Part shown: piece after piece, positions 1 to 64,000 of the stretch
Layout of the letters: every line of letters begins with the position of its first letter
Numbering within the stretch: the first letter of the stretch is position 1
Source: Oscillospiraceae bacterium
GTDB lineage: Bacteria; Bacillota; Clostridia; Oscillospirales; Oscillospiraceae
DNA length: 64,000 bases
NCBI GenBank assembly: GCA_017430455.1
Contig: JAFRMX010000010.1
Location: forward strand, 40,777 to 104,776
Direction: 5' to 3'
Program-made: the position numbers and the translations under genes
The notes under the pieces: generated by a model
What the model saw: the letters and a program-made list of their open reading frames with translations, nothing else
Database searches by the model: none
What the model was told of the DNA's origin: nothing

Positions 1-355
1 TGACCCTGAGGTTATTGTCTTTCAGAAACGTCAAGCCGGGTACGGAAGAATATAAAAGATCCCCGCTGACGTCAAAAAGCTTCAGACGAAACGGGTCTTT
101 GCAGGCCTCGAGCCGGAGCGCCTTTGTAGATATCACATATTTTTCTGCGCTCTCCTCCGCCTCCGGAAGAAAACTGCCATTTATAGCATCGCTCTCAAGG
201 ACATAATCCGTGAGCGCCGGACCTCCGCCAAAGGAGACTTTAACGCGAAATATCTCATCCGTGAGCGCCGAGACCAGCATCTCCGCTCCGTTTAGATAAA
301 AGCGATATTTCTTTCCCTCTTTTTCAGATCCCTCAATTCTTGAACATATAGTCAT
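1..355 (-). CDS. Partial CDS (5' end only). The N-terminal region resembles GH31-family alpha-glucosidase/xylosidase.
   Basis: Open minus-strand frame from ATG at 355-353 (MTICSRIEGSEKEGKKYRFYLNGAEMLVSALTDEIFRVKVSFGGGP...) that runs off the window edge. It is absent from the ORF track because it has no in-window stop. Divergent from an MFS transporter. Confidence 0.5.
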   Translation of the reverse strand, partial: MTICSRIEGSEKEGKKYRFYLNGAEMLVSALTDEIFRVKVSFGGGPALTDYVLESDAINGSFLPEAEESAEKYVISTKALRLEACKDPFRLKLFDVSGDLLYSSVPGLTFLKDNNLRV

Positions 356-450
356 TGCAAACAGCCTCGTTTCCGGTTTTAGGATATTTTACCACAAAGC
401 GGCATATAATAAAACAAAAAGCATCCTGTGTCCTCCGCCCTTATAAACCT

Positions 451-479
451 TTGACCTTTCGGATATACTGAGTTACAAT
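451..479 (+). promoter_or_regulatory. Sigma-A type promoter for the MFS transporter gene
   Basis: TTGACC (451-456), 17-nt spacer, TACAAT (474-479), about 35 nt upstream of the ATG at 513. Confidence 0.6.
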
Positions 480-512
480 ACGGTATAACGATAAAACCAT
501 GCGGAGGCGGAT

Positions 513-1808
513 ATGGAGAAAAAGAAGATTAGCAGACGCGACTGGATACTGATCTGGGTCCTCGCTTTCTGCGGACAGATGTGCTGGGCTGTGGAGAACA
601 ATACTTTCGCGACCTATGCCCTGGCAAAAACGGGAAGCCCCGATACTGTAACATGGATGGTGGCGCTCTCTGCCGCGACGACGACGATAGCCACGTTCAT
701 CAGCGGCACGCTCGGCGACAGGCTGGGGCGCAGAAGAAGGATCATCGCCATCGGCTTCATACTCTGGGGCATATTCACGATCGCTTTCGGTCTTGCGGAT
801 TTCATACCGCAGAACGACCTCTCGTTCATCGCCGTATATCTGGTCGCCATGGACGCCGTGATGAGCTTCTGCGGCTCAATCGGATACTCGGGGGGCGTCA
901 ATCCCTGGACGACGGATATCTCTGACGAGAGCAACAGAGGCAGCGTCTCCGCTGCCATAAGCTCGATGGTCATCATCGCGAATATCGTGGTGCTTGGGCT
1001 TCAGGGCTTTATAGTCGAGACCTTCGGCTTCCTTCCGATGTTCGCTTTCATGGGCGCTTTCGTGCTGCTGATAGGAGTCCTCTGTTTCCTGGTGCTCAGG
1101 GACAGCCCGGACCTTAAGCCCTCTGTCACACACAAAAGCTTCTGGGCGCAGGTGCTCGCCGCCTTCAATTTCAGGGAGACCTTCAGGAACAAAGCCCTGC
1201 TCTGGATGCTGCTCACGCTCTGTGTCTACACGATAGGCTTCAACATCTACATGTCATACGCCACGTCCTACCTCTGGATCTATTTCCCGGTATATTCGGG
1301 TATTGAAATAAGCAAGGGCAGCGCGAGCATTATCCAGGGGATAGGCATGCTGCTCGGTGTGGTTTTGAGCGTATTTTTCATAAAGCCGATAAACAGGGGC
1401 AAGTGCTCCCGTATGACCCTGGTTTCGGTCATAGTCTCAGTCTTCTCGCTCATCTTGCTCGGTTTTTCCAAAAATGTGGCGATGCTCTATGTGTTCATCT
1501 CGCTGAGCAGCTTCGGCTATGTGCTCTGTCTGCTCGCAACCACCGCCTGGTTCAAGAACCTGTGCCCCGAGGACAGGCGCGGCCAGCTTGAGGGCATCAA
1601 GCAGATTTTCTACAATCTTGTTCCCATGATAATCGGCCCGGTAATCGCGGCGACCATAATCAAGAAGATCAATTTCGTCATAAACGTAGACGGCGTGGAT
1701 GTGACTTCCCCGACAAACGTCATTTTCATGGTCGCGGGCATCTTCACTGTCCTGACCCTGATCCCGCTCTTCACGGCAATGAAATACGAAAAGCAGACAC
1801 AGGCCTGA
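513..1808 (+). CDS. MFS family transporter
   Basis: 431 aa with about 12 hydrophobic segments and the MFS loop motif GTLGDRLGRRRRI between TM2 and TM3. Confidence 0.85.
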   Translation: MEKKKISRRDWILIWVLAFCGQMCWAVENNTFATYALAKTGSPDTVTWMVALSAATTTIATFISGTLGDRLGRRRRIIAIGFILWGIFTIAFGLADFIPQNDLSFIAVYLVAMDAVMSFCGSIGYSGGVNPWTTDISDESNRGSVSAAISSMVIIANIVVLGLQGFIVETFGFLPMFAFMGAFVLLIGVLCFLVLRDSPDLKPSVTHKSFWAQVLAAFNFRETFRNKALLWMLLTLCVYTIGFNIYMSYATSYLWIYFPVYSGIEISKGSASIIQGIGMLLGVVLSVFFIKPINRGKCSRMTLVSVIVSVFSLILLGFSKNVAMLYVFISLSSFGYVLCLLATTAWFKNLCPEDRRGQLEGIKQIFYNLVPMIIGPVIAATIIKKINFVINVDGVDVTSPTNVIFMVAGIFTVLTLIPLFTAMKYEKQTQA

Positions 1809-1825
1809 CAAGGACCAAAATACAA

Positions 1826-1854
1826 AAGCCACACTTCCGTGTGGCTTATTTTTC
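1826..1854 (+). terminator. Rho-independent terminator
   Basis: AAGCCACAC-TTCC-GTGTGGCTT hairpin followed by ATTTTTC, 18 nt after the MFS stop. Confidence 0.8.
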
Positions 1855-1937
1855 TTCCCTTTCTATAAAAAACATCATACTTTACAACAAATGATATGCA
1901 GACTCCTCGTAGCAGGATACGAAGTGCCTGTTTTTTA

Positions 1938-2157
1938 CGTGTCATAATATGGCACGAAGATGATTTTTAAAACCATTGGTATTATTGGGTTATGACGGGT
2001 ATGACACGTATGACGCGTATGACGCGTAGATAGACATATGTGATTATCCGCAGTTTTTAGGTGTGTTCAAGTACGTGTCATTCCCGTCATACGTGTCATA
2101 AACCGTTGAAAATACAGGATTCCTTGATGACATGTCTCTCTTGCTTATGACACGTAT
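1938..2157 (+). repeat. Word-array element R1. Private word TATGACRCGTA / TACGYGTCATA.
   Basis: Hairpin CGTGTCAT-AAT-ATGGCACG (1938-1956). Four direct copies of TATGACNNG (1991-2028). About 43 bp of core. Three reverse-complement copies (2072-2100). Further copies at 2126-2136 and 2146-2156. Confidence 0.85.
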
Positions 2158-2375
2158 ATTATATTCTCCCAAAAGGCGCTCTGCATTTTTGAGACGGAAT
2201 AAACTCCGGTACCGCATATCGGGTACCGAAGATGTAATGATTTATTCGATCGCGAGGACAGTTGAGATATGAAGCGATGTAAACTGAAGTTTATCGAATT
2301 TTTTTCTTTATTTTTCACGGGTATGTGATAAACTGATATATTATTGATCGGGGATATCCCGTCCGGCAGGAGAAT

Positions 2376-3557
2376 ATGGAACATCACGCGAGACATGAGA
2401 GAATATGGCGCTTTTTAAGGCCGTTCGTACGGCTTTATTTCCGTATCAGCGCAAATTGCCGGGTGCCCGAGATCTGTGATCTCGAGGGGCCTTTATTCGT
2501 AATGTGCAACCACAACACGGATCTCGACCCGCTCATACTCGGCACCGCGTTTAAGCACCAGTTCTATTATGTTGCGAGCGAGCATGTCATGAGAAGCGGA
2601 ATACTTTCTAAGCTTCTCGCCTTCGCTCAGCCTCCCATAGTCCGCCAGAAGGGCGGAAGCGCCGCGGGGACAGTACGCGAGATGCTGAAGACCTTCAAGG
2701 AGGGGCAGAGTGTAGGCCTGTTCCCCGAGGGCAACCGCTCCTGGGACGGGGTCACGCGCGACTTCGCCCCGGCGACCGGAAAGCTCGCGAAAACGAGCGG
2801 AGCGACGCTCGTCACAGTCTGTCTCAAGGGAGCTTATCTCGCCTCCCCGAGATGGTCCGGTGCCAGGATCCGCAGAGGCGGGATCACGGTGGAGATAAGG
2901 GGCGTATATCCTCCGGAGGAGCTCAAAAAGATGAGCACCGCCGAGGTGAACGCGCTTATCGCGAGAGATCTTTTTGAGGACGCCTTCGAGCTCCAGAGGT
3001 CTCTTGAAAAGCCTGTCAGATACCGTTCGAAAACTCCGGCCGAGCATCTGGAGACGGCTCTGTGTATCTGCCCGAAATGCAGAAAAACAGGCACGATGAG
3101 AAGCAGAAAGACCGAGTTCTTCTGTACTGAATGCGGGCTCAAGGTCAGATATGAAGAGACCGGGTTCTTCAGCGGGGAGGAGGATATTCCTTTCGACACC
3201 GTTCGCGACTGGTACGCCTGGCAGACAGAGGAGATAAAAGCTCTCTGCGACGGCACCGCGGACGGAGGCCTTATCTTCGAGGACGCAGGATTCAGGCTCA
3301 AATCCGTAAAGACGGGCGTCTCCAGCCGGGACCTCGGCACGGACACGCTGAGCCTTTATAAGGACGCCCTGGTCCTTCCCGACAATACGAGGATACCTCT
3401 AGACAAGCTCGCCGGTATGGCGATAAGAGGGAGCAGCTGTCTGTTTCTCAGCACGGAGGGCGGCGAAAACTATGAGATCACCGCTCCCGTCACGACCAGC
3501 TGCGAGAAATATCTCTCCGCCTGCATGGCGCTCGGCTGCAGCGTAAACGGAACATAA
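2376..3557 (+). CDS. PlsC-family lysophospholipid acyltransferase with a C-terminal zinc-ribbon extension
   Basis: HX4D motif (CNHNTDLDP) and the FPEGNRS motif. The C-terminal half carries CPKC...CTEC. AGGAG RBS lies before the ATG. Confidence 0.8.
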   Translation: MEHHARHERIWRFLRPFVRLYFRISANCRVPEICDLEGPLFVMCNHNTDLDPLILGTAFKHQFYYVASEHVMRSGILSKLLAFAQPPIVRQKGGSAAGTVREMLKTFKEGQSVGLFPEGNRSWDGVTRDFAPATGKLAKTSGATLVTVCLKGAYLASPRWSGARIRRGGITVEIRGVYPPEELKKMSTAEVNALIARDLFEDAFELQRSLEKPVRYRSKTPAEHLETALCICPKCRKTGTMRSRKTEFFCTECGLKVRYEETGFFSGEEDIPFDTVRDWYAWQTEEIKALCDGTADGGLIFEDAGFRLKSVKTGVSSRDLGTDTLSLYKDALVLPDNTRIPLDKLAGMAIRGSSCLFLSTEGGENYEITAPVTTSCEKYLSACMALGCSVNGT

Positions 3558-3598
3558 TAAACAATCAAAATACAATATAATATATCCTGTTGTAAAAG

Positions 3599-5095
3599 GT
3601 GGTGTGGCAAGTGACACGCATAGGCTTTGACAATGACAAATACGTCAAGCTCCAGTCCCAACATATCAGAGACAGAATAGACCATTTCGGCGGAAAGCTG
3701 TTCCTGGAATTCGGAGGAAAGCTCTTCGACGACTATCACGCCTCGCGCGTTCTCCCCGGTTTCCAGCCGGACAGCAAAGTGAAGATGCTCCTCGAGATGA
3801 AAGACGACGCGGAGATAGTCATAGTCGTATCTGCCGACGATATCGAGCGCAGCAAGCGCAGGGGAGACCTGGGCATCACGTATCAGGACGATACACTGAG
3901 GCTCATCGACGCGTTCCGGGGCATAGGGCTCTTCGTCGGAAGTGTTGTCCTGACGCACTACCGGGAGCAGACTGCAGCGGAAAAGTTCCAGAAGAGGCTC
4001 GAGGCGCTCGGCGTCAGAGTCTACCGGCATTATGTGATCCCGAACTACCCCTCGGACGTGAATCTCATCGTCTCCGACGACGGCTTCGGAAAGAACGAAT
4101 ACATAGAGACCTCCCGCCGCCTCGTGGTCGTAACTGCTCCGGGGCCGGGAAGCGGCAAGATGGCGACCTGCCTTAGCCAGCTCTACCACGAGCAGAAAAG
4201 GGGCGTCAAGGCGGGATACGCGAAATTCGAGACTTTCCCCATCTGGAACCTGCCTTTAAAGCACCCCGTTAACCTGGCCTATGAAGCCGCCACGGCGGAC
4301 CTGGACGACGTCAACATGATAGACCCCTTCCACCTGGAGGCCTACGGTGAGACGACCGTCAATTATAACCGCGATGTCGAGATCTTCCCCGTTCTCGACG
4401 CCATCTTTAAGAAGATCAGCGGGGAGAGCCCCTACAAGAGCCCCACGGATATGGGCGTTAACATGTGCGGCTTCTGCATCGTCAACGATGAGGCCTGCAG
4501 AGAGGCTGCCAAGCAGGAGATAATTCGCAGATACTACAACGCGCTGGTCTCCCAGAGGCGCGGCTTCAGCGACAGCAGCGAGACCACTAAGATAGAGCTC
4601 CTCATGAATTCGCTCGGCACGGGCCCGGACGACAGGCCCGTCGTAAAGGCCGCTCTGGACAGGGCGGAAGCGACGGGAGGCCCTGCTGTTGCCCTCGAGC
4701 TGAACGACGGGACGATCATAACCGGAAAGACTACTTCTCTTCTCGGAGCCTCCTCGGCCTGTCTTCTGAACGCTCTCAAATATCTGGCGGGCATTCCGAA
4801 GAAGGAGCTGCTGATGCCGCCTGAGGTCATAGAGCCGATACAGCACCTCAAGGTCGAGCATCTGGGGAACCACAACCCGAGGATGCACACCGACGAGCTG
4901 CTCATCGCGCTTACGATCGTCGCCGTAAACGACCCGAGGGCCGGGCTCGCCATCGATCAGCTGAACAAGCTCAGCGGCTGTGAGGCACATTCGAGCGTTA
5001 TCCTCTCGAGCACGGACGAATCCCTTTTCAAAAAGCTCGGTGTAAACATCACCTTCGAGCCTGTCTATCAGGTCAAGAAGCTGTTCCACAAATAA
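3599..5095 (+). CDS. DUF1846 / UPF0371 family protein
   Basis: 498 aa. The N-terminus IGFDNDKYVKLQSQHIRDRI...GGKLFLEFGGKLFDDYHASRVLPGF is characteristic of UPF0371. Confidence 0.8.
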   Translation: MVWQVTRIGFDNDKYVKLQSQHIRDRIDHFGGKLFLEFGGKLFDDYHASRVLPGFQPDSKVKMLLEMKDDAEIVIVVSADDIERSKRRGDLGITYQDDTLRLIDAFRGIGLFVGSVVLTHYREQTAAEKFQKRLEALGVRVYRHYVIPNYPSDVNLIVSDDGFGKNEYIETSRRLVVVTAPGPGSGKMATCLSQLYHEQKRGVKAGYAKFETFPIWNLPLKHPVNLAYEAATADLDDVNMIDPFHLEAYGETTVNYNRDVEIFPVLDAIFKKISGESPYKSPTDMGVNMCGFCIVNDEACREAAKQEIIRRYYNALVSQRRGFSDSSETTKIELLMNSLGTGPDDRPVVKAALDRAEATGGPAVALELNDGTIITGKTTSLLGASSACLLNALKYLAGIPKKELLMPPEVIEPIQHLKVEHLGNHNPRMHTDELLIALTIVAVNDPRAGLAIDQLNKLSGCEAHSSVILSSTDESLFKKLGVNITFEPVYQVKKLFHK

Positions 5096-5151
5096 TGATC
5101 CCGAAGGTTTATACCACAGGTTTCTTTATAAATCCAATATCGATATAATAC

Positions 5152-5177
5152 AAAAGCAGCCGTAAGGGCTGCTTTTT
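5152..5177 (+). terminator. Rho-independent terminator
   Basis: AAAAGCAGCC-GTAAG-GGCTGCTTTTT hairpin with a T tract. Confidence 0.75.
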
Positions 5178-5273
5178 GCAAAGTATTCTCTGCATTACTG
5201 AACGATTGCGCACAGTACTCTTTTATATTATAATCTCCTTAAAAATCTCTGATCTGCGGGGGTGAGAAGGAAA

Positions 5274-6068
5274 ATGGAAAACGGATGCGTAGCTGTCAGC
5301 GGCACTGACATGTACTATGTTTCCTTCGGCCGGGGGAAAAAGACTCTCGTCGTGCTGCCCGGACTCTCGGACGGGCTGGCCACGGTCAAAGGGAAGGCTC
5401 TGGTGCTGTCCGCTCCCTACCGGAAATATCTGGGAGATTACAGCGTTTATATGTTCAGCCGGAAAAACAGCATGCCGAAGGACTATACGATAAGTCAGAT
5501 GGCGGAGGATCAGGCCCTTGCCATGAAAGCTCTGGGTATAGACAGAGCCTTCGTTCTGGGCGTGTCCCAAGGGGGCATGATCGCCCAGTATCTCGCGATC
5601 GATCATCCCGAGGCCGTCGAAAAGCTGATCCTCGCAGTAACTGCCCCCTATGCCAATAACACGGTAAGAGAGGCTGTCGGAGCATGGATAGAGATGGCGG
5701 AACGGGGAGACCACCTCTCTCTGATGACCGACACTGCGGAGAGGATGTATTCGGACGCCTTCCTCGAGAAAAACCGAAAGCTCCTGCCGCTTACTGCCCG
5801 GCTCACGAAGCCCGCGAGCTATGAGAGGTTTTTCAGAAACGCATACGCTATCCTGGATTTCGACGCGCGGGAGGAGCTCTCTTCTGTGAAATGCCCCGTG
5901 CTGATCATTGCGGGCTCCGAGGACAGGACTGTAGGAACGGAAGCAGCAGATGATCTGAAGGAATGCATTCCGGAAAGCCGGGTGTATGTATACGAAGGGC
6001 TCGGGCACGGCCTCTATGAGGAAGCCCGGGATTTCTACGACAGAGTATTCGATTTCTGCGAGGCCTGA
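5274..6068 (+). CDS. Alpha/beta-fold hydrolase
   Basis: Nucleophile elbow GVSQGG, plus the late GSEDRTV and GHGLY motifs. ATG at 5274 is preferred over the track start (5262) because of the GAAGGA RBS. Confidence 0.8.
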   Translation: MENGCVAVSGTDMYYVSFGRGKKTLVVLPGLSDGLATVKGKALVLSAPYRKYLGDYSVYMFSRKNSMPKDYTISQMAEDQALAMKALGIDRAFVLGVSQGGMIAQYLAIDHPEAVEKLILAVTAPYANNTVREAVGAWIEMAERGDHLSLMTDTAERMYSDAFLEKNRKLLPLTARLTKPASYERFFRNAYAILDFDAREELSSVKCPVLIIAGSEDRTVGTEAADDLKECIPESRVYVYEGLGHGLYEEARDFYDRVFDFCEA

Positions 6069-6082
6069 TAAGGAGGAAAAGC

Positions 6083-6649
6083 ATGAACAAAGCAGTTATA
6101 GTGATAGACATGCAGTACGGGTTCATCGACCCCGCGTCGCCGCTCTGCATCCCTTACGCGAGGGGCACCGTCCCCGCTTGCGCGAGGGTAATCGCGAAAG
6201 CGCATGAAAGCGGCATCCCCGTCATTTTCGTCAACAGGAGCTATCGCGAAGACGGGCTCGACGTCGAGAAGACGCGGCTTAAGACATGGGAGACGGCAAA
6301 GCCTATGATTCCCGGCTCTCCGCTGCAGCTCTCAGCCGAAAATCCGCCTGAGCTCGGCAGGACACCCGAAGATATCTGCATCGAAAAGCCCAGATTCTCC
6401 GCGTTCTTCTCGACGAAGCTGGACATGGTGCTCCGTAGGATGGGGATCGGGCACATCTACATCATGGGCACGACCACCCCGAACTGTATCCGGACGACCT
6501 GCTTCGACGCGCTCTGTCTGGACTACGACGTGAGCGTGCTCGAGGACTGCACCTCCAGCGTCACTCCAGAGATCCAGAGCGCGAACATACTCGATATGAA
6601 AAACATAGGTGCGGAGATCCTCTCCTCGGAAGAGTTCTGCTCCGCCTGA
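6083..6649 (+). CDS. Isochorismatase-family cysteine hydrolase
   Basis: 188 aa with VIVIDMQYGF at the N-terminus and GTTTPNCIRTT (catalytic Cys context). Confidence 0.8.
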   Translation: MNKAVIVIDMQYGFIDPASPLCIPYARGTVPACARVIAKAHESGIPVIFVNRSYREDGLDVEKTRLKTWETAKPMIPGSPLQLSAENPPELGRTPEDICIEKPRFSAFFSTKLDMVLRRMGIGHIYIMGTTTPNCIRTTCFDALCLDYDVSVLEDCTSSVTPEIQSANILDMKNIGAEILSSEEFCSA

Positions 6650-6689
6650 ATTTCCCGCAACCGGACCTGCAAACGACAAACAAATAAAA

Positions 6690-6737
6690 GAGAAAAGGGC
6701 AGCAACAGTTAACAGTTTGTTTACTTGCCCTTTTCTC
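6690..6737. terminator. Putative bidirectional terminator between convergent genes
   Basis: GAGAAAAGGGCA ... TGCCCTTTTCTC arms with a rather long loop (about 24 nt). Confidence 0.45.
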
Positions 6738-6838
6738 AAATGCGTGCTATTATAATACCAGTCAACCGGGAAGAGCAAAGTAAGACACCTTAAATGCGGC
6801 AGTGCTTGCTCTTCGGCGGTGATTTTTTATGCCCTTTT

Positions 6839-7633
6839 TCAGACTTTCAAGAATCTCTCCTCAAAGGCCGTGAGGATCTCCTTCTGGGTATCATCCAGGA
6901 ACTTCAGCGCGTGTTCCCTGATATCATCCGGTATCCCGTAATACGCCTGTGCGATGCCTCCGGTGATGGCAGCGATCGTATCGCTGTCCCCTCCTATCGA
7001 GATCGCGTTGCGTATCGCATCCTCGAAGCCTGTTGATTCGAAGAAGGCCTCCAGAGCCTGCGGCACGGAGCCCTGGCACGAGACGTCGAATCTGTAGCGG
7101 GGCCTTATATCATCCAGAGTAAAATTTATCCGGTAGTAGTTCTCCGTTATATGATCCCTTATCTCCTGGATGCTCTTTCCTGTCCTAGCGAGATAGACAG
7201 CAGCTGCTGTCGCCTCCGCGCCTTTCATTCCCTCGGGATGGTCATGCGTGACCTCCGTGACGCGGTCCGCCAGATAGAGCGCTTCCTCGAGAGAAGCCGC
7301 AGCAAACCCGCAGGGGCTCACTCTCATGGCGGAGCCGTTTCCCCAGCTCTGATAGGGCTCGGGGAATCTGCTCAGCAGCCAGCTGCTGAACCTCCCGCCG
7401 TAGCCCGCATCCGGGTATTTTCTTCCGAGCTCCTGCATCCTTATGACAGCCTTGCTCCCGAGATCGGAATAATCCCCGTCACAGTCGAGTATCGCTCTTG
7501 CCACTGCCAGGGTCATGATGCTGTCATCTGTGGGTTCGCATTTCCTGTCCGAGAAGAACTCGAAGTCCTTCGTCTTAATATTGTTCCATTCGAATCTCGA
7601 TCCGGCAATGTCGCCAATTATTGCTCCAAACAT
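6839..7633 (-). CDS. ADP-ribosylglycohydrolase family protein
   Basis: MFGAIIGDIAGSRFEWNN..., GNGSAMRVSP and IGGDSDTIAAITGGIA motifs. The start was moved to the internal ATG preceded by AAGGAGGAAAAAGCT. Confidence 0.85.
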   Translation of the reverse strand: MFGAIIGDIAGSRFEWNNIKTKDFEFFSDRKCEPTDDSIMTLAVARAILDCDGDYSDLGSKAVIRMQELGRKYPDAGYGGRFSSWLLSRFPEPYQSWGNGSAMRVSPCGFAAASLEEALYLADRVTEVTHDHPEGMKGAEATAAAVYLARTGKSIQEIRDHITENYYRINFTLDDIRPRYRFDVSCQGSVPQALEAFFESTGFEDAIRNAISIGGDSDTIAAITGGIAQAYYGIPDDIREHALKFLDDTQKEILTAFEERFLKV

Positions 7634-7730
7634 AGCTTTTTCCTCCTTTGTTTTATTTGACCGTATTATAAAACAATCGGGGAGCTTTTTGGTCAATCTC
7701 GGATTGACTTTTTTTATGCCCTTCCGGCCT

Positions 7731-8264
7731 TTATATCAGCCTGTAGGTTCTGATGTATTTCTCCGGATCTGCCCCGGTCTCCAAATACCTGAGAAGGATC
7801 TCAGCGCAGGCGCGGCTATCACTGTCCGCCTGATGATGATTGAGGCAGATCCCGTAATAATCGCACATGTCGTTTAATTTGTGGCTTATCCCGGGAAGCA
7901 GGCTCCTGCCCATTACCACGGTACATATTCCTCTGACAAAGGGCTTCCACTCTATTTCATATGCCGAAAGGCAGCTCCTTAAAACGTTCATGTCAAAACT
8001 CGCGTTGTGCGCGACCAGGATCCCGGAAGACATGATCGGCTCTATCTTCTCCCAGAGCTGGGGAAAGGCGGGCGCGTCAAATACGGATTCTTCGTTTATG
8101 CCTGTAAGCTTTATATTGAACCAATCAAAGGGTTGCTCCGGATCGACAAGGGAATAGAAATTGTCCGTGATGATGCCGTCCTCTATAACGGTGATCCCGA
8201 TCGCGCTCATCCGGTTGTTCCAGTGATTCGGAGTCTCGACGTCGAAAACAATAAAGCGGTTCAT
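7731..8264 (-). CDS. DEDDh 3'-5' exonuclease (DnaQ/PolC-exonuclease-like)
   Basis: Exo I FDVETPN, Exo II AHNASFDMNVL, Exo III HHQADSDSRA. Confidence 0.85.
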   Translation of the reverse strand: MNRFIVFDVETPNHWNNRMSAIGITVIEDGIITDNFYSLVDPEQPFDWFNIKLTGINEESVFDAPAFPQLWEKIEPIMSSGILVAHNASFDMNVLRSCLSAYEIEWKPFVRGICTVVMGRSLLPGISHKLNDMCDYYGICLNHHQADSDSRACAEILLRYLETGADPEKYIRTYRLI

Positions 8265-9145
8265 GCCTGTTTCCCCGTCTCTGCCCCGCAGCGGTAATGC
8301 TCCCGCTCGAGGATCTCGTTTGCGGCGGTCCTGTCGATGATCGCTTTCACGAGAAGATCCAGCTCACTTCCCTCGCTGTAGTCCCCGGGGACAAAATATC
8401 TGATCCTGTCCTCGCGCATCATCTTATGAACCTTGCTCCTGTCGTCTTTTTCCTTATTGTATATGCCTATCGAGTGGCCGCCGTATGAGTTGACGAGCTT
8501 CATGCATGGGACATCCGTATCACTGTCGCCTATATACACCATATTCCTGAATGGAACGCGCATCTCCTCGGGCGCGAAATAGTCGTTGACGCTCGGGTCG
8601 TTGATATCCAGCACGCCTTTCTCGATGCGGAAGAGGAACTGTGTCTTGTTAGTATAGTTTACCGCCTGGGCGGGCCACTTCGCCTCCCCGTTCTCATCGA
8701 AGTAGAACGAGCTGGCGTAGATCTTCTCGAAGGCCCCTGCCCTCGCAGGCTCCGTGCCCTCGATCATTTCCTTCAGCCCGGAGGAGATGATATAGTGCTC
8801 GACCTTCACTCCGTGGTCCTCTCCGTATGCCCGGATTCTCTCGAACCATTCGCTGACTCCGGGAAACAGCTCGACCTTTTCCCCGTACTGCCTCAGAGCC
8901 TCTTTTGTGAGCGCGAAATGCCCCTTCGCGCCCAAAAGCATGGCGTACATGTACGCGAGATTGCTGTCCATGTCGTTGCCGGTCGCCAGTATATTGGTCT
9001 CCTTCCAGAAATCATCCACATCGTAACCGACAGACTGTATATAGCCCTGCGCCTGCATATCGTCAGGCGAAAGGGTCTTGTCGAAATCATAGCAGATCGC
9101 CAATACCGGCAATATTCCTTTTTCTTTTCTGATAAAAGCGCCCAT
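8261..9145 (-). CDS. HAD-superfamily hydrolase
   Basis: DxDxT motif (YDFDKTL) and the late GDSDTDVPCM motif. Its stop overlaps the exonuclease start by 4 nt. Confidence 0.75.
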   Translation of the reverse strand: MGAFIRKEKGILPVLAICYDFDKTLSPDDMQAQGYIQSVGYDVDDFWKETNILATGNDMDSNLAYMYAMLLGAKGHFALTKEALRQYGEKVELFPGVSEWFERIRAYGEDHGVKVEHYIISSGLKEMIEGTEPARAGAFEKIYASSFYFDENGEAKWPAQAVNYTNKTQFLFRIEKGVLDINDPSVNDYFAPEEMRVPFRNMVYIGDSDTDVPCMKLVNSYGGHSIGIYNKEKDDRSKVHKMMREDRIRYFVPGDYSEGSELDLLVKAIIDRTAANEILEREHYRCGAETGKQA

Positions 9146-9175
9146 TTCAGCCTCCTGTCATTCTGAGGCAGATTG

Positions 9176-9655
9176 TAACACATTGTTGCAGATAAAGAAA
9201 GCTGTCCGATGCATACGGACAGCCCCCTTTGTCGGACGGTACGGAAACTAAAGCTCAGCGGTTCACATTGCTCCCTGTCTTCTCGATCCTTGCAACCGAA
9301 TATATCTTTACATTTCCGGGGTAAAACAGGGCATGACAGATGCCTTGTTTTCCTGTCATGTCAGGTCGACCTGTCATTAAGTGATATGTTTTTTCGGACG
9401 ACAAATATGACAGTTTGGACAGGGGTGACAGCACAGAAAAGCAGCTGTCACCCGTCAAACCGTTGGGCTGCAATGGCGGGTGACAGGTGACAGCTGAAAT
9501 GTGATATAGCCCAAGCTGTCATCAGATAATAATACGATAAAAAAGGTGACAGCAGCGATTCTGCTGTCACCCTGTCATCAATCCGGTGTTTTCAATGCTT
9601 TGAGCGGTGACAGCATGATTTTCAAGCTGTCACCGTCTATTATGCTGTCATCAGG
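9176..9655 (-). repeat. Word-array element R2 (composite). Private word GGTGACAGC / GCTGTCACC, with degenerate ATGACAG and GCTGTCCG variants.
   Basis: Hairpins at 9201-9223, 9332-9360, 9423-9453, 9545-9571 and 9605-9635. Direct doublet GGGTGACAGGTGACAGC at 9478-9494. Extra copies at 9371, 9407, 9515, 9572 and 9644. Orientation was assigned from the scaffold motif AAAGCATTG on the minus strand. Confidence 0.85.
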
Positions 9656-9749
9656 TTCATCGGAAGTAATAATCCATAGAATAAGCATTTGCCCAAAATC
9701 GTCTGTTTTGACGGATTAATCAGCCGCCTTTTTCATCGTTACTCTTTAA

Positions 9750-10961
9750 TTATGAGATACTGTATTCTTTCCCCATAATATTGATTTGAACGACTTTAGT
9801 AATATCAATCGTGCCCGGCCATTCGGTGAATAAAATCGTAGCATCCCCCTCAAAATCGACCAACGGTGATCTTACCATTGTGATTGTACTGCCATCCTCA
9901 AATGTGAGATACGCGCTGCTCATAAGCTCATCGTAGAAGCCGTACCATCCAACAGGATTTGCACACATATCATCATGGCTAAGTCTCCATTCCGCGCAAT
10001 TTGCTGACAGGCGCACACTCAAAACTTTGCAACGACCGCCGGTACTCTCGTTGTACAGAACGATAGGCGATGTAAAATTCACTGAAGCAAAAACTGTTTC
10101 CACGCCTCGCAAAATTGAAGTCCCGTAATCATGAGAGTAAACCGGATCACCGAGTTCAAATGCAGTCGGGTTTTCTGTCACGTGATAATCTTCTCCGGGG
10201 ATTCGCATAGATTCAAAATCTAAACAGCGGACGGAAAAATACACCGGCATGGAGAAGTCCACATTATTCCTGCTGACATAGCTTTGAAGCATAAGGCTTT
10301 GAGTTTCTGCATCGTAACAGCGCGACATGATGACAGCTTTTGTTTGTTCCGGGTCTATTGCAGTAGTGGTTATTGCTGCTTCTTTCATATCTGTATCCGC
10401 AGCCAGCATGATCATTGCTGGGTCAGCGAAGTTCTTTGAAAAATCCTTACCTCTCTCGGAATCGTTCAACCAGTAGGCTTCTGGGATAGGTTTATTGCTG
10501 GCAAGACTTACAAAAGCAGTCACGAAGCTGTCATATATATAACTGTGGGCTTCTTCCTCCGTTACAGGCGCAACGCTGAAATAGACAAGCTGATTCTCTC
10601 CCTGCTGGATTGAGGAGATCAGTTGAATATGTGGGACTACGTCAGAAGCTGCCGTTTTATTGGCTTGTCCTGTTCTTGCATCAGCTTCGGTGTATTCTGT
10701 ATAACCCTCCACGGAGTTGCTTTCAATCTGTAAGGCGGCTTTCAATTCCATCTGGCGCCTTTGATTAATTGTGTACCCAACGGCGCAGGCAGTCAAAAGT
10801 GCGGCTATGATTGCCGCGACCAAAACCATACGCCATATTTTCCTATTTCTATGCCGCTGATGAGACTGATCATCAAGAAGGTGCAATACTTTGATTGTAT
10901 CTATAACACTTTCTTCCCCCATTTCCCCCACAGCACACAAAAGGGCGATAGAATCTAGCAT
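9750..10961 (-). CDS. Putative anti-sigma factor / single-pass membrane protein
   Basis: 403 aa. A short cytoplasmic N-terminus is followed by the TM segment WRMVLVAAIIAALLTACAVGY. The start overlaps the sigma-factor stop. Visibly lower GC than its surroundings. Confidence 0.6.
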   Translation of the reverse strand: MLDSIALLCAVGEMGEESVIDTIKVLHLLDDQSHQRHRNRKIWRMVLVAAIIAALLTACAVGYTINQRRQMELKAALQIESNSVEGYTEYTEADARTGQANKTAASDVVPHIQLISSIQQGENQLVYFSVAPVTEEEAHSYIYDSFVTAFVSLASNKPIPEAYWLNDSERGKDFSKNFADPAMIMLAADTDMKEAAITTTAIDPEQTKAVIMSRCYDAETQSLMLQSYVSRNNVDFSMPVYFSVRCLDFESMRIPGEDYHVTENPTAFELGDPVYSHDYGTSILRGVETVFASVNFTSPIVLYNESTGGRCKVLSVRLSANCAEWRLSHDDMCANPVGWYGFYDELMSSAYLTFEDGSTITMVRSPLVDFEGDATILFTEWPGTIDITKVVQINIMGKEYSIS

Positions 10962-11512
10962 AAGCCTTCCTCCTGTAAATATGTGCGAAGTTTGTTTCTT
11001 GTCCGATAGAGTGTTGTTTTCGTCTTGCTCTGGCTACAGCCCATGCGTTCTGAAATCTCAGCAATAGGGATTAAGAACCAGTATCGGGCTATAAACATTC
11101 TCCTTTCTGTGTCCGACAGGCCGCGCACGAAAGCGTTAACTACGGATTCCAATTCCTTTTGTTCGACCTCTTGGGCTGGATCTGCAGGAGAAGAAATACA
11201 ATCTTCCAACTCGTCCAAGGCAAGGGGCATCTCACCTCCGCCACGTTTCCGAGCCTTCCTTGCCTTAAATCGGTCAATGGCTAAATTTCGTGTGATGTAT
11301 CCCAAGAACGTCGAGAGAATAGGAGGCCGCTTGTCCGGCATGGAGTTCCATGCACTGAACCACGTGTCATTTACACATTCCTCCGCATCTTCACCATCCG
11401 CGCAAATGTTATAAGCGATAGTATAACAATATTTGCCATACTTGCGGTCTGTCTCGGATATTGCCTGTTCAGAACGCTGCCAGTACAGATCAACAATCGA
11501 TGAATCTTCCAT
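10955..11512 (-). CDS. ECF-type sigma-70 family RNA polymerase sigma factor
   Basis: 185 aa. Region 2 (EDAEECVNDTWFSAW) and region 4 HTH (IAEISERMGCSQSKTKTTLYRTRNKL). Confidence 0.85.
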   Translation of the reverse strand: MEDSSIVDLYWQRSEQAISETDRKYGKYCYTIAYNICADGEDAEECVNDTWFSAWNSMPDKRPPILSTFLGYITRNLAIDRFKARKARKRGGGEMPLALDELEDCISSPADPAQEVEQKELESVVNAFVRGLSDTERRMFIARYWFLIPIAEISERMGCSQSKTKTTLYRTRNKLRTYLQEEGLC

Positions 11513-11570
11513 ACTGATCCTCCTTGTTAAAGTGCTCTCAACCGTATATTACGAATATAATCAATATTGG

Positions 11571-11786
11571 TCACAAAAAAGTAATTCTTTTCGGATTTTG
11601 CGATGTTTCTTTTACAATCACTATCGGAGTTTCAGGATTTAGTCTCTTTGAGATTGCTTTAAAATGTTGCTTGTATGTGCTTAGCGTTTTTACTTTCACA
11701 CCTTTTGCTGCGGTGGCAGCAACAAACTGTTCAAACACTTCTTCCAATGTCATCTGATTAGCGTTCTGCATTTTTATTTTTTTCAT
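11571..11786 (-). pseudogene. Fragment of a tyrosine recombinase/integrase (N-terminal core-binding region only)
   Basis: 71-aa ORF. TLEEVFEQFVAATAAKGVKVKTLSTYKQHFKAISKRL resembles the SAM-like N-domain of phage-type integrases. No catalytic domain follows. It lies about 100 bp from tRNA-Ala. Confidence 0.5.
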
Positions 11787-11891
11787 AAAAAATACACCTC
11801 TTGTTTAACTGATTTTTCCAGAAAAAACAAGCGGTATAAAACCACATAGTAATAAACATAAAAGCCCTGAAACCATTGAGTTTCAAGGCTC

Positions 11892-11967
<76 letters not shown>

Positions 11968-11980
11968 GAGTGCAAAAGGC

Positions 11981-12009
11981 ATTGTAGCAAACAGCGCCTT
12001 TTTTGTCAA
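11981..12009 (-). promoter_or_regulatory. Consensus sigma-A promoter for tRNA-Ala
   Basis: Minus strand: TTGACA (12009-12004), 17-nt spacer, TACAAT (11986-11981), about 14 nt upstream of the tRNA 5' end. Confidence 0.75.
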
Positions 12010-12027
12010 GTCAAAAAGGCGCTGTTT
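11989..12027 (-). terminator. Terminator-like hairpin downstream of the HtrA-like gene
   Basis: AAACAGCGCCTTTT / AAAAGGCGCTGTTT 14-bp arms. There is no clean U tract after the stem. The -35 box of the tRNA promoter lies in the loop. Confidence 0.5.
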
Positions 12028-12060
12028 CTCAAAAATATAAATTGCTTTGAATGATCTTTC

Positions 12061-13368
12061 TCAGTAGAGGTCGTTGGCCTCCATAAGCGTTATCTCGACG
12101 TCGAACGTCTCGCCTTCGCGCCAGATAGTAAGCGTAAGCTTGTCCCCGACTTTCATATCTTCTTTGATGTCGAGCACCTGCTGGGTCTCGGTCACCGCCT
12201 GGCCGTTCACAGCCGTGACAATATCTCCGGCTTTGACCCCCTGCTTCGCGGCGTCGGAATTCTCGACAACGCTCACGACATACAGGCCCTCAGGGAGCTT
12301 GTATTCGCTGTTGGCCTCCTCGGGTATTCCTCCGACAGTTATGCCGATCGTGGCTCTGCCCGTCACCTCTCCGTTCTCTATCAGCGACTGGACTATCTCG
12401 ACCATCGTGTCTGTCGGGATCGCGAAGCCTATGCCCTCTATGGCGTTGTCGGTGGAGGAGGTCATCATCTTCATATTGGTGACTCCTATCACCTGGCCAT
12501 ACATGTTAAAGAGAGGTCCTCCGGAGTTTCCTTCGTTGAGGGCAGCATTTGTCTGCAGGAGCGTCATCGTGTGGCCCTTATAGTTCATCGCCCTCGAAAG
12601 ACCGGATATTATCCCGTCAGTCAGAGTCATGCGGAAGGTCTCGCCCAGCGGGTTTCCGAGCGCCGCGACCTTCTGGCCGACTTTGATGTCCTCCGTGGTT
12701 CCCAGCTGCGCGGGTACAAGTCCCTCCGCCTCTATCTTCAGAAGGGCTATGTCGCTTATGGAGTCGGCCCCTATGAGCTTGGCATCGAAGGTCCGGTCGT
12801 CATGAAGGGTGACTGTAGCACTGCTGCACTCCTCGATTATATGAGTGTTTGTCAGAATCAGCCCGTCCTCCGAGAGCACGAAGCCCGTGCCCCAGTAATA
12901 GCCTGAGCTTCCGTCTGCATAGGCTGTTATGCTTACAACGGATTCATAGCAGTTCTCATACAGCTCGCTCAGATTCATCTCCTCGCCGGACGCCTTTTTC
13001 ACGTCAGGCTTGAAACTGACTTCTCCTGCGTATTTCTCTATATATACCTCAGTATTGGCCGATTCATCTGAAGGAGCGTAGTACTGGGCAAAGAAATCGT
13101 GGAAGTTTTCGGGCATGTCGGAAAAAGCGTCATCCGGTTTGTCCTGTGATGAATCGTAGCTCCAGCTCTCAAACTGCACGGCAGGCCTTTTAAGCCCGAA
13201 GATGCCGTATCCGGCAGCTCCGAGAAGAATGGCCGCCACGAGAACGAGCGCTATTATCCTTGCAGTTTTGTTTTTCTTCCGCTCCGGCACCGGTGCCGGT
13301 TCCGGCTTCTTTTCCGGTTCTGCCGGAACATACCAGCAGCTGCTGTTTAATCCGTTATGATCTTCCAT
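12061..13368 (-). CDS. htrA: HtrA/DegP-family serine protease with PDZ domain, membrane anchored
   Basis: N-terminal TM segment, catalytic context TNTHI / DIALLKI / GNSGGPL, and a C-terminal PDZ (GVKAGDIVTAVNG). Confidence 0.9.
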   Translation of the reverse strand: MEDHNGLNSSCWYVPAEPEKKPEPAPVPERKKNKTARIIALVLVAAILLGAAGYGIFGLKRPAVQFESWSYDSSQDKPDDAFSDMPENFHDFFAQYYAPSDESANTEVYIEKYAGEVSFKPDVKKASGEEMNLSELYENCYESVVSITAYADGSSGYYWGTGFVLSEDGLILTNTHIIEECSSATVTLHDDRTFDAKLIGADSISDIALLKIEAEGLVPAQLGTTEDIKVGQKVAALGNPLGETFRMTLTDGIISGLSRAMNYKGHTMTLLQTNAALNEGNSGGPLFNMYGQVIGVTNMKMMTSSTDNAIEGIGFAIPTDTMVEIVQSLIENGEVTGRATIGITVGGIPEEANSEYKLPEGLYVVSVVENSDAAKQGVKAGDIVTAVNGQAVTETQQVLDIKEDMKVGDKLTLTIWREGETFDVEITLMEANDLY

Positions 13369-13386
13369 TCATTCAACCTCTTGAAT

Positions 13387-14811
13387 CTACGCTAAAGTAA
13401 GTGTGAAGACGAACTCTGTTATACCGTCTTTCGATGTGACCGCGATATCCTCGTCATGCGAGTTTACGATCTCCTTCACAAGGTACAGCCCCAGGCCTAC
13501 GCCGGTTTTGTCGAGGCTTCTCGACCTGTCGGACTTATGGAACCTGTCGAAGATATAGGGAAGATCGTCCTCGGGAATGGTCTCGCCTTTGTCTTTTACG
13601 GAGAAATACGCCTTCTCGTCGTCCCTGTAGACGCGGATCGTGATGCAGCTTCCGTTCTCCGCGAATTTCACGGCATTGTCTATGAGATTGTATATAACCT
13701 GGACTATCGCGTCCTTATCCGCCTTTACCATGACGGGGCTGTCCGGGAGCTGCGGATCCACATCCAGGTCCTTGGCAGTCGCGCGGGACTCGAAGTTTAT
13801 GAGCGTAAGCGCGACAGTCTCTCCAAGGTCGAAGGTCTCATATCTGGATCTGTCCTTTATTCTGGCCGTGAGCTGGGAGACATCCAGCATGCTCCTGACG
13901 AGCCTCGAGAGTCTCCTGGTCTCGTCGCGAATGGAGGTCAGATATTTCTCCTCGCTCTCCTTAGGTATCGTACCGTCCAGGATCCCGTCCGCGAAACCCG
14001 CGATCGTAGTCATAGGCGTCCTCAGCTCATGGGCGACGTTCGATATGAATTCCGACCTTCTCTCCTCTGCTTTCTCAAGCGAGTCCGCCATCGTGTTGAA
14101 AGACTCGATAAGAACGCCCATTTCATCGTCGACGTCCTCGGCCTTGTTGACTCTGACCGAGAAATCTCCTCTCGCGAAGCGCCTTGAGGCAGCAGCCATT
14201 TCATCGAGCGGCTTTGCCATATGCTTCGAGTAGGCAAGGGCGAAGAGCATGGCAAGAACGAATATTATGACCCCGACGAGCACGCTCGGGATGACGAAAG
14301 ATGGATAGGCTCCGAGCATCCCTGCCTTCTCGCCCGTAACAAATATGAAGCCCAGGATCTTCGTCCCGTCGGAGCTTCTGACCGTGCGGGCGGAGATATA
14401 GCTCTCTTCATATGATTCGACGTCCAGCGACCCCTGCTCATCATAAGTGCCGTTTTCGAGCAGCGCGGCGACCATGTCTGGGTCAGTCTTCATGCCTATA
14501 TGCTTGCATACCGGGCCGTTGTCGCTGCAGGCCGTAACCGTTCCGGAGGTATCCGCAAGAAGGATCCTGTTTCCCGTGCTTCCGGCGACCGTGGTGAGTA
14601 TGAGCCCTATGTTCCACTCGTCCGGGTCATCATCCGTGGAGAGCGCGGTAACGATCCTCGAGACCTCAGCTGCCGTATTGGCCATGGACCTTCTGTAGTC
14701 CGCCACCACATAGCTGCGGCTTATCACAGTAAAGGAGGAGACCACGAGCAGGAAGGCGACCAGGACTATCAGCGCGGTGGCTGCAAAGTTTTTGAGGTAT
14801 ATGCTTTTCAA
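13387..14811 (-). CDS. Sensor histidine kinase (two TM segments, HAMP, HisKA, HATPase_c)
   Basis: H-box SNVAHELRTPMTTI, N-box NLIDNAVKF, G-boxes DKGETIP and GVGLGLYLV. Confidence 0.9.
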   Translation of the reverse strand: MKSIYLKNFAATALIVLVAFLLVVSSFTVISRSYVVADYRRSMANTAAEVSRIVTALSTDDDPDEWNIGLILTTVAGSTGNRILLADTSGTVTACSDNGPVCKHIGMKTDPDMVAALLENGTYDEQGSLDVESYEESYISARTVRSSDGTKILGFIFVTGEKAGMLGAYPSFVIPSVLVGVIIFVLAMLFALAYSKHMAKPLDEMAAASRRFARGDFSVRVNKAEDVDDEMGVLIESFNTMADSLEKAEERRSEFISNVAHELRTPMTTIAGFADGILDGTIPKESEEKYLTSIRDETRRLSRLVRSMLDVSQLTARIKDRSRYETFDLGETVALTLINFESRATAKDLDVDPQLPDSPVMVKADKDAIVQVIYNLIDNAVKFAENGSCITIRVYRDDEKAYFSVKDKGETIPEDDLPYIFDRFHKSDRSRSLDKTGVGLGLYLVKEIVNSHDEDIAVTSKDGITEFVFTLTLA

Positions 14812-14812
14812 G

Positions 14813-15496
14813 TTATCCCATGACCTCGAACTTGTAACCGACGCCCCAGACCGTCTTCAGGGACCATTTGTCGGATACGCCCTCGAGCTTTTCGCGAAGT
14901 CTCTTTATATGCACGTCAACTGTTCTGGAATCTCCGAAATAGTCGAAGCCCCATACCTCGTCCAGAAGCTGGTTCCTTGTAAAGACCCTGTTCGGCGAAG
15001 ATGCCAGATGATAGAGCAGCTCCATCTCTTTCGGAGGAGTGTCTATCTTCTCTCCGTCCACTATGAGCTCATACGAATCGAGGTTTATAGTGAGCTTGTC
15101 GAAATCAAGCTTCTTTTCTCCGACCGTATCTCCCTCGCTCCTCCTCATAACAGCATGGACTCTCGCGATGAGCTCCTTGACCTCGAAAGGTTTCGTGATA
15201 TAGTCGTCAGCTCCCATCTCGAGGCCGGTGACCTTGTCCTTGGTCTCGCCTTTGGCCGTGAGCATGATTATGGGCGTCGTGGATTTGCCTCTTATATAAT
15301 TGCAGACTTCCCATCCGTTTTTCACCGGAAGCATTATGTCCAACAGGACCACATCGGGCTGGAAAAGATCGAAGGACGACTCCGCTTTTCCTCCGTCTGC
15401 AGCGATCATAACCTCAAATCCGTCTTTGGAGAGGTAGAGCCTCAGAAGCTCTGCAATATTGCTGTCGTCTTCGACTACGAGCGCGCGTTTGTTCAT
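14813..15496 (-). CDS. OmpR/PhoB-family response regulator
   Basis: Receiver domain (VVEDD...LLDIMLP...LTAKG) followed by a winged-helix output domain (TVWGVGYKF). Confidence 0.9.
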   Translation of the reverse strand: MNKRALVVEDDSNIAELLRLYLSKDGFEVMIAADGGKAESSFDLFQPDVVLLDIMLPVKNGWEVCNYIRGKSTTPIIMLTAKGETKDKVTGLEMGADDYITKPFEVKELIARVHAVMRRSEGDTVGEKKLDFDKLTINLDSYELIVDGEKIDTPPKEMELLYHLASSPNRVFTRNQLLDEVWGFDYFGDSRTVDVHIKRLREKLEGVSDKWSLKTVWGVGYKFEVMG

Positions 15497-15647
15497 AGTG
15501 TATTTCCCCCTTTTTCTCTTATGCTGCCTAATATTCTGCGAAAATTATATACTTATCGGGTCTTTATATGTTACAAAATTGAGAATTAATGCCTTTAAAA
15601 GAGAGGATGCCCGAGGGCATCCTCCCGTGATCGGTTGTATTCCGGTA

Positions 15648-16193
15648 TCAGTAGTCCTGCATGCCGTCGTCACAGATAAGACCGTAGCCGCCGTTCTTGC
15701 GGGTATATACCACAGATATCGCTTCTTCCGCATCGGTGTTCTTGAATACGAAAAATTCGTGGCCGAGAAGGTTCATCTGAAGTATTGCCTCTTCCGGGGA
15801 CATTGGTTTGATGGAGAAGCGTTTGCTCCTGACGATCCTGAAATCGTCTTCGTCGCTCTCCTCAACGGCGGGAGCGGGCTGCTCAAAATCGAGAGAGCCC
15901 TCCTTGAGACGTTTTTCAAGCCTTGTCTTGTTTCTTCTGATCTGCCTGTCGATAGCGGCGACTCCGGAATCGACGGATGCATACATGTCGTTTGTCAGCT
16001 CACTGGCGCGGTAGTACATACCGTTGTTGTGGATCGTGATCTCCGCTCTGAACCTTCCGCGCTCGAGGCTGAAGGTGACATACGCATCTGCTTCCGTTTT
16101 GAAGAATCTGTCAAGCTTGCTGATCTTTTTGATCGCGTACGCTCTCAGCTCTTCAGAGGAATCCATTTTCTTTTCGGTAAAAGTGAACTTCAT
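15648..16193 (-). CDS. hpf: Ribosome hibernation-promoting factor (long form)
   Basis: 181 aa. N-terminal S30AE domain and a C-terminal dimerisation domain (KPMSPEEAILQMNLLGHEFFVFKN). Confidence 0.9.
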   Translation of the reverse strand: MKFTFTEKKMDSSEELRAYAIKKISKLDRFFKTEADAYVTFSLERGRFRAEITIHNNGMYYRASELTNDMYASVDSGVAAIDRQIRRNKTRLEKRLKEGSLDFEQPAPAVEESDEDDFRIVRSKRFSIKPMSPEEAILQMNLLGHEFFVFKNTDAEEAISVVYTRKNGGYGLICDDGMQDY

Positions 16194-16268
16194 GATATAG
16201 AGCTCCTTTCTTTTGCTGATTATATTATAGCACAGAATTCTGCAGCAATGTTAACAGAAATTCCGATC

Positions 16269-18026
16269 TCAATTTGTGTAAATTATACAATTGGGGAGCA
16301 TATCCCGCAGGTACATTATGTCCTCTTCAGGGATCGGATTTCCTCCGATATAGAGATATCTGAGGTTCGTTAGCCCGCCGAGGCATTTTATGTCGCTGAC
16401 GAGATTATTCGATATGTCGACAGTCTCAAGCGAGGTCATGAGATTGAGAGGGCTTACGTCGGAGATCAGATTGTCCGAGAGATCGAGGGAATAGATCGGG
16501 GCTGTCACATAGGAAAAGACATATATATTCTCTATGCTGTTGCCCTCGAGATTGAGCACCCTGAGCTCCTTCAGTTCCTCAATGGGGCTGATGTCCTGGA
16601 GCCCTATGCGCGACGCGTCCACCTCGGTATCGGAGGAGCTGAACACCCTGGAGCCCAGAACGATCTGGAAATTCAGATCATCGTGCATTACAGCCGAGGC
16701 CGTTATCTGCGTCTTCAGCTTTTCCACGGCGCTTCCGGTCAGCGCGGGGTTGTCGAGTATGCTCAGTGTGAAGATACTGCTGTAGCCGTAAAAATAGGGA
16801 AGATCGGCATCCGTGAGGCCTGTCCCGTCCAGGGTGAGGACGGAGAGCTGCCTGAGCTTTCTGAAGGTGGAGAAGTTCGTGATCGGATTTCCGTTTAAGT
16901 GGAGCTCGCTCAGATTCGGAAGGCTGCCGAGAGCAGCCACGGACATGATGCCGTTCCCGTCGGCGTTGATGTTCTTAAGAGTGGTGAGCCCCATGAGAGG
17001 CCTTATGTCCGAAATGTTGTTGTATGAAATGTTGAGAGTCTCCAGCGTCGGGATATCCATGAGCGGGGTAAGGTCGTAGATCGCGTTGTACGCGAGGTTC
17101 AGATTTTTCAGATGTCTGCAGTTCGAAAGTGCCGAAATGTCCGAGATCCCGCATCCGGAAAGATCCAGGCTCTCCGAGGCAGAGGAAAAGCTTCTGCCGC
17201 CCAGAGTGATGTCAGAGGCCGCCTCCTCCGCCTTTTCGCTGTGAATGGAGCAGTCCGGAAGCGCATTCATAAGACTCTGGAGCTGGTGATCGGTGATGTT
17301 TATCCCCTTAACGCTGAGCGTTGTAAGGCCGCTGAGCGAATAAAGCGGGGAGAAATCCGCAATCGGGTTGTTGTCGAGATACAGGGTCCGGAGACCGGTC
17401 AGGGATGAGAGGGGACTCAGGTCGCCTATGGAGTTGTCCGAGAGGTTGAGAGTCCGAAGCCCGCCGAGAGATGAGAGAAAGCCTATATTCTGAATGTTGT
17501 TGTTCTCGAGCGACACGTTGCTCAGCGAGTAGAGCAGGCTGATATTCGAAAGGTCTGCATCCGTAAGGCCTCTGCTGCTCAGAAGCAGGCTCGTGGCATT
17601 TTTGGAGAACTTCTCTCCGGCAATCTCCACCATATCTGCAGCATTAGCCGCAGTGCGCCTCTCTTCAACCTCCGAAATGAGTTTGAGGGTGTCATAGTTT
17701 TCTGAGGAGACCTCTGTCAGGATCTCGATGGCCTTGTCGAACTCGCCCATCCTGCAGTAGCACTCGGAGAGCATGACGAGGCACTCGTCAGTCTCTTCAA
17801 GATCAGCGGCTTTTCTCAGCAGCGGCGCGGCTTCCTGATAATTCCCTGCGTCAAAGTATTCCTGCGCGCTCTGACGGAGATTCCTGTATTCACCGGATTC
17901 CGTCCTGTTGCGGACGATCGCGGCCGCAAGCACGATTATCAGGAGAAGTAGCACCGCGATCGCGCTGTATAAAATTTTTCTGATCGGTATGCCGAAAATG
18001 ATTCCCGGCGTCCTGTTCCCGTTCAT
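16269..18026 (-). CDS. Membrane-anchored leucine-rich-repeat protein with an N-terminal TPR-like region
   Basis: N-terminal TM segment, then about 20 tandem 22-residue LxxLxLxxNxIxDIxPL repeats. Confidence 0.8.
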   Translation of the reverse strand: MNGNRTPGIIFGIPIRKILYSAIAVLLLLIIVLAAAIVRNRTESGEYRNLRQSAQEYFDAGNYQEAAPLLRKAADLEETDECLVMLSECYCRMGEFDKAIEILTEVSSENYDTLKLISEVEERRTAANAADMVEIAGEKFSKNATSLLLSSRGLTDADLSNISLLYSLSNVSLENNNIQNIGFLSSLGGLRTLNLSDNSIGDLSPLSSLTGLRTLYLDNNPIADFSPLYSLSGLTTLSVKGINITDHQLQSLMNALPDCSIHSEKAEEAASDITLGGRSFSSASESLDLSGCGISDISALSNCRHLKNLNLAYNAIYDLTPLMDIPTLETLNISYNNISDIRPLMGLTTLKNINADGNGIMSVAALGSLPNLSELHLNGNPITNFSTFRKLRQLSVLTLDGTGLTDADLPYFYGYSSIFTLSILDNPALTGSAVEKLKTQITASAVMHDDLNFQIVLGSRVFSSSDTEVDASRIGLQDISPIEELKELRVLNLEGNSIENIYVFSYVTAPIYSLDLSDNLISDVSPLNLMTSLETVDISNNLVSDIKCLGGLTNLRYLYIGGNPIPEEDIMYLRDMLPNCIIYTN

Positions 18027-18129
18027 CGCTGTCGTCTCGATATTATGTAAACTCTATTAATGTAAACGTTATTATAACACACTTGCGCGCGAAATGAAAT
18101 ACGCAAATGCTATTTGCCGAAATTATATC

Positions 18130-18906
18130 TTAATCGAGTCCCTGCTCCTTCTGCCAGATATCCATCACGTTTTTGTGCGGGAGCAGTTTGGCTCCGGCCA
18201 TCTCCGCTCTTGCCGTGAGTCCGGGCTTGCAGACGTCCTTCCCCTTCTCAAGATCGCGCCAGGCGCAGCTGACGACGTATTCCGGCTTGTACAGAGCGTC
18301 GTATTTTCGGACTACGGGCTTTCTTCCGGGTATGATCGCCCTTTCGAAGAATTCGGTCGCCGTCCAGAAGGGGCAGACCGCGAGTACGGATATTCCTCTG
18401 CTTTTCAGCTCCCTGTTCAGAGCGCGGCTGAACGACAACACAAAAGCTTTGGTCGCTCCGTATACGTTTATATAAGGTATGGGCTGGTGCGCGGCTACAG
18501 ACGCGATGTTTACTATACGGCTGCCTTCATTCATATAGGGCTCGCTTATCTGGCACATTGACATGAGCGCAGTGCAGTTCAAGTCCACCATATTTTGGTT
18601 TTCCTCAAGAGGGACCTCAAATGTCCCGCAGAACTTCCCAAATCCGCTGCAGTTGATCAGAAGGTCTATCTCCGGTCTTTCCGTTTCAAGGAGATCAGCG
18701 TATTTTTCCAGATTCTCCCTGTCCGTAAGGTCCATAGGCAGAGGCCGGACCGGAACATTTACAAGGCTTTTGAGTTCTTCGAGCCTGTCCTCCCTGCGCG
18801 CGATCGCCCAAAGCTCGTCAAATCTCCCGTGTTTTTCCGCAGTAAGCGCAAAACATCTTCCTATCCCGCTCGAGGCGCCCGTAATGACAGCTATTCTTTT
18901 TCCCAT
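18130..18906 (-). CDS. SDR-family oxidoreductase
   Basis: TGASSGIG cofactor motif and the YGATK catalytic motif. Confidence 0.85.
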   Translation of the reverse strand: MGKRIAVITGASSGIGRCFALTAEKHGRFDELWAIARREDRLEELKSLVNVPVRPLPMDLTDRENLEKYADLLETERPEIDLLINCSGFGKFCGTFEVPLEENQNMVDLNCTALMSMCQISEPYMNEGSRIVNIASVAAHQPIPYINVYGATKAFVLSFSRALNRELKSRGISVLAVCPFWTATEFFERAIIPGRKPVVRKYDALYKPEYVVSCAWRDLEKGKDVCKPGLTARAEMAGAKLLPHKNVMDIWQKEQGLD

Positions 18907-19021
18907 GGTATATTCCCCGCCTTTCAGTCGTTTAATTTTAAGTGTTTATATTATATATTCTGCTGCCGTAAATAGCAAACGGCAGGCTCAAGTATAAAAA
19001 GGCGGCATCGAACATAATTTA

Positions 19022-19050
19022 TTGCAAATATCTCTCCCCGCTGATATAAT
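19022..19050 (+). promoter_or_regulatory. Sigma-A promoter upstream of glyQS
   Basis: TTGCAA, 17-nt spacer, TATAAT. Confidence 0.6.
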
Positions 19051-19091
19051 TCATTTTTGTAAAAAAAACATTAAAATAAGGAAGAAGTTCA

Positions 19092-20516
19092 ATGAACAAT
19101 ACAGAAAAAACAATGGACAAGATCGTCGCTCTCTGCAAAAACCGCGGTTTCATATACCCCGGAAGCGAGATCTACGGCGGACTTGCCAATTCCTGGGACT
19201 ACGGTCCCCTCGGCACTGAGCTCAAGAACAATGTGAAGAAAGCATGGCTCAAGAAATTTGTCCAGGAAAACCCGTACAATGTCGGTCTTGATGCCGCTAT
19301 TCTGATGAATCCCCAGACGTGGGTCACCACCGGACATGTCGCCGGTTTTTCGGATCCTCTTCTCGACTGCCGTTCATGCAAGGCCAGACACAGAGCCGAT
19401 AAGCTGATAGGCGACGAGCACCCGGATGTGAATGTGGACGCGATGTCTTTCGATGAGATGGACGCCTTTATTGCATCACACGAGGAGATAATCTGCCCTG
19501 TTTGCGGAAACCACAATTTCACTCCGATCCGCAAGTTCAATCTGATGTTCAAGACCTCCATAGGCGTTACGGAGGACTCCTCCTCAGTCTGCTATCTCCG
19601 CCCGGAGACGGCTCAGGGAATTTTTGTCAACTTTGCAAACATTGCCCGTACAACGCGTAAAAAGCTCCCCTTCGGCGTATGCCAGGTGGGCAAGGCCTTC
19701 CGCAATGAGATCACCCCGGGTAATTTCATCTTCCGCACAAGAGAATTCGAACAGATGGAATGCGAATTCTTCTGCAAGCCGGGCACGGACCTCGAATGGT
19801 TCGAATACTGGAAGAACTTCTGCAAGAACTGGCTGCTCTCCCTCGGGATGAAAGAGGAGCATCTGCGTTTCCGCGATCACGAAAAGGCTGAGTTAGCTTT
19901 CTATTCGCGCGCGACTGCCGATATCGAATACACCTTCCCGTTCACGGACTGGGGCGAGGTCTGGGGCATTGCAGACCGAACCGACTACGATCTGAGCCGC
20001 CACCAGGAGGCCTCCGGCAGAGACCTGAGTTATTTCGACCAGGATACGAATGAGCGCTACATACCCTATGTCATTGAGCCATCGCTCGGCTGCGACAGAG
20101 TCATGCTGGCCTTCCTCTGCGAAGCCTATGACGAAGAGGTCGTAGGTCAGGACAAGAAGGGCAATGACGATATCAGAACGGTCCTTCATCTGCATCCCGC
20201 TCTCGCTCCCTTCAAGGCAGCTATACTCCCTCTCAGCAAGAAAGAGATCCTCACCGGGCCTGCTATGGAGCTCTACACAGAGCTCTGTAAAGAGTTCCCC
20301 GTCGACTATGACGAGACCGGCTCCATCGGGAAGCGCTACCGCCGCGAGGACGAGATCGGAACTCCGTTCTGCATCACTTTCGATTTCAACACGGTAGGCA
20401 CAGAGACCGATCCGGCTGACCATTGCGTGACTGTCCGCGACAGAGATACGATGGAACAGGTGCGTATTCCCATAAGCGAAGTAAAAACATATATCTCAGA
20501 GAGGATAAAGTTCTGA
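19092..20516 (+). CDS. glyQS: Glycine--tRNA ligase (homodimeric class II)
   Basis: 474 aa. [26 protein letters not shown] and [21 protein letters not shown] motifs. Confidence 0.95.
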
Positions 20517-22309
20517 TGAAAGACGGATTTATAAAAGTTGCCGCTGCTTCACCCGTCATAAGCCTTGCGGCCACTGAAGCAAACGCATCTGTCATTTCCG
20601 AAACCATAGAAGAAGCATACGAAGCGGGCGTAAGAATAATAGTCTTTCCCGAGCTGACCGTTACAGGTTATACCTGCGGAGACTTTATTTCGCACAATGT
20701 GCTCCTCAGAGGCGCCAAAGAGGCTGTCGAAAAGATCGCGGTCTCCACTGCCGGGAAAAAGATCCTCTCTCTGGTCGGATTTCCCCAGGCCTGCGGCAGC
20801 CGTATCTGCAGCAGCGCGGCGGCAATATACGACGGAGAGATAATCGGTATTGCAAACTGCGAAGAGGATATCCTCTTCGAGTGCCCGGATATTCCGGGAC
20901 TTAAGGTCGGCGTGGAACTCGGCTCGGATTCCGATGAGATAATCCCGCCGTCTTATGACCTCGCAACAGAAGGCGCGACAGTCATCGCCAGAATGGCTTC
21001 CTTCCCTGCAAGCGTATACAGCTCAAAGGAAGAGGAGGACAGGTTAAAGGCCGATTCGAAAAAACTCAAATGCGGCATAATTTCTGCTGCTCCGGGCTAC
21101 GGCGAGTCCACGACCGACTTTGTATACACGGGTCTCTGCACCGTCGCTGAGAACGGCAAGATTCTCTCCGAATTTGAGGGTGAGGACGGCATGGCCATCT
21201 CCGAGCTCGATATAGACTACCTTATGAACATGAGACGCGCTGACGGAGGCTTCGATCTGCGCGAGAGCGAAAAAACTGTGCTCTGGAGCTGCCCGCTCGA
21301 GGAGACAAAACTCACAAGGAAATACAAAAAGTATCCGCAGCTCCCCGAAGATCCGGACGAGATGTACAGATACTGCGAGAGGATGATAGAGCTCCAGGTG
21401 TCCGGGCTTGTGCGGCGTATGAAGTTCGCGCATCTGGACCACACGGTCGTCGGGATCTCCGGAGGAGTCGATTCCACACTTGCGGTAATCATCTCTGCGC
21501 TTGCGATCTCCCAGATGGGACTTCCCTCCGAAAACTGCATTGCAGTGACTATGCCCTGCTTCGGGACCTCCTCACGCACCAAATCCAATGCTGTCGTAGT
21601 TGCAGAGCAGCTCGGCGCAGATGTGAGAGTTATCGATATAAGCAACTCTGTCAACATGCATTTCGACGATATAGGACATGCGAGAGACGACTACTCCGTG
21701 GCTTTTGAAAACGCCCAGGCGAGAGAACGTACCCAAGTGCTGATGGATCTGGCGAACAAATGCAACGGTCTCGATGTCGGGACAGAGGATCTGAGCGAAT
21801 ATGTGGACGGCTGGTGCACATATAACGGAGACCACACCAGCATGTACGATGTCAACATAGGGATGACCAAGACCCAGGTCAGAGCCGCGGTTACGCATAT
21901 CGCAAAGCATACGGAAAACAAGGTCCTTGCGAAGGCGCTCTTTGATGTGCTCGACTGCCCCGTAACTCCCGAGCTTTTGCCCATACACGACGACATGATA
22001 GAGCAGAAGAGTGAAGACGCAGTCGGTTCATACAATCTCCAGGACTTCTTCACCTGGTGCGTACTCAGATGCGGCTTTACGCCGAATAAGACTATACGCC
22101 TTGCGAACATTGCATATAATGACGAGTTTACGCATGAAGAGCTTGTACGCTGGATGACTTCATGGTGCAGACGCTATTTCACACAGCAGTTCAAACGCTC
22201 ATGCCTTATGGACGGGCCTACTATAGACGGCTTCTCCGTCTCTCCCAGAGTGGGATTCCTTATCCCGTCGGATGCCCAGTCATCAGCCTTCACGGGGGAC
22301 ATTAAGTAA
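20516..22309 (+). CDS. nadE: Glutamine-dependent NAD+ synthetase
   Basis: N-terminal CN-hydrolase domain and a C-terminal PP-loop (GISGGVDST). The start is taken at the ATG overlapping the glyQS stop ([16 protein letters not shown]...), not the track start at 20423. Confidence 0.85.
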   Translation: MKDGFIKVAAASPVISLAATEANASVISETIEEAYEAGVRIIVFPELTVTGYTCGDFISHNVLLRGAKEAVEKIAVSTAGKKILSLVGFPQACGSRICSSAAAIYDGEIIGIANCEEDILFECPDIPGLKVGVELGSDSDEIIPPSYDLATEGATVIARMASFPASVYSSKEEEDRLKADSKKLKCGIISAAPGYGESTTDFVYTGLCTVAENGKILSEFEGEDGMAISELDIDYLMNMRRADGGFDLRESEKTVLWSCPLEETKLTRKYKKYPQLPEDPDEMYRYCERMIELQVSGLVRRMKFAHLDHTVVGISGGVDSTLAVIISALAISQMGLPSENCIAVTMPCFGTSSRTKSNAVVVAEQLGADVRVIDISNSVNMHFDDIGHARDDYSVAFENAQARERTQVLMDLANKCNGLDVGTEDLSEYVDGWCTYNGDHTSMYDVNIGMTKTQVRAAVTHIAKHTENKVLAKALFDVLDCPVTPELLPIHDDMIEQKSEDAVGSYNLQDFFTWCVLRCGFTPNKTIRLANIAYNDEFTHEELVRWMTSWCRRYFTQQFKRSCLMDGPTIDGFSVSPRVGFLIPSDAQSSAFTGDIK

Positions 22310-22352
22310 TAACGATTTGCGAAAGACAAAAGCGGAGCTTTAAGGAGCAATT

Positions 22353-22973
22353 ATGAAACTTACATGGTACGGACATTCCTGCTTTAAATACGAATCGGAA
22401 AACTGTTCCGCAGTTTTTGATCCGTTCAGACCCGGAAGCGTAAGCGGATATAAAGATCTGCCTGAGCTTTCCGCTTCTGCCGTCTTCTGCAGCCATACAC
22501 ACGGTGACCATTTCTTCCCTGAAGCGGTGTCCCCGGACTACAGATTCTCGGATATGAAGGTAAAAAGGATCCCCTGCTTTCATGACGACTGTTCAGGGAA
22601 AAAACGCGGGCTGAATCTTATCACGGTTGTTGAGTGCGATAATATGAAGATCGCGCATCTCGGGGACCTGGGACACGTTCCCGATGAAGATATCCTTTCT
22701 GCCCTCAGAGGAACAGACATACTCATGATCCCTGTCGGAGGGTTTTATACGATAGGCCCCGAAACTGCCTATGATATGGTCAGAAAGATCTCCCCGAAGG
22801 TATGCGTCCCCATGCACTACAGGCAGGGTAAGCTCGGATATGACGTGATCTCAGAGCTGCAAGACTTTCTGAAGTTCTTCGCCAAAAATGAAGTCGTTTT
22901 TCTGAGCACAAATACTGTTACAGATCAGGACCTTGAAAAAGGCCTTGTCCTTATTCCAAAGTATATGGAATAA
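22353..22973 (+). CDS. MBL-fold metallo-hydrolase
   Basis: 206 aa. LTWYGHSCF and HTHGDH motifs. Confidence 0.8.
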   Translation: MKLTWYGHSCFKYESENCSAVFDPFRPGSVSGYKDLPELSASAVFCSHTHGDHFFPEAVSPDYRFSDMKVKRIPCFHDDCSGKKRGLNLITVVECDNMKIAHLGDLGHVPDEDILSALRGTDILMIPVGGFYTIGPETAYDMVRKISPKVCVPMHYRQGKLGYDVISELQDFLKFFAKNEVVFLSTNTVTDQDLEKGLVLIPKYME

Positions 22974-22996
22974 TATTTTTTCGGAAATATATCAAT

Positions 22997-23029
22997 AAAA
23001 CTCCCTGAAGTTTTTACTTCAGGGAGTTT
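22997..23029. terminator. Bidirectional terminator hairpin
   Basis: AAAACTCCCTGAAG-TTTTTA-CTTCAGGGAGTTT between the MBL gene (+) and the tRNA pair (-). Confidence 0.75.
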
Positions 23030-23030
23030 C

Positions 23031-23105
23031 TGGTGACCCGGACGAGAATCGAACTCGTGTTACCGCCGTGAAAGGGCGGTGTCTTAGCCGCTTGACCACC
23101 GGGCC
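23031..23105 (-). tRNA. tRNA-Glu (anticodon UUC), CCA encoded
   Basis: GGCCCGGTGGTCAAGCGGCTAAGACACCGCCCTTTCACGGCGGTAACACGAGTTCGATTCTCGTCCGGGTCACCA. Confidence 0.9.
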
Positions 23106-23139
23106 GCATAAAGTGCAGACTTTCATCTGCACTTATTAC

Positions 23140-23216
23140 TGGTAGCGGCACCTGGATTTGAACCGGGGACACTGCGGGTATGAACCGCATGCTCTAGCCA
23201 GCTGAGCTATGCCGCC
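23140..23216 (-). tRNA. tRNA with CAU anticodon (elongator Met most likely; Ile2 not excluded), CCA encoded
   Basis: GGCGGCATAGCTCAGCTGGCTAGAGCATGCGGTTCATACCCGCAGTGTCCCCGGTTCAAATCCAGGTGCCGCTACCA. Confidence 0.85.
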
Positions 23217-23229
23217 AAACGTAGTAGTG

Positions 23230-23258
23230 ATTTTAGCAAAAGTGGCTCTGCTTGTCAA
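23230..23258 (-). promoter_or_regulatory. Sigma-A promoter for the tRNA-Met/tRNA-Glu pair
   Basis: Minus strand: TTGACA (23258-23253), 17-nt spacer, TAAAAT (23235-23230). Confidence 0.7.
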
Positions 23259-23275
23259 TAAGATTTTGCCGAAAA

Positions 23276-24052
23276 TTACTCTTTTTTCCTGTTTTTATCG
23301 TACAGAACCCAGAGTCCTTTTAACAGCAGCTCTCCGTCCACGGAGATATCCTTTCTTTTGCAATACGGGATAATGGACGGAGCAAGACCGCCCGTCGCGA
23401 CGACACTGCATTTTTCTCCGAGTTCTTCTTCCATCTTCTCTATCATGCCGTCTATAAGGAAGGCCGTTCCGTAGACGCTTCCGCTGCGCATGCTGTCAAC
23501 CGTATTTGTAGCGATAACTTTCTCAGGCCCCATCAGAGAGATGGCCGGAAGAAGGCTTGTACCGCCCGCAAGCGCGCTGAGACCCAGGTTTACGCCCGGC
23601 ACTATAGCACCGCCGAGATACTCGTTTTTCCCGTTGATGACCACTATAGTCGTGGCAGTTCCCATGTCGAGAACGATAACGGGCGTGCCATAATACTTCA
23701 TCGCTCCGACGCTTCCTGCGACGATATCGCCTGCAAGCGTTCCGGGGTCGTCAATCCTGACGTTCATGCCAGTCTTTATTCCTGCTCCGACAGTCATGCA
23801 ATCGGTCCCGGTCACGGCCTTTACTGCCCTCTTTATGGAAGAGACGGTCTCAGGTACGACCGAAGAGAGGATCGAGCCTTCAATATTTTTCTCATAGATG
23901 CCCCTATACTGAAGTACATCCTTGAGCTTGATCGCAAACTCCGTATCGGTCATGTTCTTTTCCGTGCGGAGCCTGTCTGTTGAGAGAATGTTCCCGTTCT
24001 CGATGCAGCCGAGAACTATGTGGGTATTTCCTACATCTATTGCAAGGATCAT
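23276..24052 (-). CDS. coaX: Type III pantothenate kinase
   Basis: MILAIDVGNTHIVLG start and ASKHA-fold motifs (DMGTATT, GGLA). Confidence 0.9.
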   Translation of the reverse strand: MILAIDVGNTHIVLGCIENGNILSTDRLRTEKNMTDTEFAIKLKDVLQYRGIYEKNIEGSILSSVVPETVSSIKRAVKAVTGTDCMTVGAGIKTGMNVRIDDPGTLAGDIVAGSVGAMKYYGTPVIVLDMGTATTIVVINGKNEYLGGAIVPGVNLGLSALAGGTSLLPAISLMGPEKVIATNTVDSMRSGSVYGTAFLIDGMIEKMEEELGEKCSVVATGGLAPSIIPYCKRKDISVDGELLLKGLWVLYDKNRKKE

Positions 24053-24056
24053 AATG

Positions 24057-24659
24057 TCATGTCCAGGCCTTTCTGCCGAATTTTACAAGACGTACGATTG
24101 TCGGACTGAGAATGATATTCACGGCAAGCTCAATCAGGAAGTTGGCTCCGACGAGACCTACGATCATATAACTGCCGACATTTGCTCCAAAGCCTGCCCC
24201 TACAGCCCACTCGCTGATCGTATCAAAGAAGAAGAGCCTGCAGCCTAACAGGAACAGGCCGGTATTGACCACAGGGCATACCACTGCCGCGCATACCGCA
24301 GCGAGCAGTTCGTTTTTGTTTTTCAGAGCCCTGTAGACAATCCCGGAGAGAAGTCCCGCCATAGCACCCTTGAGAAGGACCGTGAGCACTGTTCCGAGAG
24401 GGTTGATCGTCAAGAACGCGGCGGCGTCGCCTGAAACGAGCACTGCAACCCCGAATGCAAATCCGAGCCAGAGGCCTGAATAAGCGCCGTAGAGGGCCGC
24501 TCCTACGACTATAGGGACCAAAACCAGAGAAATCGAAAAAGGTCCGAAACGCACAAAAGACCCCAGCACCTGAAGAACAAAGACTATTGCCGTGAGCAAA
24601 GCTGTTCCGACCAGATTTCTGAGCCCTTTGGATGAACCGCGACTGGATGTGTCTGCCAT
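24057..24659 (-). CDS. ECF-transporter S component. Substrate not assignable; pantothenate is suggested only by linkage to coaX.
   Basis: 200 aa, about 6 TM segments, a small hydrophobic protein immediately upstream of coaX. Confidence 0.6.
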   Translation of the reverse strand: MADTSSRGSSKGLRNLVGTALLTAIVFVLQVLGSFVRFGPFSISLVLVPIVVGAALYGAYSGLWLGFAFGVAVLVSGDAAAFLTINPLGTVLTVLLKGAMAGLLSGIVYRALKNKNELLAAVCAAVVCPVVNTGLFLLGCRLFFFDTISEWAVGAGFGANVGSYMIVGLVGANFLIELAVNIILSPTIVRLVKFGRKAWT

Positions 24660-24707
24660 ATTAAATTCCTCCTGCTGTCGCTCCTTAAGCGGATGCGGCG
24701 CAAGAGG

Positions 24708-24736
24708 AATGTAGCACTTTTTGCTTTTTGTGTCAA
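24708..24736 (-). promoter_or_regulatory. Sigma-A promoter for the S-component/coaX operon
   Basis: Minus strand: TTGACA (24736-24731), 17-nt spacer, TACATT (24713-24708). Confidence 0.6.
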
Positions 24737-24740
24737 CAGA

Positions 24741-25598
24741 TCAATTGTAAATAATTCTTGTCTCGCCCGGGACATAATTCTCTGCCGTGAAATCTCCGTA
24801 TATCGCGCCGTTTTCGCTGTACAGCGATATCTTTTTCTCGGCTTTACCGCAGGTAAAAGACCAAGAGCCCGAAACAAGCCTGATGTCATTCTCCGCGTAT
24901 ACGCAACATGAGGTTCCGAGCGTTGTTTCAGTACATTTTCCGCAGGACAGATTCAGGTCCGAGCTTTCTGACATGAAAGATCTACATACTATACAGTACG
25001 GATAAGCTGCATCCCCGATCCCTGCGGATATCCTGCTCCCGGAAACCGAAAGATCTCCGTCACAGTATATGCAATAGCTTCCGCGGTCAGCGCTTACGGA
25101 TGAAAGCGAAAGACTGCTGTTTTTTATCTCAAGGTCTCCGGAACAGGCAATGCAACCGACAAGTTCGCATGTGCCGAGAGTATTGATCTCAAGCTTTCCT
25201 CCGCTTATCGACAGGCTTTTCTCCGCGTCGACGGCATAAGCGCTGCTACTGTCCGTATCCGTCTCCAGAGAGATGCTGTTTTCGGTCCCGGGACTCAGAA
25301 CAAGGGAGACATCATCCTTGAAATATATCCCGCAATTGCCCCTTATGACCAGATCCAGCCCGCTTAAAGTCAGTTCTTTTCCGTTTCCCGAATAATACTC
25401 GGATTCGAAAATCTCTCCGTCCGGACGGCCCTTGTGCAGGAAACCGTCTTCCGTGCTGTAGAAAAGCGCTGCGTCAGCGATCTGTGATCGGATCTGATCT
25501 TTATCTCCGCCTGTAATCTTTATCTCTGTTGTTTTCCCGCATGCGCACAGGGAAATGATTATTGCGCAAACAATTGTGAAAACGGCTGCTTTTTTCAT
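24741..25598 (-). CDS. Lipoprotein with beta-helix-like internal repeats, function unknown
   Basis: Signal peptide plus lipobox (IISLCACGK). Cys-rich repeats (LSISGG.LEI, LSVSGSRI). Confidence 0.7.
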   Translation of the reverse strand: MKKAAVFTIVCAIIISLCACGKTTEIKITGGDKDQIRSQIADAALFYSTEDGFLHKGRPDGEIFESEYYSGNGKELTLSGLDLVIRGNCGIYFKDDVSLVLSPGTENSISLETDTDSSSAYAVDAEKSLSISGGKLEINTLGTCELVGCIACSGDLEIKNSSLSLSSVSADRGSYCIYCDGDLSVSGSRISAGIGDAAYPYCIVCRSFMSESSDLNLSCGKCTETTLGTSCCVYAENDIRLVSGSWSFTCGKAEKKISLYSENGAIYGDFTAENYVPGETRIIYN

Positions 25599-26404
25599 TT
25601 CAGCTTCGAGCCGGCATAAACAGACGCGTCAAACAGTTCTTCCGAGATTCTTGAAAGCTGGTTGTACTTGACCAGGGCGGGGCCCTTCATTTCTCCCGCA
25701 TAATAAAACGGAGCATTTATTGCAACCGAGAGATCTGCCGTAAAGGTTTCATCAGTACAGTCTTTTGAGGCATCTATTGCTGCTGCGCATCCGCTTCTGA
25801 GCGCAACCGAAACAGCATCCAGGATACAGGTCAGGGTCGGATAATCGGAAGGTACAATGAAAGCTGTCTCCTCCTTTTCCTCATCTGTAACAGAAGCGAA
25901 GGCTTCTTTTCTGTCTTCATAATCAAAGCAGAGCTCCATTGCCTCATTCCAGTCATCTGCCTCTGCGGGTACAACAGCTCCGCTTTCACACAGCACAACC
26001 GGAACCGGAAGGGTTTTTGCGTTTACCCCTCCAATATAATTGTAAAGGCCCACTCCGCTGGCCTCCGCAGCAGCTTTTGCAACAGCAAGGGACGCACCGA
26101 GAACCGCACCTGTTCCGAGTCTCGAGCACTCTTTGGTTCCGTCTATCTCCAGCAGCATATTATCTATTGCCGTCTGATCGAGAGCATTGAGCCCCAGAAG
26201 GGCCTCCTGTATTTCCGTATTTATATTTTCGACAGCAAGACCGACTTTTTTCCCGCCTGTGCTCTCCTCAAATAGTGCTGCAGGCACTGCTGCTCTTCCG
26301 ACTGTTCCGTCATCCAGGGTTACTTCCGCTTCAAGAGCAGGGGCTCCGTTAAGGTCTGCTGTCTTCCTTGCCAGGACGTCAACGATTTCAAAATACTGTT
26401 TCAT
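25595..26404 (-). CDS. Truncated enolase-like protein (N-terminal domain and C-terminal helix only)
   Basis: 269 aa from the ATG with a GGAGG RBS (MKQYFEIVDVLARK...). It aligns by eye with the window's true enolase over the N-domain (LGTGAVLGASLAVAKAAAEASGVGLYNYIGG) and over the C-terminal KYNQLSRISEEL. The central barrel is missing. Confidence 0.7.
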   Translation of the reverse strand: MKQYFEIVDVLARKTADLNGAPALEAEVTLDDGTVGRAAVPAALFEESTGGKKVGLAVENINTEIQEALLGLNALDQTAIDNMLLEIDGTKECSRLGTGAVLGASLAVAKAAAEASGVGLYNYIGGVNAKTLPVPVVLCESGAVVPAEADDWNEAMELCFDYEDRKEAFASVTDEEKEETAFIVPSDYPTLTCILDAVSVALRSGCAAAIDASKDCTDETFTADLSVAINAPFYYAGEMKGPALVKYNQLSRISEELFDASVYAGSKLK

Positions 26405-26583
26405 GGATCTGCCTCCGTCCGAACTTTTTATCATTATGAAGTATAAAATCGCCTTTGTCATGTGTCAAGCTCAGATGCTCTGTTTTTTTGTATATATTGT
26501 ATAAATTGTATAATAATGCTCCTTTTTCTTTAGTGTCATTTAACGATTTTATTCATATTGTACAAATAAGTGTGTTTTGCGTG

Positions 26584-26612
26584 TTGAAAAAAGGGCCTCT
26601 TTAGGGTAAAAT
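26584..26612 (+). promoter_or_regulatory. Sigma-A promoter for hppA
   Basis: TTGAAA, 17-nt spacer, TAAAAT. Confidence 0.6.
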
Positions 26613-26645
26613 AACCAAGTCATAATAATATAGCAAAGGAAGTTG

Positions 26646-28646
26646 ATGATTATGCAGGTAATGATCTGGTCAGCCCCGGTTTTGGCAGCATGTGCGCTGC
26701 TTTTCGCTTTTTACAAAGCTTTATACGTAAAAAAAGCGGCACCGGGCAATGAAAGGATGCAGGAAATAGCAGCTGCCATAGCTGAAGGCGCCAATGCTTT
26801 TCTCGTATCCGAATACAAGATCCTTGCTGTCTTCGTTGCTGCTCTTTTTGTTCTTATAGGTCTGTTCATTGGTTGGGAAACTGCCGTGTGTTTTCTTGCA
26901 GGCGCGCTGTTCTCAATTCTTGCAGGCTTCTTCGGCATGAGAACTGCAACCAAAGCCAATGTCCGTACTGCCAACGCCGCAATGACCGGCGGTATGAACA
27001 AGGCTCTGAGTGTTGCCTTTGCAGGCGGCTCAGTTATGGGTATGTGTGTTGTCGGTCTCGGACTTCTCGGCGTTTCGCTGATTTACATTCTGACACACAA
27101 CTATAATATCCTCTTTGGTTTCTCGCTCGGAGCTTCCAGTATCGCTCTCTTTGCCCGTGTGGGCGGCGGTATCTATACAAAAGCCGCTGACGTCGGAGCC
27201 GACCTGGTTGGAAAAGTCGAAGCGGGAATCCCTGAAGACGACCCCAGAAACCCCGCAGTCATAGCGGACAACGTCGGCGACAATGTGGGCGACGTGGCAG
27301 GCATGGGCGCGGACCTTTTCGAATCCTATGTCGGTGCCATTGTTTCGGCTGTCACTCTGGGTGCGGCAGAAGCCAGAGGTCTGTTTGACGGGGCCGGAAT
27401 AGCATATCCCCTGGTCATTTCCGCTCTCGGAATTCTTGCGTCCATCATAGCCACATTCTTTGTCAGAGGAAAAGACAATTCAAACCCCCACAAAGCTCTC
27501 AAAGCCGGCTCTTATGTCTCTTCTGCAATCGTGGCTGTCGTGTCTTTAGTTTTCAGCTTCACGTTCTTCGGCCAGATAATCTATGCACTTGCAATCATTG
27601 CCGGTATCCTCGTCGGTCTCGTTATCGGATACATGACTGAAGTCTATACATCAGAAGATTACAAGTCGGTCAAAAGAATCGCCGATCAGTCAGAGACAGG
27701 CAGTGCCACTACAATAATCTCCGGTATAGCGGTCGGCATGAGAAGCACTACCATTCCCATTCTCCTGATATGCGTCGGTATCTTTATATCCTATTTCGCG
27801 ACCGGAGATCTGTACGGAATCGCATTGGCAGCAGTTGGAATGCTCTCAACTACCGGAATCACTGTTGCCGTCGACGCATACGGACCTGTTGCGGATAACG
27901 CAGGCGGAATTTCAGAAATGTCGGATCTCGATGAAAGCGTCAGAGAAATAACGGACAAGCTCGACGCAGTCGGAAATACTACTGCGGCAATGGGCAAGGG
28001 CTTCGCGATCGGTTCCGCTGCTCTGACAGCGCTGGCGCTGTTTGTGTCCTATGCGAACGAAGTAAAGCTCAATTCCATCAATATCCTGACTCCGAACGTT
28101 GTCATAGGTCTTCTTATCGGAGGTATGCTTCCTTTCGCCTTCTCCGCGATGACGATGGATTCCGTCTCCAAGGCTGCTTATAAGATGATCGAGGAAGTCA
28201 GAAGACAGTTCCGCGAGATCCCCGGTATTCTTGACGGAAAGGCCAAGCCGGATTACGGCACCTGTGTCAGCATCTCCACCAAAGCAGCTCTTCACGAGAT
28301 GATTCTTCCCGGAGTCATGGCTGTCGTAGCTCCTCTGCTTGTAGGATTGCTTCTCGGCCCCGAAGCTCTCGGCGGACTTCTCGCAGGTTCGCTGGTGACC
28401 GGTGTTCTGCTTGCGATATTCATGTCCAACTCCGGCGGAGCATGGGATAACGCGAAGAAGTTCATTGAAGAAGGCCACCATGGCGGAAAGGGCTCCAGTG
28501 CCCACAAGGCTGCTGTCGTCGGTGATACGGTCGGCGACCCGTTCAAGGACACCTCAGGCCCGAGCCTGAACATCCTCATCAAGCTCATGACCGTCGTTTC
28601 TCTGGTCTTTGCCCCGATCTTTATCAAGTTCGGCGGCCTACTGTAA
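26646..28646 (+). CDS. hppA: Membrane-bound proton/sodium-translocating pyrophosphatase
   Basis: About 666 aa and polytopic. [29 protein letters not shown] and [11 protein letters not shown] motifs. Confidence 0.95.
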
Positions 28647-28666
28647 TTCATATATCAGGTAAATCA

Positions 28667-28705
28667 CCGGCAGATTCCGGATTGCTCCGGACTCTGCCGG
28701 TTTTT
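28667..28705 (+). terminator. Rho-independent terminator
   Basis: CCGGCAGA...TCTGCCGG stem followed by TTTTT. Confidence 0.8.
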
Positions 28706-28824
28706 ATGGGGCATTTGCCTGAAAAAGCATCTGAATTGTCTCAGAAGTTAAAACCAAATAAGCTTGTTTTCTTATCGGACTTAAAGTATAATGTCCAAAG
28801 TTTCAGTATCGAGGTTCAAATCAA

Positions 28825-30015
28825 GTGAAGAGCAGAAAAAGAAAAAACAAAACTCCCGTTATCGTCGAAAGCATTCTGTTTGTGCTGATGCTTGCGGCAA
28901 CGGTCTTCATAGTCAGAGAAAGAGGCTACACTCCGGAAACTCCCGCCGTAACACCCTCTCCGGTGATCACGGCTTCTCCGATTCCCGAGGTGACTCCTAC
29001 GCCTGAGATCACCCCTTCTCCGACTCCGGAGCCCGAACCCGAATATTTTACGTTCTCGTTCATTGGAGACTGCACCATCTGCTCCCACCAGAAGACGACG
29101 GATTATGAGGACAAAATGAATGGCGACTACAGCTATCCGTTCAAAAACACCGTCTCGTATTTCGAATCCGACGATCTCACTGTGGCAAATCTCGAATGCA
29201 CTATATCTGAAAAAGTGAGATGGTCAGCAGATACCTTCTATTTCCAGACGAAACCGGAGGCGCTGAATATCTTCCTGGAAGGCGGAGTGGATTTTGTGAC
29301 GACCGCCAACAACCATATGGACGATTTCGGCCAGGACGGAGCTGATGACACATACGCCTCACTCGAACAATTCGGTATCCCTTACGGCAAAGAAAATGAA
29401 GCTCAGATCATAACGGTCGGTGACGATCTCAAGGTCGGCATCTACTGTGCAGGAACAGACCTGGCACCTTCACAGAGTAAAGCCATCGAAGGAATAGAAA
29501 GCCTTAAAGAGCAGGGAGCAGATTATATAATCTGTGCCTTCCATTGGGGTCAGGAGCTCCAGTATACGCCTTCCCAGAGCCAGGTTGATCTTGCCCACGC
29601 TTCAATCGATGCCGGAGCGGATGTCGTATACGGAAGCCATCCTCATGTCCTCCAGCCTATTGAAGAATACGGCGACGGGCTGATCCTGTACAGTATGAGC
29701 AACTGGACCTTTGGCGGCAGCACATCACCGAGCGATGCCGACACCGCAATAGTGCAGGTGAAGGTAAAGAGAGATATCGACGGAAGCATTTCTACAGACG
29801 GATTTGATGTCATCCCCTGCGGAGTCAGCAGCAATATGGACGGGATCATTCAGCACGATACAAGTAAAGGCTATTATTACAACGACTACTGTCCCACACC
29901 CTATGAAGAAGATTTCAAGCACTTTGACCTCGTCATGCAGAAGCTTTCGGGAGAATTTGAAGGAAGCCTACAGGTCGACTACACCGGCTGGTACGCATCT
30001 TATGCAGACGGCTGA
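28825..30015 (+). CDS. CapA-family (PGA_cap) metallophosphatase-like protein, membrane anchored
   Basis: GTG start, N-terminal TM segment, Pro/Thr-rich linker, then FSFIGD...ANLE...TTANNH...HWG motifs. Confidence 0.8.
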   Translation: MKSRKRKNKTPVIVESILFVLMLAATVFIVRERGYTPETPAVTPSPVITASPIPEVTPTPEITPSPTPEPEPEYFTFSFIGDCTICSHQKTTDYEDKMNGDYSYPFKNTVSYFESDDLTVANLECTISEKVRWSADTFYFQTKPEALNIFLEGGVDFVTTANNHMDDFGQDGADDTYASLEQFGIPYGKENEAQIITVGDDLKVGIYCAGTDLAPSQSKAIEGIESLKEQGADYIICAFHWGQELQYTPSQSQVDLAHASIDAGADVVYGSHPHVLQPIEEYGDGLILYSMSNWTFGGSTSPSDADTAIVQVKVKRDIDGSISTDGFDVIPCGVSSNMDGIIQHDTSKGYYYNDYCPTPYEEDFKHFDLVMQKLSGEFEGSLQVDYTGWYASYADG

Positions 30016-30040
30016 GATTTTTAAGTAAATACGTAAATAT

Positions 30041-30071
30041 AAAACAAGCGTCCGATAAAGACGCTTGTTTT
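30041..30071. terminator. Bidirectional terminator hairpin
   Basis: AAAACAAGCGTC-CGATAAA-GACGCTTGTTTT between convergent genes. Confidence 0.8.
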
Positions 30072-30083
30072 ATTCTGTCTGAA

Positions 30084-32021
30084 TTATTCAAGTTCAAAAG
30101 CTCCCGTATAGAGTTGGTAATAAGCGCCCTTCTGGGCGACCAGATCCTCGTGGTTGCCGCGTTCGATGATCCTGCCGTGGTCAAGCACCATGATAGCCTC
30201 GCTGTCTCTGACCGTCGAGAGCCTGTGAGCTATAACGAAAACGGTCCTGCCCTTCATAAGGCTGTCCATACCCTTCTGGACCAGAGCCTCGGTGCGGGTG
30301 TCTATGGAAGAGGTCGCCTCGTCGAGGATCATGACAGGCGGGTCTGCGACTGCCGCCCTTGCAATGGAAATAAGCTGTCTCTGGCCCTGGGAGAGATTTG
30401 AGCCGTTTGAACTGAGCATCGTATCGTAGCCTTCCGGAAGGCGGGTTATGAAATCATGGGCATTGGCAAGCTTTGCAGCTTCAATACACTCCTCATCGGT
30501 CGCGTCAAGCTTTCCGTAGCGTATGTTGTCCATAACGGTACCTGTAAACAAGTTCACATCCTGAAGGACTATGCCGAGAGATCGTCTCAGATCGGGTTTC
30601 TTTATCTTGTTTATGTTTATTCCGTCATATCTTATCTTTCCGTCTTCTATGTCGTAAAAGCGGTTGATAAGGTTTGTTATCGTTGTCTTTCCGGCTCCGG
30701 TCGCTCCGACAAAAGCAATCTTCTGCCCCGGCTCCGCCCAAAGGGTTATATCGTGAAGCACGGGTTTGCCTTCTTCATAGGCAAAATCCACATTGAACAG
30801 CCTTACATCTCCCTTGAGCTCAGTATATGTCAGAGTCCCGTCACCATGGGGATGCTTCCATGCCCAGAGGCCTGTGTGCTCGCTGCACTCGGACAGCTCC
30901 CCGTTTTCATCTCTCTTTGCATTGACCAGCGTAACATAGCCGTCATCTTTTTCAGGCTCTTCATCCATAAGCTCAAATATTCTGCCAGCGCCTGCAAGAG
31001 CCATAACAACAGACGAAAACTGCTGAGCGATGTTGTTGACGTTGCCCGTGAACTGTTTGCAGATATTGAGGAAAGAAACGATTACGGATACGGATATGAC
31101 CGCGCCGAAGGTTCCGTTGAGCAATCCGCCCAATGACCAGTTGTGAAGCCCTGCAGTTATCATAAATCCGCCCGTTATGGCAACAAGTACATAGAGCAGA
31201 TTTCCCACGTTCATGACCATTGGCCCCATAATGTTGCCGAAACGGCCGGCGTTCTGCGTGTCCGAGAAGAGCTTTTCATTATACACGTCAAACTCTTCCA
31301 AGCTCTTTTCTTCATGGTTAAAGACCTTGACCACTTTCTGCCCGTTCATCAGTTCCTCGACATATGCTTCAAGTTTGCCGAGCGACTGCTGCCTCTTGAC
31401 AAAGTATCTCGCGCTCCTGCCGCCGATCGTTTTCGTAATGACGACCATCAATATGATTCCCAGGAAGACTATTAGCATCATGTTGATGCTGTAATAGAGC
31501 ATGATAAATACCAATGCCAGAAGTATCACGGAAGACTGGACCATCTGAGGAACAGTTTCCGATATAAGCTGCCTTAAAGTGTCGATATCGTTCGTATAAT
31601 GGCTCATGATATCACCGTGTCCATTGACATCGAAGTACTTTATCGGCAGATCCTGCATCTTGTCGAACATGCGGTTTCTCATTTTGTCAAGAAACCCCTG
31701 TGTGACAGTCGCCATGGTAAGACCTTTCACAAGCGCAGCCGTGAGCCCGAGTAGCATGACCGTTCCCATTATAGCGACCAGTCTTATTACCTGAGGCCTT
31801 ACTGCAGGCCACGCGCCTTTTCCAAGGCTGAGTCCTGATTCAATTATATCCGTGATGTTTTTAAGCAGTACCGCAGGCATAACGCCCGAAATGCCGTTAA
31901 CTATCAGGCATATACAGACTATAAGAAACTGCCACTTATAATCCGCAAAAAGAAGCTTAATAAGCCTTCCGAAGGTCCCCTTCTTGGCTCCGGGCATCTT
32001 TTTTTCAGGCATCTTCTTCAC
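30084..32021 (-). CDS. ABC exporter, fused permease/ATPase (heterodimer partner 2)
   Basis: Six TM segments plus an NBD with Walker A GATGAGKTT, signature LSQGQRQ and Walker B ILDEATS. Confidence 0.9.
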   Translation of the reverse strand: MKKMPEKKMPGAKKGTFGRLIKLLFADYKWQFLIVCICLIVNGISGVMPAVLLKNITDIIESGLSLGKGAWPAVRPQVIRLVAIMGTVMLLGLTAALVKGLTMATVTQGFLDKMRNRMFDKMQDLPIKYFDVNGHGDIMSHYTNDIDTLRQLISETVPQMVQSSVILLALVFIMLYYSINMMLIVFLGIILMVVITKTIGGRSARYFVKRQQSLGKLEAYVEELMNGQKVVKVFNHEEKSLEEFDVYNEKLFSDTQNAGRFGNIMGPMVMNVGNLLYVLVAITGGFMITAGLHNWSLGGLLNGTFGAVISVSVIVSFLNICKQFTGNVNNIAQQFSSVVMALAGAGRIFELMDEEPEKDDGYVTLVNAKRDENGELSECSEHTGLWAWKHPHGDGTLTYTELKGDVRLFNVDFAYEEGKPVLHDITLWAEPGQKIAFVGATGAGKTTITNLINRFYDIEDGKIRYDGININKIKKPDLRRSLGIVLQDVNLFTGTVMDNIRYGKLDATDEECIEAAKLANAHDFITRLPEGYDTMLSSNGSNLSQGQRQLISIARAAVADPPVMILDEATSSIDTRTEALVQKGMDSLMKGRTVFVIAHRLSTVRDSEAIMVLDHGRIIERGNHEDLVAQKGAYYQLYTGAFELE

Positions 32022-33756
32022 CTCCCTTGGTCTGAGACTCGTATACCTCCCGGTATATCGGGCTCCTTTCCAGGAGTTCTTCGTGAGTACCCGTATCGGA
32101 GATTGTGCCGTTATCCATTACGATTATCATATCCGCATCCTCAACAGATGCTACTCTTTGGGCTATTATTATCTTTGTGGTATCAGGTATCTCTTCCGCG
32201 AAGGCCTTTCGTATAAGCGCATCGGTCTTTGTGTCGACAGCAGATGTCGAGTCGTCAAGGATCAGTATTTTGGGCTTTGCAATAAGCGCCCTGGCTATAC
32301 ACAGCCTCTGCTTCTGACCGCCCGAGACATTTGCGCCTCCCTGTTCTATATATTTATCGTACTTATCGGGGAAACTCTGAATATACTCGTCTGCCTGCGC
32401 GAGGCGGCATGCCTCATATATCTCTTCATCGGTCGCGTCTTCCTTGCCCCAGCGCACATTATCTTTGATAGTTCCGGAGAATAAAACATTTTTCTGCAGA
32501 ACAACAGAGACCTCATGTCTTAATGTCTTCAGATCATAATCTCTGACATCAATTCCGCCGACCCTGACTGTCCCGTCAGTTACATCATAAAGCCGCGGTA
32601 TAAGCTGGATCAGTGTGGTTTTTGAACTTCCTGTCCCTCCGATTATACCTACAGTCTGCCCCGACGCAATATGCAGATTAATATCAGAGAGCGCAAATTT
32701 CTGGGCTCCCTCCGAGTATTTAAAATCGACATTCTCGAAGTCTATGCTCCCATCTTTGACTTCCGTCACAGGATTCTCTGGATTCTTTATCGTGGATTCG
32801 GTGTCAATGACTTCGGTTATCCTTCTCGCCGATTCGATCGAGAAAGTAAACATCACAAAGATCATCGAGAGCATCATAAGGCTCATCAGTATCTGCATGC
32901 TGTAGGTCATAAGGCTCGAGAGATTCCCGATCATCATTGAACTGCCTCCGGAGGATACTATGAGCCTTGCTGCGAAGAACGGGATGACAAGCATACAGAA
33001 GTCTATTGCAAAAAGCATGAGCGGATTGTTGAAGGCCAGGATCTTCTCAGCCTTCGTAAAATCCTTCTTGACATTACCTGCCGCGATCGCAAATTTCTGC
33101 TTCTCGTAATCCTCTCTTACAAAGGATTTGACTACCCTCATTCCTCTGACATTTTCTTCAACGGATTCGTTGAGCTTGTCATATTTTTTGAATACCGCCC
33201 GGAACACCGGCAGAGCCTTCCTTGCTATCATGAGGAGTCCGCATCCGAGTATCGGAATGACCGCAACAAATGTAAACGCCAGATTCCCGCCCAGGTTCAC
33301 TGCCATTATTATCGAAAAAATGAGCATCATCGGTGCCCTGACTGCGATCCTTATTACCATCATATAGGCCATCTGGACATTGGCCACGTCCGTTGTCAGC
33401 CTTGTAACCAGTGAAGAACTTGAGAAATCGTCAATATTGGCAAACGAGAAATCCTTTACTCTGTCGTAAAGGTCATGCCTGAGGTTTTTTGAAAAGCCGG
33501 CCGAAGCCGTGGCTGCAAACCAGCCCGAGAGCATCCCGCAGGTCATTGACAGAAGTGCCATGCCAATCAGGATCCAGGCGTAGTGCATGATATCCTGCAT
33601 GTCGCTTCCCGTCTGTATTGAATTGATAAGTCTCGCCGTGAACAGAGGGATCAGACATTCCATGGCGACCTCTCCTATCATAAAGAAAGGTGAGAAAAGG
33701 GATTCCTTTTTGTATTCGCGGACCGATCTGAACAGTTTTTTGAACATCCTGAACAT
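32005..33756 (-). CDS. ABC exporter, fused permease/ATPase (heterodimer partner 1)
   Basis: Walker A GGTGSSKTT, signature VSGGQKQR, Walker B ILDDSTS. Overlaps the downstream partner by 17 nt. Confidence 0.9.
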   Translation of the reverse strand: MFRMFKKLFRSVREYKKESLFSPFFMIGEVAMECLIPLFTARLINSIQTGSDMQDIMHYAWILIGMALLSMTCGMLSGWFAATASAGFSKNLRHDLYDRVKDFSFANIDDFSSSSLVTRLTTDVANVQMAYMMVIRIAVRAPMMLIFSIIMAVNLGGNLAFTFVAVIPILGCGLLMIARKALPVFRAVFKKYDKLNESVEENVRGMRVVKSFVREDYEKQKFAIAAGNVKKDFTKAEKILAFNNPLMLFAIDFCMLVIPFFAARLIVSSGGSSMMIGNLSSLMTYSMQILMSLMMLSMIFVMFTFSIESARRITEVIDTESTIKNPENPVTEVKDGSIDFENVDFKYSEGAQKFALSDINLHIASGQTVGIIGGTGSSKTTLIQLIPRLYDVTDGTVRVGGIDVRDYDLKTLRHEVSVVLQKNVLFSGTIKDNVRWGKEDATDEEIYEACRLAQADEYIQSFPDKYDKYIEQGGANVSGGQKQRLCIARALIAKPKILILDDSTSAVDTKTDALIRKAFAEEIPDTTKIIIAQRVASVEDADMIIVMDNGTISDTGTHEELLERSPIYREVYESQTKGGEEDA

Positions 33757-33866
33757 AGTTTTCTGCTTTCGTAATACATTTAGTCAGAGTATATAAAGTA
33801 TATATTATGATGTTTGAATCAAAAAGCAACATTAAATTTGTAAACATTATAAATTTACGCAAAACA

Positions 33867-33900
33867 AGAAGCTGTGTTCAGTACGAAGAACACAGCTTCT
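33867..33900 (-). terminator. Terminator hairpin ending the dehydratase-like operon
   Basis: AGAAGCTGTGTTC / GAACACAGCTTCT 13-bp arms, followed on the minus strand by TGTTTTG. Confidence 0.65.
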
Positions 33901-33918
33901 TTCCGGCATATTCGGAGA

Positions 33919-34086
33919 TCAAAGATAATACTTGCGCTCCATGGAATCGTAGTGCTTTATGAAAAGCGGCTCCAGGAGAGACGTCGCCTTCATATCCAGA
34001 TTGAAGAAATAGACCGTAAAGGTAACTGCAAACAGCGCAAATACAGCCAGAAAAACTTTAAGAATTATCTTTCCTATTAATTTCAT
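33919..34086 (-). CDS. Small membrane protein (55 aa), unknown function
   Basis: MKLIGKIILKVFLAVFALFAVTFTVYFFNLDMKATSLLEPLFIKHYDSMERKYYL. AGGAGC RBS. It starts 14 nt after the upstream stop. Below the ORF-track length cut-off. Confidence 0.55.
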   Translation of the reverse strand: MKLIGKIILKVFLAVFALFAVTFTVYFFNLDMKATSLLEPLFIKHYDSMERKYYL

Positions 34087-34100
34087 TATTTGCTCCTATA

Positions 34101-35669
34101 TTACCAGGATTTTTCATCTGGCAGATTTTCAAGGCTCGGATCGATCGGCTCTTCGTTCATGACCGTTCTCAAGAAATTGTTGATCTGATCGCGCACCCCC
34201 TGCCTGGAGACGATTCTGGGATCAAACAGATCGTGGCCGACCCATACCAGAGGAATGCCTTTTTCTCTTGCCTTCTCCTCGAACTGCCCGTGCATACCGT
34301 TGAGAGCCTTGCAGCTCTGGTGCTCCCAGAGGATTACCATGTCAGCATTGAACTGCTCGACATACTCCCAGAGCTCGTCCAGAAGAACCTTGTAGCCGCC
34401 GTGCGTGCGGTTTCTCATGATCATATTCTCGGTCAGCCAAGCCATATCGTAGTAGGCTGTTTCACGGTTTTCGGGAGTATCCTCAGTCACAAGCTTTCTT
34501 GTCGAAACCATGGAGAGCATGTCTGTAAGAGGAACTATGCCCCAGCAGTTAACAAGCCACACGAGGAAATCAAAATAATAGTGAGACTGTACGCCCCAGA
34601 TAATCGCACGGTGCCTGTACTGCGGTACCATCTTCAGTTTCTTGTCATAGGCACGTCTTGCAAGCTCGGTTATCTTTCTGTCCGCTTTTTCAAAATCCAC
34701 GACCTTGCCGCAGATAGCCATATAGTTTGTCTCTGTATAAAGAGCCAGATTTCCGCCGAACACCTGCGGGTAATCGGTGCGGTTCATCTCAAGCCATTCC
34801 TGCCTGCACTCTGTCGCGTAATTCACACGCTTTGCACACTCGAAATAGTAGTCCCAATCCCATTTCTCCCCGGTATGCTCTTCTATGAATGCAATTGCAT
34901 TCTTTATTTCGCCCGCTGCATAGTCCTGAACGTCATCCTCTCTGTGACGCAGAGGCGCCGCCAGCTGGAATACAGGGATACCGTCCACGTTTATAAGCCT
35001 GCGGGATATTACTCCGTTTGAAAGGAGCGACCCGTCGCAGGTGGTGTTGCACTGTACAGCGCATTTACCGAGTATAGGCGCGTCGTCATCTATGGAGATA
35101 CCCGCTTCAGCCTCAGGCATAGGGCAGACATCAGGCGCCAGTCCCTGGAGCTGAGCGACATCAATATAGTGCTCCATCGAATGCTGGTTCAGCAGAACCG
35201 GTACATAGGTCGATATGGTTTCCCTGGAAAGACCTTTCAGCGTCTTGAAGCCCATCATCACTGCTGTCATCTCGTTTTCATCTACGAGAACGACCTTATC
35301 CGAATACTTCTTGTCGTTTCCGATCCTTTTGTCCCCTCTGAAAACCTTGTCGAGCAGAAGTCCGATATCTTTGAATACGGTATCATATTCTTCATGCATT
35401 ATGCGAAGATACTCGCCTCTGAGTCCCTGAGAAAAACGGTCGAGCATCATAGGAGACGCCAGGTAGTTCGCCATCCAGCGATAGCGGAACATAGCCTTTA
35501 TATTGCGTGGCTTGACAATAAATTTTGCAAGGACGGACATTGTCCCGAGCCAGCGCCAGTAATCGTAAAGCGTATCCGATACTCCGCGCCACTCGCGTCT
35601 TTTTCTGACTTTACCGTCTGTATAAAGTTTTCCAAGCTCATTGTCGCCGACTCTTAACTTCTCTGCCAT
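34101..35669 (-). CDS. 2-hydroxyacyl-CoA dehydratase / benzoyl-CoA reductase (BcrC/BadD/HgdB) family protein, large subunit-like
   Basis: 522 aa. Family-typical Cys contexts (DVCPMPEAEAG, CAVQCNTTCDGS, HQSCKALNG). The ATG overlaps the upstream stop (ATGA). Confidence 0.7.
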   Translation of the reverse strand: MAEKLRVGDNELGKLYTDGKVRKRREWRGVSDTLYDYWRWLGTMSVLAKFIVKPRNIKAMFRYRWMANYLASPMMLDRFSQGLRGEYLRIMHEEYDTVFKDIGLLLDKVFRGDKRIGNDKKYSDKVVLVDENEMTAVMMGFKTLKGLSRETISTYVPVLLNQHSMEHYIDVAQLQGLAPDVCPMPEAEAGISIDDDAPILGKCAVQCNTTCDGSLLSNGVISRRLINVDGIPVFQLAAPLRHREDDVQDYAAGEIKNAIAFIEEHTGEKWDWDYYFECAKRVNYATECRQEWLEMNRTDYPQVFGGNLALYTETNYMAICGKVVDFEKADRKITELARRAYDKKLKMVPQYRHRAIIWGVQSHYYFDFLVWLVNCWGIVPLTDMLSMVSTRKLVTEDTPENRETAYYDMAWLTENMIMRNRTHGGYKVLLDELWEYVEQFNADMVILWEHQSCKALNGMHGQFEEKAREKGIPLVWVGHDLFDPRIVSRQGVRDQINNFLRTVMNEEPIDPSLENLPDEKSW

Positions 35670-36868
35670 CAGTCAGCACCTCCTCTGATCTTTTTGATCT
35701 CTATGCTTTCGACAAAAGCCTGTACACGCGTCCTCATCTGCCCTACGGAGGACTTTATGTTATACGGTCTGTCAACTGACAATACCGGATAGTCGTAGTC
35801 CTCGTGCAAAATATGTGAACCCAGCATCCTCTCATATGCCCATGGGTCACAGAATTTGATCTGCTGGTATATTATGCCGTCTGCGTCATACTCTTTCGCG
35901 AGTTTGTTGACATACTCGCGTCTGCCGTTCATTGTCGGAGTATCCATCATTCTCGGGCACTGGCATCTGGTCATATACCGGCGGCAGATCTGGGTGAGAG
36001 CATCCTCGTCATCGGTTAAAACTATCGGATCCCTTCCGGGCAATGAACCGTAGCAGAAACGGTCGGCACATACATATGCTCCAGAGTCTTCTATCAGCTT
36101 TATAAAGTATTCGTCATCCGCTTCGCTTCCGACCACAAGTACTCTTGCCCGTGCCTCTCCTTCTTTCATCGGTTCGCGCGTTTTGAGTTCTTCGAGCGTC
36201 TCCTCAAGTTTGCCTATAAGCATATCCTTCGGAGCGACATATGTACAGAGCGTGATAACATGGAACTCATAGCCGGTTATAGCTGGAGTCCTTCCTTTTC
36301 TGAATTCCCCTATAGCTCTGATGAGCTCGCAAGCCCTGTTGTGCCTTGCAACAGCTTCTCTTATAGAGGCATCCGAAACATCTATGCCGTAATTCTCGCT
36401 GAGAGGTTTCAGTATATGGTTTTTGCACTGCGTTACATAGAGCTTGAGGCCGTTGTCATCAGCCTTCATCGGAATCTCCATGTAATCGTAGAAAAATTTC
36501 TCCTTATCGGCAGCGACGGCGTTTAGCAGCTCCATATTCTCGATGCAGCGGTTCATCATGGTGCAACCGTCGGGCGTAATCAGTCCGTCAAGGTGGTTGT
36601 AGCCGCCCTCTATCGCTCTCTCAAGCAGGCTGCGGCTGTATTCGCACAGAAGATTTGTGAGATAATAGGTTCCGACCTCGGTTGAACCGGTGTTGGGCGC
36701 GCGGAGACGTGTCGAGAAAGCATTGCCGATATTCAACAGCGGCTCAGGAACATTCTCACAGGCATAGCCTATGCAAATTTTCCCGTCTTTCTGCGCCTGC
36801 CTGATCAATTCATTGTTTGCAGACTGGAGAAGGTTTTCAAAGTAAATAAGATGCTTTAAATCCTTCAT
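35669..36868 (-). CDS. 2-hydroxyacyl-CoA dehydratase / BcrC/BadD/HgdB family protein, small subunit-like
   Basis: 399 aa. CIGYACENVPEPLL, DGCTMMNRC and KFCDPWAYE motifs, as in HgdB/HadC-type subunits. Confidence 0.75.
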   Translation of the reverse strand: MKDLKHLIYFENLLQSANNELIRQAQKDGKICIGYACENVPEPLLNIGNAFSTRLRAPNTGSTEVGTYYLTNLLCEYSRSLLERAIEGGYNHLDGLITPDGCTMMNRCIENMELLNAVAADKEKFFYDYMEIPMKADDNGLKLYVTQCKNHILKPLSENYGIDVSDASIREAVARHNRACELIRAIGEFRKGRTPAITGYEFHVITLCTYVAPKDMLIGKLEETLEELKTREPMKEGEARARVLVVGSEADDEYFIKLIEDSGAYVCADRFCYGSLPGRDPIVLTDDEDALTQICRRYMTRCQCPRMMDTPTMNGRREYVNKLAKEYDADGIIYQQIKFCDPWAYERMLGSHILHEDYDYPVLSVDRPYNIKSSVGQMRTRVQAFVESIEIKKIRGGAD

Positions 36869-36910
36869 GCATTGCTCCTTACATAAAAATATATTGATTA
36901 TTTACGCCGG

Positions 36911-36943
36911 GAGATCGCCGCAGAGGGCCTCTGCGGCGATCTC
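36911..36943 (-). other. Very stable GC-rich hairpin between the oxidoreductase and dehydratase genes
   Basis: GAGATCGCCGCAGAG-GGC-CTCTGCGGCGATCTC (15-bp perfect stem). No U tract on the transcribed strand. Confidence 0.7.
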
Positions 36944-36955
36944 AACGTTATTGTG

Positions 36956-39733
36956 TTATTTGCGAAGCTCAGCAGCCTTTTTCCTTGCGATCTTGATAGA
37001 TCTCTGAGCTTCCCACTTCGCCATTTCGACATACTTCTGGCTCTCATCCTTCATTGTAGAGCACTCGGGACGGATCCTGGAGAGATGGATAGCGTCAAAC
37101 TCGCACTTGGTCGTACAGATTCCGCAGCCTATGCACTTGTTCTGGTCTACTACGCTTCTGCCGCAACTTAAGCATCTCGAAGCTTCAGCTTTGATCTGTT
37201 CTTCCGTGAATGTCTTGCGCTCGTCATGCATAGAGAGGACCTTCTCCGGGTCTATAGCATGTATCTGTCTTGCAGGCTTTTTGATCTTCTCGGGCGGAAG
37301 AACGATATTGTTCTTGTCGAGCTCCGTAAACACCCTGGTGTTGCGGTGTATCGTCAGGCTCTGGCCCTTGTTGACGAAACGGTGTATGGAGACCGCGCCT
37401 TCACGCCCGTTCGCGATGGCGTCAATGGTGTACATAGGACCAGTCGCTATATCTCCGCCGACAAAGATGTCGGGCTCGGCAGTCTGGAATGTGACCTTGT
37501 CACATGCGATAAGCTTTCCGTCCTGGGCATCGACCTTCGATCCGTCGAAGATCCCGCAGTACTCGCTTCTCTGGCCTATGGAGACGATAACGTTGGAGCA
37601 TTCGACAGTTATCGTATCGTTCTCATCATATACCGGAGCAAATCTTCCGGATGCGTCTCTTACACTGAGGCATTTCTTGAATTCCACGCCGGTGACTTTG
37701 CCGTCTTCCCCGAGTATGACCTTCGGACCCCAGCCGTTGTTTATCAGAACACCGTCTTCAATACCTGAATTCTTTTCCTCCGGCACAGTCGGCATATCGT
37801 CGAACTGCTCAAGGCAGTACAGATACACTTTTCCGTTCCCGAGACGTCTGGCTGTACGTGCAGCGTCGATAGCTGCATTACCTCCTCCGACTATAACGGT
37901 GTCGCCTTTGAGCTTCGGCGCCTTTCCTGCGTTGACGTCTCTGAGAAGATCCAGGCTGCCGTAGACGCCCTTGAGATCCTCACCTTCGACATTGAGCTTA
38001 AGAGCCTTCTGAAGACCGACAGCTACATAGAACGCCTTGTAGCCTTCATCTCTCAGCTGCTGGAGAGTGATATCTTTTCCCACTTCAACTCCGCATCTGA
38101 ACTCAACACCCATCTGCTTCAGGACATCTATTTCCGATCTGACAACGTCCTTCTCAACACGGAAGTTCGGCATGCCGTTTATCATCATTCCGCCGGGTTC
38201 CTTCTCTTTTTCGAATACTACCGGCTTATAGCCTTCTATAGCGAGGAAGTATGCGCAGCTCATGCCTGCGGGGCCTCCGCCTATGATTGCAATCTTCTGC
38301 TCGAAGGGAGCTCTGGTGCAGGAGAGCATCGGCGGGATGTAGCGGTGTTCGTCCTTCATATCCTGTTCGGATATGAATTTCTTGATCTCATCGATAGAGA
38401 GCGCTTCATCGACAGTTCCGCGGGTACACGCGTCTTCGCAGTATTTGCGGCAGATGCTTCCGCAGACCGCGGGGAACGGGTTATCCTTCTTGATGAGCTT
38501 GAGAGCATCCTTGTACTTGCCCTTAGCTGCCATGTCTATATAGCCCTGGATCGCGATATGCGCGGGACATGCGACCTTGCAGGGAGCTGTGCCTGTCGGC
38601 CAGGTCTGGATGCATCCGTTTTCATTTCTGTAATTCTTATTCCATTTTTTCTCACTCCAGACAGTATCATCCGGCAGCTCGTGCTTCGGATATTCGATCT
38701 CTCCTTCGGTCGTGCAGAGCTTCTGTCCAAGTCTTACGGCACCCGCCGGGCAGGTCTCGACACATTTGCCGCAGGCGACGCACTTTGTCGGGTCGCTCTC
38801 GGCTGCATACGCCGATCTCGAGAGGTTCGGAGTGTTGAAAAGCTGGGATGTCCTGAGCGCGTTGCAGACACCGACAGCGCAGTTGCAGATTGCAAAGATC
38901 TTGTCCTGTCCGTCAATATTTGTGATCTGATGGACATAGCCCCTGTCCTCTGCCTTCTGAATGATCTCCATGGCCTCATCATAGGTAAGATCGCGCCCGT
39001 GTCCTGTCTCGCGGCAGTAATCCGCAAAATCGCCTACTCCTATGCACCAGTCAGCCTCAATATCTCCGGAACCCTCGTTGCGGATACGCTGCTGCTTCCT
39101 GCAGGAGCAGACCGATACGCCTATCTGACCTTCATATTTTTTGAGCCAGTATGAGATATGCTCGATATCAAGAGACTGGTTCTCCGCAGGGATCGCTTTC
39201 TCGACCGGAATGACGTGCATTCCGATCCCTGCGCCACCGGGAGGCACCATCTGCGTAAATCCGGCCAGCGGTTCATACGCCATGCGTTCGAAGAAGTCTG
39301 CCGTCTCCGGGAACATATCGCCGTGCTCCGGATTGATCATCATCAGCTCCGCGGATCCGGGAACAAAGATGTCGAGCATCCAGCGCTTCTCATGGTTCGG
39401 GTTTTTGCCGTCATTGTTTTCGTAGTGGTACTCGAGAAAACTTGATACACTTGCAGCATCAAGCGCTTTCTCAAGTCTTGCTTCATCCCACTGCGGGTTC
39501 TTTTCCTTCAGCTGGGCAAACGTAAGCGGTTTTCTGCGTTTACCGAAGGACAGGCACACATCCAGAACATCATCTGCCGTCTGTCTGTCATACTTATACT
39601 CTGCAAATTTCAGACCGGAATTGATCCCGACGTATTCCCAGGACTTCTTGTCCATCTTCTGAAGCCCTGTCGAATGGAATACGACATCCGTCATCATCTT
39701 TGCAAGCTTAAGCATTTTTTCGTCTCTTGTCAT
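36956..39733 (-). CDS. Multidomain Fe-S flavoprotein: Cys-motif N-module, ferredoxin domain, GltD/NfnB-like NAD(P)H-FAD oxidoreductase, C-terminal 2x[4Fe-4S] domain
   Basis: 925 aa. CSCRKQ...CNCAVGVC, CVACGKCVETCP, CPAHIAIQGY...CGSICRKYCEDAC, IAIIGGGPAGM, VIVGGGNAAIDAA, CLSCG...CIGCGICTTKC. Confidence 0.8.
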   Translation of the reverse strand: MTRDEKMLKLAKMMTDVVFHSTGLQKMDKKSWEYVGINSGLKFAEYKYDRQTADDVLDVCLSFGKRRKPLTFAQLKEKNPQWDEARLEKALDAASVSSFLEYHYENNDGKNPNHEKRWMLDIFVPGSAELMMINPEHGDMFPETADFFERMAYEPLAGFTQMVPPGGAGIGMHVIPVEKAIPAENQSLDIEHISYWLKKYEGQIGVSVCSCRKQQRIRNEGSGDIEADWCIGVGDFADYCRETGHGRDLTYDEAMEIIQKAEDRGYVHQITNIDGQDKIFAICNCAVGVCNALRTSQLFNTPNLSRSAYAAESDPTKCVACGKCVETCPAGAVRLGQKLCTTEGEIEYPKHELPDDTVWSEKKWNKNYRNENGCIQTWPTGTAPCKVACPAHIAIQGYIDMAAKGKYKDALKLIKKDNPFPAVCGSICRKYCEDACTRGTVDEALSIDEIKKFISEQDMKDEHRYIPPMLSCTRAPFEQKIAIIGGGPAGMSCAYFLAIEGYKPVVFEKEKEPGGMMINGMPNFRVEKDVVRSEIDVLKQMGVEFRCGVEVGKDITLQQLRDEGYKAFYVAVGLQKALKLNVEGEDLKGVYGSLDLLRDVNAGKAPKLKGDTVIVGGGNAAIDAARTARRLGNGKVYLYCLEQFDDMPTVPEEKNSGIEDGVLINNGWGPKVILGEDGKVTGVEFKKCLSVRDASGRFAPVYDENDTITVECSNVIVSIGQRSEYCGIFDGSKVDAQDGKLIACDKVTFQTAEPDIFVGGDIATGPMYTIDAIANGREGAVSIHRFVNKGQSLTIHRNTRVFTELDKNNIVLPPEKIKKPARQIHAIDPEKVLSMHDERKTFTEEQIKAEASRCLSCGRSVVDQNKCIGCGICTTKCEFDAIHLSRIRPECSTMKDESQKYVEMAKWEAQRSIKIARKKAAELRK

Positions 39734-39786
39734 GTTTAACCCTCCTAAATCATGATCGTATATATTTATGTTAATGCCTTCCGTTT

Positions 39787-40146
39787 TTACTGTCCCTCTT
39801 CATCGGGGACCGCGATTTCTTTGATGATATACTCGTTTCCCGTCTCCAGCCAGGTATTCTCGCTCTTGCAATACGGACATATCTTGGCATATTTTACTGT
39901 CTCATATGTTTTGCCGCAGTTTCCGCACCTTGTGACCGCCTTAAGTTCTTCAACCTTCAGCTCTGCTCCGGACAGGTGCTTTTCTTTTTTCACCGCCCAT
40001 TCCCAAAAGTCTGTAAGATAGCTCGGGATGATTCCGCTGACCTCACCTACCTGTACTTTTACGTAGAGAACCTTATCAATGTTGTTTTCCTCACACAGCT
40101 TGTTGACAGTGTCTATTATATAAACAACCGTACCCATTTCGTGCAT
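39787..40146 (-). CDS. hypA: HypA/HybF-family nickel metallochaperone
   Basis: 119 aa from the internal ATG. N-terminal MHE nickel motif and zinc site CGNCG...CPYCKS. GGAGGTG RBS. The 5' extension in the track was rejected. Confidence 0.8.
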   Translation of the reverse strand: MHEMGTVVYIIDTVNKLCEENNIDKVLYVKVQVGEVSGIIPSYLTDFWEWAVKKEKHLSGAELKVEELKAVTRCGNCGKTYETVKYAKICPYCKSENTWLETGNEYIIKEIAVPDEEGQ

Positions 40147-40194
40147 AATCAAACACCTCCGATAAATCCTAATCAGGCACAAATTTACATATAA

Positions 40195-40241
40195 AATATA
40201 CCATTCAGACAGTTGTCTAACAATTCGCTTTATGATACAAT
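40195..40241. promoter_or_regulatory. Divergent overlapping promoters (hypA operon and LysR gene) sharing a palindromic operator
   Basis: Minus strand: TTGTTA (40223-40218), 17-nt spacer, TATATT (40200-40195). Plus strand: TTGTCT (40213-40218), 17-nt spacer, TGaTACAAT (40233-40241). Palindrome AGACA-GT-TGTCT at 40207-40218. Confidence 0.55.
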
Positions 40242-40280
40242 CTATTCGCAAACGGAATAGAAGGAGGTTGTTTCCTCTTT

Positions 40281-41165
40281 ATGGAAATACAGTATATTTT
40301 CGAATTTCTCGAGCTTGCCAAAACACGCAGCTTCAGCGAGACCGCCTCCAAACTGTACATTTCCCAGTCCAGCCTGTCAAAACACCTCATTCTGCTTGAG
40401 GAAGAGGTCGGAGCCGTTCTGTTCGACCGAAATTCCCGGAATGTCTCATTAAGCGACTACGGAAAGCTATATCTTCCATATGCCCGCAGAATGTGGTCGC
40501 TGTACAGAGAGTCTCTGTTAAGAGTGGAAAGGGAGAAGGCCGGGCGCAGCAGGAACATCTCCATCGCGTTCATACAGGATTCTCACCACTACAACGTCAG
40601 CGGGATCCTTTTTGCCTTTAAAAAAGAATATCCGGATTATTCCGTCAATGTTCTGGAGGTGAGTGAGGAAGAAGAGCTGAGGCTGTTTCGCGAGAGGAAG
40701 ATCAATCTTATAGGCGTATCCGTTTCATCCGGCGAAAAAACGGGATACGATTTTATCCCTCTCGGCAAGAGCCGGATAGTCGCTGTATTCCCTGACGGGC
40801 ATCCGCTCTTCGGGAAGGAAAGTGTCAAGGCCTCCTCGCTTGCAGGGGAGCCGCTCATTCTTCCGAGCAGGAGTATGAAAGTCTTTAAGATCATAACCGA
40901 TGCCATAAAGAGCGGGCGTGAGAAAATTAAGCCGAACATAGTATTCGAGGGAAGCCCCGAATCGTGCATGCAGTTTGCTTCTGAAGGCATGGGCATTTTG
41001 CTGCAGCCGCTGGATGTTATCGAATCCTTTGGGAAAAACACAGTTTATTCGGAGCTCGAGCCGAAGATCGAGCTGTTCTACGGCCTCGGGTACAGGGATT
41101 ATCAGCTGTTGAGCGAAGGCGAAAAGCTCCTCGTGGATTTCAACAGACAATTCATATACAGCTGA
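40281..41165 (+). CDS. LysR-family transcriptional regulator
   Basis: N-terminal HTH (FLELAKTRSFSETASKLYISQSSLSKHL) and a C-terminal substrate-binding domain. Confidence 0.9.
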   Translation: MEIQYIFEFLELAKTRSFSETASKLYISQSSLSKHLILLEEEVGAVLFDRNSRNVSLSDYGKLYLPYARRMWSLYRESLLRVEREKAGRSRNISIAFIQDSHHYNVSGILFAFKKEYPDYSVNVLEVSEEEELRLFRERKINLIGVSVSSGEKTGYDFIPLGKSRIVAVFPDGHPLFGKESVKASSLAGEPLILPSRSMKVFKIITDAIKSGREKIKPNIVFEGSPESCMQFASEGMGILLQPLDVIESFGKNTVYSELEPKIELFYGLGYRDYQLLSEGEKLLVDFNRQFIYS

Positions 41166-41188
41166 AATATTATCATGTCAAATGATCG

Positions 41189-41250
41189 AACCGCCCGTCC
41201 GGACCGCAATTTCAGCCTTAAAGCTGACCGCGGTGAAAGGGCGGTTTTTT
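41189..41250 (+). terminator. Terminator (long-loop hairpin with T tract)
   Basis: AACCGCCC ... GGGCGGTTTTTT. Confidence 0.55.
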
Positions 41251-41340
41251 AGTTTTACTTTTTGGGGGATTTATGATAGTATCGATACAGGTTAAAGAGG
41301 GTTATGACTTTTAAACTATTAATCTACAGGAGGGTAATGC

Positions 41341-44106
41341 ATGTCAGGCAAGAACATAACCGATACGACCGAAGTATTCAATATGCCGGTGGAAGGTCCG
41401 GTAAGGGAGAAAATACTTAAGCTGGCACAGAAGATAACGGACCGCAAAGCTAAAGTAAAGCCGGGAGATCCGGACTACTACGGTGTCGCGGCAATGGTTC
41501 CGACAGATGAAATGGCGGATATCTGTCTCAGAATGAAACTTCGTACTCCGTATAATTTCGAAGCTATGAAGAAAATGAACCCGGATATTCCTGAGGACCG
41601 CCTTAAAAGCGATCTTAAGACAATGCTGGACAACGGCATACTTGAGTTTTCCTACATAAACCCCGAGAACGAAAAGCAGTACTGCCTGCCTGTGTTTGTA
41701 ATGGGCAGCGCGGAGTACTCCAACATGAATGTCGAACTCATGCAGGAACATCCTGAAGTAGCGAGATTCTTTGAAAGAATGACATTCCTTCCGCTCACGA
41801 TCGTCAATCAGATGGTGCCTCCCGGAGGGGCCGGGATCGGAATGCATGTCATTCCCGTAGAAAAAGCCATTCCCGCAAATGCCGATTCTATCGACATTGA
41901 GCATATCAGCCACTGGCTCGACAAATGGGACAGGATGGCTGCCGCTCCCTGCTCCTGCAGAATGGGCAGAAAGCTTCTCGGTGAAGGTGACAGCGACGAT
42001 CCGAACGACTGGTGTCTGGCTATGGGCCCTGTCGCGGACTATATAGTCGAATGCAAAAAAGGCGGCCGTTACATTTCGAAAGATGAAGCTCTTGAGATCC
42101 TTCAGAAAGCGGAAGACAACGGATATGTCCATCAGATAACCAATATGGACGGTCCAGACAAGATAATCGCGATCTGCAACTGCAACCCGGATATCTGCAA
42201 TGCGCTCAGAACGAGCCAGCTGTTCAATACTCCGAACCTCTCCAGAAGCGCGTATGTCGCGCATGTTGACGCCGAAAACTGCGTTGCCTGCGGAAGATGC
42301 GTGGAATACTGCCCGGCAGGCGCCGTGAAACTCGGCCAGAAGCTCTGCACCAGCGAAGGGCCTGTCTGTTATCCGAAGCACGAGCTTCCCGACGACTCTA
42401 TCTGGTGGGGTCAGGATAAGTGGGACTTTGATTACCGCGACAACAACCGTATCAACTGCTATGATACCGGAACCGCTCCCTGCAAGACGGCATGTCCCGC
42501 GCACATAGCGATCCAGGGCTATCTGAAAATGGCCTCTGAAGGGCGCTATACCGAAGCTCTTGCATTAATAAAGAAAATGAATCCCTTCCCCGCTGTATGC
42601 GGAAGCATATGCAACAAGAGATGCGAGGATGCCTGCACGAGAGGCGACGTCGACAAAGCTCTTGCGATAGACGATATCAAGAACTTCATAGCCCGCAGGG
42701 ATATCGATTCCGAGACCCGCTACATTCCTCCTGTTATAAAAGCCAAGGTCAGAGGAAACTTTGAAGAAAAGATAGCCATTATCGGAGCAGGCCCCGCAGG
42801 CATGACTGCTGCATATTTCCTTGCAACAGCAGGCTTTGTGAATGTCACGGTCTTCGATAAGAACCCGGTTCCCGGCGGAATGCTGATGACAGGCGTCCCC
42901 AGCTTCAGACTGGAAAAGGATGTTCTCAATGCCGAGATAGACGTATTGAAGCAGCTCGGCGTTGAATTCAGATGCGGCGTTGAAGTAGGAAAAGACATTA
43001 CGATCCAGCAGCTCAGAGATGAGGGCTATAAAGGCTTCGCAGTCGCGATCGGTGCCCAGAAGGGCCAGAAACTCGGCATTCCGGGTGAAGATCTGGAGAA
43101 CGTATTCTCCGGAGTCGATTTCATGAGAGCAGTAAATCTCGGAAACGCTCCCGCGCTCGGTAAGAAGACGATCGTCGTTGGAGCAGGCAATGTCGCCATG
43201 GACGCATGCCGTTCGGCTGTCCGTCTCGGAGCGGATACCACTGTTGTCTATCGCCGTACCGAAAATGAGATGACCGCCTCCAGGGAGGAATATGAAGATG
43301 CCCTGTCGGAAGGAATAAAATTCCGTTTCCTCGCCGGTCCTGTCGAGATCGTCGGGAAAGACGGCAAAGCCTCCGGTCTCAAAGTCGAGATCATGGAACT
43401 CGGAGAGGCCGATGAAAGAGGCCGCAGAAAACCCGTCGGAACAGGAGAATTCGAGATTATCGAAGCAGATTCCGTTATATCTGCCATCGGTCAGGCAATC
43501 GACTGGGGCAACCTCGATACCGGTGCTCTGGAAAAAGACAGAAAGAATGTTGCCCAGAGAGAGGATCTCACCCTCCAGTCTGCTCAGGAAGATATCTTTG
43601 TCTGCGGCGACTGCGGCGGAACAAGATTCGCCATTGAGGCTATCGCTCAGGGCCATGAAGCCGCGATCTCTCTTCAGAGATATGTCACCGGAGGTCATCT
43701 GACTATAGGGCGCAACCGCCGTGATTTTATAGAGCTGAATAAGGAAGATGTGGTCCTGCCTGTCGAAAGTCTTAATAAGCCTGAGCGCCAGGTACCGCAC
43801 AGAGATCCCATAAAGGCAATGACATTCTCCGACGAGCGTCTCCCGTTCACTGAGGAACAGGTAAAGCTCGAGACCTCCCGCTGCCTTGGCTGCGGAGCCT
43901 CCGTCGTCGATGAAAACAAATGTATCGGCTGCGGCATCTGCACTACCAAGTGCGAGTTCGACGCTATACATCTCTTCCGCGAGCATCCCGAGTGCTCAAC
44001 TATGATCGCCTCCGAAAAGAAGATCCCGCCTATCCTCGGAAACTTCGTAAAGAAGGCCGGAAGGATAACCGTAAAGAAGGTAAAGGAAAAAGTCAGCCGG
44101 AGATAA
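41341..44106 (+). CDS. Multidomain Fe-S flavoprotein, paralogue of 36956-39733
   Basis: 921 aa with the same domain order and motifs (CSCRMG...CNCNPDIC, CVACGRCVEYCP, IAIIGAGPAGM, VVGAGNVAMDA, CLGCG...CIGCGICTTKC). Roughly two-thirds identical to the paralogue by eye. Confidence 0.8.
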   Translation: MSGKNITDTTEVFNMPVEGPVREKILKLAQKITDRKAKVKPGDPDYYGVAAMVPTDEMADICLRMKLRTPYNFEAMKKMNPDIPEDRLKSDLKTMLDNGILEFSYINPENEKQYCLPVFVMGSAEYSNMNVELMQEHPEVARFFERMTFLPLTIVNQMVPPGGAGIGMHVIPVEKAIPANADSIDIEHISHWLDKWDRMAAAPCSCRMGRKLLGEGDSDDPNDWCLAMGPVADYIVECKKGGRYISKDEALEILQKAEDNGYVHQITNMDGPDKIIAICNCNPDICNALRTSQLFNTPNLSRSAYVAHVDAENCVACGRCVEYCPAGAVKLGQKLCTSEGPVCYPKHELPDDSIWWGQDKWDFDYRDNNRINCYDTGTAPCKTACPAHIAIQGYLKMASEGRYTEALALIKKMNPFPAVCGSICNKRCEDACTRGDVDKALAIDDIKNFIARRDIDSETRYIPPVIKAKVRGNFEEKIAIIGAGPAGMTAAYFLATAGFVNVTVFDKNPVPGGMLMTGVPSFRLEKDVLNAEIDVLKQLGVEFRCGVEVGKDITIQQLRDEGYKGFAVAIGAQKGQKLGIPGEDLENVFSGVDFMRAVNLGNAPALGKKTIVVGAGNVAMDACRSAVRLGADTTVVYRRTENEMTASREEYEDALSEGIKFRFLAGPVEIVGKDGKASGLKVEIMELGEADERGRRKPVGTGEFEIIEADSVISAIGQAIDWGNLDTGALEKDRKNVAQREDLTLQSAQEDIFVCGDCGGTRFAIEAIAQGHEAAISLQRYVTGGHLTIGRNRRDFIELNKEDVVLPVESLNKPERQVPHRDPIKAMTFSDERLPFTEEQVKLETSRCLGCGASVVDENKCIGCGICTTKCEFDAIHLFREHPECSTMIASEKKIPPILGNFVKKAGRITVKKVKEKVSRR

Positions 44107-44175
44107 TCAACTCTATATTAAAAGGACCCTGTGTAAAAAGCAGGGTTCTTTTGCTGATTTATAAAGGAGCAAAAC

Positions 44176-45591
44176 ATGGAAATTAAAAAGGAAGCTTATG
44201 ACCCGTCATCGCAGCTGAATGTCTGCCTTCTGAACGACTCTTTCCCCCCTGTCATAGACGGAGTGGCAAACGCAGTCGTCAATTATGCGGGGATCATAAA
44301 CTCCGAATTCGGAGAGGCGACCGTTGTCACTCCCGATGTGCCCGGAGCCCGTGATTATTATTCTTTCTCGGTCGTCAGATACCCAAGCCTCGACACAGAA
44401 AAGCTTGCAGGATACAGGGCAGGTTTCCCCTTCGATCCGGCAACCATCAATCTGCTTAAAACCAAGGGCTTCAATGTCATTCATACACACTGTCCCGTTG
44501 CCTCAACGATGCTGGCAAGAGTGCTCAGGGATGAACTGGATATCCCTGTAATCTTTACATATCACACCAAATTTGATGTTGACATAGCCAATACGGTACC
44601 GACCAAACCTCTGCAGGAGGCGGCCAAGGGCCTGCTTGCCGAAAACATATCTGCCTGTGACGAAGTCTGGGTAGTCAGCGAAGGTGCCGGCGAGAATCTC
44701 AGATCCCTAGGCTATAAAGGGGATTATATAGTAATGCCGAACGGTGTCGACCTTCCGAGAGGAAAGGCACCTGAATCAGCAATACGGGAGCTTGCCGAAA
44801 AATACGCTGTTCCTTCAGATTGCCCCGTTTTTCTTTTCGTAGGCAGGATAATGTGGTACAAGGGCTTAAAACTTATGCTCGATTCCCTGCTGAAGCTGAA
44901 AGAAGCGGGCTACAGCTACCGGATGTATTTTGTCGGTGACGGCATGGACAGAGCTGAAGTGGAAAACTACGCAGAATCTCTCGGTCTCAATGATGAATGC
45001 ATGTTCACCGGAGCTGTCAGCGACCGTGAGGTGCTTAAGACCTGGTATTCATCTGCAGATCTTCTGCTCTTCTGCTCCACTTTCGATACAAACGGCCTTG
45101 TTATCCGTGAAGCCGCCGCCTGCTCGCTCGGAAGCCTTCTTATTAAAGGAAGCTGTGCTGCCGAGGGAATAACAGACGGAAAAACAGGTATTCTGGCTGA
45201 AGAAAACGCCGATTCGGTCTCAAAAGCCATTTTGGCCTTTGGCAGTGACAAGGCGGCCTTCAAACGCCTCGGTGAGGCTGCATGCAATGAGATCTACATA
45301 TCCTGGGAGGATTCCGTTGCAAATGCAGTCCGCCGTTATTCCGAGGTTCGTGAACTCTGGGCATCAGGGGAACTCCAGAAAAGGAGAAATCCGCTTGAAA
45401 GACTCAGGAAATTTGCCGAGGAGTGGGATGAGTCTTTCGAGGCTGTTCAAAAAAGACAGCGCGAAGCAATCGAAAATGCAGAAAGCAAAGCATTAGCAGC
45501 TTTGGCACAGGCAGATCGAAACCGTATCGAAGCCCTGGAACGGATAAAAGAACAGATAAAGAGAGCCGGAGAGCAGATGCTTTGGAGATGA
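44176..45591 (+). CDS. GT4-family glycosyltransferase with a C-terminal coiled-coil tail
   Basis: GT-B fold signatures (VIHTHCP..., FVGRIMWYKG, E..G..I.EAAA). The last 70 or so aa are charged and helical. Confidence 0.75.
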   Translation: MEIKKEAYDPSSQLNVCLLNDSFPPVIDGVANAVVNYAGIINSEFGEATVVTPDVPGARDYYSFSVVRYPSLDTEKLAGYRAGFPFDPATINLLKTKGFNVIHTHCPVASTMLARVLRDELDIPVIFTYHTKFDVDIANTVPTKPLQEAAKGLLAENISACDEVWVVSEGAGENLRSLGYKGDYIVMPNGVDLPRGKAPESAIRELAEKYAVPSDCPVFLFVGRIMWYKGLKLMLDSLLKLKEAGYSYRMYFVGDGMDRAEVENYAESLGLNDECMFTGAVSDREVLKTWYSSADLLLFCSTFDTNGLVIREAAACSLGSLLIKGSCAAEGITDGKTGILAEENADSVSKAILAFGSDKAAFKRLGEAACNEIYISWEDSVANAVRRYSEVRELWASGELQKRRNPLERLRKFAEEWDESFEAVQKRQREAIENAESKALAALAQADRNRIEALERIKEQIKRAGEQMLWR

Positions 45592-45601
45592 GGAGAACTG
45601 T

Positions 45602-46030
45602 ATGACACATGAAGAAAGAGCTTTGAACTGTGATCACCAGTGCAGTACATGTGCTGACAACCCTGCCTTAAAATCGGGGCTTTTAAAGCGCTGGCCGATA
45701 CGCCTGAGCCTTCTTGGCGCTGCAAACTGCATCCCATACAATTCGGACATTCTGATTGCTGCAGACTGCACTGCTTTTGCCTGTGCAGATTTTCAGGACG
45801 AATACATAAAGGACCGGCTGACAATAATAGTATGCCCCCTCTTGGAAGAAAGCGAAGCTAAGCTCTCAGAGATCTTCGGGGATAATGAGATAAGAAGTAT
45901 AACAGTTGCCAGGATGAGTTCCATATGCTGCAACAAGCTTTCCGCCTCTGTGAAGGCCGCTGTTGCCAAAAGCGGAAGGATACTGCCTGTGCAGACAGTT
46001 ACAATAGATCCCTCCGGAGAGGTTATTTAA
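45602..46030 (+). CDS. Cysteine-rich hypothetical protein (possible Fe-S protein)
   Basis: 142 aa. CDHQCSTC near the N-terminus, plus DCTAFACADF, VCP and ICC. Starts 11 nt after the GT4 stop. Confidence 0.5.
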   Translation: MTHEERALNCDHQCSTCADNPALKSGLLKRWPIRLSLLGAANCIPYNSDILIAADCTAFACADFQDEYIKDRLTIIVCPLLEESEAKLSEIFGDNEIRSITVARMSSICCNKLSASVKAAVAKSGRILPVQTVTIDPSGEVI

Positions 46031-46060
46031 ACATTTTTAAGTACTTTTGTAAATAATGGC

Positions 46061-46091
46061 AAAAAAAGAGCGCGGTATGCGCTCTTTTTTT
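46061..46091 (+). terminator. Rho-independent terminator
   Basis: AAAAAAAGAGCGC-GGTAT-GCGCTCTTTTTTT. Confidence 0.85.
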
Positions 46092-46208
46092 GTTCAATTT
46101 TGGTAAATTCGCAGATTTTGATTTTTTGTACAAAAAACGCGTGTTTTTTGCCCTTTTTATGCTAAAATAGGCGCGGAACAGATAAAAATACAAAAAAGGA
46201 GATATATA

Positions 46209-47474
46209 ATGAACTACAGCAAGAAGACTGTTTATGATGCCGATGTCAAGGGCAAAAAAGTTTTGGTTCGCTGTGATTTCAATGTCCCTCAGGACAAGAA
46301 GACGGGCGAGATTACTTCCGACAAGCGTATCGTCGCTGCAATACCCACTTTAAAATACCTTCTTGAGCAGGGTGCTGCCGTTATCGCGTGCTCACATCTC
46401 GGCAAACCCGCAGCCACATTCTCTTCCTACGTAAAAAAGCAGGTCGAAAAGGGAAAGAATGCAGAAGATATAACTGAAGAAGAATGGAAAAAGTCACTTA
46501 AAAAGCTCACGCTGGCTCCCGTGGCAAAGCGCCTGAGCGAGCTGCTCGGTACTGAAGTTATATTTGCAGCCGATACCGTCGGTGAAGATGCAAAAGCTAA
46601 GGCTTCTGCCTTAAAACCCGGCGAGATAATGCTGCTTGAAAACCTCCGGTTCGATGCGAGGGAGACCAAAAACGGTGAAGATTTTGCAAAAGCGCTGGCA
46701 GATATGGCAGACGTATATGTCTCTGATGCTTTCGGAACAGTTCACAGAGCTCATGCCTCCACAGCCGGAGTTGCAGCCTTCCTTCCTGCCTATGCAGGGC
46801 TTCTCGTTGAAAAAGAGATCTCCATCATGGGGAAAGCGCTTGATGATCCAAAACGTCCTTTCGTGGCTGTTCTGGGCGGTGCCAAAGTCTCCGATAAGAT
46901 CAATGTAATAAATAACCTTCTTGAGAAAGCTGACACGGTAATAATCGGCGGCGGTATGGCATATACCTTCAAAAAAGCTCAGGGCTATACCATCGGCAAG
47001 TCGCTCCTTGAGGAAGATAAGCTCGACTATGCCAAAGAGATGCTGGCTAAAGCCGAAGCAAAAGGCGTCAATTTCCTTCTCCCGGATGACAACTTCTGCG
47101 CATCCGAGTTCTCAGCTGATGCCGAACCCGTTCTGGTTGAAGGCGATATTCCCGATGATCTTATGGGCATGGATATAGGCCCGAAGACTGTTGAAAAGTT
47201 TGCTGCCGCAGTCAAAGGCGCAGGCACGATCGTCTGGAACGGTCCTATGGGCGTTTTTGAGTTCGACAGATTTGCAAACGGTACCAAAGCCATGGCGCAG
47301 GCTTTGGCCGATTCCGGTGCGGTTACAATTGTCGGCGGAGGAGACAGCGCTGCCGCTGTTGAAAAACTCGGTTTTGCAGACAGAATAACCCACATCTCCA
47401 CGGGTGGCGGAGCTTCTCTGGAATTTCTCGAAGGAAAAGAGCTCCCGGGTGTTGCCTGCCTCCTGGACAAATAA
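46209..47474 (+). CDS. pgk: Phosphoglycerate kinase
   Basis: 421 aa. [14 protein letters not shown] and GGGDSAAA motifs. Confidence 0.95.
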
Positions 47475-47507
47475 AATCAATTAATAAACATATATAAGGA
47501 CGAAGAA

Positions 47508-48278
47508 ATGAACAAAAAATACAGAAAACCCTTTATAGCGGGCAACTGGAAGATGAATATGCTCGCAAGCGAAGTAAAACCCTTCATGTCTGAACTCAAG
47601 GCAAACCTGCCAGCAGAAAGATCCTGCGATGTAGCTCTCTGTGTTCCGGGTCCGCTGGTTCCGGCAATGGTAAAGGCCGGCCGTGAGTGCAAGGTTTCTG
47701 CCGGCGGGCAGGACTGCTCACAGTATGCCAAAGGCGCATACACAGGCGAAGTCAGCGCACTTCAGCTTGCAGATCTCAAAGCGAAATACTGCATCGTGGG
47801 CCACTCCGAGAGAAGACAGTACCACGCTGAGAGCGATATGCTCATAAATGCAAAAGCAAAGATCCTTATCGAAAACGGCATCAAGCCTATAATCTGCGTC
47901 GGTGAGAGCCTTGAGCAGAGAGAGATGGGTCTTACAATGGAGCACATTGCATATCAGGTCAAAGCAGCTTTAAGCGGCATCAGTTCTTCAGAGCTCCGCA
48001 AGTGTGTTATTGCTTATGAACCCATATGGGCTATCGGCACGGGCAAGACAGCAACAGCAGATCAGGCTCAGGAAGTCTGCGGCGAGATCCGCGCGATAAT
48101 CCGTAAGATGTACGGTGCCAGAAGTGCAAGAGCTGTCCAGATCCTATACGGCGGCAGCATGAACGCCAAGAACGCAACCGAATTGCTCGCACAGCCCGAT
48201 ATCGACGGCGGACTCATAGGCGGCGCTTCCTTAAAGCCGGTCGATTTTTCGGTAATAGTGAAGGCAACAGAACAGTAA
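47508..48278 (+). CDS. tpiA: Triose-phosphate isomerase
   Basis: 256 aa. AGNWKMN, VGHSERR, AYEPIWAIGTG and GGASL motifs. Confidence 0.95.
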   Translation: MNKKYRKPFIAGNWKMNMLASEVKPFMSELKANLPAERSCDVALCVPGPLVPAMVKAGRECKVSAGGQDCSQYAKGAYTGEVSALQLADLKAKYCIVGHSERRQYHAESDMLINAKAKILIENGIKPIICVGESLEQREMGLTMEHIAYQVKAALSGISSSELRKCVIAYEPIWAIGTGKTATADQAQEVCGEIRAIIRKMYGARSARAVQILYGGSMNAKNATELLAQPDIDGGLIGGASLKPVDFSVIVKATEQ

Positions 48279-48299
48279 TAAACAGAACTATAATTTTGA

Positions 48300-49622
<1,323 letters not shown>

Positions 49623-49634
49623 TAAATGCCTATA

Positions 49635-49664
49635 AAAAGGAAGGCCTTCAGGCCTTCCTTTTTT
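49635..49664. terminator. Bidirectional terminator
   Basis: AAAAAGGAAGGCC-TTCA-GGCCTTCCTTTTTT between eno (+) and ecfT (-). Confidence 0.85.
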
Positions 49665-49696
49665 CTTGTCTCAATATGCTCCGTTCGGCTTCTCTT

Positions 49697-50521
49697 TCAG
49701 AACGGATTCCAGTATCTGCTTCCGTTATAGGCTGTATAGGCCAGGGAAACTGCTACCATAATAATTCCAAGCACTATAACTGCAATGTCTCCTGCCCGGA
49801 ACGGCCGGGACATATACCAGGTTCGCTTTCTGTTCTTACCGAAACCTCTCAGTTCCATTGCATTTGCTACAGTATCTATTCTTTCCATTCCGGACATGAT
49901 AAGGGGAATGAGTATAGCAGACATCGCTCTGAGCCTTTTCCCGAGGCTCTCTTTTTTTGACATCTCAATACCTCTTGCCTGCTGGGCAAGAGAAATATCA
50001 TGATACTCGGATATGGTGTCGGGTATATAGCGCAAAGCCAGAGCCACACTGTAAGACACCTTGTAACTGACTCCGAGTTTATTCAGGGACGCCGCGAACT
50101 CGCTCGGATTTGTTGTCGCGACGAACAGAATGATCACAGGTACCGTTGAAGTATATTTTAAGATTACATTCAGATGGTAAAGTCCCTGTTCCAGAGTCAG
50201 ATTATACCTTCCGGCAATATGAAGAATCTCATGTCTAGATGAATAGAGTTCCACTCCATGCTCCGGGGAAAACAAATATATAAGTACATTGTTCAGAAAA
50301 AGAAAAACAAGTGTGAACAGCAGCAGCACTCTGACCTCCTTAAGCTTTATCTTTGAAAGCTTAAAAGCAAGCAGCGCAAAAGCTGTAAGAAGTATCAGAT
50401 AGGGCGTGCAGAAAGTCATCATTGCGGCGACAGACCACAATATCATACAGGCGCATTTTGAGGCACCTGTAAGAGCGTGGACCGGCGAGTCTTTGTCGAT
50501 ATAATTGAACACATTTATCAT
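49697..50521 (-). CDS. ecfT: ECF transporter T (transmembrane energy-coupling) component
   Basis: 274 aa, polytopic. The conserved ALRYIP...AQQARG motif region is present. Confidence 0.85.
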   Translation of the reverse strand: MINVFNYIDKDSPVHALTGASKCACMILWSVAAMMTFCTPYLILLTAFALLAFKLSKIKLKEVRVLLLFTLVFLFLNNVLIYLFSPEHGVELYSSRHEILHIAGRYNLTLEQGLYHLNVILKYTSTVPVIILFVATTNPSEFAASLNKLGVSYKVSYSVALALRYIPDTISEYHDISLAQQARGIEMSKKESLGKRLRAMSAILIPLIMSGMERIDTVANAMELRGFGKNRKRTWYMSRPFRAGDIAVIVLGIIMVAVSLAYTAYNGSRYWNPF

Positions 50522-52242
50522 CAGCTTCTCACCGCCCTGTCAAAGTCGATAAACCGCTGAACAAACGCACGCGGCGTCTCAATTCCGCACATCAGCGCGA
50601 GCCGGAAAAGAGATGTCTCCTTGAGGCTTGCTTTTTCAACAAGCTCCGGATCAGTCAGAATATTTGCGCCGGTATCATCTCCGACTATCTTGCCGTCGCA
50701 ATAAACTATTGAGCGTGTGGCATACTCGAGCATCAGGTGCATATCATGAGTTATCATTATGATAGTAAGGCCGTCAGCATTAAGCTGTTTCAGAAATTCC
50801 ATTATTTCGGTGTAATGTCTGAAATCCTGCCCGGCTGTAGGTTCATCGAGAATAAGCACTTCAGGGTCCAGAACCAGTATGGAAGCTATCGTGACCCTTT
50901 TCTTCTGCCCGAAGCTCAAAGCGGATACCGGCCAGTTGCGGAACGGATAGAGTCCGCATATCTTAAGCGCTTTTTCAACTTTTACCTGTATTTCATCTTC
51001 ACTTGCCTTGCGTGAACGCAGACCCATTGCGACTTCGTCGAAGATCATCGTCTGTGAGATCATCTGATTGGGATTTTGCATCACATATCCTATATGGTCT
51101 GCGCGCTCCTTTATGCTCAGCTTTGCAAGATCTGATTTTCCGGCTTTCCCGAACAGAGTAATTGTTCCGCTTTGAGGCGTTTCAAAACCGCAGATGAGCT
51201 TTGCAAATGTTGATTTGCCTGCTCCGTTTCTGCCTGCGATCGCGATCAAAGTGCCTTTTCCTATATCTGTGTTGATATTGTCCGCCGCTTTTACTCCGTT
51301 CGGATATTCAAATTCAAGCCCTCTGACGGAAAGGATCGGCCATTCGGCTTTTTTCTGCTCTGCTTCCGGAGTATGCTCAAACCATTCCCTGACTTTTTCC
51401 GTTTCCTCAGGCGCAAGCGCAAGCGAATTTATGCTGTGCGGCATTATCTCCGGTCTTATTCCGACACCTGCATATTTTAAGGCAGTGACATAGAGAGGCT
51501 CCCTGACGCCCGCCTGCCGGAGAAGATCCGTGGAGAGAAGTGTATCCGGATCAAGGTCCGCAATTATTCTCCCTTCCTGCATCAGTATTATTCTGTCCAC
51601 ATCACGCCATAAAACGTCTTCAAGACGGTGCTCAATGATAACGACCGCCGCTCCGGTCTCATTTTTTATCTCGTCTATAAGTTCTATCGCCTGTTTGCCC
51701 GTTGCGGGGTCCAGGTTTGCAAGGGGCTCGTCAAAGAGATACAGCTCCACATTGTCAACCATTATTCCGCCAATTGACACGCGCTGTTTCTGCCCGCCGG
51801 AAAGTTCTCCGGGTGCATGTGTTAGCCTTTCGGATACGCCGACAGTTTTAGCGACCCTCTCTGTTCTTTCATGAAGCTCCGGGGTCTCTATGCAGTCATT
51901 TTCCAGAGCAAAAGCGATATCTTCCGCCGCAGTCATACCGACGAACTGGGCATCGCTGTCCTGGAGCACGGTCCCGACTATCTTCGAGAGTTCGAATATG
52001 CTCATGTCCCCGGTCTCTTTGCCCTTGATTTTCAGAGATCCCGTTGTCTCTCCTTTAAACGAAAAGGGAATAAGGCCGTTCAAGCAGGAGCCTATTGTTG
52101 ATTTCCCGCAGCCTGAAGGTCCCGCTATCAGGATTTTTTCTCCTTTGCGTATCTTGAGGCTGATGTCATACAGAGTCGGCTCAGCCTGCGCGTTGTATTT
52201 AAAACCGAAATGGTTGAATTCTACCAGAATTTCTTCTTCCAA
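50521..52242 (-). CDS. ECF transporter fused double ATPase (EcfA1-EcfA2 type)
   Basis: 573 aa with two ABC cassettes. Walker A GPSGCGKST and GRNGAGKST. Signatures LSGGQKQR and LSFGQKKR. Confidence 0.9.
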   Translation of the reverse strand: MEEEILVEFNHFGFKYNAQAEPTLYDISLKIRKGEKILIAGPSGCGKSTIGSCLNGLIPFSFKGETTGSLKIKGKETGDMSIFELSKIVGTVLQDSDAQFVGMTAAEDIAFALENDCIETPELHERTERVAKTVGVSERLTHAPGELSGGQKQRVSIGGIMVDNVELYLFDEPLANLDPATGKQAIELIDEIKNETGAAVVIIEHRLEDVLWRDVDRIILMQEGRIIADLDPDTLLSTDLLRQAGVREPLYVTALKYAGVGIRPEIMPHSINSLALAPEETEKVREWFEHTPEAEQKKAEWPILSVRGLEFEYPNGVKAADNINTDIGKGTLIAIAGRNGAGKSTFAKLICGFETPQSGTITLFGKAGKSDLAKLSIKERADHIGYVMQNPNQMISQTMIFDEVAMGLRSRKASEDEIQVKVEKALKICGLYPFRNWPVSALSFGQKKRVTIASILVLDPEVLILDEPTAGQDFRHYTEIMEFLKQLNADGLTIIMITHDMHLMLEYATRSIVYCDGKIVGDDTGANILTDPELVEKASLKETSLFRLALMCGIETPRAFVQRFIDFDRAVRS

Positions 52243-52310
52243 TGCTTATCTCCCGATATACGGCATAATCAAAACGGGCTCTCATTTAAGGGAGCCCGGG
52301 CTGTTTGTTC

Positions 52311-52865
52311 TTACTGTTCTTTCTTGAGCGAGTCTTTCTTGGGCTTCGCCTTGGCATAAGCAAAGCAGAGAAGTGAACCGATTATTGCTGTCGTAACAAT
52401 ATTGACAGCAGCTGCGACTGTTCCCTGCAGGAACACCTTGTTTACCGGTTCGGCATAAATCAGAATGTCAAGTACCGGTGCTACAACGATCCAGGAAACA
52501 ATGTGCGCAATCGCCTGGGCGACGTTAAAACGAATAAGCTCCTTCTTTCCGAACTCGCCGTCGTCGAGATCTATCTTCTTCGCGGCGATTCCGGTCAGAA
52601 GTCCGAATACTCCGGAAGCTATGACCCAGCTCCACCATACGCCCCAGCCGGCAGAGAGGTCCGTCAGCCAGTGACCTATAAAGCCGATAAGGAGTCCCGC
52701 GAGAGGTCCGAAGACTGCAGCCATGAAGGCAAGAAGTCCGTACTGAGTGCAGATATTGGTGTTGGGAACGGGTGAAGGGACGGAGACGAAACGCGCCAGG
52801 ACAAAGAACAGGGCAGCGCCGATACCGATCGCGACTATGGTACGTACCGAAAATCCTTTTTTCAT
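52311..52865 (-). CDS. ECF transporter S component (UPF0397-like)
   Basis: 184 aa from the ATG preceded by GGAGG (MKKGFSVRTIVAIGIGAALFFV...PVPNT...). Six TM segments. Confidence 0.8.
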   Translation of the reverse strand: MKKGFSVRTIVAIGIGAALFFVLARFVSVPSPVPNTNICTQYGLLAFMAAVFGPLAGLLIGFIGHWLTDLSAGWGVWWSWVIASGVFGLLTGIAAKKIDLDDGEFGKKELIRFNVAQAIAHIVSWIVVAPVLDILIYAEPVNKVFLQGTVAAAVNIVTTAIIGSLLCFAYAKAKPKKDSLKKEQ

Positions 52866-52949
52866 AAGATCCTCCAAAAATAATCTCTTTTTATTTTAAC
52901 ATACCTCAAGTATGGAAAAACACAGCTTGGTGTTTTCTGTATATTATTC

Positions 52950-52981
52950 AAAAGAAAAGACCTGCCGTATGACAGGTCTTT
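52950..52981 (-). terminator. Leader (attenuator) terminator upstream of the ECF operon
   Basis: Minus strand: AAGACCTG-TCATACGG-CAGGTCTT followed by TTCTTTTG, about 85 nt before the S-component ATG. Confidence 0.75.
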
Positions 52982-53085
52982 GAAGCAATATCCGACCCAT
53001 CGGTCAAGCTTTCGCACCTTATCGGTTTTTCCCGGCAGGTTGCGGAGGGGTCATTGAGCTTGTCTCTCACCCTCTCTTCATGGTG
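52982..53085 (-). promoter_or_regulatory. Candidate riboswitch aptamer / structured leader (class unassigned)
   Basis: About 100 nt between the predicted promoter and the leader terminator. Nested helices GAGGG...CCCTC and ACCTGCCGG-GAAAAA-CCGATAAGGT, a GCGAAAGC tetraloop hairpin, and GACCGATGGGTC. Confidence 0.45.
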
Positions 53086-53090
53086 AAAAA

Positions 53091-53119
53091 AGTCTAACAC
53101 ACGGATATATCAAATGCAA
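53091..53119 (-). promoter_or_regulatory. Promoter for the ECF operon leader
   Basis: Minus strand: TTGCAT (53119-53114), 17-nt spacer, TAGACT (53096-53091). Confidence 0.5.
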
Positions 53120-53138
53120 GTTTTTTATTCCGTCGGCC

Positions 53139-54602
53139 TCAATTATCTGCGCGGTTATAGCCGTTTTTCATGTGCTCGCTTGATATCTTCAGCACTTTGT
53201 TCAGACAGTCTGTTGTCTTTTCCTTTGCCATACTGCAGATCTCGTCATTGGCCTTGGCTGCCAGAGACAGATCACCACTCTCGGAGATCTTCTTATCATA
53301 TTCTGCAACAATACTCCTTCCTCCGACTGCAACGGCATACTGATATCTCTCTACCTCCTGCACTGCAGAACCGTAAACAGGATCTGCAAGTGCTCCTATA
53401 AGTCTGCTTGCCCAATAAAGGTCTTCAGTCGACGCATCCAGAGTCACCTTGCTGACATATTCCGGCATCCCGGGGACATTGGTATAGAGCGGGATCATGG
53501 CGCTGAATGTCGTGGAACCGAAGGTAAGCCACTCAAGTCCCTTTATCTCATCAGGAACCCCGCTTCTTATCTGGCAGATCGCCGTGACCCCCGTACGGTT
53601 AATGCCGATCGGGCGATATATCCCGCGCTTGCCGGTATCACGGTTGAGATACGGGTCATAGTCTGTCCCCTCGAAATGCGAGGAGAGCATATATTTTATA
53701 TCCTCGATGGTTATTTTCCTGTCCGGTTTTATCGCCCATGGGATGTTGTCACTCTCAGGACCAAAATCCGCATTTTCTCCATCCCACTTATAAGAATAAG
53801 GTGCAAGGTACCTGCCCATGAACCAGGCGCGCGGAGTGTTATATATATGGTCCATATCGGTCCTGGAACCGAAGATATCTCTTGGATTGCAGGCGCCGTT
53901 AATGTTAAGATTAAGATCGTTGTCCGAAATAAAATCCCTTAAGTCATCACTGCACATGCAGTTCTCCATTTTACCGAATGCATCGTCAATATCGAACCGG
54001 TCCGTACCGAACTGATTCGGATTAATAACGCACATATCATCGGGGACCCTGCTTGCTATCCAATGGTGACCTCCTATAGTCTCCAGCCACCAGACCTCAT
54101 TTTCATCATTAAATGCTATACCGTTGGACTCATAGGTGCCGTATTTTTCAAGCAGCCTGCCCAGCCTTATAACTCCCTCGCGCGCCGTATGTATATAAGG
54201 AAGTACCAATACTACTATATCCTCTTCTCCTATACCTCCGGGAATATCCTTCTCTCCTCTTTTTTCTGCCTTTCTGTATTCAACCAGAGGGTCTGCTGCA
54301 AGGACTCTCGGATTTGAAGTTACTGTTTCGGTTGCCGTCATTCCGACATTGGCTGCATTTATTCCCGTTGCTGCCCAGATCCCGTTTTTCGGATCTACGC
54401 TCGGGCAGGCGGAATAACGCAGCGGGTTATCCAGAAGCTCTATTTCCAGATGGGAAATAACGCTTTTATACTTCTTTTTCTGGTCTTTCGGCTCTACGAC
54501 GATCATTTTCTTTACGTCAAAATGCCCGTCATCTGTGCGGGATATAAGTGTTGAATTGTCGTTTGTAGCTTTCTTTCCGGCGAGTATTGTTGTACAGGAC
54601 AT
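53139..54602 (-). CDS. C69-family dipeptidase
   Basis: 487 aa. N-terminal MSCTTILAG, with the nucleophile Cys directly after the initiator region. Confidence 0.85.
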   Translation of the reverse strand: MSCTTILAGKKATNDNSTLISRTDDGHFDVKKMIVVEPKDQKKKYKSVISHLEIELLDNPLRYSACPSVDPKNGIWAATGINAANVGMTATETVTSNPRVLAADPLVEYRKAEKRGEKDIPGGIGEEDIVVLVLPYIHTAREGVIRLGRLLEKYGTYESNGIAFNDENEVWWLETIGGHHWIASRVPDDMCVINPNQFGTDRFDIDDAFGKMENCMCSDDLRDFISDNDLNLNINGACNPRDIFGSRTDMDHIYNTPRAWFMGRYLAPYSYKWDGENADFGPESDNIPWAIKPDRKITIEDIKYMLSSHFEGTDYDPYLNRDTGKRGIYRPIGINRTGVTAICQIRSGVPDEIKGLEWLTFGSTTFSAMIPLYTNVPGMPEYVSKVTLDASTEDLYWASRLIGALADPVYGSAVQEVERYQYAVAVGGRSIVAEYDKKISESGDLSLAAKANDEICSMAKEKTTDCLNKVLKISSEHMKNGYNRADN

Positions 54603-54772
54603 TTCATTTCTCCTTAAAAAAAATCGTTTAAGTATAACTCATACTATACTTTTTTTCAAATTAATATCCCTGTAACATTTTTTCTCTTAATTATGAAACA
54701 TCTTTAATGTATTTTTATAATTGCAAAAGCAAGTGCGAGAAATCTTTTTCATTTTGTCCTCACTATATAAAG

Positions 54773-54800
54773 AAAAACGGAGCCGGGATGCTCCGTTTTT
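54773..54800 (-). terminator. Terminator after the DUF3592 gene
   Basis: AAAAACGGAGC-CGGGAT-GCTCCGTTTTT. Symmetric A/T tracts allow function in either direction. Confidence 0.75.
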
Positions 54801-54831
54801 CTTTATTTTCCGGGGAATATCTCCGGACAGA

Positions 54832-55272
54832 CTATTTTATAACTATCATAAGGATACCCGCCGCGATCATAACGAGGGCAATCAAGAGAAATCTTCCGTG
54901 GATGCTGCTGCCGCCCGTTTCAGGCCCGACTATCCTGCAGCTTTTAATTTCCCGCGGGTCGTAATAGACAGTAACGGGAGTCCCGGCAGGGTATTTTTTG
55001 TCAAAATCAAATGCAGTTGCTTTAAAGCCCTCCGCAAATCTTGTCTCCGTATGTACTCTCTTTTTCCCTGCAGTATATGAGACCTTGTAATGTATTTCAG
55101 AATTTGTCTTTTTGCCCGTTGCTTTTATTCCTTCAAGCGTCCCGGCTGTCTGTGTGCTGAGCACGGATCTGTTTCTCCGTGCCAGCAATACGGTCGGCAG
55201 AACAGTTAAAAACATGACTGCGCCCGCTATCATTATAATTACTCCAAGTATCAAAACAGTATTTGTTCCCAT
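54832..55272 (-). CDS. DUF3592-like membrane protein
   Basis: 146 aa. TM segments at both ends flank a beta-rich core, which is the typical DUF3592 layout. Confidence 0.65.
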   Translation of the reverse strand: MGTNTVLILGVIIMIAGAVMFLTVLPTVLLARRNRSVLSTQTAGTLEGIKATGKKTNSEIHYKVSYTAGKKRVHTETRFAEGFKATAFDFDKKYPAGTPVTVYYDPREIKSCRIVGPETGGSSIHGRFLLIALVMIAAGILMIVIK

Positions 55273-55450
55273 AGATCTTATCCTCCGTTTATATCTGGGA
55301 TTTTATCATAAAAGATCCGATAATAAAATCCTTTATTGTCCCGGAATCTTGTCTTTCCGCGCAAAATACAGGAAAAAAACTTGGAAAATCCTGAATTTGC
55401 GTATATTATTGTGAGTATGGTCTGCTGTATCAAGATCGGAGGCCGGTATT

Positions 55451-56353
55451 TTGACAAGATATTTCCTGTCCGATTATCTCAAAGATACATTCGGAACAAA
55501 AGTATATAAGCTCTCGCTCCAGAGCGGCTGTACCTGCCCCAACAGAGACGGTACTCTTGGTTTCGGAGGCTGCAGCTTCTGTTCGGAGGGCGGTTCGGGC
55601 GACTTCGCCTCACCGCTTCTGCCTGTAAGAGACCAGATAGAAGCAGCAAAAAAGCTTGTTGATGCCAAATTTCCGCGCAGAATATCTGAAAGTGACAGGA
55701 AATATATAGCCTATTTTCAATCTTTTACCAATACATACGGCGATACCGAAAAGCTTTGCGCTCTTTATGAAGAAGCCCTCTCGTTTCCGGAAATTGCAGC
55801 ATTATCGGTCGCCACCAGGCCGGACTGCTTATCGGATGAAGTGCTCTTTAGACTCTCTGAGATGAACAGGACAAAACCGGTCTGGATCGAACTCGGACTG
55901 CAAACATCCGATGACAAGACTGCTGAAAGGATTAACAGATGCTATAAGACAGAAGTTTTTGGAGAATGCTGGAAAAGGCTGAAATCCGCGGGACTTGAAG
56001 GTATAGTACATATTATTCTCGGCCTGCCGGGTGAATCCGAAGCGGAAATGCTTGAAACAGCAGGCTATCTTGCCCGGCTCGACCCGCCCCCGGACGGAAT
56101 CAAAATATCAAATCTTCAGATCCTTAAAGGTACAAAGCTCGGAGAAGAATACCTGAAGAAACCCTTTAATCTGCTATCTCTGGACGAATACGCGGAGCTT
56201 GTCTGCAAGTGCCTCGATATCCTGCCTGAGACGACGGTCATACACCGGATAACCGGAGACCCTCCGAAAAAGATCCTGATCGCGCCCGCTTGGTGCGCGG
56301 ACAAGAAAACCGTAATTAATACTCTTAACAAAAAGCTAAACCGCTTCAGCTGA
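55451..56353 (+). CDS. TIGR01212-family radical SAM protein
   Basis: TTG start. CPNRDGTLGFGGCSFC cluster motif and a family-typical N-terminus (YKLSLQSGCTCPNRDG). Confidence 0.85.
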   Translation: MTRYFLSDYLKDTFGTKVYKLSLQSGCTCPNRDGTLGFGGCSFCSEGGSGDFASPLLPVRDQIEAAKKLVDAKFPRRISESDRKYIAYFQSFTNTYGDTEKLCALYEEALSFPEIAALSVATRPDCLSDEVLFRLSEMNRTKPVWIELGLQTSDDKTAERINRCYKTEVFGECWKRLKSAGLEGIVHIILGLPGESEAEMLETAGYLARLDPPPDGIKISNLQILKGTKLGEEYLKKPFNLLSLDEYAELVCKCLDILPETTVIHRITGDPPKKILIAPAWCADKKTVINTLNKKLNRFS

Positions 56354-56370
56354 TGCCAAAGCGGTTTTTT
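56338..56370 (+). terminator. Rho-independent terminator overlapping the stop codon
   Basis: AAACCGCTT...AAGCGGTTTTTT. Confidence 0.75.
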
Positions 56371-56501
56371 GTCGCATTTTTGTAAGCAGACTATAGATTA
56401 TGATTATCAGAAGAAGAAATATGAACGTCTGCTGAATCTCAACAATTCGGAAGAAGATACTTTTGAAAATATAATTGAATAAATGAGATGAAATTATCAG
56501 T

Positions 56502-56718
56502 GTAGACAGGTCCATAAAAAGGACCTGTCTACCTTTAAAGCATTGGTATTACTGCAACGGAGACAGGTAGACAGGTCAGACACGTACATTCAGCATTTTC
56601 TATCCGATTTTTATTATCTTTAGCCGGGATATGTATGCATATCACCTGTCTACCTGTCTACAGACATTGAAAACAGAGGAATTGAGAGTAGACAGGTCGC
56701 AAATAGTGACCTGTCTAC
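56502..56718 (+). repeat. Word-array element R3. Private word GTAGACAGGT / ACCTGTCTAC.
   Basis: Hairpin at 56502-56532. Direct doublet AGACAGGTAGACAGGT at 56561-56576. 67-bp AT-rich core. Exact inverted doublet at 56644-56659. Hairpin at 56688-56718. Confidence 0.9.
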
Positions 56719-56757
56719 CCTGAAGATATCATTATCATTAAAGTATATTATCTGCTG

Positions 56758-57813
56758 TTATTCTATCCTGAAAAGCTTCTTTCCGGGAACGCCCGCGCGG
56801 TAGGCATCGACTGCTTTTTCGAAATCATGCAATGCATAGGTCCCGCCGATGATAACTGACGCGTCAAAGTAAGGAGAACGCATGACTTTCGCGAAATTGT
56901 CCCAGGTCTCCCAGATCCTTCTTCCACAGACTCCGGTTATCTCGACCTCCCGGTAATAAACGTCATTTGTCAGATCCAGACCCACTTCACCGCTCGGGAA
57001 TCCGACACCCACAAGTCTTCCGCCGTTTTTCAGCGCTTTTATTCCGTTCACGATTGCAGGCGGTGCTCCCGTAACGTCTATGGCTGCATCAACTCCGAGT
57101 CCTCCGGTCAAGTCTCTGCAGAATGAGATAATATCCGTTTCCGAGCTGTTTACCGTTATATCTGCCCCCATCTTCTCTGCATCCTTCAGGCGCTCCGGAA
57201 GGATATCACAGGCAATGACTTTCTCTGCTCCGAAGGTCTTAGCACCTGCTATAACTGTCAGCCCTATCGCTCCGCATCCGCTGACAAGCACGTTTTTCCC
57301 TTCGACCTCCGCTTTCTCGACTCCGCGGATCCCCGATCCCATCGGCTCGAAAAGGCAGCCCACATCGTCAGAGATATCGTCGGTAAGTTTATATGTGATC
57401 TTTTCCGGAGCTGCGACATATTCGGCAAATGCCCCGTCTCTTCCGACGCCAAACAGAGACATATTCATACACATGTTGGATTTACCGCTTAAGCACATCG
57501 GGCATTTTCCGCAGGGTATATGCGACTCGAAAGCGACTCTGTCCCCCGGTTTTCTGTCTTTCACGTTTTTACCGGCAAGCACTACCTCTCCGCATGCCTC
57601 ATGTCCCATTATTACAGGCGGCTTTACCCAGATCCGGGACCATTTGTCCCAGTCGATTATGTGGATATCCGTACCGCACAAAGCCGCTCTGTTTACTTTT
57701 ACCAGAACCTCATCATCTTTCGGCTCGGGAATGGGGAGATCGTCATGCCAGACCGGAGCACACGTTCCCTTCTGTTCTTTTTTCAGACCGAACATCGTAT
57801 CAGACATAATCAT
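56758..57813 (-). CDS. tdh: Zinc-dependent medium-chain dehydrogenase, L-threonine 3-dehydrogenase-like
   Basis: 351 aa. CGTDIHIIDWDKW...GHEACGEV zinc motif and the GCGAIGL Rossmann motif. A butanediol/sorbitol-dehydrogenase function cannot be excluded. Confidence 0.75.
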   Translation of the reverse strand: MIMSDTMFGLKKEQKGTCAPVWHDDLPIPEPKDDEVLVKVNRAALCGTDIHIIDWDKWSRIWVKPPVIMGHEACGEVVLAGKNVKDRKPGDRVAFESHIPCGKCPMCLSGKSNMCMNMSLFGVGRDGAFAEYVAAPEKITYKLTDDISDDVGCLFEPMGSGIRGVEKAEVEGKNVLVSGCGAIGLTVIAGAKTFGAEKVIACDILPERLKDAEKMGADITVNSSETDIISFCRDLTGGLGVDAAIDVTGAPPAIVNGIKALKNGGRLVGVGFPSGEVGLDLTNDVYYREVEITGVCGRRIWETWDNFAKVMRSPYFDASVIIGGTYALHDFEKAVDAYRAGVPGKKLFRIE

Positions 57814-57822
57814 GCCTCTTTC

Positions 57823-58536
57823 TCATCTTTTTCTGCCGTATGCCATATAACTCGCGGGAAACGGAAATATCAGGAGCGCGACTGCAATTATTATCGGAAC
57901 CGCCGGGATATCCTGCATAAGCATTACGCTGTAAATAAGAATCAGACCCGAAACCATGAAACAGATGCCTGCCAGGTCGTTTGTGCCTTTTCTTGCCGTC
58001 TCGCTGCGGGACATGTATTTGAAATTAAATGACAGCGCTGCATCTTTCTTGCAGTCAAACAGATATCCGCCTGCGTAAATCAATATAATCCCTGTAATGC
58101 ACGCTGTTTTAAAAGCTCCCGGCATGCTCTGACTCGCGACTCTCGGCATGGCCCAAACACAAAAGAAAAATCCAAGGACAGGGATTATCCATCGGCCAAG
58201 CAGCCTTACAGGTGCAGGAGGGAGTTTGGACAGGCGCTGGTGAATGTACAGCTGCACATGGCAGATGGCATTCAGGACAAAAAAGAGTCCCGGGATCATA
58301 TATATGAAGGCCCATCTTGGGAGAGAATCGTCGTTTCCGGCAAGATCCGTAAGCCCTGTTGTTATGATCTCCGGAATAGCGCTTTTAAGCCTGAGCCCCA
58401 GGAATATCGGAGCAACCGAAATCAGTGAGGTAACAACAAAAAGAAGAATTGCCTTTTCTTTCGACACATGTTTTCCGAAGAAGGATGCTGCCCTGATCTC
58501 ATCACTTCGGGAAAGAGCATTTTTTTTACTGCTCAT
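57823..58536 (-). CDS. Integral membrane protein, unknown function
   Basis: 237 aa, about 6 TM segments. The stop is 10 nt from the tdh-like start. Confidence 0.6.
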   Translation of the reverse strand: MSSKKNALSRSDEIRAASFFGKHVSKEKAILLFVVTSLISVAPIFLGLRLKSAIPEIITTGLTDLAGNDDSLPRWAFIYMIPGLFFVLNAICHVQLYIHQRLSKLPPAPVRLLGRWIIPVLGFFFCVWAMPRVASQSMPGAFKTACITGIILIYAGGYLFDCKKDAALSFNFKYMSRSETARKGTNDLAGICFMVSGLILIYSVMLMQDIPAVPIIIAVALLIFPFPASYMAYGRKR

Positions 58537-58643
58537 ACGCAGCCCGCCTTTTTTAGATTTTTTAAATTATAGCAATTAATTGCAGGCTTGTAAATAAACA
58601 GAGCCTGCAGAACGGATCTGCAGGCTCCTGTTTTGAAACACGG

Positions 58644-60359
58644 TTATTTCTTTTTGTTCGGAATATGTATTGCTCTTCCTTCTGCCGCCATAACGCACTC
58701 TGAGAGCGCTTCGGAAACAGTGGGATGACAATGTATGGTCCCGATAATCTCATCGGCTGTCGCCTCAAGCTTTATAGCAAGGGCAGCCTCTTCAATGATC
58801 TCGGTCGCACCGGAGGCGAGCATATGAACGCCAAGGATCTCGCCGTATCTGGAACCGACAAGGACTTTTACGAGTCCGTCGGTCTCACCAACGGCAAGAC
58901 TTCTGCCGTTCGCGCTGGTTGGGAACTTTCCGACCTTGTAATCAAGCCCGAGCTCCTTTGCTTTATCCTCGGTAAAGCCGACGCCCGCGATCTCGGGGCC
59001 TATATAGGCGCAGGAGGGGCTTGAGGAGACATCAAATGTCCTGCAAAGACCCATAGCGTTTTCGGCTGCGATCTCACCCATCGCGATCGCGGCATGGGCG
59101 TACATCATCTTGCCTGTAACGTCACCTATCGCATATACTCCGGGGACATTCGTCTCGAGCCGGTCATTGACCTGTATGAAGCCTTTGTCTGCCTTGATTC
59201 CAGCAGCCTCAAGGCCGAGAGCAGCGCTGTCCGCTCCTCTTCCGACACACACCAGGACCTTCTCCGCTTCAAATTCCTTCTCGCCGTCTTCGGTACCAAC
59301 TTTGACAAGCGCTCCTTTTTCGGTCTCCTCAACAGATTTTACTTCGGCTGAAGTAAGAATATCAAGGCCGTCTTTTCTGAGCTTTGCAAGCAGCATGCCT
59401 GTAAGTTCGCTGTCCATACCGGGCAGTATACCGGGCATTTTCTCCACCACGGTCACCTTCGCGCCGTATCTGGAGTAAACGGTTCCGAGCTCAAGACCTA
59501 CGACTCCGGCGCCTATAACAACCAGACTTTCCGGAATATGATCAAGCGAAAGGCACGCTGTGGAATCTATGCAGGCCTTATTATCTTTGACTCCCGGGAT
59601 GCCCGGGATTATCGGATATGAGCCTGCAGCTATTATTATCTTGTCTGCAGTGTATGTTTCGCCGTTTGCCTTTACTGTCTTGGGTCCGACAAATGATGCT
59701 TCTCCGGCTACAACTTTTATCTTATTTGCCTTGCAGAGTGCCTTTACACCGGATGTGAGCTTCTCAACAACACTTGCCCTGTATGCCTGGACCTTCTCCC
59801 AATCGACCGAGACGTCGTTTCCGACTATTCCTATGTCAGCCGAACCTGTCGCTTTTGCGTAGATTTCACTTGTGTGCAGCATCGCCTTGGTCGGGATACA
59901 TCCGCGATTTAAGCATGTCCCTCCGACTTCAGCTTTTTCAAACAGAGTAACCTTCGCGCCGAGCTGAGCCGCTCTTATAGCAGCCACATATCCGCCGGGA
60001 CCGGCGCCTATTACCAGAACAGTACCTGCTGCCGGAGCTTTCTCTTCCGCCTTGGGAGCTGCTGCCTCGGCCGGAGCTTCAGCTTTCTCTGCGGCGGGAG
60101 CTGCTTCGGGAACACTCTCACCTGCAGCCCCGAGCCAGCCTATAACTTCTTTGCAAGGGGCATCATCGCCATCTTTTACGAGGATCTTGAGCAGGATCCC
60201 GTCTTCCTCGGCTTCAATATCGTTTGTAAGCTTATCCGTTGCAACCGAGAAAAGGATCTCGCCTTTTTTGACCTCATCGCCCTCTTTTTTCTTCCATTCT
60301 TCTATAGTTCCTTCGGTCATCGTAAGGCCGAGTTTGGGCATCAGTATTGCAGTTGCCAT
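58644..60359 (-). CDS. Dihydrolipoyl dehydrogenase (E3) with a fused N-terminal lipoyl domain
   Basis: Lipoyl motif SVATDKLTNDIEA, Ala/Pro linker, GAGPGGY FAD motif, redox disulfide GGTCLNRGCIPTK, C-terminal HCHPTVSE. Confidence 0.9.
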   Translation of the reverse strand: MATAILMPKLGLTMTEGTIEEWKKKEGDEVKKGEILFSVATDKLTNDIEAEEDGILLKILVKDGDDAPCKEVIGWLGAAGESVPEAAPAAEKAEAPAEAAAPKAEEKAPAAGTVLVIGAGPGGYVAAIRAAQLGAKVTLFEKAEVGGTCLNRGCIPTKAMLHTSEIYAKATGSADIGIVGNDVSVDWEKVQAYRASVVEKLTSGVKALCKANKIKVVAGEASFVGPKTVKANGETYTADKIIIAAGSYPIIPGIPGVKDNKACIDSTACLSLDHIPESLVVIGAGVVGLELGTVYSRYGAKVTVVEKMPGILPGMDSELTGMLLAKLRKDGLDILTSAEVKSVEETEKGALVKVGTEDGEKEFEAEKVLVCVGRGADSAALGLEAAGIKADKGFIQVNDRLETNVPGVYAIGDVTGKMMYAHAAIAMGEIAAENAMGLCRTFDVSSSPSCAYIGPEIAGVGFTEDKAKELGLDYKVGKFPTSANGRSLAVGETDGLVKVLVGSRYGEILGVHMLASGATEIIEEAALAIKLEATADEIIGTIHCHPTVSEALSECVMAAEGRAIHIPNKKK

Positions 60360-60372
60360 GTTTTTTGCCTCC

Positions 60373-61704
60373 TTAAGCCAACATCAGAGCAGGATTTTCC
60401 AGCAGATTCTTCACCCTCTGAAGGAATTCCGCCGCCGTGGCTCCGTCTATGATACGGTGGTCGGCCGTGAGTGACAGCGTCATCATCGGGCGGATCACTA
60501 TCTCGCCGTTTCTCACCACAGCCTTGTCCTCCATGGTCGTGAGACCAAGGATCGCGACTTCGGGCTGGTTGATGATCGGAGTGAAGCTGTCGATACCGTA
60601 CATTCCGAGGTTCGTGATCGTGAATGTACCGCCCTTCAAAGCCTCCATCGGGAGCTTGCCGGACCTCGCCTGCTCGGCAAAGGTCTTTACCTCATCATGG
60701 ATCTCGGTCAGGCTCTTCTTGTCACAGTCTTTGATATTCGGAACGAGAAGTCCGTCATCGATCGCAACAGCAACGCCCATATTGACATAGTGTTTCAGGA
60801 TGATGCTGTTTCCGTCAACCGATGCGTTGAGTATCGGGAACTCGGTCAGCGCCTTGGCTACGAATTTGACAACAAGATCGTTGTAGCTGACCTTGATCTC
60901 TTTCGCTTTCAGCATCTCCCTGTATTTCTTCATCTCGGACATGTCAACGGCAAGGTTGAATGTAACCGTCGGGGAGGTCTGTACCGAAGCGAGCATGTTT
61001 TTGGCTATGGCCTTGCGCATGCCGCTCATCTTCTTTACTTCCTCGAGAGGATTGGAAGGAACTTCCTCTTCCGCTTTTTCGCGTGTCTCCTCAAGATACG
61101 CGTATATATCCTCAGCGAGAACTCTGCCGCAGTGGCGGCCCTTTACCGATGCCAGATCTATGCCGATATCGGAAGCAACTTTTTCAGCCAGAGGAGAAGC
61201 CTTTACTTCGTTTGCAGGCGCTTTCATAACTGCTGCGGGAACATAGGAAAGAACATCTTTTGATGTCACATAACCTCTCGCGCCGCTTGCAGGTACAAGA
61301 CCCAGATCTATTCCCTTTTCCTTAGCAAGCTTTCTTGCATAAGGCATGGCAGGAATGAATCCGCCTTCAGCCTTAACAGAAACTGCTGCCTGTTCCGGGG
61401 CGAAAGCTTCTGTTTCGGGAGTTGCCTGTACTGCAGGTGTTTCTCCGTCTCCGGGGACAACCTCACCGGGAGCACCTATCCAGGCTATGACTGCCTTGCA
61501 TGGAGCATCCTCGCCTTCACCCACCAGGATCTTCAGAAGCACACCGTCTGCCTCGGCTTCAATATCATTTGTAAGCTTGTCTGTCGCGACAGAGAAAAGG
61601 ATCTCTCCTTTTTTTACCTCATCGCCTTCTTTTTTCTTCCATTCTTCGATGGTGCCTTCGGTCATCGTAAGGCCGAGTTTAGGCATTAACACTTTTTCAG
61701 CCAT
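60373..61704 (-). CDS. Dihydrolipoamide acyltransferase (E2)
   Basis: Lipoyl domain, peripheral subunit-binding domain (ARKLAKEKGIDL), and a catalytic domain with DHRIIDGA. Confidence 0.9.
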   Translation of the reverse strand: MAEKVLMPKLGLTMTEGTIEEWKKKEGDEVKKGEILFSVATDKLTNDIEAEADGVLLKILVGEGEDAPCKAVIAWIGAPGEVVPGDGETPAVQATPETEAFAPEQAAVSVKAEGGFIPAMPYARKLAKEKGIDLGLVPASGARGYVTSKDVLSYVPAAVMKAPANEVKASPLAEKVASDIGIDLASVKGRHCGRVLAEDIYAYLEETREKAEEEVPSNPLEEVKKMSGMRKAIAKNMLASVQTSPTVTFNLAVDMSEMKKYREMLKAKEIKVSYNDLVVKFVAKALTEFPILNASVDGNSIILKHYVNMGVAVAIDDGLLVPNIKDCDKKSLTEIHDEVKTFAEQARSGKLPMEALKGGTFTITNLGMYGIDSFTPIINQPEVAILGLTTMEDKAVVRNGEIVIRPMMTLSLTADHRIIDGATAAEFLQRVKNLLENPALMLA

Positions 61705-61727
61705 CGTACTCTCCTTTCATTCAGAAC

Positions 61728-62702
61728 TCAAAGAACACCCTTGATTCCGTTTACGAGATCCTCCGGGTAGACCCTGTACATCTTCTCAAGTGTGGGTGCA
61801 AACGGTATCGGAGTGAACGGGGCGCCATAGCGGAGAACGGGAGCGTCAAGATACTCGAGCGCCTCCTCGGCGACCGTTGCCGCGACTTCAGCAAGAGCGC
61901 CGCCCTGCTTAACGGACTCGGCAACCAGGCAGAGTCTGTGTGTTTTCTTTACGGAATTTATTACGGTCTCTTTGTCCCACGGAGAGAGAGTGATAAGATC
62001 TATTACTTCTGCCTTGATTCCATCTTTCTCAAGAAGATCTGCAGCAGCTCTGGCGTTCTTCATACCTATGGAGTATGAGACGATTGTCACGTCAGTGCCT
62101 TCACGCTCAACTCTCGCCTTGCCTATCACATAGGGGACCTCATCTTCCTTCTCTGGAACCTCACCGGTCTCCTTGTAGAGGACCTTGTTCTCGAAGTAGA
62201 GGACCGGGTCGTCACACTCAATGGCGGCTTTAAGGACCATCTTCGCGTCATAGGGGTTCGACGGGGCAACAACTTTTATACCCGGAATGTGGATAAAGAA
62301 ACTCTCAAGGCTCTGGCTGTGCTGGGCGGCTCCGCCTCCGGCCATTCCGTCGGGAGCGCGCAGAACAAGAGGAATCTTCGCCTGGCCGCCGAACATGTAA
62401 CGGATCTTTGCCATCTGGTTTATGATCTCGTCTCCGCAGACTCCTATGAAGTCCGCAAAGTGCATGTCAACAACGGGTCTGGCTCCGGCAAGCGCGGCTC
62501 CGACGCCTCCTCCGACTATGAAGGTCTCGGAGATCGGAGTGTCGATAACTCTGCCGGGGAACTCATCGGGAAGGCCCTTGAACTGGCCGAAAATACCGCC
62601 CTGGCGGGCAATGTCTTCGCCCATTACGAACACTTCCGGGTATTTCTCCATTTCTTCGGCCATGGCCTCGCGTGTAGCTTCTGAAAATGTAATTTTACGC
62701 AT
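61728..62702 (-). CDS. 2-oxoacid (acetoin/pyruvate-type) dehydrogenase E1 beta subunit
   Basis: MRKITFSEATREAMAEEM... is typical of the E1-beta N-terminus. The start was chosen 9 nt after the GAGGAGG RBS. Confidence 0.9.
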   Translation of the reverse strand: MRKITFSEATREAMAEEMEKYPEVFVMGEDIARQGGIFGQFKGLPDEFPGRVIDTPISETFIVGGGVGAALAGARPVVDMHFADFIGVCGDEIINQMAKIRYMFGGQAKIPLVLRAPDGMAGGGAAQHSQSLESFFIHIPGIKVVAPSNPYDAKMVLKAAIECDDPVLYFENKVLYKETGEVPEKEDEVPYVIGKARVEREGTDVTIVSYSIGMKNARAAADLLEKDGIKAEVIDLITLSPWDKETVINSVKKTHRLCLVAESVKQGGALAEVAATVAEEALEYLDAPVLRYGAPFTPIPFAPTLEKMYRVYPEDLVNGIKGVL

Positions 62703-62716
62703 TGTCATTCTCCTCC

Positions 62717-63688
62717 TCAATCGACATAGACATCGGTAATGTATTCCGAAGGATCGGGGTACTCGCAGCTGACTGCGTACTCCTTGGCCTTTTTGATCTT
62801 TTCGACGGCGTCCGCTCTGATCTGATCGAGCTCGGCCTGTTCGAAGCTTATGCCCTCCGGAAGGATCCCAAGGAAGTGGGTCAGAGGATCCGTGTCGTGG
62901 AAGATCTGCATCGTCTCTTCCTTTTTGCGGTATTTCTCCGGGTCGCCCACGAAGTGGCCTTCGATGCGGTATGTCTTTGCCTCGATGAATGTCGGGCCCT
63001 CGCCCCTGCGTGCGCGCGCTACAGCCTCAACTGCCGCATCATAGACCTCGAATACGTTCTGTCCGTTGACTACGACACCGGGCATGTTGTAGCCCTTCGC
63101 GCGGTCGGAGATGTTCTCGACTGCTGTTGTCGTGCGGTACGGGGTCGTGGATGCCCAGCAGTTCATCTCGTTTACGAATATGACCGGCAGTTTCCAGGCA
63201 GCTGCCACGTTTGCGGCCTCATGGAAGGTTCCGCGGTTTGAAGCGCCGTCTCCGAAGAACACTACCGATACCCTGTCGTTCTTCAAAACCATCTTGCTCG
63301 CCAGAGCAGCGCCGGTCGCAAGGTTGTAGCCTCCGCCGACAACGCCGTTCGCCCCCAGCATGCCGATCTTGAAGTCCGCAATATGCATACTTCCGCCTTT
63401 GCCGTGGCATAGGCCTTCTTTCTTTCCGAAGATCTCAGCCATCATCGCGTTGACATCCGCGCCCTTCGCGATGCAGTGGCCGTGCCCTCTGTGCGTGCTC
63501 TCGATCATATCATCGTCTCTCAGAGCCGCACAGATACCTGTTCCGATCGCTTCCTCACCTATATAGAGGTGGACAAAGCCCGGGATCTCACCGGCCAGAA
63601 AATCTCTCTTTACGGACTCTTCAAAGGCGCGGATCGTCGCCATGGTCTCGTAAAATTTTCTGGCCTGTTCTTTTGTGACTGTTGCCAT
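62717..63688 (-). CDS. 2-oxoacid (acetoin/pyruvate-type) dehydrogenase E1 alpha subunit, TPP-dependent
   Basis: TPP motif region GDGASNRGTFHEAANVAA...VNEMN. The start is at the ATG after the AAGGAG RBS (MATVTKEQ...). Confidence 0.9.
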   Translation of the reverse strand: MATVTKEQARKFYETMATIRAFEESVKRDFLAGEIPGFVHLYIGEEAIGTGICAALRDDDMIESTHRGHGHCIAKGADVNAMMAEIFGKKEGLCHGKGGSMHIADFKIGMLGANGVVGGGYNLATGAALASKMVLKNDRVSVVFFGDGASNRGTFHEAANVAAAWKLPVIFVNEMNCWASTTPYRTTTAVENISDRAKGYNMPGVVVNGQNVFEVYDAAVEAVARARRGEGPTFIEAKTYRIEGHFVGDPEKYRKKEETMQIFHDTDPLTHFLGILPEGISFEQAELDQIRADAVEKIKKAKEYAVSCEYPDPSEYITDVYVD

Positions 63689-63749
63689 AAAAACCACTCC
63701 TTACTTCTGTTTATATAAATTTAAATTGATTTCGAATCCGATCCGGGCA

Positions 63750-64000
63750 TTAAAGCTGCCCGGGTGAGAAAAGCATAAGCCCCGAAGGTTCATGGAGCTT
63801 TCTCCCCATATCTATGTCCTCGACCTCCGCGATTATGCCGTCAACGGTAATAAGCACTTTGGTCCCTTCAATGAGGTGTCCTCCGTATACTGTTCCGTTT
63901 TTGTCGCTGAAATTGACGTGGACGTGAAGGTTAATATTGCCTTCGGCGTCATGGCAGATAATGCCCGAGGCAGCCGTAAGCTCCAATACCTCGTCAACTT
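63750..64000 (-). CDS. PPC (DUF296) domain protein, partial (5' end outside the window)
   Basis: ELTAASGIICHDAEGNINLHVHVNFSDKNGTVYGGHLIEGTKV matches the PPC/DUF296 core. The frame stays open to the window edge. Confidence 0.65.
   Translation of the reverse strand, partial: VDEVLELTAASGIICHDAEGNINLHVHVNFSDKNGTVYGGHLIEGTKVLITVDGIIAEVEDIDMGRKLHEPSGLMLFSPGQL

Follow-up and report, generated by a model that had tools for sequence, protein, structure and literature searches.

Three intergenic word arrays in an Oscillospiraceae chromosome are probably iteron-type replication-origin modules orphaned from their rep gene

Architecture of three intergenic elements in the 64-kb window

Three elements, R1, R2, and R3, were located in the window (the whole 64-kb stretch of DNA analysed here), and all three were intergenic. 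They shared one layout, consisting of an inverted word pair, a linker, tandem words, a core, reverse-complement words, a second linker, and a terminal module. An earlier sequence-only reading had described this arrangement, and its description was borne out on re-reading; its three loci stood, while the recurring unit of R2 was corrected to 9324-9634 and the inverted ends of R3 to 56488-56732.

R1, an origin-like module on the plus strand (1936..2157) with the word TATGAC[AG]CG, contained an inverted pair (1936-1960), the left linker AAAACCATTGGTATTATTG (1968-1986), four tandem 9-nt iterons (1991-2028), an AT-rich core (2029-2071), reverse-complement iterons (2072-2101), the right linker AAACCGTTGAAAATACAGGATTCC (2100-2123), and two same-strand iterons (2127-2157). 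These last two word copies formed its terminal module, as previously reported. An R1 allele with one 9-nt unit fewer was carried by L152.

R2, an origin-like module on the minus strand (9324..9655) with the word GGTGACAGC, contained, in plus-strand coordinates, a left extension of ATGACAGG words (9324-9420), a hairpin (9424-9453), a linker (9454-9477), a tandem doublet (9478-9495), an AT-rich core (9496-9544), a hairpin with one word (9545-9579), a linker that is the reverse complement of GCTCAAAGCATTGAAAACACCGGATT (9580-9605), a hairpin (9606-9635), and a last word (9644-9651). Positions 9176-9320 were a terminator and spacer outside the recurring unit. The terminator scan showed one terminator-like hairpin within R2, on the minus strand, and blastn gave no match for R2 among plasmids and GenBank phages. 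The element lay in a strain-specific islet (9207..11853, minus strand) inserted immediately downstream of the tRNA-Ala terminator and absent from the sister-strain contigs L130-L138. The islet also contained a 403-aa ORF (9750-10961), an ECF sigma gene (10955-11512), and an integrase N-terminal remnant (~11600-11790). R2 was found near its distal end, 115 bp from the islet end and 2 kb from the integrase remnant.

R3, an origin-like module on the plus strand (56488..56732) with the word GTAGACAGG, was located between convergent genes, in the intergenic region separating a radical-SAM gene from an ADH gene (56367..56750, no strand assigned). It contained a hairpin (56502-56532), the left linker CTTTAAAGCATTGGTATTACTGCAACG (56533-56559), tandem iterons (56559-56585), an AT-rich core (56586-56643), reverse-complement iterons (56644-56663), the right linker AGACATTGAAAACAGAGGAATTGAGA (56662-56687), and a second hairpin (56688-56719), and its terminal inverted repeats were imperfect and ~45 nt long. 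Two candidates at this site were rejected. A 42-codon frame upstream of R3, considered as a rep remnant, returned only a repetitive 1559-aa protein when searched with phmmer against 1.84 billion proteins, and no similarity was seen that would indicate a duplication of the radical-SAM C-terminus at an att site.

A k-mer scan of the window showed that only R1, R2, and R3 held a 7-mer, counted with its reverse complement, at least five times per 300 bp. The absence of a fourth copy from the window, first noted by eye, was thus upheld, and no element beyond the three was found in ~82 kb, the 10 kb past either end of the window included in the search. The words were also rare in the window outside their own element: all occurrences of AGACAGGT (8/8) were inside R3, 8/9 of GGTGACAG inside R2, and 5/6 of ATGACACGT inside R1. 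With one mismatch at most, R1 contained 9 word copies, R3 contained 8, and R2 contained 10 copies of GTGACAGC plus ~9 ATGACAGG-type copies in its left extension. Each element therefore carried 8 to ~19 short iterons within a few hundred bp, where six or more with one sequence are expected of an iteron-type origin. The tandem words had a period of 9 nt in R1, 8 nt in R3, and 7 nt in R2. In all three, an AT-rich core (31-36% GC against 50% in the window) lay between two sets of two or more iterons that ran in opposite directions, as in such origins. A CRISPR array was rejected, the words being 7-11 nt long, present in both orientations, and partly contiguous, in contrast to direct repeats of 24-48 nt with unique spacers of similar length. 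Assembly breaks were observed within the elements.

Conserved scaffold, exchanged words, and strain variation

With the words masked, the summed local score of each pair was compared with 500 dinucleotide shuffles. The score was reached by 0/500 shuffles for R1 and R3, 0/500 for R3 and the reverse complement of R2, and 1/500 for R1 and the reverse complement of R2. The scaffold homology claimed by the sequence-only reading held in this control. Its view that the words are exchanged as a set over a homologous scaffold was also supported. A linker pattern matched all three elements and no shuffle, a non-independent result given that the pattern was derived from R1-R3. Against genome contigs, a two-linker pattern gave only chance matches in AT-rich genomes. 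A shared TTTTCACGG motif was not enriched, and a reading of the linker as an IHF site (8/9 consensus positions by eye, in R2 only) was too weak to keep.

The region between the radical-SAM and ADH genes was dimorphic. This window carried the R3-type allele, and R3 alleles were also present in L164 and L157, while most sister strains carried a non-homologous 424-bp allele with an R2-type module in the same orientation, in which the R2 unit at 9324-9634 recurred at 92% identity. The entire intergenic region was exchanged, not an insert alone. Two specificities alternating at one chromosomal site within one species are a point of interest, and they overturn the earlier claim that each word is private to its locus, for an R2-type element with the same words occupied the R3 site in sister strains and GGTGACAG arrays also occurred in unrelated phages. 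The words are specific to the element type, not to the locus. Between the two R2-type copies, the word cores showed 0/90 differences against 27/221 elsewhere, and this conservation points to continued action of a cognate protein on the word cores in this species.

The same comparisons bear on a REP/BIME- or MITE-like family of mobile intergenic repeats spreading by itself in the chromosome, a reading that we consider very unlikely. Such a family would have many copies of one consensus per genome with defined ends and, in the case of MITEs, target-site duplications, but only three copies, each with a different word, were found in ~82 kb. The presence of an R2-type copy at two loci would fit a mobile repeat, yet the two copies had neither a target-site duplication nor defined termini, the exchange at the ADH site involved the whole intergenic region and not just an insert, and no transposase was found nearby. 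The intergenic position of all three elements, the imperfect terminal inverted repeats (~45 nt) of R3, and the assemblies that break inside the elements are also compatible with it. Subterminal repeats of the IS607 type were rejected as well; such motifs are 9-bp direct repeats, helically phased and located at the ends of a transposon (PMC6188088), and there was no transposase at R1-R3.

Word conservation is equally relevant to the suggestion, made in the sequence-only reading, of a device, whether structured RNA or single-stranded DNA, that relies on interchangeable pairing of identical stems. Very stable folds were predicted on both strands (z = -8.3 and -7.7), but strong folding (z ~ -8) is a trivial consequence of the iterons being inverted, and both strands fold equally well, as with any inverted repeat. 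The words were conserved as sequence, whereas covariation of stems would keep pairing and not sequence, and the orientation relative to transcription was inconsistent. No Rfam family matched at gathering score, and E-value mode gave only noise, its best match being IS102 RNA at 30 bits where the family's gathering score is 46. The suggestion was left without support, and we regard such a device as extremely improbable.

Viral relatives and the orphan-origin reading

Relatives were retrieved from viral contigs with patterns derived from R1-R3, a set that says nothing on the frequency of arrays away from rep genes. Within it, the R2 doublet GGTGACAGGTGACAG matched 79 viral loci, 18 of which had arrays in both orientations flanking an AT-rich core, and every tested array (7/7) abutted the 3' end of a Prim-Pol/PriCT_2, D5_N/DUF5906, or AAA_25+wHTH gene. 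The R linkers were found inside word arrays at ~30 viral loci, with at least 18 different words. The gene next to the linker array was VapE-like/DUF5906 in L374, L527, L541, L570, L605, L674, and L654, a DUF5906 gene preceded by a Toprim gene in L418, and DUF927 with Cch HTH in L693. L374 followed the order of R2 (inverted-word hairpin, linker, tandem doublet, AT-rich core led by TTTTTTAT), and its origin linker was identical to the R2 linker at 23/25 positions. In L527, both R1/R3 linkers were present in the same order, 157 nt apart, directly after the VapE stop codon. The scaffold of R1-R3 is therefore homologous to that of modules attached to a rep gene. More distant relatives in L156, L167, and L168 had CGGACA arrays directly 3' of AAA_25+HTH genes, in integrase/excisionase islands. 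A resolvase res-like reading of TGTC...GACA was dropped after the rep-adjacent relatives were found.

In the window itself, no rep-like gene was detected by tblastn or by searching its six-frame translation with profile HMMs for VapE, AAA_25, and D5, and the flanking genes within 10 kb on either side included no rep gene. The adjacency of rep and origin that defines such modules, present in the homologous viral loci, is consequently missing at R1-R3. We consider it probable that R1-R3 are iteron-type replication-origin modules, of the kind found in phages, satellites, or small integrative elements, that have been orphaned from their rep gene. Of the explanations offered by the sequence-only reading, a cognate binding factor fits, since arrays with the same linkers adjoin initiator-helicase genes in viral contigs. 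The initiator would be a self-loading helicase of the VapE-like/DUF5906 SF3, Prim-Pol/D5, AAA_25, or MCM-like Cch type, whose C-terminal winged-helix domain would, by analogy with SaPI origins, bind the words as iterons. The two opposed iteron sets may place a helicase ring at each flank of the AT-rich core; the core would melt and the origin would fire. Every replicon lineage would have its own iteron-Rep specificity pair, and this would account for one word per element over a conserved scaffold.

Orphans of this kind are most likely left over from elements that integrated site-specifically. R2 still has such a setting, a decayed tRNA-Ala islet that includes an integrase remnant and in which R2 occupies the far end. 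The surroundings of R1 and R3 showed no sign of any mobile element; this, and the presence of three origin-only remnants within 64 kb, count against the origin reading.

In at least 7 viral loci, the linker motif was also found next to integrase genes and to att cores consisting of tRNA fragments, and part of the scaffold may serve recombination instead of replication. Conservation of linkers of 16-25 nt across replicons with differing iterons, and also beside integrase/att sites, is of interest in itself. It also brings in attP-like recombination-site arms, in which the words would be arm-type sites of a tyrosine integrase/excisionase, the linkers would be sites of a DNA-bending protein, and R1-R3 would be scars of integration and excision. 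The motif was found 25-270 bp from integrase genes and tRNA 3' fragments in L393, L404, L408, L412, and L469, integrases also flanked L492 and L634, and word doublets in direct orientation flanked the tRNA fragment in L412. The short distance (115 bp) between R2 and the end of its tRNA-Ala islet would fit such arms as well, and so would the site at which two element types alternate without a change of orientation. An attP site, however, would combine arm repeats with a core shared with attB, often a tRNA 3' fragment, next to int, and R1-R3 showed no such combination: they had no tRNA-like or other shared core, there was no integrase near R1 or R3, and an AT-rich centre between opposed tandem words is the layout of an origin. 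The closest module-level matches (L374 and L527) also come after helicase genes, and recombination-site arms are thus judged unlikely.

Operator arrays for element-specific regulators, such as ribbon-helix-helix proteins or phage repressors, controlling promoters in the core as in partition/copy-control sites, were weighed on the same evidence. The omega protein of pSM19035 is a ribbon-helix-helix protein that acts on contiguous arrays of direct and inverted repeats, and the contiguous 7-9 nt direct and inverted repeats of R1-R3 resemble such arrays; the conservation of the words can likewise be taken as a sign of a protein that reads them. The promoter scan, by contrast, showed no convincing sigma-70 promoter in any core, no regulator gene was adjacent, R3 lies between convergent genes where there is nothing to regulate, and the viral relatives are at the 3' ends of helicase genes. 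Taken together, operator arrays appear decidedly unlikely.

If R1-R3 are orphaned origins, the conservation of their words is a further point of interest. Phage-encoded resistance (PER) is the case in which phage origins are supplied in trans, the host cell having a phage origin that lacks rep (PMC6356513). One speculative extension is that rep-less origins have been selected for action in trans, either as chromosomal single-copy PER-type decoys for the initiators of incoming phages or satellites with matching specificity, the specificities at one site varying between strains, or as landing pads fired by a resident Rep to amplify or mobilise neighbouring DNA; separately, the linkers might bind a conserved factor that many gut phages have in their replication complexes and in their integration complexes alike. 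This extension is rather unlikely in our estimate. If initiators are titrated or recruited in trans by the orphans, compatibility with a phage or satellite would have a simple determinant in the chromosome.

Comparison with known replication systems

SaPI origins directly follow rep and consist of 6-12 iterons, each 5-6 nt long, that surround an AT-rich centre; two or more lie on either side in opposite directions, and the winged-helix domain of Rep reads them (PMC9371898). R1-R3 resemble SaPI/PICI origins in the number of short iterons (6-12 or more), in the split of these iterons into two oppositely directed sets of two or more that flank an AT-rich centre, and in a module length of ~220-350 bp. 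The iterons of SaPI/PICI origins are element-specific and are recognised by a self-loading SF3/MCM-like helicase through its winged-helix C-terminal domain (PMC9371898), and the words of R1-R3 likewise differ by element. R1-R3 differ from SaPI origins in having no rep within at least 10 kb, in words of 7-11 nt that are partly tandem without spacers, and in two conserved linkers not mentioned in PMC9371898. The sequence-only reading had seen no described iteron class here, which was mistaken, the layout being that of published SaPI origins (PMC9371898). An apparently new repeat class is hereby reassigned to a known one, and R1-R3 look like sequences of a familiar kind in an uncommon setting, the chromosome of a gut bacterium.

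The linkers AAAsCATTGGTATTAY and AAAGCATTGAAAACAC..GGATT are shared by R1-R3 and putative VapE-adjacent viral origins (IMG/VR L374, L527, L605, L654, L674, L541, and L570), together with the order of hairpin, linker, tandem words, and AT-rich core, and with element-specific words. Unlike R1-R3, the viral copies are attached to the helicase gene, and several of them are half-modules with one linker. We know of no experimental study of these uncultured-phage arrays, which would function as origins by analogy with the SaPI work. Conserved linkers with element-specific words directly after VapE-type helicase genes offer a practical signature for origins in uncultured gut phages and satellites.

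In phage P4, type I iterons TGTTCACC (reverse complement GGTGAACA, close to GGTGACAG of R2) occur in direct and inverted orientation at ori and crr and are bound by the C-terminal domain of the alpha primase-helicase, with crr forming a second iteron cluster away from ori. The P4 clusters are inside the replicon that encodes alpha, unlike the orphaned R1-R3.

The iterons of Rep_3/RepA-type theta plasmids are also replicon-specific repeated words beside an AT-rich region. They are 17-22 bp long, directly repeated, helically phased, and bound by a non-helicase initiator, whereas the words of R1-R3 are 7-11 nt long and occur in both orientations. As probable rep-less phage-type origins in a host, R1-R3 are similar to PER elements; the PER effect, demonstrated using multicopy clones or remnants of prophages, is copy-number dependent, while R1-R3 are single-copy chromosomal sites.

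Repeat architecture of R1, R2 and R3

Sequence reading and repeat detection bore out the repeat architecture that the sequence-only reading had described for the three intergenic elements R1, R2 and R3 (R2 on the opposite strand). R1 (1936-2157) contained four tandem copies of its short repeated unit, or word, TATGAC[AG]CG(TA) at a 9-nt period. R3 (56502-56720) contained the word GTAGACAGG(T) at an 8-nt period, and R2 (9420-9655) the word GGTGACAGC, with one doublet at a 7-nt period and a left extension (9324-9420) of words of ATGACAGG type. The description stood but the borders shifted: the recurring R2 unit was 9324-9634, and the inverted ends of R3 reached 56488-56732. An unbiased scan of the 64 kb for a 7-mer and its reverse complement present at least five times per 300 bp returned R1, R2 and R3 only, and word counts in the window showed that each element's words were almost restricted to it. 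Inverted word pairs, two conserved non-word segments (linkers) in direct orientation, tandem words, an AT-rich core and reverse-complement words were common to all three elements, and the core GC content was 31-36% versus 50% in the window. When words were masked and the local scores of the remaining segments summed, dinucleotide shuffles equalled or exceeded the observed similarity in 0/500 cases for R1 with R3, 0/500 for R3 with R2rc and 1/500 for R1 with R2rc, and the proposed scaffold similarity was thus upheld. The architecture was absent from ~0.8 Mb of incidentally retrieved, unrelated genome loci, in which palindromic operators of the usual kind and a single CRISPR array were all that turned up.

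The window also contained a SAM riboswitch (RF00162, 52994-53086, minus strand, 48.7 bits) directly upstream, on the minus strand, of a 188-aa ORF (52311-52877), with a peptidase C69 gene (53139-54602) on its other side.

Related arrays in viral and metagenome contigs

The deciding evidence came from viral contigs. The R2-word doublet GGTGACAGGTGACAG matched 79 viral loci, with bidirectional arrays in 18, and 7/7 tested arrays were at the 3' end of a Prim-Pol/PriCT_2, D5_N/DUF5906 or AAA_25+winged-helix gene. Scanning viral contigs for the linker patterns CATTGAAAACAnnGGAWT, AAASCATTGGTATTAY and AAAGCATTGAAAACAC showed the linker inside word arrays at ~30 loci with at least 18 different words, including GTAACAA, TGCCGACA, CGGAACA, GGTTCCA, CACTACA, GATACACC, GGGACAC, TGTTCAA and GTAACCA. 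The gene adjoining the linker array was VapE-like (PF05272)/DUF5906 in L374, L527, L541, L570, L605, L674 and L654; in L418 it was DUF5906, with a Toprim gene before it, and in L693 DUF927 with Cch HTH. L374 had the order of R2 (inverted-word hairpin, linker, tandem doublet, AT-rich core starting TTTTTTAT), and its linker CT[GC]AAAGCATTGAAAACAC[AC]GGATT was 23/25 identical to that of R2. In L527, both R1/R3 linkers lay directly after the VapE stop in the same order, 157 nt apart, with the word GGTTACA, and Christensenellales phage NatCom_6392 had GGAACAA arrays 3' of an annotated DNA helicase. L374 (1640-1660) carried TGTCACC before the linker, though its iteron is GTAACAA, and ~34 nt (TGTCACC-N-CTsAAAGCATTGAAAACACnGGATT) were common to L374 and R2 (9572-9612). 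Judging from sequence, the word of R2 may derive from the conserved module.

In metagenome contigs, a pattern of the right linker flanked by TGTC...GACA, which matched all known copies and 0 shuffles, recovered R1, R2 and R3 alleles and two distant relatives. One of these, L156, shared the architecture, with GGACAC as its word, and was directly 3' of a gene. Full-length homologues of this gene encode AAA_25 helicases that have an HTH at the C-terminus. Homologues of this gene in L167 and L168 were in islands with an integrase and an excisionase-type HTH_17 (in L168 additionally a DnaB-N gene); directly 3' of the AAA_25-type gene, CGGACA arrays of either orientation flanked an AT-rich stretch. 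A minimal relative without tandem words, L146 (JGI contig Ga0123354_10358074, ~350-520, reverse strand; 1.3-kb contig without a rep gene), had an AAA-ATPase-like gene preceded by two modules ~95 bp apart, in each of which a linker-like spacer separates TGTCTAAAT from ATTTAGACA.

The homology of R1-R3, at the level of whole modules, to arrays adjoining rep genes is left unaccounted for if they are operator arrays, which is quite unlikely, REP/MITE-like repeats, which is very unlikely, or structured RNA, which is hardly credible. The linker motif was also present near tyrosine-integrase genes in viral contigs L393, L404, L408, L412, L469, L492 and L634; at several loci it was separated by 25-270 bp from integrase genes and from att cores consisting of tRNA fragments. 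The motif was ~25-60 nt or less from a tRNA 3' fragment in L404, L408, L412 and L469, and in L412 GGTGCAACA word doublets flanked the fragment in direct orientation, resembling arm-type sites. These positions hint at a factor common to replication and recombination complexes, or at origins adjoining attP in small elements; that R1-R3 are themselves attP arms is unlikely and leaves the same homology unexplained. The preferred reading is that R1-R3 are iteron replication origins.

Sister strains and orphan status

The DNA belongs to an uncultured member of the Oscillospiraceae sampled in ruminant-gut metagenomes. The genes flanking the elements were unremarkable: an MFS transporter gene and an acyltransferase gene for R1, an ECF sigma operon and HAD hydrolase for R2, and convergent radical-SAM and zinc-ADH for R3 (the next homologue of this ADH was just 65% identical). 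Among sister strains (~96% nucleotide identity), the entire intergenic region at the ADH/radical-SAM site was dimorphic. The window, L164 and L157 had the R3 allele, while most sister contigs had a non-homologous 424-bp region. This region contained an R2-type element that carried the words of R2, matched window 9322-9632 at 92% identity and had its scaffold oriented the same way; one ADH protein variant was found with both alleles. The words are therefore specific to element type, and the earlier claim that each is private to its locus failed. That one site can house two element types, oriented alike, would be consistent with related elements having integrated there, each with its own rep-ori module. 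A 42-codon open frame (56354-56479), in frame right after the radical-SAM stop, was present in the R3-type allele only, and its sole match among 1.84 billion proteins was a repetitive 1559-aa protein.

Tandem copy number of the word arrays differed between alleles, as expected from slippage; R1 in sister strain L152 had one 9-nt unit less. Contig ends fell inside elements in L143, L144 and L157, which suggests that assemblers break at word arrays, and copy numbers in draft genomes would accordingly be underestimated. Between two R2-type copies, 6-nt word cores showed 0/90 differences versus 27/221 at other positions, which was still significant after correcting for words defined in one of the two copies (ascertainment bias), and the single mismatch of the window copy in the R3 central stem was missing in two other alleles. 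Both comparisons point to continued recognition of the words by a protein in this species.

R2 was carried by a strain-specific 2.65-kb islet (9207-11853) just 3' of the tRNA-Ala terminator; the islet was wholly missing in 9 sister contigs, where tRNA-Ala and its terminator adjoin the HAD promoter. Beside tRNA-Ala it had the remains of a tyrosine integrase N-terminus (~11600-11790, minus strand). It also carried an ECF sigma gene and a 403-aa ORF; the ORF lacks any Pfam domain and probably encodes the anti-sigma factor. R2 was ~115 bp from the distal islet end, which places it at the far end of an integrated element that has since decayed. The host terminator hairpin (11857-11887) contained CCTGAAACCATTGA, also the linker start in viral loci L408 and L374, whether or not the strain had the islet; the match may be coincidental or have to do with an att site.

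No initiator gene turned up in the window when ten proteins, initiators or integrases, were used as tblastn queries, and VapE, AAA_25 and D5/Prim-Pol profile HMMs had no match in its six-frame translation. The 10 kb on each side contained housekeeping genes, with no initiator gene and no further element copy. R1-R3 are therefore orphans, without the rep-ori adjacency that defines the class. Their most economical provenance would be decay of site-specifically integrated elements that carried the origin distally, an arrangement still visible in R2.

Comparison with known replication origins

SaPI origins have 6-12 penta- or hexanucleotide iterons directly downstream of rep and an AT-rich centre with at least two iterons per side in opposite directions; the iterons are recognised through the C-terminal winged-helix domain of a helicase that loads itself without a separate loader, and each island binds its own origin (PMC9371898). 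The layout of R1-R3 matches this description, and the words are therefore read as putative iterons and the core as a putative unwinding element. Concerted word replacement would then be an ordinary outcome of the own specificity of each Rep-origin pair. R1-R3 are a known kind of sequence, and the residue of interest is their orphan status with conserved words; two specificities dimorphic at one site within a species and the widespread conserved linker are also of specialist interest. By analogy with phage-encoded resistance (PER), in which phage origins are supplied in trans, a decoy role (PMC6356513) or trans-firing of R1-R3 is possible.

Follow-up and report, generated by a model that had tools for sequence, protein, structure and literature searches.

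The 64-kb stretch of DNA analysed here (the window) contains, between a sigma/anti-sigma gene pair and the HAD operon, a dense array of TGACAG-centred words, R2. The question raised by this locus is to what kind of element the array belongs, and whether it represents a new kind of system or the remnant of a familiar one. On both strands of the window TGACAG occurs 54 times, compared with 27.8 ± 5.4 in shuffled sequences. At 9155–9650 there are 16 TGACAG/CTGTCA words, in agreement with the earlier note on this DNA, which had reported at least 16; extrapolation from the remaining window sequence would give 0.3 per 500 bp (Poisson P ~1e-22). The parts of the array are as follows (L118 and L271 are R2-type copies elsewhere and L261 is a viral contig; all three are described below).

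9365–9670, minus strand: R2 core array, whose 13 TGACAG-centred words form three palindromic pairs and a tandem doublet, with several more standing singly; two conserved linkers are also present.
9424–9452, unstranded: HP-C, a palindromic word pair GGTGACAGC-N11-GCTGTCACC with conserved stems and a loop that varies between copies.
9453–9478, plus strand: L1-type linker CGTCAAACCGTTGGGCTGCAATGGCG, which joins HP-C to the doublet and has also been kept in L118 and L271.
9479–9494, plus strand: tandem doublet GGTGACAGGTGACAGC with a 7-bp offset, identical in L118, L271 and L261.
9495–9544, unstranded: central segment, with one inverted word at 9514–9523.
9545–9577, unstranded: HP-B, GGTGACAGC-N9-GCTGTCACC, and then an abutting CTGTCA, giving inverted words that face the doublet.
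9578–9605, minus strand: L2 linker, with the family signature TTGAAAACACCGGATT at 9580–9595 on the minus strand.
9606–9634, unstranded: HP-A, GGTGACAGC-N11-GCTGTCACC, with both arms changed in its L118 counterpart.

The array thus runs from HP-C through an L1-like linker and the doublet to a centre of 50 bp, and on through HP-B, one further word and L2 to HP-A. The three clean hairpins described in the earlier note are all present, as GGTGACAGC-N9/11-GCTGTCACC at 9424–9452, 9545–9571 and 9606–9634, and so is the direct doublet at 9479–9494. The doublet faces GCTGTCACC/CTGTCA at 9563–9577, so that at least two opposed words lie on each side of the centre. The hairpin units recur with a period of ~60 bp, and the helical phasing of the words was uninformative. 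The centre is 66% AT, and the AT-richest 30 bp of the array (9520–9549) reach 73%, compared with a window mean of 50%. HP-B together with a T-run scores as a minus-strand terminator. Promoter and terminator scans of R2 and of the two related arrays introduced below gave nothing above chance except hairpins scoring as terminators, and no convincing promoter.

Several familiar kinds of repeat were considered and dropped. In this array the stems repeat while the loops differ, which does not suit a CRISPR; the spacing is unfit for clusters of sigma-70, sigma-54 or ECF promoters; PhoB- and Spo0A-type boxes have a TGTC core alone in common with the words; integron attC sites were also set aside; and for target/template pairs of a diversity-generating retroelement (DGR) there is no reverse transcriptase and there are no adenine-specific differences.

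A k-mer scan of the 64 kb found exactly two further word arrays, R1 and R3.

1936–2157, plus strand: R1, a sister array with the word TATGACRCG; in order it has w', L1, four words in tandem, a centre of 47 bp, three words in inverted orientation, L2 and additional words.
56488–56732, plus strand: R3, a sister array with the word GTAGACAGGTC, which runs from a hairpin through L1, a doublet, a centre of 66 bp, an inverted doublet and L2 to another hairpin.

The linker TTGAAAAYANNGGAWT is common to all three arrays, with one match in each and none elsewhere in the window, where 0.12 are expected. It lies on the minus strand in R2 and on the plus strand in R1 and R3, in accordance with the opposite orientation assigned to R2 previously. 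A second linker, CATTGGTATTAYTG, is common to R1 and R3, and the L1-type linker of R2 is similar, as judged by eye, to the R3 L1 linker AAAGCATTGGTATTACTGCAACGG. Both R1 and R3 are nested dyads in which a centre of 47–66 bp is followed by inverted tandem words and enclosed by an outer hairpin or words, and in all three arrays the TGACA words converge on the centre. R2 consists of these parts in an identical order and departs from R1 and R3 in one structural respect, the inversion of its L2 linker segment. There are thus three different words in one layout, and the common linker, the layout and the element-specific words uphold the proposal that R1, R2 and R3 form one family.

R2-type copies were found in two further contexts. 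A paralogue lies on RUG14730 contig_6 (L118; 6062–6385), ~88% identical to R2 and beside unrelated genes, with no sigma, anti-sigma or integrase remnants next to it. A copy in another organism (L271; 83% and 78% identical) starts ~45 bp after a tRNA-Ala copy. Both are collinear with R2 over ~260–305 bp; contrary to the previous suggestion, R2 is not a tandem of two elements. A scan of genome contigs for the hairpin GGTGACAGC-N9-13-GCTGTCACC gave L118 as its only useful match; almost all of its other matches were chance or unrelated hairpins, for example a REP-like family in Actinoplanes. A combined L1 and L2 probe of genome contigs recovered only the R1 orthologue in RUG14730, the R2 linker gave one real match (L271) and one chance match in a metagenome scan, and the 12 matches of the L2 linker probe in viral contigs were all chance. 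No match was obtained by blastn of R2 and the phage arrays described below against phage and plasmid collections. By exact-pattern probes RUG14730 holds one R2-type copy (L118) and an R1 orthologue.

In a three-way alignment of the window R2, L118 and L271, 88% of the columns in words and 81% of those in linkers are invariant, compared with 50% in loops and spacers (Fisher test versus loops and spacers, p = 2e-9 for words and p = 1e-4 for linkers). Hairpin HP-A differs on both arms, GGTGACAGC/GCTGTCACC in R2 being replaced by GATGACAGC/GCTGTCATC in L118. Since conservation extends to the sequence of the words themselves, tandem direct copies included, the pattern points to a sequence-specific constraint on the R2-type words and linkers that is not merely one of pairing, and to a protein as the probable binder.

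This comparison bears on the possibility that the R2 region is a structured noncoding RNA or a set of terminators, its hairpins acting as RNA. The predicted folding is strong (z = -6.4 for 9365–9670 folded as single-stranded DNA) and agrees with such a role, as does the terminator score of HP-B. However, Rfam 15 gave no match at its gathering score in the window and none even at E ≤ 1 in 9100–9800, and the scans noted above gave no convincing promoter. Pairing does not explain the tandem direct words or the use of identical words in every hairpin of one element; the words are conserved as sequence while the loops vary; and orientation with respect to the neighbouring genes is inconsistent among R1, R2, R3 and L118. 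We regard an RNA role as very improbable indeed.

Whether R2 belongs to the chromosomal backbone or to something inserted in it was addressed by comparison with related assemblies. The region between the HAD operon and the nearby tRNA gene contains the following features.

9207–11859, minus strand: strain-variable island, 2.65 kb, 44% GC compared with 52–54% in its flanks; besides R2 it carries a fragment of a phage gene (gene X, below), genes for an ECF sigma factor and an anti-sigma-like protein, and an integrase-like fragment of 71 aa.
9750–10961, minus strand: 403-aa membrane protein in the anti-sigma position, without a significant family match and assigned by gene position alone.
10955–11512, minus strand: ECF-type sigma factor, 185 aa (Pfam Sigma70_r2, r4_2 and ECF; PHROG 1740, E 1e-21).
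11571–11786, minus strand: 71-aa ORF resembling the start of a tyrosine integrase core-binding domain (best PDB matches lambda Int residues 68–117, weak at E 0.02).
11892–11967, minus strand: tRNA-Ala(ggc); the island starts 33 bp past its 3' end, after the tRNA terminator.

The island is absent from L121 and L221–L229, which comprise RUG14730, 96–97% identical to the window, and nine of ten other assemblies with an identical HAD protein. In RUG14730 the sequences corresponding to window 2262–9206 and 11854–17777 are contiguous, with ~25 unrelated bases in place of 9207–11859. The island is present in L252–L260, and a lineage that is only ~95% identical also has it; some contigs show an internal deletion of the sigma region. 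Every assembly that bears the sigma/anti-sigma pair and extends far enough has R2, the 71-aa ORF and the sigma/anti-sigma genes occupy the same locus in every assembly carrying them, and the ORF keeps its length of 71 aa in every strain that has the island. Because 9207–11859 is missing as one block from the empty-site assemblies, R2 lies in the island and not in the backbone. R2 is part of a polymorphic, eroded insertion just past the tRNA-Ala(ggc) terminator. The earlier note had placed R2 at the edge of a degraded integrated element beside tRNA-Ala, which is correct, R2 lying within 160 bp of the island edge, but its view that R2 separates the island from the HAD operon is not, as R2 is inside 9207–11859 and is itself part of the island. 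This analysis also accounts for the assembly breaks at the R2 locus and for the strain-variable sigma/anti-sigma pair.

Only 61 bp of backbone remain upstream of the HAD start codon (9146–9206). This segment contains TACAAT at 9172–9177 on the minus strand, which is also found in the empty-site strains and which may represent a promoter element of the HAD operon. Since most strains are without R2, the operon does not need it. The CATTG at 9183–9187 is present as described previously, but it is backbone sequence in the HAD promoter region and not a linker like that of R3.

The family might alternatively consist of nonautonomous mobile elements, MITE-like or REP/BIME-like, that spread by themselves and in which the words are sites for a transposase or RAYT protein. 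There are three intergenic copies in 64 kb with large-scale dyad symmetry, R2-type copies occur in at least three contexts, and the word of R3 starts with GTAG, as REPs do. Against this, R2 arrived or left with the 2.65-kb block and without a target duplication, and genes for a transposase or RAYT are missing from the window. Probes that did not depend on the words recovered very few copies, and the linker probe found no true match in viral contigs. R1 is fixed in both lineages examined, including RUG14730 (L219), and R3 is present in every assembly that reaches its site, with no empty site and no presence/absence polymorphism for either; one of these is a contig of the 96% lineage, in which the left part of R3 is seen up to the L1 linker, where the contig ends. 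In our view a self-spreading element is quite improbable.

The left part of R2 had been described as an older-looking section built of drifted words. The variant pair CATGACAG...CTGTCATG is present at 9332–9360, and GCTGTCCG-ATGCATA-CGGACAGC is present at 9201–9223, but neither is what it was taken for. With a word-independent probe made from the sequence beside R1, R2 and L118, the 'tail' next to the arrays was found to be the 3' end of a protein-coding gene, gene X, and the following features result.

9255–9345, minus strand: pseudogene fragment of the 3' end of gene X, ending ...KIYSVARIEKTGSNVNR*, its last ~30 codons with the stop at 9255–9257, by nucleotide alignment to full-length X.
9201–9223, minus strand: junction hairpin GCTGTCCG-N7-CGGACAGC, then TTTCTTTATC on the minus strand; terminator-like, after the X stop and spanning the island/backbone junction 9206/9207.
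2192–2284, plus strand: diverged 3' fragment of gene X directly after R1 (tblastn with X residues 588–618, 71% identity, E 1e-6).

The section at 9255–9345 is thus a phage gene remnant, with a ~37-bp deletion by which the internal hairpin of X has gone, and the hairpin at 9201–9223 contains no family word. Gene X encodes 617 aa, matches PHROG 511 'internal virion protein' (E 3e-35) and has more than 7,800 homologues. In phage contigs it follows P22-type portal, capsid and Prp genes, and in degraded prophages (RUG14730 contig_9, L249; L273; L240) no phage gene lies between it and the host genes. A search of viral contigs for gene X and its 3' tail gave nothing. Fragments that start near codon 577–591 are found at L237, L243 (second copy), L238 and L118, and 3' fragments of X adjoin R1 and the L118 array as they do R2. 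The last ~130 bp of X recur as dispersed fragments; of the five X-tail copies found in RUG14730, one has an array. Our best guess is that the arrays abut an X stub because the origin and the element's right end were both retained in deletion derivatives. The island, with the stub of an integrase at one end and that of the phage terminal gene at the other, fits a prophage or satellite that has lost its interior.

This setting raises the question of whether the R2 words are arm-type sites for an integrase, an excisionase or another directionality factor, with R2 as the attR-side arm. The array lies within 160 bp of the island edge, the array of L271 begins ~45 bp after its tRNA-Ala copy, and the adjoining X fragment resembles the right end of a prophage, X being the last phage gene in L249, L273 and L240 and its ~130-bp tail being dispersed. 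However, no direct repeat of at least 8 bp flanks the island, the longest string common to the two junction regions being 7 bp; the tRNA-proximal end (11787–11859) is without family words; and the empty site holds ~25 unrelated bases. The integrase-like stub starts at the core-binding domain with no arm-binding N-domain seen, which is a weak point given its 71 aa and E 0.02. The attP arm sets of lambda, L5 and HP1 contain far fewer words than the ~15 counted here, with their palindromic pairs. R1 and R3 hold both halves around a centre, unlike an attL or attR scar, and in L270, L266 and phage RootBeer, described below, arrays of this grammar follow directly on primase-helicase genes. On balance we consider arm-type sites unlikely.

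Viral contigs were searched with the tandem words alone, so that only the inverted partners and the neighbouring genes count as independent evidence. Among the matches were arrays with the grammar of tandem TGACA-type words, 46–52 bp and inverted tandem words. L270 uses the word of R1, with three copies of TATGACACG, 50 bp, three inverted copies and further copies, and its array begins where the gene for a 1019-aa Prim-Pol/D5_N/DUF5906 protein ends, at the stop codon. L266 uses the word of R3, with three GTAGACAGG-type words, 46 bp and three inverted words, 140 bp 3' of a DUF5906 primase-helicase. L261 uses the word of R2; its GGTGACAG doublets, one of them identical to that of R2, flank a 78-bp tract of almost pure A+T in a DNA-metabolism module with an SNF2 helicase, an exonuclease, an SSB and a resolvase. 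In Arthrobacter phage RootBeer, which was reached via the L270 protein, a doublet of AGTGACAY faces an inverted doublet across a centre of 52 bp, 285 bp 3' of the annotated primase/helicase. In every phage array the TGACA words converge on the centre, as in R1–R3. The phage arrays and R1–R3 have words and grammar in common without alignable homology; to judge from their sequences, the former are analogues by grammar, without demonstrable homology. No array was found after one randomly chosen D5-like gene (L201). Neither the window nor the related loci that were fetched contain a D5/DUF5906 primase-helicase or other initiator gene by tblastn and gene content, and none is near R1, R2, R3 or L118. 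The rest of the window consists of housekeeping genes, and upstream of R2 lies the anti-sigma-like ORF, not rep.

Words of this kind could instead form an operator or centromere for a small repressor or partition adaptor of the ribbon-helix-helix or ParB-like type, of which the heptad arrays of the omega protein and the parC/parS sites are known examples. As would suit such a site, the words abut at 7–9-bp spacing in direct and inverted orientation, the L261 array heads a leftward early operon, and the array of L268 lies between small-terminase and methyltransferase genes and not by rep. However, no par or repressor gene adjoins any copy, and convergent tandem sets ~50 bp apart, placed after primase-helicase genes, suit the layout of an origin better (PMC9371898). 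An operator or centromere therefore seems improbable to us.

In our view the evidence is most consistent with R2 being the orphan iteron-type origin array of a decayed integrative phage-like element or satellite, a reading by analogy to which we would give roughly even chances. It is favoured because R2 lies in a low-GC, strain-variable insertion by a tRNA gene with an integrase-like stub and a phage structural-gene fragment; because R1–R3 combine one layout with different words, as in element-specific iterons; because words and linkers are invariant beyond loops and spacers across three contexts; and because the arrays of L270, L266 and RootBeer lie 3' of primase-helicase genes and the layout of SaPI origins matches. 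Counting against an origin are the lack of an initiator gene, the moderate AT content and the extra palindromes and linkers, which are absent from the description of SaPI origins. Three independent origin relics in 64 kb, with R1 and R3 standing alone, would also be unexpected.

Such an element would have inserted just downstream of tRNA-Ala and then decayed to 2.65 kb, in which the origin array survives together with the integrase stub, the sigma/anti-sigma genes and ~90 bp from the end of the terminal virion gene. In its intact stage, a self-loading primase-helicase of the D5/DUF5906 type would have recognized the 8–9-bp TGACAG words through a DNA-binding domain. The tandem and inverted words would load two complexes facing each other across the ~50-bp centre, which would then melt, and the outer palindromic pairs and CATTG-type linkers may bind extra initiator subunits or an accessory factor. 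Primase-helicase binding and origin function are thus inferred for R2 by analogy with the phage and satellite systems. Because no initiator gene is nearby, R2 is probably inert in this genome.

It is also conceivable that R1–R3 are retained orphan origins, each tuned to the initiator of a different phage or satellite, resident or invading, and that they act as decoys that titrate the incoming primase-helicase or set off local over-replication, or else as minimal hitch-hikers that a helper replicates and recombines; we hold this extension to be quite improbable. The decoys would amount to an origin-based interference comparable to the plasmid-borne 'Per' phenotype of lactococci. R1 and R3 are isolated in short backbone intergenic regions without other element genes. 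The fixation of R1, and seemingly of R3, at such sites is compatible with retention, and so is the purifying pattern seen for words and linkers. If the origin reading is correct, three arrays in a rumen Ruminococcaceae genome could be annotated as relics of phage- or satellite-type origins, and the TGACA-core grammar of tandem words, ~50 bp and inverted tandem words could serve as a practical marker for origins beside D5/DUF5906 primase-helicases in uncultured phages from several phyla. The main value lies in correct annotation and in a testable pairing of initiator and iteron, and not in a new class of system.

R2 can be compared with several known systems. REP/BIME and MITE families are intergenic and hairpin-rich, occur in several copies per genome and have conserved stems with variable loops. 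The R2 family differs in that very few copies were found in RUG14730, the one related genome that was probed; R2 itself lacks both a target duplication and a linked gene for a transposase or RAYT, and it is inherited within a larger island. Lambda-like attP arms are likewise clusters of element-specific protein-binding words near the end of a tRNA-adjoining integrated element; R2 has many more words, with palindromic pairs, abutting tandems and no flanking core repeats, and R1 and R3 are complete dyads that stand alone. In the ori/crr regions of satellite phage P4, type I octamer iterons TGTTCACC are bound by the gp-alpha primase-helicase. The P4 octamers are direct and inverted, the primase-helicase is D5-like and the satellite has a tyrosine integrase. 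The octamer words of R2 in both orientations resemble this arrangement, but in P4 the word is a different one and the cis-acting sequence is divided between two separate regions.

The closest parallel is provided by SaPI/PICI origins. Those of the SaPIs have 6–12 iterons directly downstream of rep, with an AT-rich centre and at least two opposed iterons per side, to which a self-loading helicase binds (PMC9371898). Several differences are evident: no rep gene accompanies R1–R3, so the placement of the array after rep is not seen; their words are of 8–11 bp with a TGACA/AGACAG core, compared with penta- and hexanucleotides; outer palindromic pairs and two conserved CATTG-type linkers are additional; the centre of R2 is only moderately AT-rich (66%, at most 73% over 30 bp), far below the tract of L261; and the host is represented by a rumen Ruminococcaceae MAG and not by Staphylococcus. 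Nevertheless, R1–R3 have in common with these origins short, element-specific words with at least two opposed words on each side of a centre, R2 resembles them in belonging to an integrase-bearing island at a tRNA-linked site, and the phage analogues described here place the array directly 3' of a D5/DUF5906 primase-helicase gene. Rather than a new kind of system, R2 most resembles the relic of a phage- or satellite-type origin from which the initiator gene has been lost.

Gene X, the 617-aa phage virion gene (PHROG 511) whose 3'-end fragments adjoin R2, carries a palindromic insert in two of the loci that we fetched, one of them (L243) from RUG14730, a genome related to that of the window.

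L243 5100-5232: palindromic insert in gene X, immediately 5' of codon ~577
L238 about 250-420, minus strand: palindromic insert in gene X, immediately 5' of codon ~577

The insert has an in-frame reading, GLPRRF...APRND. All of the dispersed 3' fragments of gene X share a common start point, and this is the site of the palindromic insert; insertions or recombination may therefore be especially frequent near codon ~577. We also note that on contig_9 of RUG14730 (L243 4996-7894 / L249 10001-13300) a full-length gene X is followed by nadE (NAD synthase) and a 53-aa ORF, and then by a second copy of the last ~130 bp of X. The two copies of the gene X end are direct repeats bracketing a 1.6-kb insert, and the segment with nadE and the 53-aa ORF looks like a cassette inserted at this end.

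The strain-variable island that contains R2 is itself incomplete in some of the strains that bear it. Window positions 10295-11527, which hold the sigma gene together with the 5' portion of its anti-sigma neighbour, are missing from L256 and L258, and erosion of the island is ongoing in the population. In a further locus (L271 632-1000; JAEEGI010746735.1) a copy of tRNA-Ala(ggc) is followed directly by an R2-type array. The 3' two-thirds of this copy are 98.5% identical to the window tRNA and its 5' part is different; a hybrid tRNA, or one duplicated in part, may be present here at an integration site.

Two other features of the window were recorded.

6839-9145, minus strand: cluster of HAD hydrolase, RNase T-like exonuclease and ADP-ribosylglycohydrolase
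52994-53086, minus strand: SAM riboswitch (RF00162, 48.7 bits), upstream of genes for an ECF-transporter S component and ABC proteins

The HAD protein of the cluster shows about 65-77% identity across Clostridia, Veillonella and Treponema, which is unusually high for a protein without an assigned function.

Hairpins, a palindrome and an array were also noted in other genomes.

L195 7770-7895 (Christensenellaceae): long hairpin of AGAGTTG heptad repeats, 3' of a Sir2-like gene
L108 1-470 (Tannerellaceae MAG, a Bacteroidota genome): near-perfect palindrome of about 440 bp, with AATCGCTGTCAC words in both orientations
L275 4263-4564 (Arthrobacter phage RootBeer, PQ184833 35779-36080): unannotated intergenic array, just past the primase/helicase gene gp48

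The AGAGTTG hairpin is probably a terminator and has no relation to the family. Actinoplanes sp. DH11 carries hairpins GGCTGTCAC...GTGACAGCC in tandem arrays on many contigs (L089, L102, L016, L120 and L080); these form a high-copy REP-like family, which has the word in common with R2 by chance. The architecture of the Tannerellaceae palindrome is origin-like or hairpin-end-like. In RootBeer, a cultured phage, an AGTGACAY doublet is followed by a 52-bp palindromic centre and then by an inverted doublet, and we regard this array as a candidate origin.

Follow-up and report, generated by a model that had tools for sequence, protein, structure and literature searches.

Class I benzoyl-CoA reductases (BCRs) such as BzdNO and MbdNO, whose ATPase is BzdPQ, are known from solved structures (PDB 8s02, 9g87), and the BzdN subunit binds an [8Fe-9S] double-cubane cluster through cysteines 36, 73, 100, 263, 293 and 327 (PMC11971306). 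The 2-hydroxyacyl-CoA dehydratases, which belong to the same superfamily, have lost the double cubane (PMC11971306). The double-cubane cluster protein, DCCP, is a homodimer which carries one such cluster per subunit and depends on an ATP-dependent ASKHA reductase, DCCP-R (PDB 6eno, 7yyl; PMC7317905).

IsrA (VUZ27132.1), encoded in the isrA-hypA-hypB-fdx-hypA operon of Acetobacterium wieringae ISORED-2, is a putative nickel-dependent isoprene reductase (PMC10134865). Its catalytic role and nickel content are proposals from proteogenomics, made without purified IsrA. The homologues of IsrA co-occur with hypA at 0.73 and with hypB at 0.56 (PMC10134865).

The stretch of DNA analysed here (the window) is 64 kb long and comes from an Oscillospiraceae bacterium (GCA_017430455.1 JAFRMX010000010.1:40777-104776). 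The cluster of interest occupies positions 33919-44106, and every open reading frame that an earlier note had described in it is found at its place (Table 1). The minus-strand genes are tightly spaced, with intergenic gaps of -1 to 87 bp (the 522-aa and 399-aa genes share a 1-bp overlap), and they are followed by one terminator-like hairpin, 18 bp past the stop codon of the 55-aa ORF; the genes are apparently co-transcribed. In the region between hypA and lysR, each strand has putative promoter-like hexamers in a promoter scan, and positions 40207-40218 hold a small dyad, AGACA-GT-TGTCT; the repeat finder detected no longer dyad in this intergenic region. The same species block is present again in independent assemblies and the linkage is kept across families, so the arrangement is not due to chance. 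The hosts of the cluster are fermentative rumen and gut Clostridia.

Table 1. Features of the cluster and of its immediate surroundings (positions in the window).
Feature	Position	Strand	Evidence or remark
Heterodimeric ABC exporter pair, 583 + 645 aa	30084..33756	-	ABC_membrane + ABC_tran domains
Terminator-like hairpin closing the minus-strand operon	33866..33901	-	14-bp stem; consensus match only
55-aa single-pass membrane peptide	33919..34086	-	one hydrophobic helix
522-aa BzdO/MbdO-like subunit	34101..35669	-	HGD-D 126 bits, residues 155-500 only
399-aa BzdN/DCCP-like subunit	35669..36868	-	HGD-D 285 bits
925-aa IsrA-like Fe-S flavoprotein	36956..39733	-	Fer4, Fer4_20, Pyr_redox_2, Fer4 (Pfam)
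hypA	39787..40146	-	119 aa from ATG; first gene of the minus-strand operon
Divergent hypA-lysR intergenic region	40147..40280	.	promoter scan and sequence
LysR-family regulator	40281..41165	+	HTH_1 + LysR_substrate domains
921-aa second IsrA-like flavoprotein	41341..44106	+	same architecture, same Cys6 set
Terminator-like hairpin 3' of the 921-aa gene	44119..44153		a second such hairpin

The 399-aa and 522-aa proteins both exceed the cut-off of the HGD-D family (PF06050, 28.4 bits), which agrees with the earlier assignment of the pair to the HGD/BCR/double-cubane family. The best PDB match of the 399-aa protein is BzdN (8s02_B, 4.9e-26). Its cysteines C37, C75, C102, C272, C304 and C340 align to the six BzdN ligands listed above, and none of the six varies among 82 members of the family, which include paralogues. 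This subunit is predicted to bind an [8Fe-9S] double-cubane cluster and to store electrons. Its best NCBIfam model is double_cubane (NF040772), which gives 139 bits for this protein and 34 bits for the 522-aa protein, under the cut-off of 350. The benzoyl-CoA reductase models TIGR03190 and TIGR02263 give 95 and 60 bits for the 399-aa protein (cut-offs of 454 and 421, respectively), and no NCBIfam benzoyl-CoA reductase model matches the 522-aa protein.

As a single sequence, the 522-aa protein matches MbdO in the PDB (3.6e-6), while the profile of its family matches DCCP (7.8e-8), MbdO (1.2e-7), BzdO (1.1e-6) and HadB (2.9e-4). It has a basic and aromatic N-terminal extension of about 150 residues. 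Only five cysteines are invariant or near-invariant, in a pattern unlike the double-cubane six: C182, C211 and C453 are invariant and fit the pattern of the ligands of a proximal [4Fe-4S] cluster, and C203 and C375 never vary either. The protein is predicted to be the catalytic subunit, of the BzdO/MbdO type. In the alignments with MbdO and BzdO, all low-scoring, there is no obvious equivalent of BzdO His131, as no histidine stands three residues past the aligned cysteine, and the invariant C203 and C211 are near the position where His131 would align. This, together with the extra cysteines, suggests that the chemistry may differ from a Birch-type reduction.

Since the six BzdN cysteines are retained and the 522-aa protein resembles BzdO, MbdO and DCCP, the pair looks like a BzdNO-type reductase module rather than a dehydratase. 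A 2-hydroxyacyl-CoA dehydratase of the HadBC/HgdAB type was considered, but the retention of the six double-cubane cysteines speaks against it; the HadB model (cut-off 750) and the HadC model (cut-off 700) give only 22 and 81 bits, and a dehydratase-type locus does not agree with the lack of a CoA-transferase gene in the window.

The genomic context was compared in 80 loci, with 42 species-level loci having full flanks. That the 55-aa ORF is a genuine gene is shown by 77 different variants at the same position, all of which have the motif FNLDMK..EP..KHYD. The peptide is found in 71 of the 80 loci, and in 40 of the 42 with full flanks (tblastn, match over at least half of the length), and its gene is directly 3' of the 522-aa gene, or 3' of the gene of an activating ATPase (activase) where there is one. 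It matches no Pfam family. Its distribution marks it as a third part of the enzyme that is conserved along with the two subunits.

The 925-aa and 921-aa flavoproteins are 52% identical over their full length. The former is composed of an N-domain, a ferredoxin motif, an NfnB/GltD-like core (Fer4_20 and Rossmann folds for FAD and NAD(P)H) and, at the C-terminus, another ferredoxin motif; Pfam places Fer4 at residues ~305-332, Fer4_20 at 373-461, Pyr_redox_2 at 477-776 and the second Fer4 at ~861-882. The earlier description of these proteins as GltD-like Fe-S flavoproteins is thus correct. The best PDB matches are NfnB-like modules (8oh5_C, 2.6e-88; NfnI, 5jca_L, 1e-61), and the part which matches is residues ~370-790 in both flavoproteins. 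The N-terminal ~300 residues of the 925-aa protein match no Pfam family, and the predicted structure of the N-domain (pLDDT of 71.5) matches no PDB fold at E<0.001. Six cysteines of this domain (C209, C211, C230, C283, C285 and C290) are invariant in 32 aligned sequences, and the CxC pairs C209/C211 and C283/C285 are separated by 74 residues, the same spacing as between C180/182 and C254/256 of IsrA. The architecture of ~900 aa, the N-domain of ~270-300 aa with its Cys6 set and the association with hypA are those of the IsrA type ("clade 9"). Judged against the published description of IsrA (PMC10134865), the two flavoproteins match its family.

Among the loci surveyed, the 921-aa copy adjoins the cluster in this species only. 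It is 57% identical to the flavoprotein of a stand-alone HypB-flavoprotein-HypA unit, on a plasmid of Subdoligranulum variabile (OY725877.1). Members of the IsrA family usually occur with HypA/HypB and without an HGD gene (PMC10134865), as in this plasmid unit, which argues against the role of a generic electron donor for the flavoprotein.

The assignment of HypA, also made earlier, is confirmed by the Pfam profile (101.9 bits, cut-off 28.9) and by the sequence MHEMG...CGNCG...CPYC, which includes the MHE N-terminus of the nickel site and two CxxC zinc motifs; the score is under the NCBIfam equivalog cut-off (TIGR00100, 66 versus 88 bits). The hypA gene adjoins the flavoprotein gene in 33 of the 37 loci that have the flavoprotein, in agreement with the co-occurrence published for IsrA (PMC10134865). 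HypB is present at 17 of the 80 loci, and the window has no hypB. CooT and CooC-like genes flank the versions of the enzyme operon that are free of the flavoprotein.

The flavoprotein and HypA are encoded within 10 kb of the trio (the 399-aa, 522-aa and 55-aa genes) in 22 of the 42 full-flank loci; they are either upstream, on the strand of the trio or on the other one, or downstream. The linkage of enzyme, flavoprotein and hypA pointed out in the earlier note is therefore conserved in several gene orders and orientations, and it is seen in Oscillospiraceae, Lachnospiraceae and other lineages. As about half of the loci are without the flavoprotein, the coupling is facultative. A LysR gene is found at only 3 of 42 comparable loci and so is no conserved neighbour, and TetR is commoner at the other loci; the LysR protein might control the cluster in the window. 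The ABC exporter pair of the window lies past the terminator-like hairpin of the minus-strand operon. Its homologues (54-59% identical) come right after the trio in L015, L017 and L018, and other ABC exporters are found downstream of the activase-containing operons L099-L103, so that the pair is a recurrent neighbour, possibly with a functional link to the cluster.

The earlier claim that neither an activator ATPase nor a CoA-transferase is encoded locally is true for the whole window: Pfam scans of the large ORFs that are likely genes reveal no BcrAD_BadFG activase, CoA-transferase or CoA-ligase, and tblastn with activase and CoA-transferase queries returns only matches with E>0.9. A canonical activase is encoded within orthologous operons, the enzymes of which are 61-78% identical to those of the window. 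The gene is inserted between the 522-aa and peptide genes in L049, L065, L069, L071, L073, L081 and L083, and it is 3' of the peptide gene in L028. The protein is a bona fide activase (196 bits in Pfam; 215 bits for TIGR00241, cut-off 125), and the operons have a single activase gene, not two ASKHA subunits. Further activase-bearing operons, whose enzymes are 61-75% identical to those of the window, are L089-L104 and L182; L089-L104 are without the flavoprotein. In the first set of loci, where both genes were searched, the flavoprotein is present at all eight loci with an activase, which indicates that the two are not alternatives.

The activase of Pseudobutyrivibrio MD2005 is unlinked from, and far from, any enzyme pair, and in most of about 50 metagenome contigs (at least 6 kb) activases of the Oscillospiraceae type adjoin paralogous enzyme pairs. 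The family thus includes cases in which the activase is indeed encoded elsewhere, and by analogy the activase of this genome is most likely encoded outside the window. Since close relatives of the enzyme have the activase in their operon, the missing activator is probably not the sign of a new way of priming; the proposal that the flavoprotein replaces it is not supported, and activator-independent priming is disfavoured. Among Oscillospiraceae-type loci with the flavoprotein directly upstream, L028 alone has an activase, so an activase-free lineage is still a candidate.

The explanation that we find rather probable is that the locus consists of two separable anaerobic reductase modules which are held together by selection, one charged by an activase and the other of the IsrA type. 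The first would be a three-part enzyme of the BCR/double-cubane/2-hydroxyacyl-CoA-dehydratase superfamily, in which the [8Fe-9S] double cubane of the 399-aa subunit accumulates electrons, the active site of the 522-aa subunit is of the [4Fe-4S] type and has two additional conserved cysteines, and the 55-aa peptide serves as the membrane anchor. As in the characterised relatives of this enzyme, an ATP-hydrolysing activase of the ASKHA type (BcrAD_BadFG) most likely does the charging; in this genome, the activase on which we infer that the enzyme depends would be encoded outside the window, probably beside a paralogous enzyme set or in a module of CooC-like, activase, peptide and CdhC-like genes. 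In the second module, electrons would flow from NAD(P)H to FAD, through a chain of [4Fe-4S] clusters, to the N-terminal Cys6 metal site, matured by HypA and putatively containing nickel. This module would be a terminal reductase in its own right, for a poorly activated, unsaturated substrate; its architecture, its Cys6 set, its adjacency to hypA and the stand-alone plasmid unit of Subdoligranulum all point to an autonomous, IsrA-like enzyme. The substrates of the two modules probably belong to one class of lipophilic compounds; a heterodimeric ABC exporter is often encoded alongside, and electrons might be exchanged between the modules.

Three other explanations have to be weighed against that of two modules. 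The flavoprotein could be a dedicated NAD(P)H-linked donor to the activase (instead of ferredoxin or flavodoxin), in a single reductase system whose activase is encoded elsewhere. A double-cubane reductase needs a stoichiometric supply of electrons, class I BCR systems possess dedicated donor oxidoreductases, and the linkage survives rearrangements; moreover, the KGOR-alpha of Azoarcus, which is GltD/NfnB-like, is a listed relative in the phylogeny of IsrA (PMC10134865). However, simple electron transfer leaves the conserved Cys6 N-domain and the association with HypA/HypB unexplained, most homologues of IsrA have neither HGD nor activase genes linked to them (PMC10134865), and the activase operons L089-L104 do without the flavoprotein. 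We consider this explanation unlikely. It is quite unlikely, in turn, that no ATP-driven activase is needed and that the IsrA-/NfnB-like flavoprotein feeds the double-cubane subunit directly with low-potential electrons that it draws from NAD(P)H, possibly by flavin-based bifurcation. The window has no activase, most Oscillospiraceae-type loci with the flavoprotein directly upstream have none within 10 kb, the core of the flavoprotein is closest to bifurcating modules of the NfnB type, and its gene is apparently co-transcribed with those of the enzyme. But the flavoprotein accompanies the activase at the eight loci mentioned above, orthologous enzymes that are 70-78% identical use an in-operon activase, and about half of the genomes have the trio but no flavoprotein. 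In addition, members of the flavoprotein family mostly have nickel chaperones of their own and no HGD genes at their side, which would be odd for a mere donor.

The modules could also be mere neighbours, brought together by shared regulation or by a shared mobile island and functionally unconnected. Either module is found alone in many genomes, and HGD-D is not among the top listed neighbours of 988 IsrA homologues (PMC10134865). Nevertheless, the linkage persists in Oscillospiraceae, Lachnospiraceae and others despite changes in order and strand, the tightly spaced genes of the window share one terminator-like hairpin, and nickel-chaperone genes accompany both modules, which makes this explanation very unlikely.

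One can speculate on the substrate. In Clostridia of the rumen and gut, the trio and the IsrA-like flavoprotein could form a nickel-dependent, membrane-tethered system for hydrogenating or isomerising unactivated C=C bonds in lipophilic compounds. The IsrA-like enzyme would turn a conjugated diene (e.g., conjugated linoleic acid) into a monoene, while an isolated or bis-allylic double bond would undergo a radical step at the BzdNO-like enzyme, whose 522-aa subunit would hold a Ni-[4Fe-4S]-type site by means of the extra cysteines. Conjugated dienes are proposed substrates of IsrA-type enzymes, and an oleate hydratase gene adjoins an Acetobacterium IsrA homologue (PMC10134865); the linoleate isomerase of Butyrivibrio is described as membrane-bound and unstable (PMC12254105). 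Butyrivibrio fibrisolvens 16/4 (L081) has the full cluster; this, the recurring membrane peptide, TetR and ABC exporters, and the CooT and CooC-like genes are pointers in the same direction. None of these pointers, the published ones included, is decisive. This proposal is a long shot, but if it is true, the system is a candidate for the genetically unassigned steps of the biohydrogenation of polyunsaturated fatty acids.

The features that appear not to have been described before are the coupling between a BCR-like and an IsrA-like enzyme, the membrane peptide as an enzyme component, the recurring nickel chaperones at these loci (HypA/HypB, CooT, CooC-like) and the recurring ABC exporter pair beside these operons. 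With both subunits considered, the nearest sequence relatives of solved structure are BzdNO and MbdNO: the six double-cubane cysteines of BzdN are kept, the three-cysteine cluster pattern of BzdO is present, and orthologous operons encode a BcrAD_BadFG ATPase. The similarity is low, however (phmmer/hmmsearch E of 5e-26 for BzdN and 1e-6 for BzdO), and the NCBIfam scores are far under the cut-offs. The orthologous operons have one activase gene where the Bzd system has the BzdP/BzdQ pair, and the window has none. The enzyme also differs by the added membrane peptide and 150-aa N-terminal extension, by the extra invariant C203 and C375 and the lack of a clear His131 equivalent, and by its setting, which includes nickel-chaperone genes but no benzoate-pathway or CoA-ligase genes, in fermentative rumen and gut Clostridia.

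DCCP provides the best NCBIfam model for the 399-aa protein and the best match of the 522-aa family profile, with which it has a TTCDG cysteine motif in common, and it too depends on an ASKHA reductase; unlike this homodimer, the enzyme of the window is a heterodimer with the six ligands in one subunit only. The dehydratases HadBC/HadI, HgdAB/HgdC, FldBC and LcdAB are similar in that they are two-subunit members of the HGD-D family with an ASKHA activator, but here the double cubane is kept, no CoA-transferase is nearby and the HadB/HadC scores are very low.

The flavoprotein shares with IsrA the length of ~900 aa, the NfnB-like core with two flanking ferredoxin motifs and the Pfam-unmatched N-domain with six cysteines, four of them in two CxC motifs at the same 74-residue distance. 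HGD/BCR-family genes are absent from the isr operon, whereas the window lacks hypB and the ferredoxin with the IsrA N-domain; hypA adjoins the flavoprotein gene in both systems, and hypB and TetR genes often lie near such flavoproteins. The NfnB/StnC-type modules (5jca_L, 8oh5_C, 9n5u_A) are without the N-terminal Cys6 domain and the association with HypA, but they strongly match the core of both flavoproteins (2.6e-88 to 1e-61).

The open reading frames described in the earlier note were confirmed at their places, and the family assignments made there are borne out by Pfam domains (see the table). The genes of the minus strand are spaced by -1 to 87 bp. The closest genome match of the window is the locus L005, from 'Ruminococcaceae bacterium RUG14730' (98% identity), and the block is found again in several metagenome assemblies. 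The source is an Oscillospiraceae bacterium of rumen or gut; an E. coli origin was rejected, as megablast of the region had no hit in any complete E. coli genome. The 288-aa enolase-like ORF could be an enolase paralogue, either truncated or put to another use; 3' of it come a 285-aa ORF without a Pfam match, the gene of an ECF S-component and that of a type III pantothenate kinase.

Genes and sites of the window, with their positions and domain content
Feature	Position	Strand	Remarks
DUF1846 protein	3599-5095	+	uncharacterised; 605 bits
585-aa TPR + leucine-rich-repeat protein	16269-18026	-	uncharacterised
Stretch with the 288-aa enolase-like ORF	24741-26461	-	full Enolase_N; Enolase_C reduced to last ~80 residues
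Heterodimeric ABC exporter pair	30084-33756	-	583/645 aa; directly 3' of the operon
Hairpin	33901-33866		14-bp stem; ends the minus-strand gene set; like the hairpin after the 921-aa gene
55-aa ORF		-	single hydrophobic helix
522-aa protein		-	HGD-D 126 bits, residues 155-500 only
399-aa protein		-	HGD-D 285 bits
925-aa flavoprotein		-	Fer4, Fer4_20, Pyr_redox_2, Fer4
hypA	ATG at 40146	-	119 aa; Pfam HypA 101.9 bits
Dyad AGACA-GT-TGTCT	40207-40218		small, perfect; candidate regulator site
LysR regulator		+
921-aa flavoprotein		+	paralogue, 52% identity to the 925-aa protein
142-aa AF_0155-family protein	45602-46030	+	uncharacterised; adjoins a GT4 glycosyltransferase
Ordinary enolase	48312-49622

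The nearest solved structure to the 399-aa protein is BzdN of the Bzd-type class I benzoyl-CoA reductase (BCR; 8s02_B, E 4.9e-26), followed by the double-cubane cluster protein (DCCP) and HadC. The [8Fe-9S] double cubane of BzdN is bound by C36, C73, C100, C263, C293 and C327 (PMC11971306). These six ligands pair with C37, C75, C102, C272, C304 and C340 of the 399-aa protein in a HMMER alignment, and the six cysteines are invariant across 82 family members, including paralogues which are 44-56% identical. Since no double cubane is left in the 2-hydroxyacyl-CoA dehydratases (PMC11971306) and the 399-aa subunit keeps its ligands, the latter is classed, from its sequence, as being of the reductase (BCR/DCCP) type and is a predicted double-cubane binder.

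The 522-aa protein is much more divergent. A PDB search with the single sequence retrieves MbdO only, and a profile of its family (17 members) finds DCCP (7.8e-8), MbdO (1.2e-7), BzdO (1.1e-6) and HadB (2.9e-4). The invariant C182, C211 and C453 match the three-cysteine pattern of the catalytic [4Fe-4S] cluster of BzdO and HadB, and the TTCDG motif around C211 is common to DCCP. Two extra invariant or near-invariant cysteines, C203 and C375, have no counterparts in BzdO. The NCBIfam equivalog scores for benzoyl-CoA reductase, double cubane and HadB/HadC are all far under the cut-offs; the subfamily is uncharacterised and does not belong to any named enzyme. It is strongly conserved and very abundant in rumen and gut Clostridia: all 8,000 top word-sharing candidates of a word-indexed search with the 399-aa protein scored as matches and, among the 120 matches listed, the identity is 73-99%, in several bacterial families. 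Plasmid carriage of the enzyme was looked for and rejected, the 399-aa protein having no plasmid match.

Eighty homologous loci were fetched from one-genome-per-species assemblies, 42 of them with full flanks (at least 6 kb on each side). In 79 of the 80 loci, the 522-aa gene comes after the 399-aa gene. The peptide gene was detected in 71/80 loci and in 40 of the 42 with full flanks. The 77 distinct variants of the peptide consist of a variable hydrophobic helix, then a strongly conserved FNLDMK..EP..KHYD segment. This points to the 55-aa peptide as a third subunit, which would tether the enzyme to the membrane. We know of no characterised member of the superfamily with such a tether. Paralogous 399/522/peptide sets (44-52% and 29-37% identity) stand in tandem with a trio of the window type in loci L011, L012, L027, L052, L054, L060-L062, L068, L072, L078, L080 and L082. 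After one type of paralogous set comes the gene of a conserved 90-aa zinc-ribbon protein, which has a double CxxC and no Pfam match.

LysR was considered as a conserved regulator and rejected, as it occurs in only 3 of the 42 full-flank loci. The dyad, on which the repeat finder was silent, overlaps promoter-like hexamers in the 134 bp that separate the divergent hypA and lysR.

The activator of this superfamily (activase) is an ATP-hydrolysing ASKHA-type protein of the BcrAD_BadFG family. Neither an activase nor a CoA-transferase was found in the 64 kb window, by Pfam searches of the large ORFs that are probable genes or by tblastn with genuine examples. This agrees with the earlier note, which proposed from the local absence that the flavoprotein could prime the enzyme in place of an activator. 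When the ORFs around the 80 loci were clustered, a 265-aa protein emerged at 8 of them. In seven loci of Lachnospiraceae type, that of Butyrivibrio fibrisolvens 16/4 among them, its gene stands between those of the 522-aa protein and the peptide; in one Oscillospiraceae locus it comes 3' of the peptide gene. By its scores (196 bits for Pfam BcrAD_BadFG; 215 bits for TIGR00241, cut-off 125) this protein is a canonical activase, and the enzymes encoded beside it are 69-72% (399-aa) and 61-78% (522-aa) identical to those of the window. Highly similar activases led to further operons of two layouts, CooT / CooC-like / 399 / 515 / activase / peptide / CdhC-like and CooC-like / 400 / 521 / activase / peptide / CdhC-like / TetR / ABC pair, where the identity to the window enzymes is 62-75%. 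The flavoprotein is present in all eight activase-bearing loci of the first set; the two proteins are therefore not alternatives to each other, and an enzyme primed by the flavoprotein without an activator is disfavoured, for the lineage of the window too.

The activase can also lie away from the enzyme pair. In Pseudobutyrivibrio sp. MD2005 (GCA_000621865, L087:9128-11663), the order is CooC-like / activase / 52-aa peptide / CdhC-like, and no HGD-D gene lies closer than 10 kb; the small peptide accompanies the activase there instead of the enzyme pair. A metagenome scan with an Oscillospiraceae-type activase fragment showed that the activase adjoins paralogous enzyme pairs in most of about 50 contigs of at least 6 kb, these pairs being 44-61% (399-aa) and 30-61% (522-aa) identical to the window proteins. 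Such bacteria evidently hold several enzyme sets, with the activase attached to one of them, and the most economical reading is that the window enzyme uses an activase encoded elsewhere in the genome. A locus which lacks an activator gene is not evidence of activator-independent chemistry, a sobering outcome for the question raised. Linkage to a CoA-transferase was also considered: a gene of the acetyl-CoA hydrolase/transferase family lies 3-5 kb downstream in 8 loci. It was rejected as shared synteny and not independent evidence, because these loci are near-identical relatives (87-99% identity).

Residues ~370-790 of the flavoproteins match NfnB-type NAD(P)H/FAD/[4Fe-4S] modules very strongly (8oh5_C, 2.6e-88; NfnI, 1e-61). 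Residues 1 to ~300 match no Pfam family, and an AlphaFold model of this N-domain (pLDDT 71.5; below 50 past residue 295) matches no PDB fold significantly; the only candidates, winged-helix-like fragments with E values of at least 0.06, were rejected. An alignment of 32 homologues shows that C209, C211, C230, C283, C285 and C290 are invariant, and a library-wide HMMER search found the domain in 311 clusters at 50% identity (E<=1e-10).

Kronen et al. described in 2023 IsrA, a putative isoprene reductase of 901 aa from Acetobacterium wieringae, which has sites for NADH, FAD and two pairs of canonical [4Fe-4S] clusters, and a 'Cys6' site holding two CxC motifs, C180/182 and C254/256 (PMC10134865). 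The authors proposed that nickel is bound at the Cys6 site and that the diene is reduced there (PMC10134865). In their 'clade 9' of ~900-aa homologues, the co-occurrence is 0.73 with hypA, 0.56 with hypB and 0.21 with TetR (PMC10134865). Set beside this published description, the window flavoproteins have the same architecture, the same spacing of 74 residues between the CxC motifs, which are at a constant offset of +29, and the same adjacency to hypA. Among the fetched loci, 37 have the flavoprotein and 33 of these have HypA with it; 17 loci carry a bona fide HypB (TIGR00073, 248 bits) and 12 a TetR. Both flavoproteins can thus be assigned to the IsrA family with high confidence, from comparison with that description. 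A HypB / IsrA-like flavoprotein / HypA unit, with no HGD gene nearby, is also present in L185, on the Subdoligranulum variabile plasmid OY725877.1 (193411-197227), a mobilizable 267-kb plasmid that is hardly annotated, which shows that plasmids can carry the IsrA-like module.

The linkage of enzyme, flavoprotein and hypA, whose conservation was to be checked, is kept in several families: flavoprotein and HypA lie within 10 kb of the trio in 22 of the 42 full-flank loci. Their placement varies: some lie immediately 5' of the trio in its own orientation, others 5' of it on the other strand, and others again 3' of the peptide gene or of the CdhC-like gene. In Oscillospiraceae, Lachnospiraceae and other lineages the linkage has outlived such rearrangement, which speaks for a functional coupling of the two modules; it would be facultative, since each is also found alone. 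An unlinked trio is present in isolate genomes of Butyrivibrio sp. XPD2006, AE2015, MC2021, Su6 and CB08. Kronen et al. did not report HGD-family neighbours, and the words 'dehydratase' and 'benzoyl' have zero mentions in their article (PMC10134865); our literature searches found no paper on this enzyme family or its association with IsrA. The predicted 521-aa protein P0147, present in three contigs, was considered as a natural fusion of flavoprotein (residues 1-255) and 399-aa enzyme (from residue ~131). It was rejected as a chimera joined by deletion at a short common 'MEI' sequence, and is probably a deletion or assembly artefact; it implies that the two genes are adjacent in that organism.

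Nickel-related accessory genes occur with both modules. HypA and HypB are the companions of the flavoprotein. Enzyme operons devoid of flavoprotein (L089:4021-9730, also L090-L098; L099:4371-9717, also L100-L104) are accompanied by CooT (58 bits, cut-off 27) and by a CooC-like MinD-type ATPase with a GCYC motif. In these operons a 235-aa protein, encoded 3' of the peptide gene, resembles the middle part of acetyl-CoA synthase (CdhC) and has a C-terminal CxxCx5C. As these genes flank flavoprotein-free operons, nickel handling may attach to the HGD/activase module itself, beyond the IsrA-like protein alone. Homologues of the ABC pair (54-59% identity) lie just downstream in the Oscillospiraceae and Lachnospiraceae versions, sometimes with TetR alongside.

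We propose that the trio is a BzdNO-like reductase, which would be driven by ATP and the activase, and whose double cubane would store the electrons that a demanding reduction requires; this reduction would take place in the 522-aa subunit, at the membrane. The flavoproteins would be IsrA-like NAD(P)H-dependent reductases, with a catalytic Cys6 site matured by HypA. Both modules probably act on unsaturated compounds of one class, lipophilic and poorly activated; alongside them an exporter is encoded and, elsewhere, TetR-type regulators. It is possible that the flavoprotein supplies electrons to the activase/enzyme system, as a stoichiometric reductase requires an electron donor, but this role leaves the Cys6 domain and the nickel chaperones unexplained.

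The BCR/double-cubane/dehydratase superfamily carries out reductions that are among the hardest in biology and, to our knowledge, the substrate has been established for very few of its members. The abundance of the subfamily in gut and rumen and the nickel theme make it a worthwhile target: identification of the substrate would reveal what a major, so far uncharacterised redox system does in these microbiomes, and could also expose a new metal site in the enzyme family. The component families are already known, and a 2023 paper reported the IsrA family and its link with HypA. Apparently undescribed are the BzdNO-like pair with its membrane peptide as a subfamily, its CooC/CooT/CdhC-like accessory genes, the extra cysteines of the catalytic subunit and the frequent coupling to an IsrA-like enzyme. 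Compared to the characterised members of the superfamily, the subfamily differs by a membrane-anchor peptide, nickel-chaperone genes and an acetyl-CoA-synthase-like fragment, and by its pairing, in about half of the examined genomes, with an IsrA-type flavoprotein, a proposed reducer of unactivated dienes.

Follow-up and report, generated by a model that had tools for sequence, protein, structure and literature searches.

A probable orphan origin-like iteron array of a helicase-linked family in an Oscillospiraceae bacterium

Described origins of similar design

The replication origins of Staphylococcus aureus pathogenicity islands (SaPIs) contain 6–12 short iterons located immediately downstream of the rep ORF; the centre of such an origin is AT-rich and is flanked on either side by two or more iterons, the two sides running in opposite directions (PMC9371898). 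These iterons are recognised by a helicase that loads itself, probably as two hexamers, and that binds them with a winged-helix domain at its C-terminus, and the SaPI Rep protein has similarities to SF3 and SF6 helicases (PMC9371898). The locus described here, R3, is a block of short repeat units within a 64-kb stretch of Oscillospiraceae DNA (the window, to which all positions refer unless a contig is named), and it shares with the SaPI origins two opposed iteron sets around an AT-rich centre, its eight units falling within the SaPI range of 6–12. Its relatives on other contigs, termed native arrays below, are also SaPI-like in following directly after a helicase ORF, in having units specific to each element, in residing on an integrative island and perhaps in being accompanied by a helicase with a predicted C-terminal winged-helix-like module. 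They are unlike SaPI origins in that the linked helicase is an SF4 RepA/DnaB-like protein (AAA_25) and not of the SaPI Rep lineage, in their units of 8–9 bp with a TGAC/GAC core (5–6 bp in SaPIs), and in that the arrays can overlap the coding end of the helicase and possess extra outer unit pairs and conserved scaffolds. R3 itself, again unlike a SaPI origin, is detached from any helicase.

Origins of iteron plasmids are composed of direct repeats of ~17–22 bp on one side of an unwinding element, next to the initiator gene, while the initiators, of the RepA_N or Rep_3 type, are dedicated proteins which recruit the host helicase. The arrays described here differ in consisting of two inverted sets of 8–9-bp units and in having a helicase as the sole associated replication protein; no Rep_3 or RepA_N gene was found with them, and they do not qualify as plasmid-type oriV. 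Vibrio PLE, Salmonella SGI1 and iteron plasmids have an island- or plasmid-borne initiator gene beside an iteron cluster and an AT-rich unwinding element (PMC7145576, PMC7433901), an arrangement which the native arrays resemble. MITEs and REP/BIME repeats offer a further comparison, which the arrays resemble in being short, multi-copy, palindrome-rich, intergenic, strain-variable and assembly-breaking. They are unlike these repeats in lacking terminal inverted repeats with target duplications and a RAYT or transposase partner, in that the R3 unit occurs nowhere else in the 64 kb, and in that native members of the family are linked to the coding sequence of a helicase.

That R3 is homologous to and collinear with the native helicase-linked arrays, and is an orphan among them, can be stated with high confidence. 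The full statement, that R3 is an orphan origin-like iteron array of this family, including the origin function suggested by analogy with SaPIs, is considered probable. The family appears to be undescribed so far and may be viewed, on the same analogy, as a variant of the SaPI-type origin design with a different helicase superfamily.

Anatomy of R3, its alleles and its sister elements

R3 lies between the 3′ ends of two convergent genes, a radical-SAM gene (55451–56353, + strand) and a Zn-ADH gene (56758–57813, − strand), as the initial annotation had recorded. The same annotation counted eight copies of one 10-mer; seven copies of GTAGACAGGT are exact, and the eighth, GGAGACAGGT at 56559, carries one mismatch. 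In the 64-kb window AGACAGGT occurs eight times, always inside 56504–56716, against a chance expectation of 1.2, and none of 100 shuffles reached eight. The repeat units are arranged around a dyad centre at 56610, with four units on each side of the core and the two sides oppositely oriented, where the SaPI description has two or more per side.

The array and its parts are assigned to the minus strand, the core being without strand. Its distal end is an outer unit pair (56502–56532), GTAGACAGGTCC-7 nt-GGACCTGTCTAC, forming a hairpin with 12-bp arms and a 7-nt loop, and its proximal end a second outer pair (56688–56718), GTAGACAGGTC-9 nt-GACCTGTCTAC, with 11-bp exact arms (17 nt at 88%). Both terminal hairpins had been reported, and in each the two 10-mers lie 11 nt apart. 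Further inwards are the tandem units, two copies on either side with an 8-nt period: the distal set (56561–56576) reads AGACAGGTAGACAGGT on the plus strand and faces the proximal set (56644–56661), which reads ACCTGTCTACCTGTCTAC on that strand. They account for the 16-bp exact inverted repeat, 56561–56576 and 56644–56659, which was likewise borne out, as was the AT-rich character of the 67-bp core that it encloses (56577–56643; 36% GC compared with ~50% for the window). The core is a candidate DNA-unwinding region.

The near-perfect symmetry claimed for the element applies to the repeat units but not to the spacers between them, which are conserved scaffolds in direct orientation. The distal scaffold (56533–56560) reads CTTTAAAGCATTGGTATTACTGCAACGG on the plus strand and is kept in the sister elements R1 and R2 and in native arrays (..AATACCAATGSTTT..), while the proximal one (56662–56687) reads ..CTCAATTCCTCTGTTTTCAATGTCTG in reverse complement and has the native-array counterpart ..GAATCTTGTGTTTTCAACGG... 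As the inter-unit spacers are related sequences in the same orientation, R3 has polarity. At the position of its proximal outer pair, intact relatives encode part of the helicase C-terminus, namely the wing of the predicted winged-helix-like module. The adjoining stretch (56719–56750, − strand) is possibly a remnant of a helicase 3′ coding end, of at most ~10 codons, as suggested by the weak similarity of ..NDNDIFRV.. to the native ..EEYKIRV...

Several open reading frames at the locus were considered separately. The ADH stop codon is followed by a same-frame open stretch, QQIIYFNDNDIFRVDRSLFATCLLSIPLFSMSVDR (56653–56760, − strand), which matches the helicase-tail frame of native arrays and is probably a coincidence. 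Two mirrored 30-aa ORFs diverge from the core near the radical-SAM gene, at 56497–56589 (−, MYVSDLSTCL..) and 56631–56723 (+, MYAYHLSTCL..); they are unlikely to be genes and are a by-product of the dyad symmetry. A peptide repeat was also rejected, the units being read in different frames and orientations. Beyond the array, the ADH gene ends an operon-like run (57823–63697, −) containing genes for a 237-aa conserved protein with no Pfam match and for 2-oxoacid dehydrogenase E3 and E2, and in related contigs the gene just beyond E2 encodes a 324-aa product with transketolase-type (E1-like) domains; the run looks like an acetoin/butanediol-type cluster.

The locus was recovered from many rumen and gut metagenomes by exact-protein look-up. 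Three contigs (L011–L013) are identical to the window at R3 and together with it make four assemblies with the R3 allele, all in one orientation. Ten other contigs (L001–L010) and the GTDB species representative, Ruminococcaceae bacterium RUG14730, carry a different allele, in which 56367–56750 (384 bp) is replaced by a 424-bp R2-like array of the same build with TGACAGC units. Flanks are ~96% identical between strains up to 56366 and again from 56751, 310 bp of the replacement segment are 92% identical to R2 (9322–9632), and both alleles point the same way with respect to the ADH gene. Because the 384-bp segment is exchanged in other strains R3 is a separable unit, and in this sense its earlier description as autonomous is partly right, although the mechanistic reading attached to that word is not supported. 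The view that R3 is not simply an operator for a neighbouring promoter is borne out as well. The strain-variable unit is larger than first reported, extending over 56367–56750 (− strand, from the comparison of flanks) and not only over 56502–56718. In a scan of the genome collection with the radical-SAM protein, an array was present at the site only in the same species (RUG14730), and relatives in that collection at ≤61% radical-SAM identity had none at the corresponding site.

Two further blocks of the same type, R1 and R2, were found in the window by scanning both strands for locally over-represented 7-mers. R1 (1916–2194, − strand; repeat block ~1936–2157) is an orphan with TATGACRSG units of 9-nt period, four facing three, and R2 (9322–9632, + strand; repeat block ~9420–9650) is an orphan with GGTGACAGC units; each lies between co-directional genes. 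The three elements have a common build, unit sequences of their own and scaffolds in the same order (..TTTTCAAYG.. and ..AATACCAATGSTTT..), and the arrays of L001–L010, L195 and L198 display the part order of R3 together with its two conserved scaffolds. When R3 was left out of the training set, the resulting nhmmer profile still recovered it on the minus strand, as predicted, with E=8.3e-5, as the sole window match besides the training copies, while a profile from two native copies only finds R1, R2 and R3, the last with E=5.7e-3. With three elements in 64 kb, the family occupies five distinct sites in the species.

R2 is located inside a 2,647-bp strain-specific insertion (9207–11853) next to tRNA-Ala (11892–11967), where most other strains have ~15 bp instead. 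The insertion carries genes for a 403-aa protein and an ECF sigma factor, as well as a 71-aa ORF (11571–11786), which was rejected as an integrase fragment (no Pfam match; BLASTP E=6). Between two orphan copies, substitutions number 4/160 inside units and 39/420 outside (p=0.004). This slower evolution of the units is consistent with function; the constraint may date from before the copies lost their link to a helicase. The units of R3 are perfectly preserved.

Native arrays at the 3′ ends of helicase genes

The native setting of the arrays is the 3′ end of a RepA/DnaB-like (AAA_25, SF4) helicase gene on small integrative mobile elements in Firmicutes of the gut and rumen. R1 keeps a remnant of the helicase C-terminus, the last ~14 codons (tblastn E=1e-10), and in other strains the full-length gene behind this remnant encodes a 428-aa AAA_25 protein. 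In contig L198 a WYL regulator gene (−) is followed by the helicase gene (+), a complete R1-type array and a hairpin, and the part comprising the last ~50 helicase codons and the array (L198 3121–3390) has 89.6% identity with R1 at window 1916–2194. The same WYL–helicase–array module, at least 3.1 kb long and with ATGACGAYA units, is present in L195 (GCA_017427095.1), in which chromosomal DNA begins ~60–85 bp beyond the array. Since this downstream flank is 99.7% identical to window 28749–30272, the window strain represents the empty site there. The empty site is at window ~28730–28749, upstream of 28825–30015, and TAAAACCrAATAAGCTTG, which is common to both at the junction, may be the attachment core. 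The genomic context of a homologue of the WYL protein (P0124) was unrelated and contained no helicase. A low-coverage contig of 2.7 kb (L050) also joins R1 to a full helicase gene and is possibly an assembly chimera across the repeat; it was not relied on, the equivalent native arrangement being seen in L198.

Arrays lie directly downstream of the helicase in L195, L198, L199 and L053–L056. In native copies the stop codon of the helicase falls within the core or just before the array, and the proximal arm codes for the helicase C-terminus; in L053 and L054 the arm encodes the tail and stop codon, and both contigs end inside the array. Metagenome contigs often end in this manner (L053 and L054; also L047, L048 and L051), and from their repeated termination inside arrays it follows that the family breaks short-read assemblies.

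More distant helicases (~40–48% identity; L055, L056, L199) are found on integrative mobilizable elements next to guaA, with the gene order HTH, small ORF, tyrosine integrase, NikA-like, helicase, Mob_Pre relaxase and cargo. On these contigs, and on the virome fragments L283 and L284, the helicase gene is flanked by integrase/NikA-like genes and the Mob_Pre relaxase gene. Directly 3′ of the stop codon are two to three 9-nt units, a spacer of ~28–33 nt and inverted units. A strict exact-match test was applied to the 74 helicase loci with enough downstream sequence: convergent exact tandem arrays occurred at 35 of these 74 helicase 3′ ends, whereas of 915 control windows taken from these loci 2 had one. 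The 35 include many closely related loci, not 35 independent events, and represent at least eight unit types. As the degenerate arrays of L055 and L056 are missed by the exact test, the proportion is an underestimate. Native units nearly always contain TGAC, with GAC invariant, the AGAC of R3 being an outlier. The helicase is the only constant partner of the arrays. Plasmid and phage collections yielded few matches, none of them annotated, and two virome fragments that repeat the array rule and are not complete replicons.

The helicase matches Pfam AAA_25 (E=1e-25), PHROG primase/helicase families and, by sequence, the RSF1010 RepA structure in the PDB (1g8y), while the top Foldseek matches are Twinkle, DnaB, T7 gp4 and RepA, all SF4. 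Neither PADLOC nor NCBIfam recognised it, as a known defence protein or a named family respectively. In the AlphaFold model a confident C-terminal helix-strand-helix-helix-strand-strand module (residues 339–408) precedes a disordered tail; this order is the winged-helix order, and the module is thus predicted to be winged-helix-like. The wing and tail are encoded by the proximal arm of the array, which explains the conservation of one scaffold. Helicases P0001–P0003 are near-identical and differ mainly in the array-encoded tail; given that the variable residues in P0001–P0004 are array-encoded, co-variation between helicase and iterons is confounded.

No helicase gene was detected beside R3 by tblastn across the 64-kb window, so that R3, in contrast to SaPI origins, does not stand directly downstream of a rep gene. 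A protein search gave no candidate for a protein carrying the R3-encoded tail, and scans of viral contigs for the R3 hairpin and for the scaffold pattern gave no matches; the 16-mer had single-orientation matches only, except for one locus with two adjacent same-strand copies. A metagenome scan for GTAGACAGGTAGACAGGT returned at least 120 matches, none of which was the R3 locus or was close to a helicase gene; the matches belong to unrelated hairpins of octamer repeats in environmental samples. In these intergenic hairpins (L104 1696–1790, L148 1283–1376, L157 477–555, L127 1922–2054, L168 11296–11360 and ~20 more) a short loop separates tandem degenerate octamers, (GT[AT][AG]ACAGGT)n, from inverted ones, again with no helicase nearby. 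The octamer common to them and R3 is probably due to chance.

Interpretation of the arrays

The anatomy of the family matches that of the published SaPI origins, and for this reason its members are read as origins of that design. Each array would be the replication origin of its mobile element. Recognition of the 8–9-bp units would be the task of the winged-helix-like module at the C-terminus of the helicase; the helicase would assemble on both of the opposed unit sets, open the intervening AT-rich core and load itself, with no need of a separate initiator. The unit sequence particular to each element would constitute its Rep–origin specificity. R3 is most likely what remains of an integrated element after the loss of its genes, and without a helicase of matching specificity produced elsewhere in the cell it would be inert.

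Other functions would also account for clustered, inverted units of this kind. The arrays could be binding sites for different proteins, such as oriT accessory sites for a NikA-like/Mob_Pre relaxosome, an operator or a partition-type site, with R3 as the orphan of such a site. The guaA-integrated elements lend this some weight, placing the array between the helicase gene, itself preceded by a NikA-like gene, and the Mob_Pre relaxase gene, and ribbon-helix-helix accessory proteins are known to bind repeated sites. In L195, L198 and L053, however, which are modules of the species studied here, the array stands behind the helicase and neither a NikA-like nor a Mob gene can be seen. L055 and L199 have separate palindromes closer to the mob gene. 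That the array stays with the helicase when the NikA-like and Mob genes are absent weakens a transfer-origin or operator role, and this explanation is regarded as unlikely. A role as RNA, in which R3 is a structured transcript or a bidirectional terminator or stabiliser between convergent genes, receives still less credence. The single strand does fold into three strong hairpins (−45 kcal/mol, z=−8.6) between convergent genes, the ADH gene of which has no obvious terminator of its own, but a fold of this strength is a trivial consequence of the inverted repeats. The hairpins are without U-tracts, the radical-SAM gene is already terminated by its own hairpin at 56338–56372, and neither one unit shared by all hairpins nor direct tandem copies are needed by a terminator. 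Moreover, the position of R1 and R2 between co-directional genes speaks against such a role, the invariance of the GAC core across very distant arrays fits protein recognition and not free stem covariation, and no Rfam family exceeded its threshold in 55–58 kb (IS102, RF00124, scored 30 bits against a gathering score of 46).

The remaining explanations concern DNA rearrangement, both of which the initial annotation had raised by likening R3 to a miniature invertible switch or a two-ended recombinase or transposase substrate. In the former, an invertase would recombine the 16-bp inverted repeats and flip the 67-bp core. Exact repeats around a short AT-rich segment containing a −10-like TATTAT are what such a switch would offer; yet no recombinase gene lies within ~5 kb, the four assemblies with the R3 allele do not differ and show a single orientation (as far as assemblies report it), and a flipped promoter would have no target because the flanking genes converge on R3. 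In native copies the helicase stop codon lies inside the core or next to it, in a fixed orientation, and inversion of the core would disrupt the gene. With neither invertase, target gene nor orientation variant at hand, the switch is extremely improbable. The other proposal, in the form of a MITE-like non-autonomous element of ~300–400 bp whose repeats are bound by a transposase or recombinase and which moves as a unit, is improbable too, if less so. It would suit a multi-copy family with five sites in the species, the second locus holding an R2-like copy (92% identical), the different members at the R3 site in different strains, and the fact that no orphan extends more than a few dozen bp past its array. 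Against it, the comparison of sister strains that had been suggested for this purpose disclosed neither target-site duplication nor terminal inverted repeat at the junctions 56366/56367 and 56750/56751, nor any duplication at the R2 and L001 junctions, and no transposase or recombinase gene is near. No empty rSAM/ADH site was encountered among 14 contigs, and the autonomous relatives carry a helicase and no transposase. The native copy overlaps the helicase coding sequence and the orphan R1 keeps a fragment of it, which points to a remnant of deletion.

Remnants left by integrated elements remain the preferred account of the orphans, with one awkward aspect. Simple random decay of large elements does not readily account for three orphans in 64 kb, for two different family members at one site or for the cutting of each near its array, and movement as a unit, or selection acting on the orphans, is conceivable. 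That the orphans are working cis-elements kept by selection, not dead relics, or else origin-only hitchhikers spreading between sites, seems unlikely, and is hinted at by the intact units of R3, the conservation of units against faster spacers in two orphans, the density of orphans and the replacement of one member by another at a single site. Two versions of the working element are possible: chromosomal decoys which titrate the helicase of related incoming islands, giving an incompatibility-type immunity, or latent origins which fire in place when a matching helicase is available and amplify neighbouring genes.

At the R3 locus, a striking-looking element is largely explained, with the warning that palindromic blocks of this kind are not to be taken for switches or small RNAs. 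Reading the arrays as origins would also account for a group of strain-variable intergenic repeats at which metagenome assemblies break, and would provide in the array a simple marker for annotating such elements and their remnants. If the reading is true, an unannotated origin, recognisable from its sequence alone as two opposed sets of TGAC-core 8–9-bp units where the gene of a RepA-like helicase ends, would be present on many integrative mobilizable elements and “viral” contigs from Firmicutes of the gut and rumen, and the SaPI design of a self-loading helicase plus an iteron origin would be extended to a different helicase superfamily.
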